The position numbers and the translations under genes are program-made. The notes under the pieces are model-generated. The model was not told the DNA's origin. It saw only the letters and a program-made list of their open reading frames with translations, and made no database searches. Below are positions 1 to 64,000 of a stretch of 64,000 bases of DNA, in pieces. Source of the DNA: Candidatus Latescibacterota bacterium (GTDB lineage: Bacteria; Latescibacterota; UBA2968); NCBI GenBank assembly GCA_965204745.1, contig OZ242010.1:288001-352000 (forward strand). Direction: 5' to 3'. How positions within the stretch are numbered: the stretch's first letter is position 1; the number at the start of each line of letters is the position of its first letter.

Positions 1-560
1 ACGAGGCCCAAGCAAAAATAGGCCATCAACCCGCCCAAGCTCTTGCCGGCAATGGCCTCCTGAATTTCCTCTAATTCCCCAAAATTCTCCGCGCCTTGCG
101 AGTTCTTTCTCGTCGCGTAAGCAAACGCGGTATAGGCCACGAAGAGCACCACCAGCACGCCGCCTTCCAATCGCCCCAATGTGCCGTCAAACGCCATCGC
201 ATACGCGACCACATCTACAATGATCAAAAAAATACCCGTCGTCTTCAACAAATACGGATTGATGCCAATGGCAGCGGGCGCGACCAATGCGCCTAGGCCC
301 AGCGCGACCCCATCATCGACGATCACGGACCCCACCGCATTGCCCAGCGCGATTTCGGGTTTGCCCTCAAAGGCGGACATCACGGAAACCGCCAATTCGG
401 GCGACGTCGTCGCCAAACTCATCAGCACGATGCCGATCAGCATCTTGGGCACGTTGAAATATTCGGCGATACCCACCGCGCCGTCGACGAACCAGTTTGC
501 ACATTTTGCCAACACGGCAAAGCACAAAATCAAAATCCCTACATCAGCCCAAATACCCAC
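1..560 (-). CDS. Calcium/sodium antiporter (CaCA/YrbG family), 5' part; runs off the window
   Basis: Manual translation from GTG at 560 (AGGAGG upstream): MGIWADVGILILCFAVLAKCANWFVDGAVGIAEYFNVPKMLIGIVLMSLATTSPELAVS...GNAVGS, the alpha-1 repeat motifs (TSxPE, GNxxGS). Confidence 0.85.
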   Translation of the reverse strand, partial: MGIWADVGILILCFAVLAKCANWFVDGAVGIAEYFNVPKMLIGIVLMSLATTSPELAVSVMSAFEGKPEIALGNAVGSVIVDDGVALGLGALVAPAAIGINPYLLKTTGIFLIIVDVVAYAMAFDGTLGRLEGGVLVVLFVAYTAFAYATRKNSQGAENFGELEEIQEAIAGKSLGGLMAYFCLGL

Positions 561-695
561 GATACCTCCTGTGTCGTTGTCAAGCCGCAACTCTGCTCAT
601 CCACCCTGCCGCCCGTGCGTGCCCGTCCCATCACCGCCCTACCGCAAGCCCTATCCCCAAGTAAGAGGCAAGAAGTAAGATACTCTCTTAAAAGG

Positions 696-1703
696 TCAAG
701 GGGTTTTCGGGGTGATTCGATAGAATTTCTCGCCCTCAAAATCTTGGTCATGCCGCAACATGCCCCAGATCGAATGGAGCAACTTTCGCATCACCGCAAC
801 GATAGCCTGCAAAGGTTTCTTGCCCCTGGCGATGAGTTTGTCATAAAAGGCTTTGACATGGACTTCGTGCCTGCAGGCCACCCAAGCAGGCATGTAGAGG
901 GCATGGCGGAGATATTTATTTCCGGTTTTCGAGATGCGTCTTTCCGGGTTGGCCATCCCGGATTGTTTGGGTTTGGGATCCAGGCCTGCATGAGCGACCC
1001 ATTGGGGCGGTTCCATCCCGTCTGGCAAGGAGGCCAGCTCGGCCAAGAGCCGCAAGGCACTCGTTTGGGCGATACCGGGCACCGAGCAGAGGTGCTGGTA
1101 GGCACGCTTTTGAGTCTCGTCCTGCAAAACGAGTTTGAGGGCTTGGTCTTCCAAGTAGGCAATGCGGCGTTTGAGGTGTCGAATATTCACCTGAATATCG
1201 CGTGTGATGAGGCGGGCACGCTTGACGGGGTAGTCCTGCGCGTGGTGCCGGTTCTGTTCTCGGCTGACCTCCTGTTTGAGTTGGTCAATGCGTCTGGTCA
1301 GCGTTTGCAGTTGCAGGACGTGCTCGCTCGGCACTTGCCAAGGCACAAAGGGCATGCGCTCGGCATCATCGAGGATCAACAACGCATCCTTCGCATCTGT
1401 CTTTGCCCGTTGCATGCAGGCTTGAGCGTACTTGCTCATCGCTTTGGGATTGACGACCATGACCTGCGTGCAGCGATGCTGATGCAAGGCCAAGGCCACC
1501 CCCAAGCTATAACGCCCGGTCGCTTCGAGACAGACCGAGACCATGCGCCCGCCCTTGGTGAGCCACTTCAACAGGTGCTTGTGCGCCCGAGGCGCGTTGT
1601 CAAAGGTGGCTTGCATGACCCCTTGTCCGGGTCTGGACAGGGCAACGGACAACGTGTGGGCACTGACATCAATGCCGGCAAAAGCGGGTTGAGTGTTCGA
1701 CAT
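696..1703 (-). CDS. IS110 family transposase/recombinase (DEDD RuvC-like + Transposase_20)
   Basis: GIDVS, CLEATG and KTDAKDA (DEDD); HAGLDP..KQSG (catalytic Ser region); ISKTGNKYLR; AVMRKL. 335 aa. Confidence 0.97.
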   Translation of the reverse strand: MSNTQPAFAGIDVSAHTLSVALSRPGQGVMQATFDNAPRAHKHLLKWLTKGGRMVSVCLEATGRYSLGVALALHQHRCTQVMVVNPKAMSKYAQACMQRAKTDAKDALLILDDAERMPFVPWQVPSEHVLQLQTLTRRIDQLKQEVSREQNRHHAQDYPVKRARLITRDIQVNIRHLKRRIAYLEDQALKLVLQDETQKRAYQHLCSVPGIAQTSALRLLAELASLPDGMEPPQWVAHAGLDPKPKQSGMANPERRISKTGNKYLRHALYMPAWVACRHEVHVKAFYDKLIARGKKPLQAIVAVMRKLLHSIWGMLRHDQDFEGEKFYRITPKTP

Positions 1704-1774
1704 CGGGGCCTCCTGTGATGAGGGGTGGGGAAGGGGTCTGGTGTGCGCTCGGGTTCGCGTCCCGACTGTTTGCC

Positions 1775-1950
1775 CAGTCTACCGGTCTTGTATATGCAGC
1801 CTCAATGGACTTAGATACTCTTCGGTATCAACTCGGCGGTCGGGGGGCCTATCTTACTTACAAGGTCATAGCCTTCAAGAGGCGCCGGCCTTCCCCGAGC
1901 AGGGCATCAAGATGGCGTGTCTCGATGCGAGGGCGCAACACCTAAATTAA
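1775..1950 (-). ncRNA. Putative bridge RNA of IS110 copy 1 (boundaries approximate)
   Basis: Guide segments in canonical 5'-3' order on the minus strand: LTG 1877-1884, RTG 1852-1859, LDG 1813-1821, RDG 1786-1793. Each pair flanks a small hairpin and is enclosed by an outer stem. Confidence 0.85.
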
Positions 1951-2050
1951 CCCTTTCTGACAACATACAAGAGGCGAGACCGGCCCACAACCCTACCTCC
2001 GCTTCATCGTTCCCCTGCGCTGTGTCCTCTGCACGCCCTGCCGCCATAGC

Positions 2051-2455
2051 CCTATCCCCCCGGCCCCGTTATTCGCTTCGCTCATTGTAGGCTACGCCTG
2101 TGCCTACAAGGAAAGGGGGAGCGCATGGCTTTCTTAAAGGTTTGTATCCCTGGCTGTTCTGATGGCTTTGAGCGAATGGATCATGCCATGAACCCCAAAA
2201 ACCTCTCATGCAAATCCCTCGCAAAACCTCTCGCTATTCCCCCCTTCCTCGCAAGACCTATCCCCCCGGCCCCCTTTCCTACAAGGAAAGGGGGAGCGCA
2301 TGGCTTTCTTAAAGGTTTGTATCCCTGGCTGTTCTGATGGCTTTGAGCGAATGGATCATGCCATGAACCCCAAAAACCTCTCATGCAAATCCCTCGCAAA
2401 ACCTCTCGCTATTCCCCCCTTCCTCGCAGGAAGGGGGGCTAGGGGGGTAGGTCCC
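2051..2455. repeat. Tandem pair of ~200-bp MITE-like repeat family A
   Basis: Two near-identical units (2051-2254, 2255-2455). Ends (GGA)CCTATCCCCCC...GGGGGGTAGGTCCC; sub-terminal hairpin CCCCCTTTCCT-ACA-AGGAAAGGGGG. Confidence 0.85.
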
Positions 2456-2464
2456 AATTCCGCC

Positions 2465-4768
2465 CTATTCATTCACAATTCGCGCGACCCAGATGCTGGC
2501 TTCGTATAAAACGACGAGGGGCAGGGCCATGAGAAGTTGGGACAGGGGATCGGGGGGGGTCAAAATGGCGGCGAGGACGAAGCCGATCAAAATCGCGTAC
2601 CGCCGTCCGGTTCGCATGCGGGAACTGGTGGCAATGCCCACCTTTGCCAAGAAGAATGTCACCACCGGCAATTCGAACACCAGCCCAAAAACCACGATGA
2701 GGCGCAACACGAAGCCGATGTACATGCCGATGTCGAATTGCGGCATCACGGCCGTATCAACCGTCATGCCCACGAAAAACGCGATGGCCAACGGGATGAC
2801 CAGCCAGTACGCCAAAACCGCACCCACGGCAAAACAAGCGGTGGAAGACGCGATCACAAAGGTGATGAACCGCCGCTCGCCTGCAAACAGGCCGGGGGAG
2901 ACGAAGATCCAGATTTGGTACATCAAAAAGGGCAGGGCGATAATCGCGCCGCCCACCAGCACGATTTCCAACTTGACCATGAACATGCCCATGGGCTTGA
3001 GGGTTTGCAACACGAGCGCGTTTTCCTCGGTTCGCGCCGGGTGGATCAGCAAGGCTAAGATGTCATTGACGAAAATCCCGCACGCGACCGCGCCTGCGAT
3101 AATCGCGCTCAACCCCTTGAGAATGCGCCACCGCAGTTCCTCCAAGTGATCGAGAAAGGGCATGGGCTTGCCGTCCTCTGGCAATTCCCGATCCGGCGGC
3201 GCTAGCGCGGGCACCGTGCCCTTGGGCCGCGCGCGCTCTTCGGCGGCTTTGTCGCGGCGGCGGATGAACGCGAGTGCCAAGCCCATCAGCGCGATCAGGC
3301 CGCACCCTTGTGCGAACAAATCCCCGAACCGCACATAGAGCGTCAGATCCTTGCGCGGCGCGATGGCGCGTTCTAAAACCGCCGTGTGAAACAGCCCGGT
3401 GTTTTGCCATTGCCGCCCGTGCGGATCGACGAATAAGGACATCCCGGTATTGGCACAGCGCACCACCCAACGCCGGTTTTCAATGGCCCTGAAGGTCGCT
3501 ATCGCCGCGTGTTGATACGGCGCGGAGGTGCGCTTGTACCACCCGTCATTGGTAATCACCACCAAGAACTCCGCGCCGTGCATCACCAGTTCTCGGGCGA
3601 GCCAAGGGAACGCGGAATCAAAGCAAATTACGCCGGAGAACCTTCCCCCCGGCACTGTGAAAACCGTGCGGTCAACCCCGCCTTCAAAATCCCCGCTGAC
3701 GTATCCCCCGCCGCTCCATCGAATATCGCGCAAGAACCCGAGCACCTCGGGAAATGGCGCGCGCTCTCCAAACGGCACGACCTTCACCTTGTCGTAATGC
3801 GGCAACTCGCCCCCACCCGGTTTGAACAAAAAGGACGAATTGTAATGCCGGTCTCGCGTTGCGGCTTCGTACCGGTTGGCCCCTGTGTACAGATAAATCC
3901 CCAGGGAATCGACCAATGCCTGCACGCGCGCTTGGTACGTAGCGTCGTGCCAGGGCCGATCGCTTTGCAAGTACGCGGGCACCGCGGCCTCTGACCACAC
4001 GATCAACCGCGCCCCTGTTTTTGCCGCGTCGATGGTCAGGGGTTTGAGCGCGTCAAAATTGTGGTCGAATCCCCAGTGCGATTTCTCGACCGGCGAGACA
4101 TTTTGTTGTACGATAGCGACGTTGAGATCGCCTTCTGCGAGGGGTTCTGATGCGCGCCACAAGCCGAATCCCAAAGGCGCTGCGAATGCCGAGACGAGCA
4201 CCCCGATCATGGGGCCGCGCCGCGCATTTCGGATGATCTCGTACGCGATGAGATTGACCACCACCACCCAAAACGACACGCCATAGACGCCCGTGACTTC
4301 GGCAATTTGGATCAGCGGCAAATAATCCACTTGGGAATGCCCGAGCACCATCCACGGAAACCCCATATCGCCGAGGGTGTTGAAATACTCAAACCCCACC
4401 CACGCGAAGGGCGTTAGCCACAGCCCCAGCCAGCCATAGCGCGCCCACATAGCGGACCACAAATAGACGAACAACCCCCTAAAAACCGCCATGTAAAAAA
4501 TGGCCCCGGCCATCCCCGGCGGCGTGATCCACGCGATCCAATAGATGGTCGCGCTGTAAAAGATGATGCCCTGCAAAAACCCCGCGCCAAATGCCACGCG
4601 GCCGCGCAGGTTCTCGGCAACCGGAATGAGGGGCAACAAACTGATGCACGCCAGAAACCCGAGTGGCAAGGGCGGAAATGCCGCGGCCATCAGCACGCCG
4701 GATAAGATGGGATAGCCGAGGGCCAACCTCCAACGCGATGTTTTGTCCTGTTTTGTTTTGTCTGCCAT
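2465..4768 (-). CDS. lnt-tatC: Apolipoprotein N-acyltransferase fused to TatC
   Basis: Lnt motifs (GFPW, WSE, YDK...VPFGE, ICFDS, TNDGW, RAIENRR, ANTG), then a Pro-rich linker, then TatC motifs (MPFLDHLEELR, PGL, FELP, TPPDPLSQ) in one 767-aa ORF. Confidence 0.92.
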   Translation of the reverse strand: MADKTKQDKTSRWRLALGYPILSGVLMAAAFPPLPLGFLACISLLPLIPVAENLRGRVAFGAGFLQGIIFYSATIYWIAWITPPGMAGAIFYMAVFRGLFVYLWSAMWARYGWLGLWLTPFAWVGFEYFNTLGDMGFPWMVLGHSQVDYLPLIQIAEVTGVYGVSFWVVVVNLIAYEIIRNARRGPMIGVLVSAFAAPLGFGLWRASEPLAEGDLNVAIVQQNVSPVEKSHWGFDHNFDALKPLTIDAAKTGARLIVWSEAAVPAYLQSDRPWHDATYQARVQALVDSLGIYLYTGANRYEAATRDRHYNSSFLFKPGGGELPHYDKVKVVPFGERAPFPEVLGFLRDIRWSGGGYVSGDFEGGVDRTVFTVPGGRFSGVICFDSAFPWLARELVMHGAEFLVVITNDGWYKRTSAPYQHAAIATFRAIENRRWVVRCANTGMSLFVDPHGRQWQNTGLFHTAVLERAIAPRKDLTLYVRFGDLFAQGCGLIALMGLALAFIRRRDKAAEERARPKGTVPALAPPDRELPEDGKPMPFLDHLEELRWRILKGLSAIIAGAVACGIFVNDILALLIHPARTEENALVLQTLKPMGMFMVKLEIVLVGGAIIALPFLMYQIWIFVSPGLFAGERRFITFVIASSTACFAVGAVLAYWLVIPLAIAFFVGMTVDTAVMPQFDIGMYIGFVLRLIVVFGLVFELPVVTFFLAKVGIATSSRMRTGRRYAILIGFVLAAILTPPDPLSQLLMALPLVVLYEASIWVARIVNE

Positions 4769-4871
4769 TACGGTAGGGGGAAGTCAGATAAATCTGTATT
4801 GCGAAAAGTACGAAGATTGCAGAATATAAATGAGGGTCAAATTTCTGTCAGCAAAAAAAGGGGTATCGCCC

Positions 4872-6044
4872 ATGTTGCCCGATCTCCGTTTTGAACTTCG
4901 CGCCTTGCACGCGCAAAATCTCTACCGCACCGTGCGCCGCGTGGAATCTTGCCAAGAACCCCGCATTCGCATGGACGGCCGGGAACTCGTGCTCTTTTGC
5001 ACAAACAACTATTTGGGCCTGGCCAACCATCCGGCCCTCAAACGCGCGGCCATTGACGCGGTCGCGGCGTACGGCAACAGCACCGCGGCGTCCGCGTTGA
5101 TTTCTGGCTATATGACCCCACACGCCGAACTCGAAGACCGCATGGCTCGGTTTTTGGGCACAGAAGCCGCGATTGCATTTCCCACGGGGTACACGGCCAA
5201 CCTAGGGGTTATTCCCGCGCTGATCGACCGCGACGACATCATCTTCAGCGACCGCTTGAACCACCGCAGCATCATCGACGGTTGCCGCTTGTCGCGCGCG
5301 CGCATCGCGGTCTATGACCATAGCGACATCGCCCACCTCGAATCCCTGCTCAAAACCGCGACCACCTATCGCCGCCGCCTCATCGTCACGGATGGGGTCT
5401 TTTCAATGGATGGGGACATCGCCCCCTTGCCGGAACTCGTCTCCCTCGCCGAACGCTATCGCGCCATCTTGATGGTGGATGATGCCCACGCGACCGGCGC
5501 GCTCGGCCCGCATGGCCGCGGCACCTTTGACCACTTTGGCCTGTCGCCCGCCGCGATTGACATTCACATGACCTCGGGTAGCAAGGCCCTGGGCGCGTCT
5601 GGGGGATTTATCTGCGGCAGCGAGGAGCTCATCGACCTGATTCGCAACCGATCCGCGGCCTATATTTACACGACCGCGATGCCGCCCGACGCCTGTGCCG
5701 CCACCACGGCCGCGCTCGACCTCATCCAACGCGATGCCAGTTCGCGCCACCGGCTTTGGCACAACGCACAACGCATCCGCGCCCGGTTGCAAGCGATGGG
5801 CTTTGACCTCGCGCCCTCGCAAACGCAGATCATGCCCTTGCACATCGGCGACGCGCAACAGACCGTTGCGATTTCCGAGTACCTGTACGCGCGCGGCATC
5901 TACCTCTACGGCATCCGCCCGCCCACCGTGCCCGAGGGCCAAAGCCGCCTGCGCCTCTCGGTGATGGCAACGCATACCGAAGACGACATGGCGCAGTTGT
6001 TCGACGCGCTGGCCGCGGCGCGCCGGGCGTTTTTTGTTCCATAA
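4872..6044 (+). CDS. bioF: 8-amino-7-oxononanoate synthase (class II PLP aminotransferase)
   Basis: FCTNNYLGLANHP, TGYTAN, SDRLNHRSIIDG, TDGVFSMDGD, DDAHATG, SKALG, IRPPTVP. Confidence 0.85.
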   Translation: MLPDLRFELRALHAQNLYRTVRRVESCQEPRIRMDGRELVLFCTNNYLGLANHPALKRAAIDAVAAYGNSTAASALISGYMTPHAELEDRMARFLGTEAAIAFPTGYTANLGVIPALIDRDDIIFSDRLNHRSIIDGCRLSRARIAVYDHSDIAHLESLLKTATTYRRRLIVTDGVFSMDGDIAPLPELVSLAERYRAILMVDDAHATGALGPHGRGTFDHFGLSPAAIDIHMTSGSKALGASGGFICGSEELIDLIRNRSAAYIYTTAMPPDACAATTAALDLIQRDASSRHRLWHNAQRIRARLQAMGFDLAPSQTQIMPLHIGDAQQTVAISEYLYARGIYLYGIRPPTVPEGQSRLRLSVMATHTEDDMAQLFDALAAARRAFFVP

Positions 6045-6065
6045 TGAGAGGCGGTCATCGTGATC

Positions 6066-6812
6066 ATGTCCAATACGCTCGACCACATCCGCATCGTCTT
6101 GGTCGAGCCCAAAGAACCCGGCAACATCGGCGCGGTGGCGCGGGCCATGAAAAATACGGGCCTGTCGCGCCTGTACCTCGTCAACCCGGCCGACCATACC
6201 AGCGGCGCGGCACGCGCCATGGCCCACGGCTCTGGCGATATCCTCTACGGCGCCACCGTCGTCTCCTGCCTGTCCGCCGCGCTGGAAGACGTGTCGCTCG
6301 CCGTGGGCACGTCCCATCGCAAACGCCGCGAATTTGACATCGTACACCCGCCGCAAATCGCTGTGGAAAAACTCTTGTCCCTGCCCGAAAATCACCTGGG
6401 CGCGCTCGTTTTTGGCCGGGAGGAAAACGGCTTGACCAATGACGAAATCCAGTTGTGCCAGATGATCTCGCGCATTCCCTCGGCCGTGCGCTATCCGTCC
6501 CTCAACCTATCTCAAGCCACCCTGATCTACGGGTACGAACTCTTTTGCGCGGCCCATTCCGAAACGCCCTACAAACCCGCCGCTTCGGATTTGGCGACCC
6601 ACCGCGAACTCGAATCCATGTACGACCACATGCAATCCGCGCTGGATAAACTCGGCTTTGTCTCGCGCCACCGCCCGCAGACCTTCATCCGCTCCATCCG
6701 CCGAATTTTCAACCGCATCGACATGGAACACCGAGACGTGGCGACCGTCCATCGCCTCTTTCGCCAGATAGACCGCTTCGTCGCCCGGCATGGGTTGGAT
6801 GAGGAGCAGTAG
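6066..6812 (+). CDS. trmJ: SPOUT RNA methyltransferase, TrmJ/LasT family
   Basis: IVLVEPKEPGNIGAVARAMKN, VFGREENGLTNDE, YPSLNLSQA. Start could be 6060-6066. Confidence 0.9.
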   Translation: MSNTLDHIRIVLVEPKEPGNIGAVARAMKNTGLSRLYLVNPADHTSGAARAMAHGSGDILYGATVVSCLSAALEDVSLAVGTSHRKRREFDIVHPPQIAVEKLLSLPENHLGALVFGREENGLTNDEIQLCQMISRIPSAVRYPSLNLSQATLIYGYELFCAAHSETPYKPAASDLATHRELESMYDHMQSALDKLGFVSRHRPQTFIRSIRRIFNRIDMEHRDVATVHRLFRQIDRFVARHGLDEEQ

Positions 6813-6893
6813 TCAGTAGTCAGTAGTCAGTAGTCAGTAGTCAGTAGTCAGTAGTCAGTAGTCAGTAGTCAGTAGTCAGTGGTCAGTGGTCAG
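6807..6893. repeat. Heptamer tandem array (CAGTAGT)10(CAGTGGT)2
   Basis: Directly visible; overlaps the trmJ stop codon. Confidence 0.97.
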
Positions 6894-7003
6894 GTCGTGT
6901 TGACATTTGCGAGCCATGCAACTGGCTTGAGTGGTTTATCAAGAAAATCAAGCCCTATCGCAGGATATGCTCTCGGTTTGAGAAACTGGGACAGTCGTTC
7001 CTT
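6892..7003 (+). pseudogene. IS5-family transposase remnant (end-like sequence plus C-terminal fragment)
   Basis: Translates ..NWLEWFIKKIKPYRRICSRFEKLGQSFL, resembling the IS5 Y-R-E-K C-terminal motif. Preceded by GGTCGTGTTGACATTT. Confidence 0.65.
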
Positions 7004-7006
7004 ATC

Positions 7007-7229
7007 GGGACCTACCCCCCTAGCCCCCCTTCCTTAGAGGAAGGGGGAACGAGGATCGGTTTTGCGAGGGGATGAGGTGAGGGATTTTTAATCGCTTTAT
7101 GCCCTCGCGCAACGCCATCAGAGCAACCAGAGCTCTAAGCCATCAAAGGCGCTTTACTCCCCTTTCCTTGTAGGCACAGGCGTAGCCTACAATGAGCGAA
7201 GCGAATAACGGGGCCGGGGGATAGGTCCC
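7007..7229. repeat. MITE-like repeat family A, inverted diverged copy
   Basis: Terminal inverted repeats GGGACCTACCCCC / GGGGGATAGGTCCC; internal similarity to 2051-2455. Confidence 0.8.
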
Positions 7230-7416
7230 CTCGCGCTCGCAATTTTGCAACGGGCATTTTAGAAGCGGTTTTAATTTTTTGGGACATATCCCCCTATCCT
7301 ACGCGGATGGGGGGAATTTGTTTTTCGCGTTGTGGATTGTCGATGTTTTGCTTGCCCCCGAGCGATCTGCGTAGTACGTTACGCGGAACCGTATCGACCC
7401 ATTGAAGGAGTTGGCT

Positions 7417-8544
7417 ATGCGCGAACTGATGATTATTGACGGGCATCTCGACATGGCGTACAACGCGCTGTTTTACCGGCGCGACCTCACGCAACCCATC
7501 TATACATTGCGCGAGCGCGAAGACAGTCGCGTGGGGGGCTCGTCCGCCCATCCGGATTCGCTGGACCAACGGCGAGGGCCACAGCCCAAGCGGTTCACGC
7601 CAACGGTGTGTTTGCCCGAAATGCGAAAAGGGCGCGTGGGCATCATGCTGTCGACGATTATGTGTCGCGTGCAAAATCCGCAGGACAACCGGCACAATAC
7701 GGTGCGAACCCAAGACGTGGCCTACGCGCGCGGGCAATCCCATCTCGCTTATTACCGCGCGTTGGAACAACGCGGAGAAATTCGATTTATCACGTCTATC
7801 GCCGATCTCAACGCCTGTGTTGCAGACTGGGAAAACCCATCTGACCGCACGCCTGTGGGATTGATTTTGTCGATGGAAAGCGCGGATCCGATTCTCGATC
7901 CCGATCAGGTGGACGAATGGCATGCGGCCGGGTTGCGATCCGTGTCGCTAACGCATTTTGGCGCGAATACGTACGGGCATGGCACGGGCACGGCGGGCGG
8001 GTTGTACCCCCCTGCGTACGCGCTGATGGACGCCCTATCCGAGACCGACATCGCGCTGGATCTCACGCATGCGGCGGATCTCACCTTCTGGCAGATTTTG
8101 GCGTATTGGAAAGGGCCCGTGCATGCCAGCCATTGCAACTGCCGCGCTTTGGTGCCGGGGCAACGGCATTTGTCGGACGATATGATCCGCGCGATTACGG
8201 ACCGCGGGGGCGTGCTCGGCATGGTCTTCGCCGAGCAGATGTTGTCTCCTGCGTGGGATTGGGACGACCCGCGCACGCACTATGCCACGGCGACCCGGCC
8301 GATGCGGGCCGTGCTCGAACACGTCGATCACATCTGCGAACTCACGGGCAGCACCGATCACGTCGCTTATGGCACGGACCTCGACGGCGGCTTTGGGCTA
8401 GAACTCTCGCCCACCGATTATCACACCATCGCCGATTTGCAACGCTTTTTGTCGCTCATGCGCGATCACGGGTACGGAGAAGACGACATAGCCGGGTTTG
8501 CCCACGGGAATTTGATTCGGTTTTTCACCGAGGCTTGGCACTGA
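7417..8544 (+). CDS. Membrane dipeptidase (peptidase M19 family)
   Basis: IDGHLD, SMESAD, SLTH, DLTH, ASHCN, GTDLDGG; AAGGAG RBS. Confidence 0.9.
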   Translation: MRELMIIDGHLDMAYNALFYRRDLTQPIYTLREREDSRVGGSSAHPDSLDQRRGPQPKRFTPTVCLPEMRKGRVGIMLSTIMCRVQNPQDNRHNTVRTQDVAYARGQSHLAYYRALEQRGEIRFITSIADLNACVADWENPSDRTPVGLILSMESADPILDPDQVDEWHAAGLRSVSLTHFGANTYGHGTGTAGGLYPPAYALMDALSETDIALDLTHAADLTFWQILAYWKGPVHASHCNCRALVPGQRHLSDDMIRAITDRGGVLGMVFAEQMLSPAWDWDDPRTHYATATRPMRAVLEHVDHICELTGSTDHVAYGTDLDGGFGLELSPTDYHTIADLQRFLSLMRDHGYGEDDIAGFAHGNLIRFFTEAWH

Positions 8545-8580
8545 TCAAGTCTGCAATAAATCCAAGCCCGCAGTGGTTGA

Positions 8581-8856
8581 AGGGTGGGGCAGGGACTGAC
8601 CACTGACTACTGACCACTTGAGCGGGATAGCGCGGCTACCTTCTCTCCTCTTGTATCTTTGCACGGGGGCATCGCCCCTACACACTGCTCGCCTTTGAAC
8701 GGGCTATCGCTAGTTGAGTTGTACCCTTTTTGTGCCTTTTGTGCCTTTGAACTGGCTGTCGCCAGTTGTACCCCGCTCGTGGCTAAACTTCCATCTTACC
8801 TCTCCCGTCTTACCTCTCACCGAAGGGGGTTGGGCGGGGCGGAAACTGACCACTGC
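8581..8856. repeat. Composite intergenic repeat (ACTGACN tail + REP-like + family B + TCTNNNN heptamers)
   Basis: Modules shared with 37505-37746, 47794-47845 and 57207-57450, including hairpin AACTGGC-TGTC-GCCAGTT. Confidence 0.8.
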
Positions 8857-8859
8857 CTT

Positions 8860-9579
8860 ATGAAAATTGCACACATCTCCGACTTCCATCTCCGTCACCA
8901 TCTCCCCGATGGCGATGGCGAGATGGCGAACCTCATTTCTGAAGCCGTGCGTCAACTCGCCGCGCACGCGCCCGATTTGGTCGTTGTGACCGGTGATTTG
9001 GTCCACTATCCCCTCGACGCATTGGACGACCCGGCTACGGTCGCGTTGGGAGAAAAGGATCTCTGCCTCGTGCGCGAATGTTTTGCTCGCCTCACTTGCC
9101 CGGTCGCTTATGTGTATGGCAACCACGATCACCCCGCGTCTTTTCGCCGCATTTTTTGCGATTTTGAGTTCGATGCCGCTGGCTTTCGCGTGATCGCGTT
9201 TTTAGACGATGAAGGGGATCACCACGTTCCGCAGCGCGTGGGGGCGGAATTGGATCGGTTTTACGCCGTGGTGTCAGATGCTGATCCGCGTCCACAAATT
9301 CACTTGCAACACTATCCGATCGCGCCCGAATGCGATGGGGAGTATCCGTTTAACTACGGCAATGCCGCTGCGTTGAAAGCCGCGCTACTCGCGGATGCGC
9401 GGCCCAAACTCGTTCTCAGCGGGCATTATCACGAGGGCGTGCCGCTCATGGCTGAAGACCATGTCTATTTTGCCACGGCCCGCGCTTTTCGCGATCCGCC
9501 CCATCCCTATTGCCTGTACGCGGTGGCAGACGCGCATATCACGCAGACCCATTACACCTTGCGCCCGGAGTGTAGATGA
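8860..9579 (+). CDS. Metallophosphoesterase (calcineurin-like, CpdA-like)
   Basis: ISDFH, TGDLV, GNHD, SGHYH. Confidence 0.9.
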   Translation: MKIAHISDFHLRHHLPDGDGEMANLISEAVRQLAAHAPDLVVVTGDLVHYPLDALDDPATVALGEKDLCLVRECFARLTCPVAYVYGNHDHPASFRRIFCDFEFDAAGFRVIAFLDDEGDHHVPQRVGAELDRFYAVVSDADPRPQIHLQHYPIAPECDGEYPFNYGNAAALKAALLADARPKLVLSGHYHEGVPLMAEDHVYFATARAFRDPPHPYCLYAVADAHITQTHYTLRPECR

Positions 9580-10148
9580 CCTTTTCTGCCCGACATATTT
9601 TTGGATTGGCCGCCGCTGTTTTGCTGATCGTCTGTGTTTTTTGGGGTATCGGCTATCACAGCGCGTTGCACCGCGCCCTCGCCGTGCCGCCCATCTCGGT
9701 CGATGGCTCGAAGATAGCCCGGTTGATAGCGGCCTATCACGCGCTCGATGAAACGCCCGGGTTGACGCGATCCCTGTCCAGAACACTCGCCCCGGGCCAG
9801 CCCATTCGCGGGTTGGTTTTTTTTGTGTTCCTCGGGTTCACGCCACAGGAAAAGCAAGTCGCCGCGTATTTGCACCACGCGCAATTTGGGCCTGTGCGCG
9901 GTATTGACCGGGCAGCCCAATACCATTTTGGCGTTCCCCATGCCAAACTCGCGGTGGGCGAGGTTCTGTTGCTGTGCGATCTCGCACGAGGTGCCGATCA
10001 GCCGATGCACGATCCCATCGCCGCGCTCCACCGCCGAGACGCGCTCCTGTCCGCTTTGCACGCGAGCGGTTTTTTGTCCCTCGCCGAGTACCGCAACGAG
10101 CACGAGCGCGCCCTGTCCCTTTCAGCCAGCCATCGCCCAGTGAATTGA
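9576..10148 (+). CDS. Membrane-anchored protein with degenerate transglycosylase-like domain
   Basis: N-terminal TM segment. YLHHAQFG..RGIDRAAQYHFG resembles GT51 motifs 4-5. ATGA overlap with the upstream gene. Confidence 0.5.
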   Translation: MTFSARHIFGLAAAVLLIVCVFWGIGYHSALHRALAVPPISVDGSKIARLIAAYHALDETPGLTRSLSRTLAPGQPIRGLVFFVFLGFTPQEKQVAAYLHHAQFGPVRGIDRAAQYHFGVPHAKLAVGEVLLLCDLARGADQPMHDPIAALHRRDALLSALHASGFLSLAEYRNEHERALSLSASHRPVN

Positions 10149-10264
10149 TCCCTCGCAAAAAAATGACGCTCCGCATTCTCATCTGGACATCGGGCCTTGG
10201 CCGCCCACCACTTGGACGGAGAACATCTGATATGGATTTTGCAAGTTGTGGGAAAGGAGAATCC

Positions 10265-11374
10265 ATGCCGCGACTCACGGGTAAGGTCAGCGACTTTTTG
10301 AAGATCGGCGTTGCTGCTGCGGGGCGCGGCGATTTGGAGACCGTGCGACAGGTGCTGGCGGAAAGGCCGGATTGGTTGGGGCGCGTCGGGTCGCACGGGC
10401 GCACGATGCTGTGGGAAGCCGCGTATCGCGGGCGGTTGGCGATAGTCGAAATGTTGCTCGACCGCGGTGCAGACATCCACGCCTGGGGCTGTCATTTCAC
10501 GCCGCTGTTGGTGGATATTTCGCCCTATTGCGCGGCGCGGCTCAAGAAACACGACGCGGTTGCCGATGCGTTGCTGGCGCGTGGGGCGACTGTGGATATC
10601 TACACGTTTGCCTATCTCGGCGATGGCGATGCGGTTGCCGAGTGCTTGCGCCGAGATCCGAATCTCGCCACGGCAGAGCGACCGCAACGCGATTCCGATA
10701 TGCGCGCCACGCCATTGCACTACGCGGTCAGCGCGGGGCACTTGGACATCGTCGCATCGCTGCTCGACCACGGCGCAGACCCGCGGCCCTATCCCTGCGA
10801 TCTGGTGCGGTTCTGCATCTGGCGGGATCGGCCGGACATCCTGAAGGTTCTGCTCGACGCCGGGCTCGACCCGGCAATCGCGGAACTGCCTCGATCCGGT
10901 CTCACCAATCCCGCCATCATCGCCTTGCTCGCACGCCGCGGCGTGACCTGCGATCCAAATCGCGCCGAGGGCGGTTGGCCGCCCATCGTCTTCCAATCTC
11001 GCGGCGACCGCGGCGGCAGTATTGACCGCATCCGCGACCTGATCGCACGCGGCGCGGACGTGAACGCGCGCAACTACAAGGGCCAAACCGCGTTGCACTG
11101 CGCGGCCAAGGCGGGCTTTGCACCTATTGTTTCGCTGCTTCTCAAACGCGGTGCCGAAGTCGATTTGAAAGACAACGAGGGCCAAACCCCACTTATGACC
11201 GCTTTGCGCTCGACCATCAAAAACGAGGACAGGCTCCGCGAAGTCATTCGCCTTCTCACAGCCGCGGGCGCGAATCCCGACAGCACAGACCGCCGCGGGC
11301 ACACGCCGCGCCTCATCGCCACGCGCAAACGCGATGCAGACGCTTGGCTCATCGCCCTGGGCAAAAAAAATTGA
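10265..11374 (+). CDS. Ankyrin repeat protein
   Basis: Several TPLHYA/TALHCAA/TPLMTA...GADVN repeats; AAAGGAG RBS before ATG 10265. Confidence 0.92.
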   Translation: MPRLTGKVSDFLKIGVAAAGRGDLETVRQVLAERPDWLGRVGSHGRTMLWEAAYRGRLAIVEMLLDRGADIHAWGCHFTPLLVDISPYCAARLKKHDAVADALLARGATVDIYTFAYLGDGDAVAECLRRDPNLATAERPQRDSDMRATPLHYAVSAGHLDIVASLLDHGADPRPYPCDLVRFCIWRDRPDILKVLLDAGLDPAIAELPRSGLTNPAIIALLARRGVTCDPNRAEGGWPPIVFQSRGDRGGSIDRIRDLIARGADVNARNYKGQTALHCAAKAGFAPIVSLLLKRGAEVDLKDNEGQTPLMTALRSTIKNEDRLREVIRLLTAAGANPDSTDRRGHTPRLIATRKRDADAWLIALGKKN

Positions 11375-11754
11375 ATTTTTTCAAAAAATGTGATCGGAGA
11401 TGGTATCCAAGCGCACCATCTGGAATTGCGTCAAAAGATAAGTAATACGCAAAAAGGCGCAATTTTTGACGCAATTAGACGCAATCAATTTTGTAAATAG
11501 TTGTTTTCTTTAGGTTTTCGTCATTTACTTTTATTTTTTCACAATTGATTTATCTGAATGGTGACGCAAAGCCATCAATCACGTTTTAAAAAAAATCTGA
11601 ATTTTTTCAAAAAATGTGATAAGGTATGACATGCCTCGTCACACCTCTGGTTTATCTTTTAGGCACATTCATTGCATTGCGTCTCCCTCGCCAGTTAGCA
11701 TCAACCGCAGAACGGGCGGCGCGCCCATGCCACATACCACACAGGAGGGATTAA

Positions 11755-13602
11755 ATGAGTCGTTACCATCCTCACAGAAGCCTTGAACCAATGCTGGATG
11801 CAGCCCAACATTGGAAAGAGGTTGCCTTGCTGTCAGATGGGGCAGTGTTTGCACAGGAACCGGTGTGGACATTGCCGTATCTTCAAGAGTTGAAGAAATA
11901 TATTATTGATAATCCCTTCAAGGGTGAAGGGGGCTTCATTACTAAAATGGAAAAGCAACTTGTTCCGTCAAAACCCGAAGTCAAACAACTGGCCGCGGAG
12001 ATGTTGTGGGTCTGGTACTTGTGTCCGGACGATAGACCTGGTACTTCTACAAAGCGACAGCGAATTAGACAGGTTTGGGAACTGTCGGAGGATCCCTTTC
12101 CTAATGATTCCAGACTGATGGAAGACGATGTTCTTGCAGGAGCAGGGTCCATCGGACAGGGTATAAGTAAAATATGGGATGATCTGGGGGTCTTCATTCA
12201 CATGATGATCGCCTTCAAAGATCTCGATGAAACGCAACGAGATGAGCTTCTCGATGATGTCTGGAAGTTTGGCGAGTGGCTCGAAACGATTCAAGAACGT
12301 AACCATCGGTCATTACGCAATATGATCATGTTTTTACTTTTTTCGGACGACATTGAGCATATATGGGCTAGAACACACCGAACGCAGATCGTCCAGAAAT
12401 TCACAGAGAGACCTTGGGCAGAGATCAATAAAATGTCCGCATTGGAAATAGACCGGGCACTTCTTGATATACGCCGAAAAAAAGAAAAGGAATATGGCAC
12501 CAAGGACTTGGACTTTTATGAGTTCCCTCTTAAAGAGCTTTGGCAGGACGGCCCTAAACCCAAGCCACCCGACCCGCCTCCGGTGCCACCGGCCATACTA
12601 TATCCATTGAATCAAATCCTTTACGGCCCGCCGGGAACGGGTAAGACTTGGAACACGGTCAATCACGCGCTGGCGATTATCGAGGGCGAGTCTTTGGAGG
12701 AGATTGAACGCGAAGGCCGTGAAGAGGTCAAGGGGCGGTTTGATAAATTGAAAGAGAGCGGTCAGATTGCGATGGTGACGTTTCATCAGAACTTTGCCTA
12801 CGAGGATTTCATTGAGGGCATCAGACCTGTCTTGGATGATAAGGGCGGAAGTGTTGCATACGAATTGTCAGCGGGTGTGTTCAAACAAATGGCTGATCGG
12901 GCCAAGGAAAATGCGGATCAAAAGTACGTCCTGATCATCGACGAGATCAATCGCGGGAATATCGCCAAAATTTTCGGCGAGTTGATCACGCTGATTGAGG
13001 ACACCAAGCGGATCGGCGAGGATGATGCAATGACTGTCGCGTTGCCCTATTCCAAAGAGTCATTCGGCGTGCCGGATAATTTGTATCTCATCGGCACGAT
13101 GAATACCGCTGACCGCTCTATCGCCCTGTTGGATACCGCACTGAGGCGGCGGTTTGAGTTCGTCGAGATGATGCCGAATCCATCCCATGAACTGATCAGC
13201 ACAGATATTGATGGCGTGAATTGTCAGACATTGCTCGCCGCGATGAATGATCGCATCCGTTTTCTATTTGATCGGGAGCATCAGATCGGACATACGTATT
13301 TCATCGGGATCAGTAGCGTGGATGCTCTGGAGAAGGCGTTCAAGACCAAAATCATTCCGCTGTTGCAGGAATACTTTTACGATAGCTGGGAGAAAATCAA
13401 TCAGGTGTTGAATGAGAATGGATTTATTCAAAAAGTCTCCCCGGGAAATTGGCTCTTGGAATCCGACTTGATGGATCGGGATCGCAACGTTTATGAATTG
13501 TTGCCGGCGGATGATGGCAAATGGAAAGAGCCCCAAAGTTACCGTGCGATTTACAAAAAAGACGGACAAGGCGCATCCTCTGAAACCGAACAGGATGGTT
13601 GA
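11755..13602 (+). CDS. mcrB: McrB family AAA+ GTPase (copy 1)
   Basis: GPPGTGKT, VTFHQ, IIDEINRGN, MNTADRS (McrB NxxD), LRRRF, IGHTYF; unique N-terminal domain and Pro-rich linker. Confidence 0.92.
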   Translation: MSRYHPHRSLEPMLDAAQHWKEVALLSDGAVFAQEPVWTLPYLQELKKYIIDNPFKGEGGFITKMEKQLVPSKPEVKQLAAEMLWVWYLCPDDRPGTSTKRQRIRQVWELSEDPFPNDSRLMEDDVLAGAGSIGQGISKIWDDLGVFIHMMIAFKDLDETQRDELLDDVWKFGEWLETIQERNHRSLRNMIMFLLFSDDIEHIWARTHRTQIVQKFTERPWAEINKMSALEIDRALLDIRRKKEKEYGTKDLDFYEFPLKELWQDGPKPKPPDPPPVPPAILYPLNQILYGPPGTGKTWNTVNHALAIIEGESLEEIEREGREEVKGRFDKLKESGQIAMVTFHQNFAYEDFIEGIRPVLDDKGGSVAYELSAGVFKQMADRAKENADQKYVLIIDEINRGNIAKIFGELITLIEDTKRIGEDDAMTVALPYSKESFGVPDNLYLIGTMNTADRSIALLDTALRRRFEFVEMMPNPSHELISTDIDGVNCQTLLAAMNDRIRFLFDREHQIGHTYFIGISSVDALEKAFKTKIIPLLQEYFYDSWEKINQVLNENGFIQKVSPGNWLLESDLMDRDRNVYELLPADDGKWKEPQSYRAIYKKDGQGASSETEQDG

Positions 13603-13832
13603 CGATGCCCTTTATCAAAGAATACGGAAAACTGACCGGTCTCAACCGAGATGAATGGCGAGACCTGAAGGACTTCGCACTTGAAAACCAAATGGATCAA
13701 CAGGGCAATCACCGCCCGGTTTTGGTGTCGAAAAACGACCGGTTGTACGCGCAAAACTACGTGGGCATTATCGAAACGCGCAAACGCGAAACGCGATTCA
13801 GACGCTTGGCTCATCGCCAAAAAAAAAATTGA
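13599..13832 (+). pseudogene. mcrC: Truncated mcrC fused to a duplicated ankyrin-gene 3' end
   Basis: First ~60 codons are near-identical to 16813-16997; the sequence then switches at ACGCGCAA to match 11321-11394. Confidence 0.9.
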
Positions 13833-13940
13833 ATTTTTTGTAAAAATGTGATAAGGTATGATATACCTCGTCACACCTCTGGTTTATTTTGGGGATTATT
13901 TTTTAAGCGGTAGTATTCGTTGATTTTCAAGGAGGAGAAG

Positions 13941-14354
13941 ATGCAGAAACAAACCGAAGTCGCAGAATTTCGCCATCGGGCACTGCTCATCAAAATTAAC
14001 CAGCAATACAGGGAAGGGGCATCGGTGGAAGAGTTGTATGAGGCAACCCGTTACTGTTGGAAAGTCAGTAAATCAAGAGCCGAGAAGGCCGAGGTCATTT
14101 TGGCGGTTTACCAAGGTGAAATTAAAGCGGCATTTATCGCTGACGAATGGCTGGAGGCAACAACTGAGAATTTCCCAGATAGAGGACCCGGAGTGCCCGG
14201 ACGTTTCGGTTTTAACGGACATGAAGCCAGTTCTGACGTTCAAGAGCTTTATGTGGGGAAACGAATCCCTGATAAATACAAACGACGAGGTGACCAGAAT
14301 CCGATTCATTACACCTATGACTATCAGGGGAAACCTTTGCAGGATTCCAAGTAA
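13941..14354 (+). CDS. Hypothetical protein; probable detached McrB N-terminal module
   Basis: Strong RBS AAGGAGG. LYEATR..WKV...G.QNP..Y resembles the C-terminal part of LEM-3-like GIY-YIG proteins (from memory). Followed by the mcrB2 linker sequence. Confidence 0.7.
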   Translation: MQKQTEVAEFRHRALLIKINQQYREGASVEELYEATRYCWKVSKSRAEKAEVILAVYQGEIKAAFIADEWLEATTENFPDRGPGVPGRFGFNGHEASSDVQELYVGKRIPDKYKRRGDQNPIHYTYDYQGKPLQDSK

Positions 14355-14357
14355 AAT

Positions 14358-14600
14358 AACGGTTCTGAACCCGATCCAGTTGACAGGCGTGTTGAAAGAA
14401 ATTGCAGAGCGGGCGGCCCGCCCGCCGGGAACGGGTAAGACTTGGAACACGGTCAATTACGCGCTGGCGATTATCGAAGGCAACCTATGGGCGCGCTCGA
14501 AAGTGAAGACCGCAAAGAGGTCAAGGGGCGATTTGATGAATTGGTTGACTACGAATTGTCCAACGGCGTGTTGAAAGAAATTGCAGAGCGGGCGGCGCGC
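14358..14600 (+). pseudogene. Fragmented third mcrB core
   Basis: Linker copy (14358-14379 = 15752-15773), Walker A fragment PPGTGKTWNTVNYALAIIEG, EVKGRFDEL, and two copies of a 32-bp GVLKEIAERA segment. Confidence 0.85.
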
Positions 14601-14632
14601 CCATGCCACATACCACAAACGGAGATAGTCAA

Positions 14633-16816
14633 ATGAAAGAAATTTATAGCTGGGTACCTTGGTTTCAAGAGTTGGGGAAAAAAATTGAGGCGGAAGGCGA
14701 AGCATATCTGATTGACAAGGCGAAGCAAGTGGACTGGGAAAATGAAAATCCCCCTTTGCTTCAATATGGCGATGAGAATATTGATCCCTTTTCGTTCTTT
14801 TATTTTTTGGCCCAAAAAAATACCAGTAACCAAAGGAAACCAGTGTACGACAGTATTAAAGATGTGTTCGGAGTTGAAAGTCCGCTCCCGGATGCTAGTA
14901 GAGATGATTACTATGTCTTTCCTACTCCCCCGCCGCAGGCCCCAACTCTTTTTCATAATGGGGAAACTTTTCATCCTGAGTTGCTTTGGCGTTTGTTCAG
15001 GCAGGCGGTAAAGGGTGAACCAACGATTGAGAGGGATGATTTTGGAAAAACTTCAGAAGGCGTTGGAGCTCTGGGTATAAAGGGAGTTGGCGTTTCGAAA
15101 TTGACACAAACCCTATTCTTGATAAACCCGACATATTTCCTTCCCGTGGATGATTCAACTGAGAATGTATCAAAATGTCTGCCGGATTCGCAACTGTCGA
15201 AAAAAATAAAAGCGATGAATAAAGATGGTGGTTATAGGGAATATCTATCTATTTTGGAAAAACTTCAGAAGGCGTTTCCGGAATGTCAGCCTTATGAAAT
15301 CAATATGTTTTTAGACTTGCAATTTAAGCAGAAATCGAAAGTGAAAGTGAGCAATAATTTTTTTCAAATAAGCACTAATGTAAATATACGCGGTAAAAAA
15401 GATCATTGGGATGATTTCAAAAACAATAACAAGGTTTATGTTGGAGCGGAAAATCACTGTCCCCTGACAGAACCCAAGCCAGGGGATGTTATTCTGGTTC
15501 GAACAGGAAGAAAAGAAGGAAGAGGGATTGGCATAGTCACAAAAAATGACTACGAAGGTGGATTTGACGAAAATAGAGCAATTCATGTCTTGTGGATAAA
15601 CAAATCGACAAGTCAATTGGCTAGGAACACGGTTCTGGCTCGTTTTAGTAAGCCCGCCATCAACTCCGAAACATATCTGGCTTTCAAAGAGGTAGAAGCC
15701 TACCAACCTTCGTTTGACTTGCTTGAAAGATTGATAGAAAATTCCACCCAAAACGGTTCTGAACCCGATCCAGATGTCCAGCCATCCGAGGCAGATACCA
15801 TGCAATATCCTTTGAACCAAATCCTTTACGGCCCGCCGGGAACGGGTAAGACTTGGAACACGGTCAATCACGCGCTGGCGATTATCGAGGGCAAGTCTTT
15901 GGAGGAGATTGAACGCGAAGGCCGTGAAGAGGTCAAGAGGCGATTTGATGAATTGAAAAAACAGGGCCAGATTGCGATGGTGACGTTTCATCAGAACTTT
16001 GCCTACGAGGATTTCATTGAGGGCATTAGACCTGTCTTGGATGATGAGGGCGGAAGTGTTGAAGTTGAATACAAATTGTCCAAAGGTGTGTTCAAACAAA
16101 TGGCTGATCGGGCCAGCGGAGATAGGGATCAAAATTACGTCCTGATCATCGACGAGATCAATCGCGGGAATATCGCCAAAATTTTCGGGGAGTTGATCAC
16201 GCTGATTGAGGACACCAAGCGGATCGGCAAGGATGATGAAATGACTGTCGCGTTGCCCTATTCCAAAGAGTCATTCGGCGTGCCGGATAATTTGTATCTC
16301 ATCGGCACGATGAATACCGCGGATCGTTCTATCGCCCTGTTGGATACCGCACTGAGGCGGCGGTTTGAGTTCGTCGAGATGATGCCGAATCCATCCCATG
16401 AACTGATCGGCACAAATATTGATGGCGTGAATTGTCAGACATTGCTCAAAGCGATGAATGAGCGCATCCGTTTTCTATTTGATCGGGAGCATCAGATCGG
16501 ACATACGTATTTCATCGGGGTCGAGAGCATGGATGATCTGGCGAAAGCGTTCAAGACCAAAATCATCCCGCTGTTGCAGGAATACTTTTACGATACTTGG
16601 GAGAAAATCGATCAGGTGTTGAATGAGAATGGATTTATCAAATCAATCGAATTTGATAGCGTGCTGTTCAAGAGTTCAGATTTGATCGTTGAACAGCGGT
16701 CAGTTCATGAATTGTTGCCGGCGGATGATGGCAAATGGAAAGACCCCCAAAGTTACCGTGCGATTTACGAAAAAGACGGACGAGGCGCATCCTCTAAAAC
16801 CGAACAGGATGGTTGA
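14633..16816 (+). CDS. mcrB: McrB family AAA+ GTPase (copy 2)
   Basis: Same core motifs as copy 1 with an unrelated ~390-aa N-terminus; GGAG RBS before ATG 14633. Confidence 0.92.
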   Translation: MKEIYSWVPWFQELGKKIEAEGEAYLIDKAKQVDWENENPPLLQYGDENIDPFSFFYFLAQKNTSNQRKPVYDSIKDVFGVESPLPDASRDDYYVFPTPPPQAPTLFHNGETFHPELLWRLFRQAVKGEPTIERDDFGKTSEGVGALGIKGVGVSKLTQTLFLINPTYFLPVDDSTENVSKCLPDSQLSKKIKAMNKDGGYREYLSILEKLQKAFPECQPYEINMFLDLQFKQKSKVKVSNNFFQISTNVNIRGKKDHWDDFKNNNKVYVGAENHCPLTEPKPGDVILVRTGRKEGRGIGIVTKNDYEGGFDENRAIHVLWINKSTSQLARNTVLARFSKPAINSETYLAFKEVEAYQPSFDLLERLIENSTQNGSEPDPDVQPSEADTMQYPLNQILYGPPGTGKTWNTVNHALAIIEGKSLEEIEREGREEVKRRFDELKKQGQIAMVTFHQNFAYEDFIEGIRPVLDDEGGSVEVEYKLSKGVFKQMADRASGDRDQNYVLIIDEINRGNIAKIFGELITLIEDTKRIGKDDEMTVALPYSKESFGVPDNLYLIGTMNTADRSIALLDTALRRRFEFVEMMPNPSHELIGTNIDGVNCQTLLKAMNERIRFLFDREHQIGHTYFIGVESMDDLAKAFKTKIIPLLQEYFYDTWEKIDQVLNENGFIKSIEFDSVLFKSSDLIVEQRSVHELLPADDGKWKDPQSYRAIYEKDGRGASSKTEQDG

Positions 16817-18072
16817 CGATGCCCGTTATCAAAGAATACGAACAACTGACCTGTCTTGGCAAAGATGAATGGCGAGACCTGAAGGACTTCGCGCTTGCCA
16901 ACCAAAATGATCAACAGGGCAATCACCGCCCGGTTTTGGTGTTGAAAAACGACCGGTTGTACGCACAAAACTACGTGGGCATTATCGAAACGCGCAAGGG
17001 CACCGTGCTCGAAATTCTGCCCAAGGTAGATTTTGCCAAAGACGAGGAAGAAACCAAGCGGGTCTTTCTCTCCATGTTGCGGACTTGGCGCGGGTTCAAA
17101 AAAATGGCGCAGTTCAACGCGAGTCACATCGACGCGGTGCGCCGGTTCAATATGCTGGAGGTGTTCGTCCATCTGTTTTTGACCAACCTCGTTCTGCTGA
17201 CGCAACGCGGCCTCGCTCGCAACTATCAGCCTGTGGAAGACAACCTGCCTTGCCTGCGCGGCCGCATCCTGTTTCCGCAACATATCCGGGAGAACGCGGT
17301 CAACCGCGCTCGGTTTTACGTCGGCTATGACGAGTTCACTGCGGATCGCCCGGTCAATCGCCTGATCCACAGCACCATTCGCAAGTTGATGAGGTTCGTG
17401 CAACAGCCGAGAAACCAGCAGTTGCTCTATCAGTTGCGAATTTGCTTTGCTGATATTCCCGAGTCAACGCGGCTCGAAGCGGATTGGCAACAGCATAGCA
17501 TCGACCGTTCCATTCAACACTACGACTCGGTGATGCAGTGGGTCGGGCTATTTTTGTTTGGTCACGGCTTGACCACGTTTGCCGGCAAATATGTCAACCA
17601 GACCTTGTTGTTTCCGATGGAAGATGTATTTGAGGATTTTGTCGCGGCGAGTTTTTGGCGGCATCAGCAACGGTTTTCCGTGCGTTTGCAGGGACCGAGA
17701 GAGTATCTGGTTCGGGACGAACAGGGTATTCTCACCTTTGCAATGAAACCGGATATCAGCCTGATGTCCGATGGCAAAACAAAATTTATCCTCGACACCA
17801 AGTGGAAGCGCGTCAATGAGCAAGCCAATGACCAGAAGCACGGCATTAGCCAAGCCGATATGTACCAGTTGTTCGCGTACGGAAAGAAGTACGGTTGCGA
17901 GCGGGTCGCGCTCATCTATCCGAAAACAGATGCCTTCCATTCTCCCATCCATTACGAGTTTGATGAGACATTGTCTTTGTCTTGCTTCCCCTTTGACGTC
18001 AAGGATCCCAAAGGCAGCGTGGGAGACATAGTGGCACATTTGGAACCCAAAAAAAGAGACGCATTGCGATGA
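16813..18072 (+). CDS. mcrC: McrC family PD-(D/E)xK nuclease subunit
   Basis: NYVGII, EILPK, FPMEDVFE, KPD, LDTKWK, ADMYQLFAY; overlaps the mcrB stop. Confidence 0.93.
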   Translation: MTMPVIKEYEQLTCLGKDEWRDLKDFALANQNDQQGNHRPVLVLKNDRLYAQNYVGIIETRKGTVLEILPKVDFAKDEEETKRVFLSMLRTWRGFKKMAQFNASHIDAVRRFNMLEVFVHLFLTNLVLLTQRGLARNYQPVEDNLPCLRGRILFPQHIRENAVNRARFYVGYDEFTADRPVNRLIHSTIRKLMRFVQQPRNQQLLYQLRICFADIPESTRLEADWQQHSIDRSIQHYDSVMQWVGLFLFGHGLTTFAGKYVNQTLLFPMEDVFEDFVAASFWRHQQRFSVRLQGPREYLVRDEQGILTFAMKPDISLMSDGKTKFILDTKWKRVNEQANDQKHGISQADMYQLFAYGKKYGCERVALIYPKTDAFHSPIHYEFDETLSLSCFPFDVKDPKGSVGDIVAHLEPKKRDALR

Positions 18073-18084
18073 ATGCGTCTCTTT
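18053..18084. terminator. Probable bidirectional intrinsic terminator
   Basis: AAAGAGACGCATT-N6-AATGCGTCTCTTT between convergent genes. Confidence 0.75.
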
Positions 18085-18116
18085 GATTTGATAAACCGAG
18101 GCGATGGCGCGAGGGG

Positions 18117-20561
18117 CTACGGCGACCACATCGCGGCGCGGCGCGTGAACACCGAGGGATCGGCCAGCCATTCTGCGTAGCCGATGCGGCGGTTGTCCGT
18201 CAGAAAGTTGATCCGCGCATTGAGAAAGGTGAGCAACTCGGTATTTTCCGCGGCCACTGCAAAACCGCCGAGTTCAATTTGAGGGTCGAGGGCCGTCACT
18301 GCAAAGGCGTTGCCGGAATTTTGAACCGCGGTGCGGTTGCCGATCTCGCCTCGGGCGACCGCGTCTATGTTGCCATCGCGCAGGGCGTTGAGCAACGCGG
18401 TTTCGCCGGTCTCGTCGCCCAAATAAACCACTTGCGGCATGGTTTCAGAAGGCGGGTGAAGGCGTCGCCGGCCCATCAACACAGGAGATGCCCCCGCAGA
18501 GGTAATGACGTAATCCGCGCTGCCATCGGCAACCACAGTGTCCCGTGCGGTTTCCACGCGCACACCGGCGACCAAAATACCATTGTCATCGACGAGGCCC
18601 GTCAGTTCCAACAGGCGGGCCTCTCCTGTTGTACCGGCGAGAACCCCCACGCGCACGGCACTGGTCAGAGCCGCGTGGCTGGCAAGGCGTTGTGCATCTT
18701 CGGCGCGCACCAGCAGGGACTGCCGAAAGTCGATATGGCCGTCCGTGAATGCGACCACTTGGTTGCCCATCGCGTCTCGGGTTCGAGAATCGAGAATCGT
18801 AATCCCGCCGCCGACCAGATCGTATTGCGGTTCCGTGGGTTTCAACCAAATATCGGGCCACTCGGCGATGGGATGGCGGACAAAGGAGAGCCGCTCGCCT
18901 TTCATCGCTTCGAGCGCGGTCAACAGATCGGCTTCATAGCCGCGGTGTTCCCCAAATCCAGGGGACATCGGATCTGGGGTCGCGCTGTAACTGAGCGGCT
19001 CGAAAAAGGCGTAGAAGCCGACTTTGAGCATGCGTTTTTTGCCCGTGCTCGCCTGCGGATCAAAAACCTCAAACCGGTCATTCTTGACGGTCAGGATGAT
19101 CGGGGCGTAAACCGCGTCGCCATTGGCATCGAACGAGAAGTGGCCCAAAACAGTGGAGACGTCAATCGCGGCGAGCGCGTCTCTAATCGCGCTGGACTCG
19201 GTGGATTTGGCATCGGCAATGGCCTGCGCCAGAATATAGACCGAGGCATAGGATTGCGCGGTGAACGCGCCGGGTTCGCTGCCGTATTGCTCCCGGAACT
19301 TCGCAACAAAAGCGCGGTTGCCCGGTGGGTCGGCTTTGTTGGACCAGGTCGTAAAACTAATGGCCCCCTCGAGCGCGCCACCGGTTCGTAGCACGTCGTC
19401 TATGGTCATCAAGGTGACGAGGAAGGGAATGTCCGTGGAAATGCCGAGTTGCCGGGCTTGAATGGGAATTTGCGTGCGCCCAGGCGGCTGGGTCGAGATG
19501 AAGATGGCGTCGGGATTCAGGGCTTTGATGCGCGTCAATTGCGCGGACAAATCGTCGACCTCATCCGATTGGAAGGTCTCGGTGGTCAGCACCTCCACGC
19601 CGTTTGCGCGAAGGGCGGCTTTGAACACCTCGTCGCTGCTGCGGGAAAAGGCATCGGCGGCTTGGACGATGGTCGCCACCCGTTGATAGCCCAGGGCCGC
19701 TTGCGTTGTGGCGACGCCGCCGGGCAACAGGGCGTCAACAGTGAGGCTGATGCGGAAGAGATAATCCCCGAGCGCGCTGAGCCCACGCGCCGCAGAGGTC
19801 GGGCTGATCGCCACGACCTCGTTTTCTTGGGCGATGGGAAAGGCCGCTTGGGTCGCACTTGAGCTAAAGGGCCCGAGGACCGCGGCCACGCCATCTCGCG
19901 CGATCAACTTCGTGTAAGCGGCAGCCGCCCCCTCTATCGTGCTCCCGTCGTCTTCGATGATGAATTTGAGGGTTGCCCCATCGAGCATGCCCGAGCGGTT
20001 GATTTCTGCGAGGGCCATTTCAAAGCCATTTTTCATGGTCGCCCCGGTCGCGGCGATTCGCCCCGTCAGCGACAGGACGAGGCCGATGGGGATTTCGCCT
20101 TCGAGACGGGTCAGCATCGCGGAACTCGTCACGCGCGCCTTTCCGCCGATAGGCAAGTTGAGCACCGCTTCGTAGCCCGCATTGATCGGGATGCTCGACC
20201 AAGAACCGATTTCGCTTCCGCCTTGCATGGCGCGGGCGAGATAATAGCCCGTCACCTTGTCCGCCGCGATCTCCACCCGCGCTTGCCCCATCTCATCGGT
20301 CATTCCAGACCACTGATACGACGTTGCCCGGCCGGCAATGGAGCGCGAAAATTCCACCTTCGCACCGCTTACGGCCGCGCCATCTTGCGAGAGATTGACC
20401 CTCACCGCGGCGGCTTGGGATGCGTGTTCGCCCGCGGTCAATTTGCCCAGCGGAGGGCCGGCGGTTTCGGTTTGCGATTGGGTCACGCGCTCGCCGCCGC
20501 AGTGCCACATCAGGCCCGCGGCGAGGGTGAGGACGAGGATCCTGCGAATACTGCCCGACAT
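18117..20561 (-). CDS. Lipoprotein: N-terminal Ig-like module + LivJ-type SBP + family-3-type SBP domain
   Basis: Signal peptide ending WHC; IGLVLSLTG...GPFSS...ISPTS; C-terminal KVGFYAFFEPLSY..GYEADL. Confidence 0.85.
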   Translation of the reverse strand: MSGSIRRILVLTLAAGLMWHCGGERVTQSQTETAGPPLGKLTAGEHASQAAAVRVNLSQDGAAVSGAKVEFSRSIAGRATSYQWSGMTDEMGQARVEIAADKVTGYYLARAMQGGSEIGSWSSIPINAGYEAVLNLPIGGKARVTSSAMLTRLEGEIPIGLVLSLTGRIAATGATMKNGFEMALAEINRSGMLDGATLKFIIEDDGSTIEGAAAAYTKLIARDGVAAVLGPFSSSATQAAFPIAQENEVVAISPTSAARGLSALGDYLFRISLTVDALLPGGVATTQAALGYQRVATIVQAADAFSRSSDEVFKAALRANGVEVLTTETFQSDEVDDLSAQLTRIKALNPDAIFISTQPPGRTQIPIQARQLGISTDIPFLVTLMTIDDVLRTGGALEGAISFTTWSNKADPPGNRAFVAKFREQYGSEPGAFTAQSYASVYILAQAIADAKSTESSAIRDALAAIDVSTVLGHFSFDANGDAVYAPIILTVKNDRFEVFDPQASTGKKRMLKVGFYAFFEPLSYSATPDPMSPGFGEHRGYEADLLTALEAMKGERLSFVRHPIAEWPDIWLKPTEPQYDLVGGGITILDSRTRDAMGNQVVAFTDGHIDFRQSLLVRAEDAQRLASHAALTSAVRVGVLAGTTGEARLLELTGLVDDNGILVAGVRVETARDTVVADGSADYVITSAGASPVLMGRRRLHPPSETMPQVVYLGDETGETALLNALRDGNIDAVARGEIGNRTAVQNSGNAFAVTALDPQIELGGFAVAAENTELLTFLNARINFLTDNRRIGYAEWLADPSVFTRRAAMWSP

Positions 20562-20574
20562 AAGTGCCTCCTGT

Positions 20575-22080
20575 TTACGGCTCGAAAACCTCGAATTTGC
20601 CATTCTCTACGATCAAAGTAACCGCGTTGTGAATCCCGTCGCCCTGGGCGTCGAACGAGAAGTCGCCCAAAATGGTGGGTACATCGCGGAGTTTTGCCAA
20701 GGCGTCTCGAATCGCGCTCGCATCCGTCGATTGGGCATCGGCGATGGCCTTTGCCAAGAGGTGGACAGAGGTGTAAGACTGCGCGGTGAACGCATCGGGT
20801 TCGTCGCCAAATTTCGCGCGATAATTTTCGATGAAAGCGCGATTGCCCGGGGTATCGGCCTTTTCGCTCCAAAGCGCGATAGTAATTGCCCCCTCGGCGG
20901 CATCCCCCGCGCGTTGGACTTCGCCGATGACCAGGGTGGGGCAAATAAATGGAATCTCAAAGGGAATGCCGAGTTGGCGGCCTTGGATCATGATTTCGGG
21001 CATCTCGGTGGGCAAAGCCGAGAGGGAAATGGCGTCGATGTTCGCCTCTTTTATGCGCGTCAATTGCGCGGAAAAGTCGGTATCACCCGTTTGAAAGGTT
21101 TCCGAGATCAGCACCTCTACGCCATTGTCTCTGAACGCTTTCTTGAACGCCGCGTCGCTGCCTTGGGAAAAGACATCATCTCTGTCGTATAGCGTTGCCA
21201 CGCGCCGATAGCCGAGGGCCTGTTGCGTGGTCGCAACGCCGCTGGGCAAAAGCCGATCCACTGACAGGCTGGTGCGAAAGACAAAATCGCCTATCGCGCT
21301 GAGGCCGGGTGCGTTAGAGGTCGGGCTGATCACCACGACCCCATGTTCTTGCGCGATGGGAAAGACCGCTTTGCCCATCGTCGATGTATAAGGGCCGAGG
21401 ATGATGGACACGCCATCGCGATCAATCAGGGTGTTGAAAGCGGCGATTGCCCCTTCTGCGGTGCTTTCGTCGTCCTCGATGATGAATCGGATACGCGCCC
21501 CGTTGAGCAATGATGAGCGGTTGACTTCTTCGCGCGCGAGTTCAAAGCCATTGTTTATCGGGATGCCCGTCGATGTGAGGCTACCCGTGAGCGAGACGAC
21601 GAGGCCAATGGAATGGAAACGGGGCAACATCGGTGAACTCGTCACGCGCGCCTTTCCGCCGATAGGCAAGTTGAGCATCACTTCGTAGCCCGCATTGATC
21701 GGGATGCTCGACCACGAATCGATGCGACTGATGCGGCCTCCCATGTCCCGCAAGGCACGCGCGAGATAATAGCCCGTCACATTGTCGGCGGCGATCTCCA
21801 CCCGCGCTCGCCCCATCTCATCGGTCATTCCAGACCACTGATACGATGCGGACCGCCCGGCGATAGAGCGCGAAAACTCTACGATAGCGCCGCTTACGGC
21901 TGCGCCATCTCGCGAGAGATTGACCCGCACCACGGCTTTGGATCCACTGCTCGCGGTCAATTTGCCCAGCGGAGGGCCGGCGGTTTCGGTTTGCGATTGG
22001 GTCACGCGCTCGCCGCCGCAGTGCCACATCAGGCCCGCGGCGAGGGCGATGACAGCGATATCGCGAATGTTTTTCAACAT
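20575..22080 (-). CDS. Lipoprotein: N-terminal Ig-like module + one LivJ-type SBP domain
   Basis: Paralogue of its neighbours; branched-chain amino-acid SBP motifs (DTDFSAQLTRIK). Confidence 0.88.
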   Translation of the reverse strand: MLKNIRDIAVIALAAGLMWHCGGERVTQSQTETAGPPLGKLTASSGSKAVVRVNLSRDGAAVSGAIVEFSRSIAGRSASYQWSGMTDEMGRARVEIAADNVTGYYLARALRDMGGRISRIDSWSSIPINAGYEVMLNLPIGGKARVTSSPMLPRFHSIGLVVSLTGSLTSTGIPINNGFELAREEVNRSSLLNGARIRFIIEDDESTAEGAIAAFNTLIDRDGVSIILGPYTSTMGKAVFPIAQEHGVVVISPTSNAPGLSAIGDFVFRTSLSVDRLLPSGVATTQQALGYRRVATLYDRDDVFSQGSDAAFKKAFRDNGVEVLISETFQTGDTDFSAQLTRIKEANIDAISLSALPTEMPEIMIQGRQLGIPFEIPFICPTLVIGEVQRAGDAAEGAITIALWSEKADTPGNRAFIENYRAKFGDEPDAFTAQSYTSVHLLAKAIADAQSTDASAIRDALAKLRDVPTILGDFSFDAQGDGIHNAVTLIVENGKFEVFEP

Positions 22081-22097
22081 GGGACCTCTCATCTGAT

Positions 22098-24635
22098 TCA
22101 CATACCGAAAACCTCAAACGCGCCATTTTTGACGATCAGGATCGTCGGGGCGTAGATCCCGTCGCCATTGGCGTCAAATGAGAATTGGCCCAAGACCGTG
22201 TCCAAATCCATCGTCGAGGCCAAGGCGTCTCGAATCGCGCTCGCATCGGTCGATGAGGCAGTGGCGATAGCCCGCGCCAAGATGTGCATCGCGGCGTATG
22301 ATTGCGCGGCGAACACGCTGGGTTCACGGTCGTATTTCGCGCTGTAATTCTCGACGAAAGCGCGGTTGCCCGGAGTAGCCGCCATGCTGCTCCACGCGGC
22401 AAATACAATTACGTCCTCGGCAGCGTCCCCTGCGCGTTGAATGACGTCGGGCGTCAGGATCAGCGGGACGATAAAACGCACCGTGCTGGGAATGCCCTGT
22501 TGCCGACCTTGCATCAAAACCGCGGCCATTTCCCGTTCTTGGGTGGAGACAAAGACCGCATCGGGATTCAGGTCTTTTATTTTTTTCCACTGCGCGGAGA
22601 AGTCGGTATCGCCCGCTCGCAGGGTCTCGGTGGTCAGCACCTCCACGCCATTGTCCATGAAGACTTCTTTGAGCACCGCGTCGCTGCTTCGGGAATAGGC
22701 ATCGGTATCGTCGAATATCGTCGCCACGCGCCGATAGCCCAAAGCCGCTCGCGTTGCTTGCACGCCGCTGGGGATGAGCCGGTCCACGGTGAGGCTGGTG
22801 CGAAAGACGTAATCCCCCATCGCGCTTAGCCCACGCGCCGCAGAGGTGGGGCTGATCGCCACGACCCCATTTTCTTGCGCGACTGCAAGGGCCTCGCGGA
22901 ACACCGTTGAGGTACGAGGGCCCAGGATGACCTGCACGCCTTGGGCGATCAACTTATCGTAAGCCGCAATAGCACCCGCTGGGGTACTCCGGCTGTCTTC
23001 GACGATGAACTCGAGTCTGGCATCGGCGTGCAATTTGTCGATCTCGGCGAGGGCGAGTTCCGCAGCATTTTGCAATTCGGTCTCGGCGAGCGGCCCGGTC
23101 AGGTGCGGGACGAGGCCAATGGCAATCGCGCTGGGCGAGGGCTTGAACGCCTCGAGTTTGCCATCCTTGACGATCAGCACAGCCGGATCGTACACCCCAT
23201 CGCCATTGGCATCAAAAGAGAACTGGCCCAACACCGTGTCAAACTCCTCGATCCTCGCCAGCGCGTCTCGAATCGCGCTCGCCTCTGTCGATTGGGCATC
23301 GGCGAGGGCCTTTGCCAAGAGATGGACAGTCGCATGAGATTGCGCGGCGAACACATCGGGCTCACTGCCGAATTTCGCTCGGTAATTCTCGACAAAGGCG
23401 CGATTGCCCGGCGTATCCGCCGTACTGCTCCAGGCGGTAAACGCAACTGCCCCCTCGGCGGCGTCACCGGCGCGTTGGATTTCGCCAGCGGTCAGGGTCA
23501 GGCTCGTCAGAAAGGGCACCTCGGCGGGAATGCCCAGTTGCCGCCCTTGGATCAAAATATTGGTCGCCTCTGTGGGCAATGCGGAGATGAAGATGGCATC
23601 GGGATTCATCTCTTTGATCCGCGTCAATTGCGCGGAGAAGTCGGTATCGCCGGTTTGGAAGGTCTCGGTGGTCAGCACCTCCACGTCATTGTCCATGAAG
23701 GCTTCCTTGAGCACCGCGTCGCTGCTTTGGGAAAAGACGTCGTCGCTATCGTATAGGGTCGCCACTTGCCGATAGCCGAGGGCCTTTTGCGTGGTCGCAA
23801 CGCCGCTGGGCAATAGCCGGTCCACGGTGAGGCTGGCGCGAAAGACGTAATCGCCTAGCGCGCTGAGGCCACGCGCCGCAGAGGTCGGGCTGATCGCCAC
23901 CACTTCATTTGCTTGCGCGAGGGGAAAAATCGCTTGGGTCATGCTCGAGGTAAAAGGGCCGATGATGATGGACACGCCGTCTCGATTGATCAACTTGTCG
24001 TAAACTGTGGTTGCACCCGCGACGGAGCTTTGGTCGTCTTCGATGATAAATCGGAGACTCGCCTCGCCGAGTTGGGTGGATCGATTGATTTCTTCGCGCG
24101 CGAGTTCGATGCCATTTCTCATCGTGGAGACGGACGCCAGGGGCCCCGTCAGCGACGTGATGACGCCAATGGAAATCTCGCCCATGAGCATTTTCGATGA
24201 TCCGGTCGCGCGCGCTTTTCCACCGATAGGCAAATTGAGCATCACTTGGTAGCCCGCGTTGATCGGAATGCTCGACCACGAATCGATCTCGCTTCCGTCT
24301 CGCATGGCGCGAGCGCGATAATAGCCCGTCACATTGTCGGCTGCGATCTCCACGCGCGCCTGCCCGTTCTCATCCGTCACTCCAGACCACTGATAGGACG
24401 CTGCTCGCCCGGCAATGGCGCGCGAAAATTCCACCTTCGCACCGCTTACGGGCGCGCCATCTTGCGAGAGATTGACCCTCACCACGGCTTGGGATGCGTG
24501 ACCGCGTGCGGTCAATTTGCCCAGCGGGGGGCCTGTCGTTTCGGGTTGCGATTGGGTCACGCGCTCGCCGCCACAGTGCCACATCAGGCCCGCGGCGAGG
24601 GTGAGGACGAGGATACTGCGAATCCTGCACAACAT
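22098..24635 (-). CDS. Lipoprotein: N-terminal Ig-like module + two tandem LivJ-type SBP domains
   Basis: Internal duplication of the SBP domain; AGGAGG RBS. Confidence 0.88.
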   Translation of the reverse strand: MLCRIRSILVLTLAAGLMWHCGGERVTQSQPETTGPPLGKLTARGHASQAVVRVNLSQDGAPVSGAKVEFSRAIAGRAASYQWSGVTDENGQARVEIAADNVTGYYRARAMRDGSEIDSWSSIPINAGYQVMLNLPIGGKARATGSSKMLMGEISIGVITSLTGPLASVSTMRNGIELAREEINRSTQLGEASLRFIIEDDQSSVAGATTVYDKLINRDGVSIIIGPFTSSMTQAIFPLAQANEVVAISPTSAARGLSALGDYVFRASLTVDRLLPSGVATTQKALGYRQVATLYDSDDVFSQSSDAVLKEAFMDNDVEVLTTETFQTGDTDFSAQLTRIKEMNPDAIFISALPTEATNILIQGRQLGIPAEVPFLTSLTLTAGEIQRAGDAAEGAVAFTAWSSTADTPGNRAFVENYRAKFGSEPDVFAAQSHATVHLLAKALADAQSTEASAIRDALARIEEFDTVLGQFSFDANGDGVYDPAVLIVKDGKLEAFKPSPSAIAIGLVPHLTGPLAETELQNAAELALAEIDKLHADARLEFIVEDSRSTPAGAIAAYDKLIAQGVQVILGPRTSTVFREALAVAQENGVVAISPTSAARGLSAMGDYVFRTSLTVDRLIPSGVQATRAALGYRRVATIFDDTDAYSRSSDAVLKEVFMDNGVEVLTTETLRAGDTDFSAQWKKIKDLNPDAVFVSTQEREMAAVLMQGRQQGIPSTVRFIVPLILTPDVIQRAGDAAEDVIVFAAWSSMAATPGNRAFVENYSAKYDREPSVFAAQSYAAMHILARAIATASSTDASAIRDALASTMDLDTVLGQFSFDANGDGIYAPTILIVKNGAFEVFGM

Positions 24636-24670
24636 AATTGCCTCCTGTAAATGTTGGGTGAACGCTCGTT

Positions 24671-25180
24671 TTATTTTGCCAACGCGCCCTTTTGATCTTT
24701 GTTGAGTTTCCACGTATCCACCACGCCGTTTGAATAGGTGATGGTGAGTTGTGGGCCGATAAATTCAAACTCGGCCCCATTGTCGTGCGTGAGGGTGACG
24801 CGCGCGTCGTCAGAGGTGATTTGCCCGGTGCCGCTTTTGGGGGTCGTGTCGTAAGTGTCGTTGGAGGTCCCGGCGCCTACATCGCCAATTCTGAGTTTGG
24901 ATCGATAGGTAAATGCCGCGTCCTGAAGGTCGTACACGCGGTCGATGATGCGGATGCTCTGCTTGTCATCCGTCACGGAGAGATGCACGCGCGCTTGGGT
25001 GGGCGAGGTTGGAAACCACTCGATGAGGCCGCTGATTTGGGGGCTTTGGACGATTTCGCCCGGGGCGTGTTTGCGCGATTCCAAAAACCACGTTCCGCGA
25101 AGTTCGGCTTGGTATTTGGTGTCGTCGCTGCAACCGATTAAAAAGGCGCAAAGAACGAGTGTGAGGGTTGTACGCACCAT
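24671..25180 (-). CDS. Hypothetical lipoprotein
   Basis: Lipobox LIGC; AGGAG RBS; beta-rich sequence. Confidence 0.7.
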   Translation of the reverse strand: MVRTTLTLVLCAFLIGCSDDTKYQAELRGTWFLESRKHAPGEIVQSPQISGLIEWFPTSPTQARVHLSVTDDKQSIRIIDRVYDLQDAAFTYRSKLRIGDVGAGTSNDTYDTTPKSGTGQITSDDARVTLTHDNGAEFEFIGPQLTITYSNGVVDTWKLNKDQKGALAK

Positions 25181-25469
25181 AAAAATCTCCTGTCAAAAGT
25201 CAATGCTGGCAAAGCGAAACGACCATATCTCGTCGCGAAACAATAAAGCAGGAATCATGGCCTTGTCAAGAATAAATCAAAGGTTGGGGTTGTTTCCGAC
25301 GAATTCTCGTTCTATATTCTAACCTTTGTCAATGGTTCGGAATTTTTTGGCATTTGCCACAGCAGGCACAAAGGTTTGCGGTCAGTGGGATAATCCCCAT
25401 GTTTGAACGGGCTGTCGCCAGGCCCCGCTCGTGGCTTGTTTGTACAATTCCAACGAGGAGCACAAACCG

Positions 25470-28400
25470 ATGAAATCACTTCTTCGGTTCGCCTTGCCAA
25501 GTGTGTTGGGCATCGCGTTGCTCTGCGGCGCGTCTATCGCACAGGCTTCTTCGCCATCCGCAGAGCGCGAGGTGCATGTTTGCAAAGTTCTCGATTACGA
25601 AGCCATGCGAGCACGCGATAGCCTGTACGCCGCACGCAAGCAGGCGTTTAACCTAAATGTCGGCGCGCCACACACGGTTCGGATGATCTACTTCTTGCCC
25701 AATGACCGGCCGTTTCGCCAAGAAGTGGTCGATTCGATGAAAACGACGATCCGCCAGATTCAGACTTTTTTCCGCGATCAGATGCGAGCACATGGACATG
25801 GGGCGCTGACCTTTCGCTTTGAAACCGATGCCCAAGGCGACCCGCTGGTTCACCGCGTAGATGGGCAACATCCCGATAGCCGCTACATTTACGACACGCT
25901 CACTGCGTTTGACGAGGTTGGAATGGCATTTGATATCTGGAACAATGTTTATCTCATCGTCGTTGACAATAGTGTAGATGCAATTGTCTTGGATGGTTTC
26001 GTTGTGGCAGGCGTGGCCACGGGTGAAAGAAATGGTGGCCATACATTGGTTCCTGGGGGATTTCACTGGACTGTCGCCACCCATGAACTTGGACATGCTT
26101 TCGGATTGAAACACGATTTCAATAATGATGCGTACATCATACCGGCCAAGCCAATTATCCACATGCCATGCCGAATATTTGTCCATGCATCCCTTCTTCA
26201 ATGCCGCTATTCCAGACGTAGCGACATCGCTACCGACTATCGAACTCATTTCATCGCCTTTCTATTCGGCAGACGCAAAAAGCGTTTCTATCCGACTCAG
26301 AGTTGGCGCCCCAAATGGACTTCATCAAGTAATCCTAGGCGTTTACCCAAGAATCTTTGGAACAGGTGAGTTGAAGGCATGTCGCGAATTAAATGGCGAA
26401 AGGGATGCTGTAGTTCAATTCGATTATGATGGCGTTATTCCAGGTGATAGAAACTCAAATCTCTTGAATCCCCACACGAATCGGTTTTATGCCGTGGTCG
26501 TTGATATTTTTGGATATATAAAGGTAACGGAGTCAGATTTTTCTTGCGCGAATTGTCCGATATCGCTGACAAAAATCGCAGGCGACAACCAGCAAGGCCG
26601 CCCCGGTGAAACCCTGACAAATCCTCTGGCCGTTGCCGTGAGGGATAAAGACAGGGTTGGGCTACAAGGTATGCCGATCAAGTTTTCTATCACCTCAGGC
26701 GAGGGAGAGCTCGGAGGTAGGTTCACTACGGAGAACGCAACCACCGATGCCAATGGCAGAGCGCGAAGCAAGCTCACACTGGGGCCAAATTCGGGCACAA
26801 ACACGATTGAGGCAACGACCACTGGGCTTAAGGTGACTTTTAATGCTCGGGGTATCGGAACACCTACGACACCGATTCCAGCGATCAATTATCAGACGGC
26901 GCATTTACCCGATGGCGCGATGGCGCGCTTGGGAAAAGGGAATTTGAGTGAAAGCGATAGAGCAGTTGCATTTTCGCCGGATGGGCAACTCTTCGCGGTG
27001 GCAAGTGGCATTGGCGTTTGGCTTTATGACGCGACGACTGCTCGTGAACTCGCGTTGCTCACCGGGCACTCAAACCGATCTATTTCCGTTTCGTTTTCCC
27101 CCGACAGCAGAACGCTCGCGTCAGGCTCAGGGGATGGAACGGTCAAACTATGGGATGTGGCAACGAGACAAACTATCGCCACGCTGACGGGACATACTGA
27201 TTTTGTCACTTCTGTTGCATTTTCGCCCGATGGAACCACCCTCGCGGTTGCTGGAGCAAGGGATAGAACGGTCGAGTTGTGGGATGTGGCGACGAGACAG
27301 ACTATCGCCACGCTGACGGGACATACTGATCATGTCACTTCCGTTGCATTTTCACCCGATAGCAGAACCCTCGCATCAGGCTCATGGGATAGAACGGTCG
27401 TGCTGTGGAATGTGGCGACGAGACGGACTATCGCCACGTTGACAGGACATACAGATCATGTCACTTCCGTTGCGTTTTCACGCGATAGCAGAACCCTCGC
27501 GTCTGGCTCATGGGATAGAACGGTCAAGTTGTGGAATGTGGCGACGAGACGAACTATCGCCACGCTGACGGAACAAAAAAATAATGTCACTTCCGTGGCA
27601 TTTTCACGCAATGGAACAACCCTCGCGTCCGGCTCATGGGAGGAGGTCAAGCTGTGGGATGTAACAACGAGACAAAACATCGCCACGCTGACGGGACATA
27701 CAGATTTTGTCACTTCCGTTTCGTTTTCCCTTGATGAAACAACCCTCGCGTCCGGCTCAAGGGGGGAGGTCAAGCTGTGGGATACCAAGACAGAAAATAA
27801 TGTCACACGCAGTCATACGAGCAATGTCACTTCTGTTTTGTTTTCTCCTGATGGAGCAACCCTCGCGTCCGGCTCATGGGATAGAACGGTCAAGTTGTGG
27901 GATGTGGCGACAAGACGAACCAACGCCACGCTGACAGGACATACAAGTCAGGTCAATTCCATTTCATTTTCACGCGATGGCAGAACCCTCGCGTCCGGCT
28001 CATGGGATGAGATCAAGCTGTGGGATGTGGCAACGAGACGGACTATCGCCACGCTTGCAGGGGCGGGATCTTCCGTTTCGTTTTCTCCTGATGGGGCCAC
28101 CCTCGCGTCCGGCTCATGGGAGGAGATCAAGTTGTGGGATGTGGCGACGAGACGGACTATCGCCACGCTGACAGGACATACAGATCATGTCAATTCCGTT
28201 GCATTTTCCCCTAATGGAACAACCCTCGCGTCTGGATCGGGAGATAGAACGGTCAGGCTGTGGGATGTGGCAGCGAGGCGAACTATCGCCACGCTGACAG
28301 GACATACAAATCAGGTCAATTCCGTTTCGTTTTCCCCCGATGGAACCACCCTCGCGTCCGGCTCATGGGATGAGATCAAGTTGTGGGATGTAGCGACGAG

Positions 28401-28836
28401 ACAGACTATCGCCACGTTTGAACAGGTGAGCTCTTCCGTTTCGTTTTCCCCTGATGGGGCCACCCTCGTGTCAGGCTCATGGGCGGGGATCGAGTTGTGG
28501 GATGTGGCAACGAGACAATCCATCGCCACGCTGACAGGACATACGAGCAATGTCACGTTTTCCCCCGATGGTAGAACGCTTGCTTCGGGGTCGGATAATG
28601 GCACGGTGTTGCTATGGGATATATCGCCGTATGCCACATCTTCCTCGTCACTGACGCCGGATTTCAATGGCGATGGGCGGGTCAATTTCCCCGACTTTTT
28701 GTTGTTCGCCGCGCAATTCGGATTGCGTCGCGGCGACGCGAGCTACGATGCGCGGTTCGATTTGGATGGCGATGGCACAATCGGCTTCGGCGATTTCCTG
28801 CGCTTCGCCCGCGCCTTCGGCCGGGAAGGATCATGA
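25470..28836 (+). pseudogene. Frameshifted secreted protein: zinc metallopeptidase + Big/invasin-like + WD40 repeats + dockerin/EF-hand-like tail
   Basis: Signal peptide and HELGHAFGLKH in one frame. The other frame from ~26135 carries KIAGDNQQG/TDANGRA, about 13 WD40 repeats and DFNGDGRVNFPDF/DLDGDGTIGFGDF. Confidence 0.8.
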
Positions 28837-28857
28837 CAGCTTCTAAGGAGACCTGCG

Positions 28858-31800
28858 ATGGCAGTGTTTTCACCGGGTCAAATCGTCGTCTTGAAGTCCG
28901 ATCCCGCCATGAAGGGTGCGGTTGTTGAGGTCTTGCCGGGGCATCCCGAGAGCCGATGCAAGGTTTTTGTGGCGGGGAATGTTCAGACGTATTACGCCTC
29001 TCAGTTGCAGGCCGAAGACCGCGCCGATGACTTTCGGGTTCTTTCTCGCGACCGCTTTCACGCCCACCTAACCGCCCTCCAAATTCGGCAACCCAGCCTA
29101 TCCACGCTGTACTCGCTCAACGCGGCCCGAGTCGATTTCATCCCCTACCAATTCCGTCCAGTGTTGCGCTTTATCCGGTCAGATCGTCCGAGGTTGCTGA
29201 TCGCCGATGGCGTCGGCGTCGGCAAGACCATCGAGGCGGGCTTGATCCTCCGGGAGTTGCAGGCCAGGCGAGATGTTGCGTCCGTTCTCATTATTTGTCC
29301 TCGCCCATTGGTGACCGAGCGCAAGTGGCAGACCGAGATGAAACGGTTTGACGAGCGTTTCACCCATTTAGAGGGTAAAACGCTGCGATACTGCGTCAAT
29401 GAGATGGATTTGGAAGGCGGTTGGCCCGAGCAACATCAAAAGGCGATTCTCCCGTACTCGTTGTTCGACGAGGTGCTCCTCTACGGATCAAAAAGCAAAG
29501 GCAGGGCAAAAAACAGAAAAGGGTTGCTGGACTTGGACCCGCCGCCGCGCTTTGATCTCGTGATCGTGGATGAAGCCCATCACATCCGCAACCAGAGCAC
29601 CTACGCCCACCAAGGCGTGCGGTTTTTCTGCGACCACGCAGAGGCGGCGGTTTTCCTGACCGCTACCCCCATCCAGTTGGGCGACCACGACCTGTTCGTC
29701 TTGCTGAATGCACTGCGCCCGGATCTCATCCGGGATCAAGAGGGTTTTAAGCACATGGCAGAGCCAAACCCGTTCATCAACCGGGCCGCGGATATCGCTC
29801 GCGCCCAAGAGGCGGATTGGACAACGCGGGCCGCACAGGCCCTCGACGAGGCCGCCGCAACGCCTTGGGGACGAGCGATTTTCAAGCACAATCCCGAATT
29901 TAACCGGCTCAGACATCGACTTGCTAGGGCCAGCATCGCCGTCGACGAAAGAGTCCAACTCATCACGGACATCGAGGCGCTGCACACATTCTCGGGCATC
30001 CTCAACAGGACGCGGCGGCGCGATATCGGGGCTTTCACCATCCGAAATCCGGAGACCGTAACCGTTGCGTTCACCCCCAGTCAGCAACGGCTTCACGACG
30101 CGTTGCTCCGCGTCCAAGCGGACATATTTAGCCGACTTCACGGGGATGGCAACGTCGAGTTCATGATGACCACGATCAGACGCCAAGCCGCGAGTTGTCT
30201 GTACGGGCTGGCCCCCTTTCTCGAGGACATTCTCCACCGGCATATCGACGCGTTGGAATGGGAGGAAGCCGACAATACGGGGCCGGAACATTTAGGCGAT
30301 GCCGTCGATCCCATCCGGGCGCAAATCCAAGCCATCCTCGACCAAGCCCGATCCCTCGATCCGCACGACCCAAAACTCGACGCGCTCCGCAAAGTCATTC
30401 GGGACAAGCAAAGCCTGCCCAACAACAAGGTGATGCTGTTCAGCGGTTTTCGCCACACCCTTCGCTATCTTTACAACCATCTCGCAAAGGACGGTGTGCG
30501 CGTCGGGATGATCCACGGCGGGACGCCGGACGAGGAGCGCGTTGCACTGCGGAGCCGTTTCGAGAAACCGCGTGAAGACGGCGACGGTCTCGATGTGATG
30601 CTGTTCTCGGAAATCGGTTGCGAGGGATTGGACTACCAATTCTGCGATTGTATGGTGAACTACGACCTGCCGTGGAATCCGATGCGCGTTGAGCAACGGA
30701 TAGGGCGCATTGACCGAAAGGGCCAGCAAAGCGAGCGCGTCGCCATAGTCAACCTGATCGTGCCGGGAACGGTCGATGCGGATATTTACACGCGCTGCCT
30801 CGTCCGCATCGGCGTATTCGAGCGCGCACTCGGCGGAAGCGAGGAGATCCTCGGAGAGATCACCAGGGGAATCAAAAATATTGCGGAAAACTACGCGCTG
30901 AACGCAACGGAGCGGCGGGCCAAGTTCCAGCAGTTGGCGGATAACAAAATCCGGTTGATACAGGAACAGGAGAAATTGGAACAGCAACACAAGGAGCTTT
31001 TCGGCATTCGTCTGCCCGAGGATCAAATGCAGCAAGAGATCGCGGATGCGTCGAGTTTTTGGCTGTCGCCAGCGTCCCTCCGCAGGCTCGTCGCGCTCTA
31101 TTTGCAAAACACCTGCGGACGGGATCAGGAGTTCATCCTCGGCGAAAAACCCCTGAAAACACTCCGTCTTTCGCAGGATGCCCGCAATAGCCTGTTGCGC
31201 GACTTTCGGCAACTCCGGCGACAAAGCACCTATCGGGACTGGGAAAACTATCTCAAGGGCGGCAATCCCCACCTGTCCATCACTTTCGAGTCGGCCTGCG
31301 CCTCACAGCATTCCGACGCCGCGTTCATCATGCCGCTCCATCCCTTGGTGAAGCAGGCCGCAAGCTCGCTCGACACAAAGGAGCGCGTCCTCGTCAGCCT
31401 GAAGGCAAAAGCCGATGAGTTGCCCGCGGGCCCTTGTGAATTTGCCATTTACCAATGGCGGTTCTATGGCATCAAGGAGGATCTGGTGCTCAAGCCCATT
31501 GCCGCGTCAGATGCGGTAACGCCACACCTCAGCCGCCTGCTCAAGCGAGCAGTCGATGCAGACGCCCGGGAAGAAAGCAACGCCGCCGCGTGGGATGAAT
31601 TAGAAGACCGCCACTACGAGTTGTGGGCTGAAGCACGCAAAAACCACCGGCGAGAAACCCAAGAGTTGGCAGCGTACCGCAAAGAGAGTCTGTTGACGAG
31701 CCATCGCGCACGGATAGCACTGCTCGAGGAACAACTCGAACAGGCGGACAACGCGAATATTCAAAGAATGCGGCAGTCGCAGATCAACCGCGCACAAGCC

Positions 31801-31902
31801 GACTACGCCAGACGCCTCCAAGAACTTGACAGCGCCATGGAGAAAGCGGATATTCTCGCCGAACCAGTGGCGTATGGCACCTTAACCATAGAGGGGGGAT
31901 AA
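28858..31902 (+). CDS. SNF2-family (RapA/HepA-like) helicase
   Basis: PYQ, ADGVGVGKT, DEAHH, LTATP, EGLDYQ, YDLPWNPMRVEQRIGRIDR. Confidence 0.93.
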   Translation: MAVFSPGQIVVLKSDPAMKGAVVEVLPGHPESRCKVFVAGNVQTYYASQLQAEDRADDFRVLSRDRFHAHLTALQIRQPSLSTLYSLNAARVDFIPYQFRPVLRFIRSDRPRLLIADGVGVGKTIEAGLILRELQARRDVASVLIICPRPLVTERKWQTEMKRFDERFTHLEGKTLRYCVNEMDLEGGWPEQHQKAILPYSLFDEVLLYGSKSKGRAKNRKGLLDLDPPPRFDLVIVDEAHHIRNQSTYAHQGVRFFCDHAEAAVFLTATPIQLGDHDLFVLLNALRPDLIRDQEGFKHMAEPNPFINRAADIARAQEADWTTRAAQALDEAAATPWGRAIFKHNPEFNRLRHRLARASIAVDERVQLITDIEALHTFSGILNRTRRRDIGAFTIRNPETVTVAFTPSQQRLHDALLRVQADIFSRLHGDGNVEFMMTTIRRQAASCLYGLAPFLEDILHRHIDALEWEEADNTGPEHLGDAVDPIRAQIQAILDQARSLDPHDPKLDALRKVIRDKQSLPNNKVMLFSGFRHTLRYLYNHLAKDGVRVGMIHGGTPDEERVALRSRFEKPREDGDGLDVMLFSEIGCEGLDYQFCDCMVNYDLPWNPMRVEQRIGRIDRKGQQSERVAIVNLIVPGTVDADIYTRCLVRIGVFERALGGSEEILGEITRGIKNIAENYALNATERRAKFQQLADNKIRLIQEQEKLEQQHKELFGIRLPEDQMQQEIADASSFWLSPASLRRLVALYLQNTCGRDQEFILGEKPLKTLRLSQDARNSLLRDFRQLRRQSTYRDWENYLKGGNPHLSITFESACASQHSDAAFIMPLHPLVKQAASSLDTKERVLVSLKAKADELPAGPCEFAIYQWRFYGIKEDLVLKPIAASDAVTPHLSRLLKRAVDADAREESNAAAWDELEDRHYELWAEARKNHRRETQELAAYRKESLLTSHRARIALLEEQLEQADNANIQRMRQSQINRAQADYARRLQELDSAMEKADILAEPVAYGTLTIEGG

Positions 31903-31903
31903 G

Positions 31904-34900
31904 ATGAACTTGAAGGAATTGCGACAGAAGCGGTTGAAATATGTAGAGATAATCCGAGAAAATGGCTTTGAAGACGGGATCAAGCGTTCGCTGACGGATC
32001 TGTACCCCGATAATGCACACTTCATTTATGAACTTCTCCAGAATGCCGAGGATGCCCGAGCGACAGAAGTGCGCTTTATCCTCAAAGAGGATAGCGTCGA
32101 ATTTGAACACAATGGAGATCGGCTATTCTCTTTCGCCGATGTGGAGTCTATTACGAGCATTGGCGACAGTACCAAAAGAGAGGACCCAACCAATATCGGC
32201 AAGTTTGGCATTGGCTTTAAGGCTGTATTTGCATATACGGCAACGCCCGAAATTGCATCGGGCGAATTTCATTTTCGCATCCGCGATTTGGTCGTCCCCG
32301 ATACAGACGGGCTGACTCCTTGCTCCCTTGGCGAAAAAGAAACTCGATTCACTCTCCCTTTCGATAACCCCCAAAAGCCTCCCCAAAAAGCGCGTGCCGA
32401 AATAGAGGCAAATCTTCGGCAATTAGACGAAAGCACGTTGCTCTTTCTCAGTAACATCCAAAAAATAAAATATTTGCTACCTGATGAAACCTTGGGTTTT
32501 CTCGAGCGAAAAAAAACAGATGAAAGCCGAATTGAAATTCTCGTCCAGCATCCTGAAGATTCAGAGCCTGATTCAGTCTTTTTCCTTCGGTTTAAAAAAG
32601 AGGTTAGCGTAAATGACGAGAACGACCAACTCAAGCCGTGTCGAATTGCTGTTGCTTTTGGTTTGGAGAAGACTCAAGCACGCAATTTGGTATCATCCGA
32701 CGGATGGAAAATCAAGCGATTAGACCAAGGCCAGGTTTGCATCTACTTCCCTGCTGAAAAGGAAACGTCCAACCTGCGGTTCCATTTGCACGCGCCTTTT
32801 GCCTCAACCGTTGCCCGCGATAGTGTGCGCGATTGCCCTGCAAACGATGAATTGCGGGATCACTTGGCGGTTTTGATCGCAGAGTCTATGACGACCATAC
32901 GCGATCAGGGATTATTGACCGTAGGATTTCTAGCTGCCTTGCCCAACGCGAGAGATAATCTGTCTCCATTCTACACGCCAATTATGGATAGACTGATTAG
33001 GGCGTTTCAACAAAAAAATCTGACGCCGATGAAACAGGGAGGCCATAAGGCTGCAAATGGTACCTTCAGAGGATCGGCGCGACTGTCCGACCTTATCAGC
33101 GATAACGATTTGGCAACGCTTCTTGGAGGAGCTTACTCTCCGCCACTGTGGATTTCCAATCCGCCACAAAGAAACCAGCGAGAAGATAATTTTCTCTCTA
33201 TGCTGGATATCTCTGAATGGACGATTGAAGACCTTGTAAATGAATTGTCTGCCGATTCTAAAACGATAATGGAATGGATGGCAAAAAAATCTGACGGGTG
33301 GCATCAGAAACTTTATGCGTTACTGGGCGATTTCCTTTCAAATGCTTCATCCGATGACGCAACGGACCAAGAGACGAAATTGAAGCAGCTTCGTATCGTG
33401 CGATGTAGCGACGTCACTTACAAAATAGGACGAGACAGCTACTTCCCAAGTGACGGGGTGGAGCATGATAAAGCTATGCCCCGTATCGCCAAAGGTGTCT
33501 ATTTATCGGGAAATAACAAGCGAGAGAAGGAGAAGGCTCGCAAATTTCTTGCAGATATTGGGGTCCGTGAAGTTGGCGAAGTTGAGCGAGTTGAGGCAAT
33601 TCTGAAACAGCGATACTCGAAAGGTTCTATTAAACCTCGCAAGCAAGACCTAAAAAGATTCATTGATCTCGTAGAAAAGGAACCAAAACAGGCAGAGCTA
33701 TTCAGCGACTATTACATTTTTCATTTAGAAAACGGTAAGTGGGGAAAACCAAGAATAGTCTTTCTAGACTCTCCTTATCTTGCCACCGGTTTAAAGACGT
33801 ACTACAAGATAATTGGCGAAGACCCAGACAGGAAAAGGACACTCTCTCCGAACTATCAGGAGTCTGGTATAGAGCTAGAGAGGTTGGGGAAGTTTGCGAA
33901 GGCAGTAGGTGCTCAGACAAAACTGAATCCTAAAAAACAATGTATCCCACATGACCATCCGGAGTGGGATAAACTAACAGGTTACGATTACGGAGGGTGG
34001 TCTCAGAAGTATGGAAAAAATGAGGACTACGATATGCCAGAGTTCGACAGGCTATTGACCGAACCCAATTTGAGTAAATCTAAACTTATCTGGGATACAA
34101 TGAACCAATTATCTGATGACTGTGACTGTCTTAAAGCTAGTTATAGGTCAAATAGTAGGCATGATACTAAAACTGCTGATTCTACACTTGTCCATAATCT
34201 AAAAGAAAATGAGTGGGTGCCGCAAAAGCAAACAGGTCAAGAGGAATACATCTTTTTATTCCCCATTGATGCTACTGCGGAATTGCTTCCAAAAGGCTTT
34301 TCGTATGAACCTGAATCGGAATGGCTGGAAGCAATTGAGTTTGGAAAAATTAAGCGGGAACTTGAGGCGGAGAAAGAAAAAAAAAGAGAACAAGCGACTC
34401 AAGAGTATCAAAGTAAAAATGCTGCTGCTGAAATGCTCGGTTTTCCTTCCCCTGAAGAAGCTCAAGATATGGCAAAGATATTGGAAGATGACCCAGAGTT
34501 TATTCAACAGTGGAAGGATAAGAAACAGAGGGTCGCGTTTCCGGAAAGCCCAACGCAAGCCCCTGAACGACGACAGAAACGAATTGGCGAACAATACGGC
34601 GATGCTCCCAAAAAGGAATACGAACAGCGAGAAAGAAGCGATCGTACTTCACGCGGGGCTATTGATCCAACACAGCAATTACGAGAGCAGTACACCAACG
34701 AAGACGGTCAAATGATCTGCCAGATATGTGAAGAGGAAATGCCGTTTAAGAAACGCGATGGAGAGTATTACTTTGAGGCGGTGGAGGCTTTGTCAATAGC
34801 CTATCTCCCCAAGGAGCATGAGGTTCAGTTCTTGGCTCTGTGTCCTGTGTGTGCGGCGAGATATAAGGAGTTTGTAAAGAACGACGAAGACGCCATGAGT

Positions 34901-35032
34901 AAGTTGCATCGCGCCTTGAAGCAATCAGACGAACTTGAGGTGCCGCTGACATTGGGAGAATGGGAAACGAGCATCCGATTTGTGGAGACCCACCGAATAG
35001 ATATGAAAACGATTCTACAACAAGAGCAGTGA
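31904..35032 (+). CDS. Sacsin-like GHKL ATPase with C-terminal Zn-binding HNH-like domain
   Basis: HFIYELLQNAEDA, HNG, GKFGIGFKAVF, FHLHAPF; C-terminal CQIC...YFEAVE...LALCPVC. Confidence 0.85.
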   Translation: MNLKELRQKRLKYVEIIRENGFEDGIKRSLTDLYPDNAHFIYELLQNAEDARATEVRFILKEDSVEFEHNGDRLFSFADVESITSIGDSTKREDPTNIGKFGIGFKAVFAYTATPEIASGEFHFRIRDLVVPDTDGLTPCSLGEKETRFTLPFDNPQKPPQKARAEIEANLRQLDESTLLFLSNIQKIKYLLPDETLGFLERKKTDESRIEILVQHPEDSEPDSVFFLRFKKEVSVNDENDQLKPCRIAVAFGLEKTQARNLVSSDGWKIKRLDQGQVCIYFPAEKETSNLRFHLHAPFASTVARDSVRDCPANDELRDHLAVLIAESMTTIRDQGLLTVGFLAALPNARDNLSPFYTPIMDRLIRAFQQKNLTPMKQGGHKAANGTFRGSARLSDLISDNDLATLLGGAYSPPLWISNPPQRNQREDNFLSMLDISEWTIEDLVNELSADSKTIMEWMAKKSDGWHQKLYALLGDFLSNASSDDATDQETKLKQLRIVRCSDVTYKIGRDSYFPSDGVEHDKAMPRIAKGVYLSGNNKREKEKARKFLADIGVREVGEVERVEAILKQRYSKGSIKPRKQDLKRFIDLVEKEPKQAELFSDYYIFHLENGKWGKPRIVFLDSPYLATGLKTYYKIIGEDPDRKRTLSPNYQESGIELERLGKFAKAVGAQTKLNPKKQCIPHDHPEWDKLTGYDYGGWSQKYGKNEDYDMPEFDRLLTEPNLSKSKLIWDTMNQLSDDCDCLKASYRSNSRHDTKTADSTLVHNLKENEWVPQKQTGQEEYIFLFPIDATAELLPKGFSYEPESEWLEAIEFGKIKRELEAEKEKKREQATQEYQSKNAAAEMLGFPSPEEAQDMAKILEDDPEFIQQWKDKKQRVAFPESPTQAPERRQKRIGEQYGDAPKKEYEQRERSDRTSRGAIDPTQQLREQYTNEDGQMICQICEEEMPFKKRDGEYYFEAVEALSIAYLPKEHEVQFLALCPVCAARYKEFVKNDEDAMSKLHRALKQSDELEVPLTLGEWETSIRFVETHRIDMKTILQQEQ

Positions 35033-35073
35033 AGCTACGGGCGGCGATATTTGATTGATAGGAGGAAAGCCTT

Positions 35074-35355
35074 ATGGAACAAGCCCTAACCCGTAAGCAA
35101 GCCCTATCACTCGCGCAGGCAGTACCTTTTCTGATCGATTTTCCGGCCTCGCGTTATTGGGTGGATTATGACCGAGAGGCCGATGTGCTCTACATCGGCT
35201 TTGCGCGTCCGCAACAGGCCACGGATACAGACGCGACAGATGATGGCCTCCTGTTGCGCTATCGGGAGAACCAGATCGTGGGCGTGACTGTGTTGGATGC
35301 TTCTAAGCGCGTGTCGATCTCACCCCATTCGGCGGGCGACACAAGGCGGCAATAG
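35074..35355 (+). CDS. DUF2283-like small protein
   Basis: YDREADVLYI...IVGVTVLDAS; AGGAGG RBS. Confidence 0.85.
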   Translation: MEQALTRKQALSLAQAVPFLIDFPASRYWVDYDREADVLYIGFARPQQATDTDATDDGLLLRYRENQIVGVTVLDASKRVSISPHSAGDTRRQ

Positions 35356-35377
35356 GCGCGGTGGTCGCCTCGGCGAA
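35324..35377 (+). repeat. 54-bp direct repeat, copy 1
   Basis: Matches 36548-36601 with 2 mismatches. Confidence 0.92.
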
Positions 35378-35448
35378 TAGGCGAACAATGGATTGTTCAC
35401 AGCGGGCAATTCTACGACAAATGATTTAGAAATCTACGGAGGCACGCG

Positions 35449-35799
35449 ATGACGCGGGAACGAGATGAAATAGTCAAAACCATTGTCCGCGAGACCCTTG
35501 CGGAACGCTTTACAGCCGACGAGTTTGTGTTCGACCCCATTCAAGTGGTTCCGGTTGTCGATGAATTTGGCGATGGCGACGGAAAAGAGTACCTCCGCAT
35601 TGTCATTGTTTTCGCTGGCGATCAGAAACTGCTCGACCCCGCTTGGACTTCTGGTTTCATCAGGCGCATTGAGCCGAAGTTGATTGAGACGGGCATAGAA
35701 GAATTTCCCAGCCCGTCATTCGTCGAGAAGTCCGAGTGGTCGCGCTTGTGTCGCAAGTGGCAACGGCATCACCCGGAGGCCAGTGTTGAAACCACTTGA
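35449..35799 (+). CDS. Hypothetical protein, possibly minimal nucleotidyltransferase-like antitoxin
   Basis: GGAGG RBS; acidic 116-aa protein overlapping a HEPN-like gene. Confidence 0.55.
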   Translation: MTRERDEIVKTIVRETLAERFTADEFVFDPIQVVPVVDEFGDGDGKEYLRIVIVFAGDQKLLDPAWTSGFIRRIEPKLIETGIEEFPSPSFVEKSEWSRLCRKWQRHHPEASVETT

Positions 35800-36277
35800 T
35801 TTTATTGCAACCGCTCGGGATTTGGCCGGTGCAACCAACAGGGGGCGGCCGAGGGAGACAAACCTCAGACGTGCTGTCAGTACGACTTACTACGCGCTGT
35901 TCCACTGTTTGGCAACCTCTTGTGCCGATATGATCGTCGGCGGTACCAGGTCAAACCGCAGTCAACCGGCGTGGCGTCAGGCTTACCGGGCATTGCAACA
36001 TGGACATGCACGACAGCGTTGCGAACGCCCGAACATCATCGCAAAATTTCCAGACGAGATTCAGGATTTCGCAAAACTATTCGTCGATATGCAGAAAAAA
36101 CGGCATAGTGCTGATTACGACCCCGATGCAACGTATTCTCCAGTGATGGTTTTTTCCAAATCCAACATCATTCAAGACATCTTTGCTGCTGAAAATGTCA
36201 TCCATCGCTTTTCCAAAACACCTCTCAGAGACCGGCGTGCCTTCGCTGTCTACATCCTGCTAGACAGGCGAGACTAG
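35783..36277 (+). CDS. HEPN-like (UPF0332-like) protein
   Basis: RRAVSTTYYALFH and R-X3-D-Y motif (KRHSADYD). Confidence 0.7.
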   Translation: MLKPLDFIATARDLAGATNRGRPRETNLRRAVSTTYYALFHCLATSCADMIVGGTRSNRSQPAWRQAYRALQHGHARQRCERPNIIAKFPDEIQDFAKLFVDMQKKRHSADYDPDATYSPVMVFSKSNIIQDIFAAENVIHRFSKTPLRDRRAFAVYILLDRRD

Positions 36278-36351
36278 GTTGTGTTGACATTTACAAGTAA
36301 CGCAACTTGAACGAAAATTGATGGCACAAGAACTAATGGGAGTATTTGAAG

Positions 36352-36501
36352 ATGTCTGACGAAATCATCATGGAACTCTGGCGGATCAAAGATCGCATCG
36401 CACGGGAACATGGGTATGATATCGATGCCCTTGTTGCCCATCTCCAAGCCAAAAATCGGGCGGAAGGTCGGCAAGTTGTGGATCTGCGCGCTATGAAATA
36501 G
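36352..36501 (+). CDS. Small hypothetical protein (49 aa), type often found after PIN-domain genes
   Basis: Manual translation: MSDEIIMELWRIKDRIAREHGYDIDALVAHLQAKNRAEGRQVVDLRAMK. Confidence 0.65.
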   Translation: MSDEIIMELWRIKDRIAREHGYDIDALVAHLQAKNRAEGRQVVDLRAMK

Positions 36502-36547
36502 GCTGCTAAACAAGGTGTTGAACTGATGGCGCAAGTGCCAACGTGAA

Positions 36548-36601
36548 CCCATTCGGCGGGCGACACAAGGCGGCAATAGGCGCGGTTGTCGCCTTGGCGA
36601 A
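36548..36601 (+). repeat. 54-bp direct repeat, copy 2
   Basis: Matches 35324-35377. Confidence 0.92.
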
Positions 36602-36629
36602 CAGATAGCATAAAAAGGAGAAATCATCT

Positions 36630-37523
36630 ATGTCTCGCACCGTATTTGAGCGGGCAGAGGAATTTATTTGGAACAATGCGCGGTTGCTCGAGCGGCAGCG
36701 ATTTGCCTATCATTTCAAGGGTGGATCGCGCGAGGCCGTGATCGCGGCACTTCGCGCCTATCAAAACGCGGATGGCGGATTCGGGCACGCGCTCGAGCCG
36801 GATATTCGCTGCCCGCAAAGCCAACCCGTGCCCGTGCAACACGCCCTCGAGTTTCTCGACGACACGGGATTCGACGCCGAAATGGTGCAACGCGCCTGCG
36901 ATTATCTGATGACCATAACCACACCCGAAGGCGGTGTGCCGTGGCTGTTGCCCTCGGCGCATCAATATCCCCGTGCATCGTGGTGGAACGCGGTTGACGA
37001 CCTGCCCGCGTCCCTCAATCCAACCGCGGCCATTGCCGGCGTCTTGCACAAAAATCAGGTGCAACACCCGTGGCTGGCGCCGGCCACGGCGTACTGCTGG
37101 TCGCAAATCGACAGCCTGCAAGCCGAAGAGATGCATGAGATGGGCGCGGTGCTGGCCTTTCTCTACGATGCCCCGGACCGAGAACGCGCAGAACGCGAAC
37201 TCGACCGTTTGGTCAGCGCGATGTTCGCCACTGGACTGGTGGCAGATGCACGGGCCGCGGGCTATGTCCGCAAACCCCTCGACTGGGCGCCCACGCCCGC
37301 CCATCCGCTTCGCAAGCACTTTCGAGAAGCGGATATCGCGGCCAATTTGGACGCGCTGATCGCAGATCAACAAGCCGACGGCGGATGGCCCATCACTTGG
37401 CGAGCCGCGAGCCAAAGTTGCGAACTCGAATGGCGCGGCTGGGTCACGTTGGGCGCGCTACTCACGCTTCGGGCAAATGGGAGGTACTCTCCGTCCCCGG
37501 TCATAAGTGAGATGGAAGTTTAG
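36630..37523 (+). CDS. Prenyltransferase/squalene-oxidase repeat-like protein
   Basis: [16 protein letters not shown] and QQADGGWP motifs; AAGGAG RBS. Confidence 0.7.
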
Positions 37524-37746
37524 CCACGAGCGGGGTACAACTGGCGACAGCCAGTTCAAAGGCACAAAAGGGGAGAGGCAAGAGGGGTACATGGCGACAG
37601 CCAGTTCAAAGGCGAGCCGTGAGTGTAGGTCTTCTCCCCTCTTGCCTCTCACCTCTCACCTTTTTAGGCGATGCCCCCGTGCTCGCCCAAAGATACAAGA
37701 TGCAGTTGTCAGTTGTCAGCGGTCAGTTGTCAGTCCCCGCCTCCAC
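37505..37746. repeat. Composite intergenic repeat (family B, family D empty IS110 target, REP-like, heptamer tail)
   Basis: Reverse-complement match to 8649-8800. 37628-37649 equals the reconstituted target of IS110 copy 2. Confidence 0.82.
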
Positions 37747-37839
37747 CCTACCGTCATTCGTTATCCTGGCGAACGCGCAAGCACAATGGCGGGAATCCAG
37801 TGGCTTTTGTCTTTTTGCCCGCAGAAGAGGAAAATAACC

Positions 37840-39513
37840 ATGTCTGAAAACGCGCCGACGGATTTTATTCGGGAAATTGTCCGCAAGGACATAAAAGCCG
37901 GCAAGCACGACCGCATTGTGACGCGGTTTCCGCCCGAGCCAAATGGCTATTTGCACATCGGGCATGCCAAGGCGTTTTGTCTGAACTTTGGGCTGGCCGA
38001 GGAATTTGGCGGGCAGTGCAACCTGCGGTTTGACGATACCAATCCAGACCGGGAAGACACCGAGTACGTCCATTCCATCTGCGAGGATTTGAAGTGGATG
38101 GGCTTTGATTGGGGCGACGGGTTGCACTTTGCATCGGATTATTTCGATCAACTCTACGACTACGCCGTGGAACTCATCCAGCAGGGCAAGGCGTATGTCT
38201 GCGATTTGAGCACGCAGGAAATCCGCGCCTATCGCGGCACGGTGACCGCGCCGGGCGAGAACAGCCCGTATCGCAATCGATCCGCGTCGGAAAATCTCGC
38301 CCTGTTCGAGCAGATGAAAAACGGCGCGTTTCCCGAAGGCGCGTGTACCTTGCGCGCAAAGGCGGATATGGCGTCGCCAAATATGAACATGCGCGATCCG
38401 GTGATGTATCGCATCAAACACACGCCGCACCACCGCACGGGCACCAAGTGGTGCATCTATCCCATGTACGATTGGGCGCACGGGCAGTCCGACGCCATCG
38501 AGCGGGTCACGCATTCCCTGTGCAGCATCGAGTTTGCAGAACACCGCCCCCTGTACGATTGGTACATCCAGCAGTTGGAGATTTTCCCGTCTCGGCAAAT
38601 CGAATTTGCCCGCCTGAACATCACCTATACCCTGACGAGCAAGCGGCTGTTGACTCAACTCGTGGATCGCGGCCTCGTCACCGGTTGGGACGACCCGCGC
38701 ATGCCCACGCTTTCCGGCATGAGACGGCGCGGGATACCGCCGCAGGCCATTGAGAATTTCATCTGGCGCGTGGGGATGAACCGGCGGGACACCACCGCGG
38801 AAATCGACTTGTTCGAGTTTTACATCCGCGAACATCTAAACGAGGTCGCGCCCCGGGTGATGGGCGTGATCGATCCCCTAAAAGTGGTCATTGAAAACTA
38901 TCCCGAAGGGGCGGAAGAGACCTTTGAGGCGATGGTCAATCCCGAAGATCCGGATGCGGGTACGCGCGCTGTGCCGTTTTCCCGGGAAGTGTACATCGAA
39001 CGCGAGGATTTTATGGAAGACCCGCCGCGCAAATTTTATCGCCTGGCCCCCGGGCGCGAGGTGCGGTTGCGCGCGGCGTGTTATATCACTTGCCGGGACG
39101 TGGTGAAGGACGAAGCCGGGCGGGTGGTTGAACTGCGGTGTACGTGGGATCCCGAGAGCCGGGGCGGGACGACGCCGGATAAGCGCAGGGTGCGCTCGAC
39201 CCTGCACTGGGTATCGGTCAAACACGCCATTGAAGCCGAGGTGCGTTTGTTCGACCGGTTGTTCCTCGCCGAGAATCCGGCCAAGACCGAAGATGGGCAG
39301 GACTTTACCGCCAATCTCAATCCCGATTCCTTAGAGGTGCGGCCCGCGTGTTATGTGGAGCCGAGCATGAAAGGCGCGCAAGTTGGGCATGTGGTTCAGT
39401 TTGAGCGGTTGGGCTATTTCTGCGTGGATGCGGATTCATCTGCCGAGAAGTTGGTGTTGAACCGCACCATCACCCTGCGCGATACGTGGGCGCGAATGAA
39501 AGGCAAAAAGTAG
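37840..39513 (+). CDS. glnS: Glutamine--tRNA ligase
   Basis: [40 protein letters not shown]. Confidence 0.97.
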
Positions 39514-39514
39514 G

Positions 39515-39543
39515 TTGCACATGAGCGAACAAAAATATATATT
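39515..39543 (+). promoter_or_regulatory. Sigma70-like promoter of tRNA-Gln
   Basis: TTGCAC-17bp-TATATT. Confidence 0.6.
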
Positions 39544-39559
39544 TACTCCCGACAATGAA

Positions 39560-39633
39560 TGCCCCTTCGTCTAATGGCAAGACACTGGATTTTGGTTCCA
39601 GGTATCGGGGTTCGAATCCCTGAGGGGCAACCA
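39560..39633 (+). tRNA. tRNA-Gln(TTG)
   Basis: Acceptor stem TGCCCCT/AGGGGCA, anticodon arm CTGGA-TTTTGGT-TCCAG, GGTTCGAATCC, encoded CCA. Confidence 0.96.
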
Positions 39634-39639
39634 AAAAAG

Positions 39640-39676
39640 AAAGTGCCCGTGCGGTTTTATGCACGGGCACTTTTTT
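39640..39676. terminator. Intrinsic terminator after tRNA-Gln
   Basis: AAAGTGCCCGTGC...GCACGGGCACTTTTTT. Confidence 0.85.
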
Positions 39677-39797
39677 GTGCATTCCCATTTTTTAGTCACA
39701 AAAGGGGAAATCGAAATGGCATTTTTAAGAGGTTACGTATGCGTAACGCAAAAAAATAAAGGGTTGCGAGTTAAAACTCACAACCCCTTGTTCGTAT

Positions 39798-49271: not shown

Positions 49272-50119
49272 ACTTCAAAAAACACATCGCAAAAATCGTG
49301 AAAAGTGCGCGCACCAATTTTTATTTTGCCTTCCTGTTCCTCCCGCACGAGAAGCGCGACGCCATTTTCTCTGCGTACGCGTTCAGCCGCCACACCGACG
49401 ACCTCGTCGATCACGCGACCTCAACCGCAGAAGCGCGCCGGCATCTCGATCAGTGGCGCGCCCAACTCCACGCCTGCTACAATGGCAATGCCACGCATCC
49501 CATCGCGCAAAACCTGCAAGCGGTGCTCCGCGAGTTCCCCATACCCAAAGCCCATTTTCTCGCCCTCATCAAAGGCGTGGAGATGGACTTGACCAAAAAT
49601 CGCCACGCCACGTTTGACGAATTGCGCGCGTACTGCTATCGGGTCGCGTCTGTCGTGGGGTTAATCTGCATCGAAATTTTTGGCTATACCAACCCGCAAA
49701 CCCGGGACTACGCCATCAACCTGGGCCTCGCGTTGCAACTGACCAACATCATGCGAGACGTGCATGAGGACTGGCAACAAAACCGCATCTACCTCCCGCA
49801 AGAAGACATGGCGCGCTTCGGCTACACAGAACGCGCCCTCGCACGGGCAGAACACAACGCATCATTCGTCGAGCTGATGCGCTTTCAAGCCCAACGTGCG
49901 TGGGCCTACTATCAAACCGCCGACAAACTCCTGCCGCCCGAAGACAGCGCATCCATGTTCTCCGCGCAGATCATGGGCAAAATTTACGCCCAACTCCTCG
50001 TGAAAATCCAACGCGCCAACTACGATGTTTTTCGCACCCCCATTCGCCTCACCAACGCGCACAAATTCGGCATTGCCCTGCGTTGCTGGCTCGGCAGGAA
50101 AGGCGGGCGACACCCGTGA
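49268..50119 (+). CDS. hpnD: Presqualene diphosphate synthase HpnD
   Basis: NFYFAF, DDLVD, YCYRVASVVG, QLTNIMRD; ATGA coupling to hpnC. Confidence 0.92.
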   Translation: MNFKKHIAKIVKSARTNFYFAFLFLPHEKRDAIFSAYAFSRHTDDLVDHATSTAEARRHLDQWRAQLHACYNGNATHPIAQNLQAVLREFPIPKAHFLALIKGVEMDLTKNRHATFDELRAYCYRVASVVGLICIEIFGYTNPQTRDYAINLGLALQLTNIMRDVHEDWQQNRIYLPQEDMARFGYTERALARAEHNASFVELMRFQAQRAWAYYQTADKLLPPEDSASMFSAQIMGKIYAQLLVKIQRANYDVFRTPIRLTNAHKFGIALRCWLGRKGGRHP

Positions 50120-51420
50120 AACGCATCGCCATCATCGGCGGAGGCTTTGCCGGCCTCGCCGCCGCGGTCCGCCTGTGCGACGCCGGCTGCCCGGTCGTGC
50201 TTTTGGAACGCCGGCAACAACTGGGCGGACGCGCCTTTTCCTTTGCAGACCCGGCCACGGGCGACACCATCGACAACGGGCAACACCTGTTCATGAAATG
50301 CTATCGGGACACCCTCGACTTTCTCGCCCGGATCGGCGCGCGAGACGACATCGCATTTCAACCGCAGTTCGACATCGACTTTCGCCACCCCACGCGCGGC
50401 GCGTCCAACCTGCGTTTTCCCTCGGCTCTGCCCGCGCCCTTGAACCTGCTCCTCGGCTTTCTGCGCTTCCGCGCTATCCGCTGGTCGGACATTCCGCCCT
50501 TGCGAAAAATCAACGCCGCGTTGCACAAAGCCCTCGACCCCTGCCTCTCGGTGCATGCGTGGCTCGACCAGTGCGACCAAAAACCGCGCATGCGAGCGGC
50601 ATTTTGGCACCCGCTCTGTCTCGCCGCCCTCAACCAACGCCCGCAACAAGCCCGCGCCTGCCACCTCCAAGCCGTGTTGCGAGAGGCGTTTTGGCAAGCC
50701 GATGGCGCGTGCTTGGGATACGCAAACCGGGGCTTGAGCACCCTAGTTGCCCATCGCGCCCGGGAATACATCTGCAACCGCGGAGGCGAAATCCACTTCG
50801 GCACAGCCATAACCGCCATCGCGCCTGATCGCACCGGCATTCAGCTTCGCACCCGGTCCGAAAAAGTGTACAAACCCGAGGCATGTATCGCGGCGGTTCC
50901 TCCCCTGCCACTCGCCAGACTGCTCCCGGTCACCCCCTTTGCCAAACTCCGCCACACCCTTTGTCACTACGAACCCTCGCCCATTCTGTCCGTCAATCTC
51001 TGGTTCGACAGGCCCATCATGCACGCGCCCATGTGCGGGCTTCTCGGCACGACGATGGAATGGGTATTCGACAAAGCCGCGATCTACGGCGACGGCGACC
51101 ACGCGAGCCATCTCGCGATGGTCGCAAGCGCGGCGCATCACCTCATGCACCAGCCGAACCGCGACCTCATCGCGCTGGCCTGCAAAGACCTCTATCGCGT
51201 CTTTCCCGAAAGCCAGCGCGCCAACTTGTTACGCGCCACCGCCATCCGTGAACGCGCTGCGACGAGCACCTTGCCGCTCGCCCATACACCCCCCAAAACC
51301 CACACCTCGCACCCGCAGTTGTTTCTCGCGGGCGATTGGACAGGTACCGGCCTCCCCGCGACCATTGAAAGCGCGGTCCGAAGTGGGCACGCCGCCGCAG
51401 ACGCAGTTCTTTCCATATAA
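50116..51420 (+). CDS. hpnE: Hydroxysqualene dehydroxylase HpnE
   Basis: GGGFAG, DNGQH, LAGDW..LPATIE.AVRSG; GTGA coupling. Confidence 0.92.
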   Translation: MKRIAIIGGGFAGLAAAVRLCDAGCPVVLLERRQQLGGRAFSFADPATGDTIDNGQHLFMKCYRDTLDFLARIGARDDIAFQPQFDIDFRHPTRGASNLRFPSALPAPLNLLLGFLRFRAIRWSDIPPLRKINAALHKALDPCLSVHAWLDQCDQKPRMRAAFWHPLCLAALNQRPQQARACHLQAVLREAFWQADGACLGYANRGLSTLVAHRAREYICNRGGEIHFGTAITAIAPDRTGIQLRTRSEKVYKPEACIAAVPPLPLARLLPVTPFAKLRHTLCHYEPSPILSVNLWFDRPIMHAPMCGLLGTTMEWVFDKAAIYGDGDHASHLAMVASAAHHLMHQPNRDLIALACKDLYRVFPESQRANLLRATAIRERAATSTLPLAHTPPKTHTSHPQLFLAGDWTGTGLPATIESAVRSGHAAADAVLSI

Positions 51421-51473
51421 AAAAAAACGGACGAGAAACCTCCCGCCCGAATATCCCTAAATGTCTATGTGAG

Positions 51474-51766
51474 GGGACCTATCCCCCGGCCCCGTTATTC
51501 GCTTCGCTCATTGTAAGGCTACGCCTGTGCCTACGAGGAAAGGGGAGCGCATGGCTTTCTTAAAGGCTTGTATCCCTGGCTGTTTTGATGGCTTTGGGCG
51601 AATGGATTACGCCATAGAAACCCAAACCCCCTTATACAATCCCCTCGCAAAACCGCTCACAGTTCCCCCCTTGTATCTTAGGGCGAGCACGGGTGCATCG
51701 CCCCTTTGGAGGGGTGGAAGGGTGGGGACTGACAACTGACAACTGACAACTGACAACTGACAACTG
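51474..51766. repeat. Family A copy + REP-like hairpin + (ACTGACA)5 tail
   Basis: Similarity to 2051-2254, followed by GGGCGAGCACGGGTGCATCGCCC and heptamers at 51728-51766. Confidence 0.85.
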
Positions 51767-51780
51767 CATCTCACCTCGTT

Positions 51781-53658
51781 CTATTCCGCAATTTCTCTGA
51801 CGCGAATGCGCGTGCCAGGGCGCAAGCGAGACGGGCTTTGAATGCCATTCATGGATTTCAGGGCTTCAACGCTCGTATCAAAAGCGCGGGCAATTTCCCA
51901 CAGGGTATCGCCTGTGCGCACGGTGTAAAAGACGGGCGAATCCGAGGTGCCATCTTTGGGCAACCAAAGGGTGAGGCGGTCGCCCGGGTGAATGGGGCGA
52001 TGGGTATTGAGATCGTTCCACGCGCGTAGGTGCGAAACCGTGATGCCCTCGCGTTTGGCAATTTCCCACAGGGTATCGCCTGCGCGCACGGTGAGGTTGA
52101 CTTGGCGATAGTGCTCGGGGTCGGGCGTGAGGTCGATGGTTTTTCTGCGGCTGGCTGTACGAGATGAGTATTGCGCGCTGGGATACAGTGGAACAGTGAG
52201 TTTTTGACCGATTTGCAACCTGCGCGGATTGGCGATGCCATTGGCCTCTTTGAGCGCGGATTGCGATATTCCCATGTCAGCCGCGATCTCGGACAGGGTA
52301 TCCCCGCGTTTGACCACGTAATCGACCATCTGAATTTTTTTGTGCGCGGGTATTTGGGCGTAATTAGCCCTAAATTTCGCGGCCGCGCCCTTGGGCACGC
52401 GCAACGCATAAGGGGTTCGGCGCGTTGCAGGCGGCGTGTACGCGCGGCGCAGGTCCGGGTTGAGTTGGCGCATCCAGGCGTAGGTCGTGCCCGCGCACTC
52501 TGCGGCCAAGCGCAGGGATATGGGTTCTGTCAGCGCGACCTTGTCATGCGATAGGGCGGGTTGATAGACGATATTTTCAAAGCCAAAAAACCCCGGGTCT
52601 TTCGCCATGATAACCGCCGCCATGAACTTGGGTACATGATTGCGGGTTTCTCGGGGCAGCGCGTGGATTTTCCAAAAATCCCGGGTCTTGGATTTTGCGA
52701 TGGCGCCATCCATGCGACCCTGCCCGCAGTTGTACGCCGCGACAACCAACCGCCAATCGCCAAAGTATTGGTAGAGGTGCGTGAGATGTCGCGCAGCCGC
52801 GCGGGTGGCTTTTTCCGGATCCATGCGATCATCGCGGTACGTATTGCGCCGCAGGCCATAGAGCAAGCCCGTGCGGTACATGAATTGCCACATGCCCAAG
52901 GCCCGCACACGCGACTGCGCGCGCGAGTTAAATCCGCTCTCGACCAGGGCCTTATACGCGAGGTCTTGGGGCAGGCCATAGTCGCGGAAAGCCGAGTGGA
53001 TCATCGGCAAATAGGCGGTGGAGCGCGACAGGCAGAGCGCGAAAAACTCGCGCTTTTCCGTTTGGAAATAGCGGATATAAGCCAAGACTTCGGGCGTGAG
53101 GTCTATCGGCACATCGGCCTGCCCGGCCAGCACCCTCATTTTGAGCTCCCGAAAGTGCGGATGGCGCGACAAGTCCGCGGCAACCGCTTCGGGCAGGGCA
53201 TCGATCAACAATGCCACGGGCGCGTCCGGCGATATGGGCACGCGGGGCAGAATCGCGTGGTAGTGTTCGAGGGTAAAACGCGCCAGCGCGGCCCATTCTT
53301 TGGCTGTTTTCAGCGAGGGATTGGGGACGAACCGCTCGCGCAAGGTGCGGGCTATCGCGTCGAGTTGTGCGCGTGTTTGCGCGGATGGCCGTTTGACCTG
53401 TTGCAACATGTCGTAGAGCGGGTCGCTAGCCGCGACCTTTGTCTGCGTGATGGGTTCTGCTGTGACGGGTTCTGTTGTGACGGGGACTGCGACTTCTGCG
53501 ACGGGTTCGGGCATGGCTGGAACCGCCGGGGCGCGCACAGTCGTCGTGGCGCATCCCCCGGAAATCAGGGCCGCGATCAAACACAACTTGGGCCGCAGGG
53601 ATGGTTTCGCGTTACTGGGCAGGAGTTGCCTGTACGATGAATGCCGTTTCATAGCCAA
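51781..53658 (-). CDS. MltD-like lytic transglycosylase with three LysM domains
   Basis: VESGF, ALGMWQFM, AAYNCG, ETRNHVPK, and three GDTLxxIA repeats. Confidence 0.92.
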   Translation of the reverse strand: MAMKRHSSYRQLLPSNAKPSLRPKLCLIAALISGGCATTTVRAPAVPAMPEPVAEVAVPVTTEPVTAEPITQTKVAASDPLYDMLQQVKRPSAQTRAQLDAIARTLRERFVPNPSLKTAKEWAALARFTLEHYHAILPRVPISPDAPVALLIDALPEAVAADLSRHPHFRELKMRVLAGQADVPIDLTPEVLAYIRYFQTEKREFFALCLSRSTAYLPMIHSAFRDYGLPQDLAYKALVESGFNSRAQSRVRALGMWQFMYRTGLLYGLRRNTYRDDRMDPEKATRAAARHLTHLYQYFGDWRLVVAAYNCGQGRMDGAIAKSKTRDFWKIHALPRETRNHVPKFMAAVIMAKDPGFFGFENIVYQPALSHDKVALTEPISLRLAAECAGTTYAWMRQLNPDLRRAYTPPATRRTPYALRVPKGAAAKFRANYAQIPAHKKIQMVDYVVKRGDTLSEIAADMGISQSALKEANGIANPRRLQIGQKLTVPLYPSAQYSSRTASRRKTIDLTPDPEHYRQVNLTVRAGDTLWEIAKREGITVSHLRAWNDLNTHRPIHPGDRLTLWLPKDGTSDSPVFYTVRTGDTLWEIARAFDTSVEALKSMNGIQSPSRLRPGTRIRVREIAE

Positions 53659-53784
53659 CTTTCACCTCTTCGAAAAATTTTTCCGCGTCTTCGTGCGGTT
53701 GGAAATTGCCAACGCACACCTTTTCGGCTTTCACTTTAAGAACGCCCGCGGGATTTGTCAATCAATTTGTGATAAATCAGTGGG

Positions 53785-54822
53785 TTATTGCCCAAACCAC
53801 TGTGCGAATGTCTCCGCGTAATCGCCTTTTGCAATGCCCTTCTCCGTGATGATCGCGGTGACGAGGTGGTTGGGAGTCACGTCGAAGGCGGGGTTGTACA
53901 CTCGAATGCCGTCGGGCGCGGTTTGCCTGCCCATGCCACGGGTGATTTCCTCGGTTGCGCGTTCTTCAATGGGAATTTGCATGCCGGTGTCGCGTTTCAT
54001 GTCGATGGTGGAGAGCGGCGCGGCCACGTAAAAGGGGACTCGGTGCACATGGGCCAACAGGGCGAGGCCGTACGTGCCGATTTTGTTGCCGACATCTCCG
54101 TTTTTGGCAATGCGATCCGCGCCGACGACCACGCTGTCGATGTTTTTGTCGCGCAACACGGTGGCGGCCATGCTGTCGCAAATGACCGTGACATCCACCC
54201 CACTCTGGTTCAGTTCCCACGCGGTCAGGCGCGACCCCTGCAACAGAGGACGGGTTTCGTCCGCATAGACCGCGACCTGCTTGCCCGCTTCGACCGCGGC
54301 GTACACCACGGCTAAGGCAGTGCCGTAGTCAGCAGTGGCCAAGCCGCCGGCATTGCAGTGGGTCAGGACCGTGGCACGCGGGGACAGCAACTCTGCGCCA
54401 TAGCGGCCAATTTGGCGGCAGATGCGCTTGTCGTCTTCAAAAATCTCATGGGCTTCTTCGAGCAACAGGGCGCGTTTTTCAGCGGGTGAACGCCCCGCGG
54501 CTTGGGCGAGCACTTTTTTTTGTCGGTCGAGTGCCCAAAAGAGGTTGACGGCTGTGGGCCGGGTTTGCGCGAGTTTTTGAATGCACTCGGCGACATGGCG
54601 ATCAAAATCGGCCCCCTGTGCAATCGCCTCTTGCGCGGCAATGACGACCCCATAAGCCGCTGCCACGCCAATGGCAGGCGCGCCGCGCACGCGCAAACTG
54701 ACGATGGCTTCTGCCGCGGTTTCGACATCTCGGCAAACGATGAATTGGTACGCTTCGGGCAATAGGGTTTGGTCGATGAGGCGCAGCGCGTCATCTTCCC
54801 AAGTGAGGGTTGGAACGGGCAT
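53785..54822 (-). CDS. mtnA: S-methyl-5-thioribose-1-phosphate isomerase
   Basis: VRGAPAIG, RPTAVNL, THCNAG, ETRP, GADRI, NKIGT. Confidence 0.96.
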   Translation of the reverse strand: MPVPTLTWEDDALRLIDQTLLPEAYQFIVCRDVETAAEAIVSLRVRGAPAIGVAAAYGVVIAAQEAIAQGADFDRHVAECIQKLAQTRPTAVNLFWALDRQKKVLAQAAGRSPAEKRALLLEEAHEIFEDDKRICRQIGRYGAELLSPRATVLTHCNAGGLATADYGTALAVVYAAVEAGKQVAVYADETRPLLQGSRLTAWELNQSGVDVTVICDSMAATVLRDKNIDSVVVGADRIAKNGDVGNKIGTYGLALLAHVHRVPFYVAAPLSTIDMKRDTGMQIPIEERATEEITRGMGRQTAPDGIRVYNPAFDVTPNHLVTAIITEKGIAKGDYAETFAQWFGQ

Positions 54823-54843
54823 GGGTTCTCCAATGCTTACGGG

Positions 54844-55209
54844 TCAAGTGTCGGTCGGGCCGCGGTCTTCAACGCGCTCGATGGGCGCGTCTCCCCACAG
54901 GCGTTCCAAGCCGTAAAACTGGCGCGATTCCGCCTGAAAGATGTGGACGATGATATCGACAAAATCGATCAGCACCCACTTTCGCGTGTCGTATCCCTCG
55001 ACGTGATAGGGCGGCTGCCCCCGCGCTTTGAGACGCTGGATCACCGCGTCTGCCAATGCGCGAACATGCACGTCTGAAGTCCCGGTGCAGATGACAAAAT
55101 AATCGACAAAGTCGGCGGTGTTGTGCAGGTCGATCACGACGATGTCTTGGGCTTTGCGCGAAAGCAACTGTTCAATGCAGGCACTGCGAATCATCTCGAT
55201 ATCTGACAA
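54844..55209 (-). CDS. rsfS: Ribosome silencing factor
   Basis: KAQDI, DYFVICTG, WVLID, FYGLERLW. Confidence 0.96.
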   Translation of the reverse strand: MSDIEMIRSACIEQLLSRKAQDIVVIDLHNTADFVDYFVICTGTSDVHVRALADAVIQRLKARGQPPYHVEGYDTRKWVLIDFVDIIVHIFQAESRQFYGLERLWGDAPIERVEDRGPTDT

Positions 55210-55221
55210 GGCGACCTCCTT

Positions 55222-55635
55222 CTATTTCCAGATCTCCAACCTATCGTAATCGCGTCCGATGATGATGGTCACTTCCTCGAGGCGATAGGTGTCGGGGGTT
55301 TTTTGCTGGATGACATTGGGCGTGCCGATGAGGGCGGCGACTTGTCGGGCGTATTCTAGTTTGCCGATGCGATCCATGACAATGGTCTCGGCAAAGTTGA
55401 AGTTTTCCGCATTGCCCATGGTCATGACGTCAACGCCAAAGTCGCGCAGTTTTTTCCCGATCTGACCCGCGAGCCCGCCCGTGCCGCATCCATTGAGGAT
55501 TTCCACGCGGATATTGTGCGCGATTTGCGGCGCGGGCCGCGGCGGTGGCGGTGGCGATTGCCAAAAAGCGGTTGCCGCAAAGACGATCAGCCCGGCGATG
55601 ATGAGGCCGCCGAGAACCCATACCCAACGTTTCAT
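55222..55635 (-). CDS. LytR C-terminal domain protein
   Basis: TM anchor; VEILNGCG..GLA; IIIGRD. Confidence 0.85.
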   Translation of the reverse strand: MKRWVWVLGGLIIAGLIVFAATAFWQSPPPPPRPAPQIAHNIRVEILNGCGTGGLAGQIGKKLRDFGVDVMTMGNAENFNFAETIVMDRIGKLEYARQVAALIGTPNVIQQKTPDTYRLEEVTIIIGRDYDRLEIWK

Positions 55636-55704
55636 ACTGCGAAATATAAGCAAAAAAAAAAGAGACGCCAACCTTAGGCGCCTCTTTTTGCCGCTGCTGC
55701 GCGT

Positions 55705-56160
55705 TCAATAGCGTCTGTATGGATCGCGGTAGTAATAGGGATAGCCATTGAAGGTGCTGAATCCAAATTCGATGCGGAGATTGGGCTTGGGCTGGTACAA
55801 GAGGCTGACATTGGGAACCACGACTCGCACGCCGCCCGAAGAGGTCGAGCCGTAGCGCGCATTGCCCGACATGTTGTTGACCAAGCCGACCTGCGCCTTG
55901 ATGACGAGCGGTTTGGAGACTCGATAGGTGATGTCGTTGAGATAGTACTGGCGCAGGCCGCCGCCGTATCCCGAACCGTAGCTGATGCCAATGGTGTGGT
56001 TGAAGTTGAGCTTTTTGAGGTCGAACAATCCGCTGGTGATTTTGCCTGCACGTGCAAATGCCTCGTTGAGCGGGATTTTGCTCTGCGGCTGAATGCCGAT
56101 TTCCGCCCGCGCCCCCGTCGCCATCAAGACCACAACTGCCAATGCAATCCATCTGTACAT
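55705..56160 (-). CDS. Secreted hypothetical protein
   Basis: GGAGG RBS; signal peptide ending ARA. Confidence 0.7.
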   Translation of the reverse strand: MYRWIALAVVVLMATGARAEIGIQPQSKIPLNEAFARAGKITSGLFDLKKLNFNHTIGISYGSGYGGGLRQYYLNDITYRVSKPLVIKAQVGLVNNMSGNARYGSTSSGGVRVVVPNVSLLYQPKPNLRIEFGFSTFNGYPYYYRDPYRRY

Positions 56161-56336
56161 GTGAAACCTCCTTTGATTGGAAATAGCCGTTGACCTGTGC
56201 TGTGAAGCAACATGATACATCGATCAAACCGAACTGTCAAGTTACGTCTTGCGTCTTATGTCTTGCATCTCACCTTTTCATATCGTAAATTTGACCCTCC
56301 CAAGTCGCAACACACACTTTTTAGGAGACGACGACG

Positions 56337-57164
56337 ATGGCACTTCAATCTAATGGGGCTGTTCTTTCGGATGAACAGCGCGAATTTTTTGACGCCAATG
56401 GGTATCTCGTCATCGAAGACGCGCTGCCCCCGGATGTCGTTGCGGAACTCGACGCGGCGGTCGATGAAATTTACGCCCGGGAGAAAGCCGCGAATCGCTT
56501 GGAGAAAAATGGCAAGCTCAATTTGCGAAATTGCATCGTGCATCACGATGCGTTTCTCCAACTGCTCGACTGGCCGACCACCGCGCCCTTGGCGTGGCAG
56601 ATCCTCAACTGGAACATCCAGATGATCACCTCGCACCTCATCGTGTTGCCCTCCGGCCCAGAGCCATCCGCAGAGGAAAAGCGCAGGGGCGGGTATCACC
56701 GCGATGGCGGGTCTTCTTCTCGGGAAATGACCGAACCCCATCCGCGCATCCTCCTCAAAATCGCATACACCATCAGCGACCAGCGCGATCCCGCGTCCGG
56801 AGCCACGCAACTCGTGCCGGGAAGCAATCGGCTGTGGGGCCGTCCGGCCATCGATCCGGCAACGGGCCATCCGCGCGGGGCCATCGACATGAATGTCAAA
56901 GCCGGCTCGGCATTCATCTTTGAACAGCGCACCTATCACGGCATTGGCAAGAACTGGTCGGGGTTCCCGCGCAAGACCATTTTCATGGGCTATGCGTATC
57001 GCTGGGTCAAACCGATGGACTACATCCACATGCCCGACGACCTCCTCGCCCGCGCAACTCCCATTCAAAAACAACTCTTGGGCGCGGTGTCCGACCCGCT
57101 CAGTTTTTACATCCCACAAGCGCGAGACGTGCCCATCAAAGCACTCGTCGAAGATGGGGTGTGA
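56337..57164 (+). CDS. PhyH-family Fe(II)/2OG dioxygenase
   Basis: FDANGYL, HRD, VPGS, distal His (RTYHG). Confidence 0.9.
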   Translation: MALQSNGAVLSDEQREFFDANGYLVIEDALPPDVVAELDAAVDEIYAREKAANRLEKNGKLNLRNCIVHHDAFLQLLDWPTTAPLAWQILNWNIQMITSHLIVLPSGPEPSAEEKRRGGYHRDGGSSSREMTEPHPRILLKIAYTISDQRDPASGATQLVPGSNRLWGRPAIDPATGHPRGAIDMNVKAGSAFIFEQRTYHGIGKNWSGFPRKTIFMGYAYRWVKPMDYIHMPDDLLARATPIQKQLLGAVSDPLSFYIPQARDVPIKALVEDGV

Positions 57165-57206
57165 GTGTGAATCAACGAAAATTTTCACCCCCACAGATAG
57201 CGGTTC

Positions 57207-57450
57207 ATCCGCGCAGTACGTCGGGTTTTGGAGCGGTTGGGGGCCTCTCACGTCTTCCTTCTTCCCTCTTACCGAAAGGGGGCGAGCACGGGGGCACCGC
57301 CCCTACACACACTGCTCGCCTTTGAACGGGCTATCGCCTTTTGTGCCTTTGAACTGGCTATCGCCAGTTGTACCCCGCTCGTGCCTTTTGTGGCTAACCC
57401 CCATCTCCCATCTCCCGTCTTACCTCTTACCGAAGGGGGCGGGCGGGGGC
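57207..57450. repeat. Composite intergenic repeat (C + REP-like + B + heptamers)
   Basis: Shares modules with 8661-8840 and 39976-40010. Confidence 0.8.
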
Positions 57451-57457
57451 AGAGAGA

Positions 57458-59158
57458 TCACTCATCCGTCACGCACCCTTCGGACGCGGTTTTCACGTTC
57501 TTGATGTACTTGTAAAGCGTGCCGCGCGTGGCTTTGTAAGGCGGTGGCGTCCACGCCGCGCGGCGTCTTGCGAGTTCTGCGGCTGAGACATCCATGTTGA
57601 TTTCCCCATTTTGGCTGTCGATAGTGACGGTATCCCCGGTTTGCACCAAGGCGATAGGCCCGCCTTCAATGGCTTCCGGGACGACGTGGCCGATGAGAAA
57701 GCCGTGCGATCCACCGGAAAACCGCCCGTCCGTAATCAGCGCCACATCTTGCACCAAGCCCGCGCCTGCCAGTGCGGAGGTGGGCGTGAGCATCTCCGGC
57801 ATGCCCGGCCCGCCTTTGGGGCCTTCGTAGCGGATGATGATCACATCGCCTTTTGCGATCTCGCCCTGTTCGAGCGCGCCGAGCATGTCCTCCTCGCAAT
57901 CGAATACATTGGCCTTGCCCGTGAACACTTCGCCCTCTTTGCCCGTGATTTTGCCAACCGAACCCTCGGGCGCCAAATTCCCGCGTAAAATTTGCAGGTG
58001 TCCCGTGGGTTTGATGGGGTCGTCAAAGGGCCGCACGATGTCTTGCTGCCCGCGGCCCGTGCCGTACGGGGGAAGCGAGGCGAGGTCCGCGAGATTTTCC
58101 GCGATGGTCTTGCCGGTCACGGTCATTTGGTCGCCGTCGATGAGGCCCGCGTCGAGCAAGCGTTTCATCATCGCAGGCGTGCCGCCGATGTCGTGGAGTT
58201 CTTCCATGACGTAGCGGCCCGAGGGCTTGAGGTCGCACAACAGGGGCGTTTCATTGGATACGCGCTGAAACTCGTCGATGTCCAAATCGAGGTCAAACGC
58301 GCGTGCAATAGCCAAGAGGTGGAGCACGATATTGGTCGATCCCCCCGTGACAACCGCGAGGCGAATGGCGTTGAGCAGGGATTGTTTGGTGACGATGTCG
58401 CGCGGTTTGAGGTCCGTTTCGAGCAAGGCGCGAATCGCATGCCCCGCGCGAACGCATTCGGCGCGTTTGCCCGGATCTTCGGCCGGCGTGCAGGAGGAAT
58501 AGGGCAAGGAGAGGCCCATGCACTCAATCGCACTCGCCATGGTATTGGCCGTGTACATGCCGCCGCACGCCCCCGCGCCCGGGCAGGCGTGTTCCACGAT
58601 CTCTTGGCGTTCCTCATCGCTGATCGATTCCGCGAGAAATTCCCCGTAGCTCTGAAAGGCGGATACGATGTCGAGTTTGCGCTCCTCGCCCCGAATGATG
58701 GCGCAACCGGGTTTGATCGTCCCCCCGTAGATCATCAGCGCCGGGCGATTGAGCCGGCCCATGCCCATAATCACGCCGGGCATGTTCTTGTCGCAACCGG
58801 GCAATGCGATGAGCGCGTCATACCACTGCGCGCCCATGACGGTTTCGATAGAGTCCGCGATCAAGTCGCGCGATTGCAGGGAAAACGACATGCCATCCGT
58901 CCCCATTGAAATGCCATCTGATACGCCAATCGTATTGAAGCGCATCCCAATGCACCCGGCCTCGCCAACGCCCTTTTTCACGTCAGCCGCCAAGTCGTTG
59001 AGGTGCATGTTGCACGAATTGCCCTCGTACCACACCGATGCAATGCCGACCTGCGCTTTGTCCATATCCTCGCGCGTCAGGCCCGCGGCATAGAGCATGG
59101 CCTGAGACGCGCCTTGGGATTTTTTTTGCGTGATCTGCGAGCTGTACAAATTCAACAT
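57458..59158 (-). CDS. ilvD: Dihydroxy-acid dehydratase
   Basis: [44 protein letters not shown]; start MLNLYSS after GAAAGGAAG. Confidence 0.96.
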
Positions 59159-59570
59159 CGAAACTTCCTTTCTAAAAGGGCGAAACAAGAGATCCACGAA
59201 GAACGCGCAGGGCGAGAAGAAATGCGAAACGCAAGACAAGGCGGTGGAGATGGCGTCAAAGATAGAAGCCATTAAGGCGGCGATTGAAGCCCTGCCCGAA
59301 GTGGACGAAGATATTGCGCGTGAAAATGTTCGCGGTTTTATTCGCAAATAACGACCAGCGTATTCTGAAAATGCGGTTCCCGCCTTCCACTCTTGCACAA
59401 AGCCATCATCGTCACCGCAACATCCGACGTGAAGGACTTTGTGATTAGGTTGCAGGTAGTTCAGAATGCAGTCAACGCGATTCATTGTTTTTCCGTGGTT
59501 GGACAGATGCCTCGTCATCCGCGTTTATCTGTGTTTATCGGTAGTTGCCTTTCGCCTTTTCGCGTCTTCA

Positions 59571-59714
59571 GGCGAGCACGGGGACATCGCCCCTACGTTT
59601 CTATCCTTGCCTCTCGCCTCTCGCCTCTTACTTCTTGCCTCTTACCGAAGGGCGGTTAGGCGGGGCGGACTGACAACTGACAACTGACAACTGACAACTG
59701 ACAACTGACAACTG
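59571..59714. repeat. REP-like hairpin + TCTNNNN array (empty IS110 copy-1 target) + (ACTGACA)6
   Basis: 59619-59645 is an exact 27-bp match to the reconstituted target of IS110 copy 1. Confidence 0.88.
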
Positions 59715-59721
59715 CCTCTCT

Positions 59722-61182
59722 CTATCCAATCGCCTCGCGCTCGCGCCAGCGATACATTCGCAAAGCGGGGTCATGGGTCTCCGCCATCCACTGCTTTAAC
59801 CGCGCTTTCAACCGCGCCACGTCATCGGCGTATTCGGGGTCGGCGATCACATTGTGCAACTCGTGGGGATCGCGTTGCAAATCGTACAACTCGTCCTGTC
59901 CCGTCAAATTGCACCCGTACTTGAGATGCCCCATCCGCAACGTTTTCATCGACGTGGCGACATTGCCCAAGCCCAAAAACTCGGTGACGACAGCGTCTCG
60001 CCAATCGGTTGCCTCCCCGCGGACGAGCGGCAACAAAGACCGCCCGTGAATCGCGTCCTGGCGGTACTGCCCGCCGGCCAAATCCAAAATCGTGGGATAC
60101 ATATCGGCCAGAGACGCGAACTCGGGTATGCGCGTGCCCGCATAATCCGGCAACCGGATAATCATCGGGATGCGGTGCGTCTCTTCAAAATGGTGCCATC
60201 CCTTATCCAGCAAGCCCCCGTGACTGCCCAGGGTCTCGCCGTGATCCGCGGTAAAAATCAGCACTGTATTCTCCAACGCCCCGCTCGCCCTCAACCAATC
60301 GCACAGCCGACCAATCTGACTGTCGATCATCGACACCCGCGCGTAGTAATAGCGCACGGCCATCGCCCAATCCTCCCACGTCAAATTTTCCCTATCCCAG
60401 TGAATTTTCAGATGATGCGGCCCGGGAATGGCCCGCGAAGGCCAATCGTAATTCGCCCACGGCGGAATCTCCACCTCCCGATACCAGTCGAGAAATTCAC
60501 CCGTCGCGTGATACGGCCCGTGCGGTCCCCAAAAATTCAAACTGATGAAATACGGCACATCGCGCTGTTGAAACGACCCGATCATCTCGATCACATTATC
60601 GACCAAATACGCCGGCACAGTCGCCTCTGTGGGCACGGTCAACTCGCCGATCCCCTTGCGGATCATCCGCGTGGATTCTGCCCAGGGCTTCACCCCCGGC
60701 GCGTAGCCCTTTGCCCGCGCCCATTCCCGATACCCCGCATAGCGCGAACCCGCGCCGCCGTGCCCGGCAAACTCCTGCCCCTCATACCCGATGCGCGAAG
60801 GCGAGGACGGCTCGTTTGACCCCCGAAAGGTCTGGTTTTTTTCAGAGCCGAGATGCCACTTGCCCGTGTATCCCGTCCCGTAACCCGCTGCTTGCAGGCG
60901 GCGCGGCAACAGGTCGGGCCGATCCTCCAACTCGTGGATGCTACATCCCACCTCGTGGATATTTGACGTGATGCCGTGCGTGTGCGGGTACACGCCGGTT
61001 TGCAACGTGCCCCGCGCCGGACTACACACCGGATACACGGTATAGGCATTTTCAAACAACGCGCCTTCTGTGGCAAGGCGGTCGATATTCGGCGTCCGGC
61101 ACGGCGTCTCACCATACGCCCCCACGCCCGACAACCGGTGTTGATCGGTCAAAATAAAAATGATATTGGGCCTGTCTGCCAT
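59722..61182 (-). CDS. Sulfatase (Cys-type formylglycine)
   Basis: PNIIFILTDQ, CSPAR, GKWH, ADHG. Confidence 0.93.
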   Translation of the reverse strand: MADRPNIIFILTDQHRLSGVGAYGETPCRTPNIDRLATEGALFENAYTVYPVCSPARGTLQTGVYPHTHGITSNIHEVGCSIHELEDRPDLLPRRLQAAGYGTGYTGKWHLGSEKNQTFRGSNEPSSPSRIGYEGQEFAGHGGAGSRYAGYREWARAKGYAPGVKPWAESTRMIRKGIGELTVPTEATVPAYLVDNVIEMIGSFQQRDVPYFISLNFWGPHGPYHATGEFLDWYREVEIPPWANYDWPSRAIPGPHHLKIHWDRENLTWEDWAMAVRYYYARVSMIDSQIGRLCDWLRASGALENTVLIFTADHGETLGSHGGLLDKGWHHFEETHRIPMIIRLPDYAGTRIPEFASLADMYPTILDLAGGQYRQDAIHGRSLLPLVRGEATDWRDAVVTEFLGLGNVATSMKTLRMGHLKYGCNLTGQDELYDLQRDPHELHNVIADPEYADDVARLKARLKQWMAETHDPALRMYRWREREAIG

Positions 61183-61205
61183 ACCATGCTCCAGTGGATT
61201 TCAAC

Positions 61206-61234
61206 TTGACGCATAACCATTAAAGGGTTACAGT
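61206..61234 (+). promoter_or_regulatory. Sigma70-like promoter with internal palindrome
   Basis: TTGACG-17bp-TACAGT containing TAACC..GGTTA; ATG lies 5 nt after the -10. Confidence 0.55.
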
Positions 61235-61239
61235 GCAAA

Positions 61240-61626
61240 ATGTACAACGTCGTCATCAAAAGAAAAATGCTCAGAAATCTCCGAAAAATGCCTGAGCAGA
61301 TTCAAAAAAAGATGGGCAACCTCGTTGAGGATTTGCGCGACAAAGGCCCCATCAGAAACGTTCGGATTTCCGATAGAGACGATGAGACCATGGATATCTT
61401 TGAAACCGACTGGTATCGAGACATCAAAGCCAAAATTCGCCCTGGCGACAACCTCAAAATCTATCGCCAAAACCACGACATGACCCAAGCTGAATTGGGT
61501 CAAAAATTGGGCGATATCCCCCGCCAACACATATCCAACATGGAACGCGGCATCCGGACAATCAGCCTCAAAAACGCCCGCAAATTAGCCATCATCTTCG
61601 GCGTTTCGCCCGAGAAATTTATCTAA
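61240..61626 (+). CDS. XRE HTH antitoxin-like protein with RelE-like N-terminal fragment
   Basis: C-terminal MTQAELGQKLG..RQHISNMERG HTH; N-terminal 39 aa resembles the start of a RelE/HigB toxin. Confidence 0.75.
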   Translation: MYNVVIKRKMLRNLRKMPEQIQKKMGNLVEDLRDKGPIRNVRISDRDDETMDIFETDWYRDIKAKIRPGDNLKIYRQNHDMTQAELGQKLGDIPRQHISNMERGIRTISLKNARKLAIIFGVSPEKFI

Positions 61627-62477
61627 GCCGCGACGGCTTCTGTGCCCAGGTGGGTTTCTATCCACGCTTTCAGGGGCACGTCTTCGGGTTTGGGCGACGT
61701 ATAGCCAAACCCGCCCGAAGGGCTCGCGCCGAGCAACTGCCTGCGAATGGGATCGCTTTGCGCCATAAAGTGATCCACCGTCATATTGTCGCGGGGTCGC
61801 AACCAGCGGTAGCTATAGCCGTAAAACAGCGTGCGCCTCGGCTCGTGCCAATAATTCGCGCTGCTCGAATGCCAGATGCGCCGATCAAAAACCACCGCGC
61901 CGCCTTTGGGCACGCAAATCTGCACGCCGCCTTCGGGCATTTCTTTGCGGCTCTCGCCCGGAAACGCATTGATCAAATGCGAACCGGGCACCGCGACAAA
62001 ATTCCCGCGACCGGGTTGCGAGGCATCGGTCAAAAAGAACGCCACCTTCAGGGAAATCCTCGGGCGCGGATTCGTCTCGATATCGAGATTGAGGCGCCCG
62101 CTATCCTGATGAAACCCCAGCCCCGGCCCGTCCTTCTCGAGCGACTTTTCAGGGCCGGCCGGCGGCGTCACGATCATGTGCGAGTGGTAAAGCTGAATAT
62201 TCCAATTCAGCAGGCCCCACACCTTGGGAAACGTCTTGTACCAATCGAGCAATTCCAAAAACAGATCGTCCCGCCCGATAAAATCCAGCATATTGCACCG
62301 CGCATCCGGCCCCATGCCCTCGCGCTTGCGATACGCGCCATCCACCCGATCCACCACCGGAATCAACGCATCCACCAAATCCTCGGGCAACACATCGTCG
62401 AGCACGAAAAACCCATCGCGCTCAAACTTCAACCGCTCCGCTTCGGTGACACAATAATCCAAACATCTCGCGTCCAT
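61623..62477 (-). CDS. PhyH-family Fe(II)/2OG dioxygenase
   Basis: FERDGF, HQD, VPGSH, RIWH. Confidence 0.9.
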   Translation of the reverse strand: MDARCLDYCVTEAERLKFERDGFFVLDDVLPEDLVDALIPVVDRVDGAYRKREGMGPDARCNMLDFIGRDDLFLELLDWYKTFPKVWGLLNWNIQLYHSHMIVTPPAGPEKSLEKDGPGLGFHQDSGRLNLDIETNPRPRISLKVAFFLTDASQPGRGNFVAVPGSHLINAFPGESRKEMPEGGVQICVPKGGAVVFDRRIWHSSSANYWHEPRRTLFYGYSYRWLRPRDNMTVDHFMAQSDPIRRQLLGASPSGGFGYTSPKPEDVPLKAWIETHLGTEAVAA

Positions 62478-62609
62478 TGCGATCTCCTTTCAGTTGTGAC
62501 CCATCTCCCTCCTACCCCTCCGCATTACTCGCCATCGCTCGGGGGAAAGCAGGAGTCCAGTGATTTTCCAACCCCGTTTTGTGCTCTCTTCCCCGCCTCG
62601 GGAAGGGGG

Positions 62610-63500
62610 TTAAAATTTCGCGCAACTCAATGCGGTCAACCGCACTTTTTGTTCCACCAGCATCCGCTCGCGTTCGCGGCGAAACTCGGTGTAATACCGC
62701 TCGCGTTCACCTGCAATTTGGTAATCCAACCGCTTTGCGCCCAGCGCGTTCAGCACGACCTTTTCGACCAGCGAAAAATCCTCTAGGTCCTCGCGGTTGA
62801 AATTCATCGGCTCTTTGAACGCCACTGGCGGATTGGTGATAAATCGCGGGCGGCCCGAGGGATTGGGCGCGGCAGAGTGCAACATGTACGGATGAATGAG
62901 ATACACATCGCCCGCCCTGCCAGTCGCCTCGACAAACACCTCGCACCCTTCGATCTGTTTTCCAAAGGTGCCGGGTGCCAACCCTTCGGGATGGTCGTAC
63001 AAAAACTTCGCAACCCTTGGGACGGACTCCGGCGCGAGATACGTGCCGCCACTATTGGGCAACACATCGTCCCAAACGACCACAGTCAACAGCCCTTGTT
63101 CGGGGCTGTCCAAAAAATGTCGAAAAAAATTCCCATCCTTGTGCCACCCTCCGCGGTTGGCTGATGGCGTCCAAGGATCATCCGCGTCCTTGTGAAAGTT
63201 GATGATAAACCCATCGCCCCACGAGGGTTCGCCCTGAACGCGATCTGCGCCGCCCATCACATCGCAAATCCCGCCCCATGCTTTGGGCGCGAGCTCGGCA
63301 ACGGCCCGCCGATTCATCGACGGCATGTGAATGCGATCTGCTTCCCAAGTGCTCGGATCATCCCGATCATAGCCCAAGCGCGTGTACGCCAAATCCAGCC
63401 AGTCCTGAACCTCCGCCTTCTCAAAACACCCCTCCAACTTCACGTACCCCTGCGCGACAAAATGCGCGGCCTGCGCGTCTGTCAAAACGTGATACGCCAC
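62610..63500 (-). CDS. PhyH-like dioxygenase
   Basis: FVAQGY, WHKDG, GGT, HPYMLH. Confidence 0.8.
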   Translation of the reverse strand: MAYHVLTDAQAAHFVAQGYVKLEGCFEKAEVQDWLDLAYTRLGYDRDDPSTWEADRIHMPSMNRRAVAELAPKAWGGICDVMGGADRVQGEPSWGDGFIINFHKDADDPWTPSANRGGWHKDGNFFRHFLDSPEQGLLTVVVWDDVLPNSGGTYLAPESVPRVAKFLYDHPEGLAPGTFGKQIEGCEVFVEATGRAGDVYLIHPYMLHSAAPNPSGRPRFITNPPVAFKEPMNFNREDLEDFSLVEKVVLNALGAKRLDYQIAGERERYYTEFRRERERMLVEQKVRLTALSCAKF

Positions 63501-63562
63501 ATTCCCCTCCTATGGAAAACCGTCATGACGAGATTTCGACTCCGCTATGACAGCGCGCCGAC

Positions 63563-64000
63563 TTACTCCACGGCCAAATGCTCGAAAAAGAACGCCAACA
63601 TCGCTCGATTTAACCCGCCCGGCGGTGGCGACCCCATCTTCGACAAATACAACGCTGCCTCGATGCCCATCTCATCGCACCGCTCTTTAATCGCGATGGC
63701 GTGATTGGGATGGTGAACGAAATGACCGCGATTTTCAGGCGTGCCGCCCTTTTGACTGCAATACAAAAACACGGGGGGATCGTCTCGTGTAATCAACCCG
63801 CGCATATCCACGTCTGCCAAAATTCGTTGGCCCTCTTCCGTCTCGAGATCGTCGTACTTCTCCAAGCCGTAAAACGCGACATCGCGGGGATAAAATTTGT
63901 CAGCGGCCGTGCCGAGCACAGACGCCCATTGCGTAATATCGTAGGAAAACTGCCCATTGCGCGACCCTGCAGCCACGAGGCGCGAGGATTGGCGAAGCAC
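63563..64000 (-). CDS. Alpha/beta hydrolase, C-terminal part (5' end outside the window)
   Basis: TRDDPPVFL, VHHP motifs; truncated. Confidence 0.6.
   Translation of the reverse strand: MLRQSSRLVAAGSRNGQFSYDITQWASVLGTAADKFYPRDVAFYGLEKYDDLETEEGQRILADVDMRGLITRDDPPVFLYCSQKGGTPENRGHFVHHPNHAIAIKERCDEMGIEAALYLSKMGSPPPGGLNRAMLAFFFEHLAVE

Follow-up and report, generated by a model that had tools for sequence, protein, structure and literature searches.

IS110-family elements with predicted IS621-like bridge RNAs and their tandem heptamer targets in a sponge-associated Latescibacterota genome

Introduction

Among insertion sequences of the IS110 family, IS621 has a described bridge RNA system (Durrant et al., 2024, PMC11208160; Hiraizumi et al., 2024, PMC11208158), and Durrant et al. 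(2024) state that IS621 targets REP elements, in agreement with the original prediction for our locus. ISPpu9 and ISPpu10 of Pseudomonas putida are described as IS110 elements that are present in multiple copies and restricted to a single conserved family of intergenic repeats (PMC12288879; 10.64898/2026.03.19.712850), which resembles the situation reported below. Bridge recombinases are under development as programmable genome editors, and what is known of natural guide drift and in vivo mismatch tolerance comes mostly from IS621 screens in E. coli.

Other dispersed landing pads of IS110 elements are the attC sites. In the IS1111 group, the RNA sits downstream of the recombinase gene. Elements of this group carrying a seekRNA, studied by Siddiquee and colleagues in 2024, reportedly make an RNA-guided choice of a repeated target; the elements described here share this kind of target choice and belong to the same recombinase superfamily. 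Tandem 7-bp repeats are exemplified by the STRR heptamers of heterocystous cyanobacteria, which form intergenic arrays with several unit families per genome.

In this work, we analyzed a 64,000-nt stretch (the window; all positions refer to it unless stated otherwise) of a single-contig metagenome-assembled genome from a sponge-associated Latescibacterota bacterium, together with the rest of that genome and its relatives. The organism is represented in sponge and marine metagenomes.

Results

Elements and recombinases

The genome contains 52 full-length IS110-family copies. Thirty of them are identical and eight more form a second set of identical copies; the ORF is intact in 51 of the 52. Copy 1 (680..1969, minus strand; 1290-nt body) carries guide variant B and is one of five B-lineage copies. 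Copy 2 (43836..45126, minus strand; 1291-nt body) carries variant A, the 45-copy type, and is a member of a 37-copy cluster with a mean identity of 99.9%. A CT dinucleotide is found at both junctions in all 52 copies, with no target-site duplication beyond this core; at copy 1 it appears as AG on the plus strand at 678-679 and 1970-1971.

Both recombinase genes (696..1703 and 43852..44859, minus strand) encode 335 aa plus a stop codon. The copy 1 product has the Pfam domains DEDD_Tnp_IS110 (1.4e-24) and Transposase_20 (3.1e-19), both scoring above the curated cut-offs. Compared with PDB sequences (phmmer), it matches the ISCro4 transposase (2.2e-35) and, as a distant relative only, the IS621 transposase (E 3e-32); when aligned with the ISCro4 recombinase, it preserves GIDVS, LEAT, KTDAxDA, and SKxG. 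The left end measures 265 nt (copy 1: 1704-1969) and the right end extends about 15 nt beyond the stop codon. Membership in the IS1111 group, which is characterized by a long, guide-RNA-bearing right end and sub-terminal inverted repeats, was rejected based on this short right end and the location of the structured RNA upstream of the gene. Judged from their sequences, the elements belong to the IS110 family and, within it, to an IS621-like group.

A -35-like hexamer, TTGACC, lies in the right end of copy 1 (694..699, minus strand), by analogy with the IS621 RE-LE promoter; the -35 box in the right end is among the features given for IS621 (PMC11208160). A circle joining the two ends would put this hexamer 18 nt upstream of the left-end TATGTT (TATCTT in variant A). 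No RE-LE circle junction was seen among public contigs, which are a poor test for circles.

Predicted bridge RNAs and their guides

A consensus structure built from 12 sequences in nine genomes predicts a bridge RNA with two internal loops and 28 consensus pairs, 11 of which have compensatory changes. An Rfam scan of copy 1 gave only chance-level matches (E 2-8), far under the gathering scores. In copy 1, the predicted core with its target- and donor-binding stem-loops lies in the left end (1765..1904, minus strand, as are all guides below). The left target guide (LTG) CGCCTCTT (1877..1884) reads in the sense of the left flank and core, and the right target guide (RTG) AAGTAAGA (1852..1859) is the reverse complement of TCTTACTT, the core plus right flank; neither has a mismatch to its own flank. 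The left donor guide (LDG) AGAGTATCT (1813..1821) is identical to the terminal bases of the right end followed by the core, and the right donor guide (RDG) ATACAAGA (1786..1793) is the reverse complement of TCTT+GTAT, found where the left end starts. The donor-loop guides thus match the element's own joined ends. The predicted core of copy 2 (44923..45062) is arranged similarly, with LTG CCCCTCTT (45035-45042), RTG AGGTAAGA (45010-45017), LDG (44971-44979), and RDG (44944-44951).

The target guides are 8 nt each and share a 4-nt overlap, TCTT. Those of variant A read CCCCT-CT-TACCT, i.e., [TCT]CCCC|TCTTACC|T, and those of variant B read CGCCT-CT-TACTT, i.e., [TCT]CGCC|TCTTACT|T. The singleton variant C has TCCCT-CT-CACCT, i.e., [TCT]TCCC|TCTCACC|T. 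The suggestion that each variant reads a different heptamer pair is supported by these 8-nt segments, which differ among variants and match their own flanks. By eye, 2-3 of 16 positions in the guide octamers are substituted against 4-12% overall element divergence, numbers too small for an enrichment test.

The likeness to IS621 extends to two recombinase domains, a left-end RNA with two internal loops, a dispersed host repeat as the natural target, and a CT core within all four pairings. The strand arrangement also agrees with the IS621 model: left guides run in the sense of the top strand, with right guides complementary to it, such that the LTG would pair with the bottom strand and the RTG with the top strand. 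However, IS621 has a left guide of 9 nt and a right guide of 4 nt, extendable to 7, whereas both are 8 nt here. The IS621 target is a REP hairpin, whereas the junction here lies inside tandem, non-palindromic 7-bp repeats, and several guide variants coexist in this one genome.

Heptamer arrays and their occupancy

For a census of CT-rich TCTNNNN heptamer arrays across the genome, IS copies were removed in silico. We found 595 TCT-phase arrays in the genome and none in a shuffled genome. The original prediction that the elements target a heptamer family is borne out: 48 of the 52 IS-free sites lie inside these arrays, which make up 0.45% of the genome, and at least three in-phase CT units span the junction in 51 copies. 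Such figures also answer the objections that most copies might sit outside arrays or that the matches might be expected by chance. The four sites outside the strict array definition lie in shorter heptamer runs of 2-3 units. Register and orientation with respect to the repeat are constant across insertions. Another, equally abundant family in the same genome, the ACTGACN heptamers (300 arrays), contains none of the 52 copies.

Use of the arrays is highly selective. A-type junctions represent 2.54% of the 3,817 in-phase unit junctions, yet they host 37 of the 45 A copies (binomial 1.7e-51). Among perfect A sites, 20 of 24 (83%) are occupied. Occupancy is 17 of 73 where a single U:G wobble is required and 4 of 83 where the left arm has two mismatches, and the junction type most common in the TCT arrays is occupied in 0 of 227 cases. 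Occupancy drops as guide fit worsens.

The label "STRR-like" holds as a description, given the tandem 7-bp intergenic arrays and multiple unit families in the genome, but not as membership, since the host is a Latescibacterota bacterium and the unit sequences differ. The CT-rich arrays are not palindromic and no stem-loop is evident in them, in contrast to the targets of ISPpu9/ISPpu10, which are described as REP-type with a stem-loop that adds specificity.

Unoccupied targets in the window

All coordinates given in the original prediction proved exact. Excision of copy 1 restores a 27-mer whose reverse complement is found unoccupied at 59619..59645 (plus strand), a variant-B target in a heptamer array with the 12-mer CGCCTCTTACTT at 59622-59633. 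This 27-mer occurs six times in the genome, and the dispersed repeat family with the heptamer order of the copy 1 site comprises about 30 loci. A second unoccupied B-type 12-mer, TGCCTCTTACTT, lies 14 nt from the right end of copy 1 (659..670, minus strand). The reconstructed site of copy 2 matches 22 nt at 37628-37649 on the minus strand; this region (listed as 37628..37649, plus strand) holds an unoccupied variant-A wobble target, CCCCTCTTGCCT, at 37636-37647, and another is found at 37576-37587 (minus strand). The further copy 2 matches that had been noted are 17 nt each (45301-45317, 48298-48314, and 48312-48328). They fall in a heptamer/14-mer array adjoining copy 2 (45147..45317, plus strand), where 45304-45315 is an unoccupied A wobble target, and in a heptamer array (48289..48346, plus strand) with two such targets (48301-48312 and 48315-48326). 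Because the 27-mer match reflects membership in a dispersed repeat family, the predicted "empty sites" are best read as unoccupied paralogous targets rather than as demonstrated alleles or excision scars.

Guide fit to flanks

Among the 45 A copies, the left guide is perfect to the flank in 39 and the right guide matches the flank in 41, with rU:dG allowed. Across all variants, the LTG has no mismatch in 43 of 52 copies and the RTG in 45 of 52 with U:G allowed. When guides were shuffled among copies, the observed 43 mismatches compared with a permuted mean of 65 and minimum of 50, and 0 of 10,000 permutations were as low. These fit and occupancy statistics count insertions rather than independent evolutionary events because copies share descent.

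For the seven non-A copies, own guides fit better than those of variant A in five. Copy c1306975 is a tie, with one mismatch to each, and in c602691 the own guides fit worse (four mismatches vs. three for variant A). Own-guide fit is poor in 10 of the 52 copies. These include A copies with two left-arm mismatches (four) or three right-arm mismatches (two), one copy with a right-arm change exceeding U:G wobble, two B copies with one mismatch each to own guides, and c602691, which has 2+2 mismatches to its own guides and occupies the site of variant C. The poor-fit copies call for extra assumptions, namely, RNAs that act in trans, insertion on a half match, or gene conversion at a later stage.

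Public contigs

A stretch of the genome was compared with Logan contigs from four runs of four studies. A joint skipping exactly 1292 nt, with four ambiguous letters, equals the copy 1 empty site and was found in two of the four runs (shorter sides, 19 and 33 letters). However, the reconstructed copy 1 site is shared, over about 64 identical nt, with an unoccupied paralog at around genome position 2,082,458; for this reason, the joint is unassignable to the copy 1 locus and was not counted as polymorphism. At a neighboring copy (genome 285,1xx-286,4xx), contigs in all four runs diverge from the reference, carry different letters, and return to it at the right junction; the sides are 20-29 letters long and lie in repeats. 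The word depth of IS body versus flank differs widely between runs, such depth not being copy number and uncovered bins being uninformative.

Related genomes

In the sister species (OZ251458.1; G091), 17 of 18 copies lie in TCTCGCC|TCTCCCG arrays and the guides are TCGCCTCT/TCTCCC. In a third species (OY282377.1; G082), the guides are TCCYCCTT/TCTTTTCT, none of the seven copies lies in heptamer arrays, and the TCTNNCC x3 pattern has no match. Within the genus, TCTNNCC pattern matches number 652 in the present genome (G000) and 256 in G091, compared with 0-2 in the other 19 genomes, such that abundant arrays are found only in the two genomes with heptamer-guided IS110 copies. Small arrays of this pattern also occur in other families of the phylum without a recombinase relative at E<=1e-40.

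Discussion

We consider it very likely that these patterns reflect IS621-like elements with a bridge-RNA target loop programmed for particular heptamer junctions in host arrays. Each element encodes a DEDD/serine recombinase and, in its left end, a predicted bridge RNA with two internal loops, of which the donor loop would pair with the element's own joined ends and the target loop with the two strands of a host site of 12 nt centered on the CT core. The bridge RNA is presumably transcribed, and a circular intermediate with a rebuilt promoter may be formed. Variant A appears to have amplified recently to 45 copies, because its site recurs many times in the arrays, in nearly identical and mostly intergenic form. 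It would have nearly exhausted the perfect sites and then entered sites with one U:G wobble or a single-arm match. Copies with mismatched guides may have been placed by the RNA of another variant in trans.

The bridge-RNA mechanism invoked here is already known; what the present case adds in detail is the tandem-repeat target and the near-exhaustion of perfect sites. With short tandem heptamer arrays, the IS110 landing pads would extend beyond REP elements and transposon ends. Our full-text searches returned no paper joining IS110 with heptamer or simple-sequence-repeat terms, and the supplementary target motifs of Durrant et al. (2024) might list heptamer-like targets.

The restriction of abundant TCTNNCC arrays in the genus to the two genomes with heptamer-guided elements would also be expected if the arrays were not a pre-existing target but had been made by the elements (as footprints, duplications derived from their ends, or amplification driven by the IS). 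This origin is very improbable, given that 595 arrays, most of them empty, compare with 52 elements and that the element ends have only TCTT in common with the arrays. Moreover, the ACTGACN family was amplified in the same genome without IS110 copies, small arrays exist elsewhere in the phylum without a recombinase relative, and IS110 recombination is described as scarless (PMC11208160). Likewise highly unlikely is that protein or DNA structure (slipped or non-B at tandem repeats) sets the preference for arrays with guide matches being incidental. Target-encoded structure does add specificity for ISPpu10 (10.64898/2026.03.19.712850). However, the CT-rich arrays are non-palindromic, the ACTGACN arrays are free of copies, and guides and flanks co-vary within the genome and over three species; the contrast between the unused commonest TCT junction and the 83% occupancy of the guide-matching one points in the same direction.

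Long ORFs cover 23% of the arrays versus 72% genome-wide (a crude measure), and because of this depletion, the arrays may be a "safe harbour" in which insertions are harmless, as originally proposed. The same depletion would also fit random or weakly specific insertion with selection leaving survivors in harmless intergenic repeats, an explanation that we regard as extremely improbable. The sets of 30 and eight identical copies imply that selection has had too little time since insertion to purge many of them. By the same crude measure, about a quarter of the genome lies outside long ORFs, yet the insertions keep to 0.45% of the genome, with one register, one orientation, and the CT core every time. 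The genome is a metagenome-assembled single contig in which repeats are error-prone, but segmental duplication or assembly artifact is exceedingly unlikely: flanks past the arrays are different at every copy, the architecture recurs in two other independently assembled chromosomes, and the IS body is at high word depth in public contigs of four other studies.

Returning to guide-programmed targeting, it is possible, although we hold this only tentatively, that one IS110 lineage gave rise, within this one genome, to five or more guide variants, each programmed for a different site. The proposed "niche partitioning" would fit the presence of at least five guide variants and the near-saturation of perfect A sites (20/24). 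If such a radiation took place, the use of 83% of the dominant variant's perfect sites would imply that target supply, not transposase activity, now limits this variant. Point mutations in guide octamers would then be favored, opening fresh site classes and partitioning the target space. Misfit copies would have come from another variant's bridge RNA in trans or from half-match recombination, and the genome would represent a natural record of bridge-RNA mismatch tolerance, in which rU:dG is tolerated at a single position of the right arm and a match of one arm alone suffices only rarely.

These data comprise 52 young insertions, 3,817 candidate junctions, coexisting guide variants, and two related species that provide a replicate and a contrast. 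They offer a natural dose-response of occupancy versus guide fit, as well as a case of retargeting via one or two guide substitutions. Such a radiation would include variants A, B/B2, and C together with two extinct ones, E (...TCTCCCGT) and F, the latter of which would read a non-heptamer dispersed repeat; the sites of most of them would be different junctions of one tandem-repeat family.

IS110 Copies and Their Heptamer Target Sites

The source genome of the window is a single contig of 5.48 Mb with 56.5% G+C. The public sequences most closely related to it are chromosomes designated as Latescibacterota MAGs, and the window sequence is present in sponge and marine metagenome runs. Two IS110-family elements are located on the minus strand of the window, namely, copy 1 (body at 680-1969) and copy 2 (43836-45126). 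The copy 1 gene product of 335 aa contains two IS110 recombinase domains (DEDD_Tnp_IS110 and Transposase_20) and matches the solved recombinases of ISCro4 (E = 2e-35) and IS621 (E = 3e-32). Genome-wide, blastn found 52 full-length and 20 partial copies, and the 335-codon frame is intact in 51 of the 52. Among these are two groups with identical bodies (30 and 8 copies), which share 96% identity with each other and the same guides, a lineage of five copies including copy 1 (~88-89% identity to those groups), and two singletons. Two full copies of different subtypes, A1 and A2, are arranged head to tail at genome positions 1,121,590-1,124,180, outside the window; their 7-nt spacer is TACCTCT in the elements' orientation, and the site of the second copy was formed partly from the flank of the first.

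The original prediction held that these elements target a host family of heptamer repeats, with empty sites visible, and its coordinates all proved exact. Removal of copy 1 restores a 27-mer that is present as its reverse complement at 59619-59645, and removal of copy 2 restores a site with a 22-nt match at 37628-37649 and 17-nt matches at 45301-45317, 48298-48314, and 48312-48328. With all junctions aligned on the element ends, CT lies directly outside both ends in 52 of 52 copies, and at least three in-phase CT units span the junction in 51. Arrays, defined as (TCTNNNN)>=3+TCT and counted after in silico excision of all copies, number 595 in the IS-free genome (24,339 bp in total, 0.45% of the genome); none was found in a shuffled genome. 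Restored sites fall inside these arrays for 48 of the 52 copies, so most copies are not outside arrays and the proposed targeting stands; the other four are in shorter heptamer runs. Public contigs (rather than reads) contain a joint resembling an empty copy 1 site, but a paralogous locus has the identical sequence, and the joint does not demonstrate insertion polymorphism. Unoccupied perfect target words also occur 14 nt from occupied ones, at genome position 3,304,804 (outside the window) by c3304733 and at window positions 659-670 by copy 1.

Guide Segments of the Predicted Bridge RNA

In the left-end 265 nt, up to the start codon, two short variant-specific segments are embedded in an otherwise conserved scaffold. 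These segments are GGCCGG-CCCCTCTT-GAAGGC and CCTTGT-AGGTAAGA-TAGGCC in variant A (45 copies, including copy 2), CGCCTCTT and AAGTAAGA in variant B (copy 1), and TCCCTCTC and AGGTGAGA in the singleton c1296945. The sequence of the first octamer is that of the left flank, the core, and one additional base, and reverse-complementing the second gives one base, the core, and the right flank, the same arrangement as that described for IS621 in PMC11208160. The segments differ between variants and match their own flanks, in agreement with the earlier claim that each variant reads a different heptamer pair. Another pair of segments agrees with the element's own ends, namely, AGAGTATCT (identical to the tail of the right end plus the core) and ATACAAGA (complementary to the left-end TCTT+GTAT), and these correspond to the donor guides.

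An alignment of 12 regions (two from the window, three from the two sister species, and seven from less closely related Latescibacterota genomes) gave a consensus fold of two stem-loops, in which the four guide segments sit in internal loops and compensatory changes occur in 11 of 28 pairs. The right end contains TTGACC, which in a joined RE-LE circle (right end to left end) would precede TATCTT (TATGTT in variant B) by 18 nt; this putative pair resembles the split promoter reported for IS621. The elements have all testable defining features of the IS621-like group, with RNA expression and the circular form as predictions only.

Target Specificity of the Guide Variants

Across the arrays, in-phase units meet at 3,817 junctions, which fall into 691 kinds. 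Occupancy is 20 of 24 for the perfect variant A 12-mer CCCCTCTTACCT, 17 of 73 for CCCCTCTTGCCT (one rU:dG wobble to the A guides), 4 of 83 for TACCTCTTACCT (two left-arm mismatches), and 0 of 227 for the commonest junction, TGCCTCTTGCCT. Perfect and wobble sites make up 2.54% of the junctions, yet they hold 37 of the 45 A copies (binomial 1.7e-51). Of the seven non-A copies, five fit their own guides better than those of variant A; c1306975 is tied with one mismatch to each, and the own guides of c602691 fit worse (four vs. three mismatches). Guide-flank mismatches summed over the 52 copies amount to 43, compared with a mean of 65 and a minimum of 50 when guide pairs are shuffled among copies, and 0 of 10,000 shuffles reached 43. 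Under the guide model, the variant B octamers are predicted to direct the element to CGCCTCTTACTT, and the RNA of the singleton variant C, acting in trans, is predicted to place a variant A donor at TCCCTCTCACCT.

Variant B has its own distinct niche. Its sites, [CT]GCCTCTTACTT, have 47 unoccupied occurrences and are mostly found within a dispersed composite repeat (~30 loci), in the core of 3-4 heptamer units between its conserved arms; this location accounts for the many 40-nt perfect matches of the copy 1 flank. This composite repeat is seen at window positions 641-680 and 1970-2040, where 3-4 heptamers are flanked by the arms …GAACGATGAAGCGGCGGTAGGGCGGTGGG… and …TTGGGGATAGGGCTTGCGGTAGGGCGG…, and a GGTAATCCGCGCAATCCCCTAATCCG… module often comes next after it. 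Niche partitioning among the variants, as an evolutionary reading, is consistent with the saturation of the perfect A sites and the distinct site classes of the variants.

The fit between a copy and its own guides is imperfect in ten of the 52 cases. In four A copies, the right arm matches perfectly and the left arm has two mismatches, two A copies on CCCCTCTCCCGT have one mismatch in the left arm (the base directly after the core) and three in the right arm, and the singleton c602691 has B-like guides yet is located on the site of variant C. Two partial copies carry a right guide for TCTCCCGT, which is precisely where the two odd A copies are inserted. The left guide loop GCCCCCCTT is found in one fragment, which belongs to a set of four old fragments located at ATTCCCCCT| in a dispersed repeat of non-heptamer type; the 17-mer of this repeat has 46 occurrences. 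The source genome has thus contained at least five guide variants. The misfit copies are most simply explained by the RNA of another variant acting in trans, by one-arm insertion, or by later gene conversion. Action in trans is possible since the donor ends are common to the variants, and one-arm ("half-match") insertion was recently described for IS621 (10.64898/2026.08.31.748434). The window also has a perfect 175-bp tandem duplication (2103-2428, 1.9 copies) containing the dispersed repeat …CCTCGCAAAACCTCTCGCTATTCCCCCCTTCCTCGCAGG…; elsewhere in the genome, the four old fragments (921772, 1263487, 1433018, and 2089406) are inserted in a repeat nearly identical to it.

Related Elements in Other Genomes

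Recombinase relatives at E<=1e-40 are present in 12 of the 168 phylum genomes, including the source genome. OZ251458.1 has 18 loci with 74% protein identity and guides TCGCCTCT and TCTCCC; 17 of these copies are at TCTCGCC|TCTCCCG-type heptamer-array junctions, the exception being L009. OY282377.1 has seven loci with ~80% identity, guides TCCYCCTT and TCTTTTCT, and flanks in agreement, and none of these seven copies is within a heptamer array. The TCTNNCC x3 pattern has 652 matches in the source genome, 256 in OZ251458.1, and 0-2 in the remaining 19 genus members, including OY282377.1. In seven distant relatives (G041, G097, G101, G120, G128, G151, and G152), the RNA scaffold is retained with different guides, and the flanks are not repeats. 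Heptamer targeting therefore represents the reprogramming of conserved machinery in genomes offering such arrays. In G041 (L031-L033), two of the three copies have AT at the left junction, compared with CT at the right one, and the left guide terminates in …GCGCAT; these elements may have a non-CT or mixed core.

In full-text searches, no paper joined IS110 with heptamer, STRR, or simple-sequence-repeat terms. Relative to the literature covered, a target within tandem, non-palindromic heptamers, the presence of multiple guide variants side by side in the same genome, and the near exhaustion of perfect sites appear to be new.

Origin and Genomic Context of the Arrays

The source genome also has 300 arrays (12.6 kb) of another heptamer family, ACTGACN (N = A, C, or T), with examples in the window at 6807-6893, 40016-40046, 46166-46196, 51728-51766, and 59669-59714. 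The x3 pattern of this family has 1204 matches in the source genome vs. 0-62 in the 20 remaining genus members, and none of the 300 arrays genome-wide contains an IS110 copy. An ACTGACN array lies within 50 bp of 85 of the 595 TCT arrays, compared with seven on random placement. The two types often adjoin with a G-rich spacer such as GAAGGGCGGTTAGGCGGGGCGG between them (window 59606-59714 and 37633-37734). That the element itself made the heptamer arrays is unlikely, given that most arrays lack any IS110 copy, that the ACTGACN arrays expanded without it, and that small arrays are present in lineages without the element.

In the window, the arrays are located in gaps between long ORFs. By a crude measure of ORF cover (distal parts of long ORFs), 23% of the arrays is covered vs. 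72% of the whole genome, which suggests that the arrays may serve as a safe harbour. A 126-bp-period repeat at window positions 27084-28556 (12 copies) is inside a 903-codon ORF and is consistent with WD40-type repeats.
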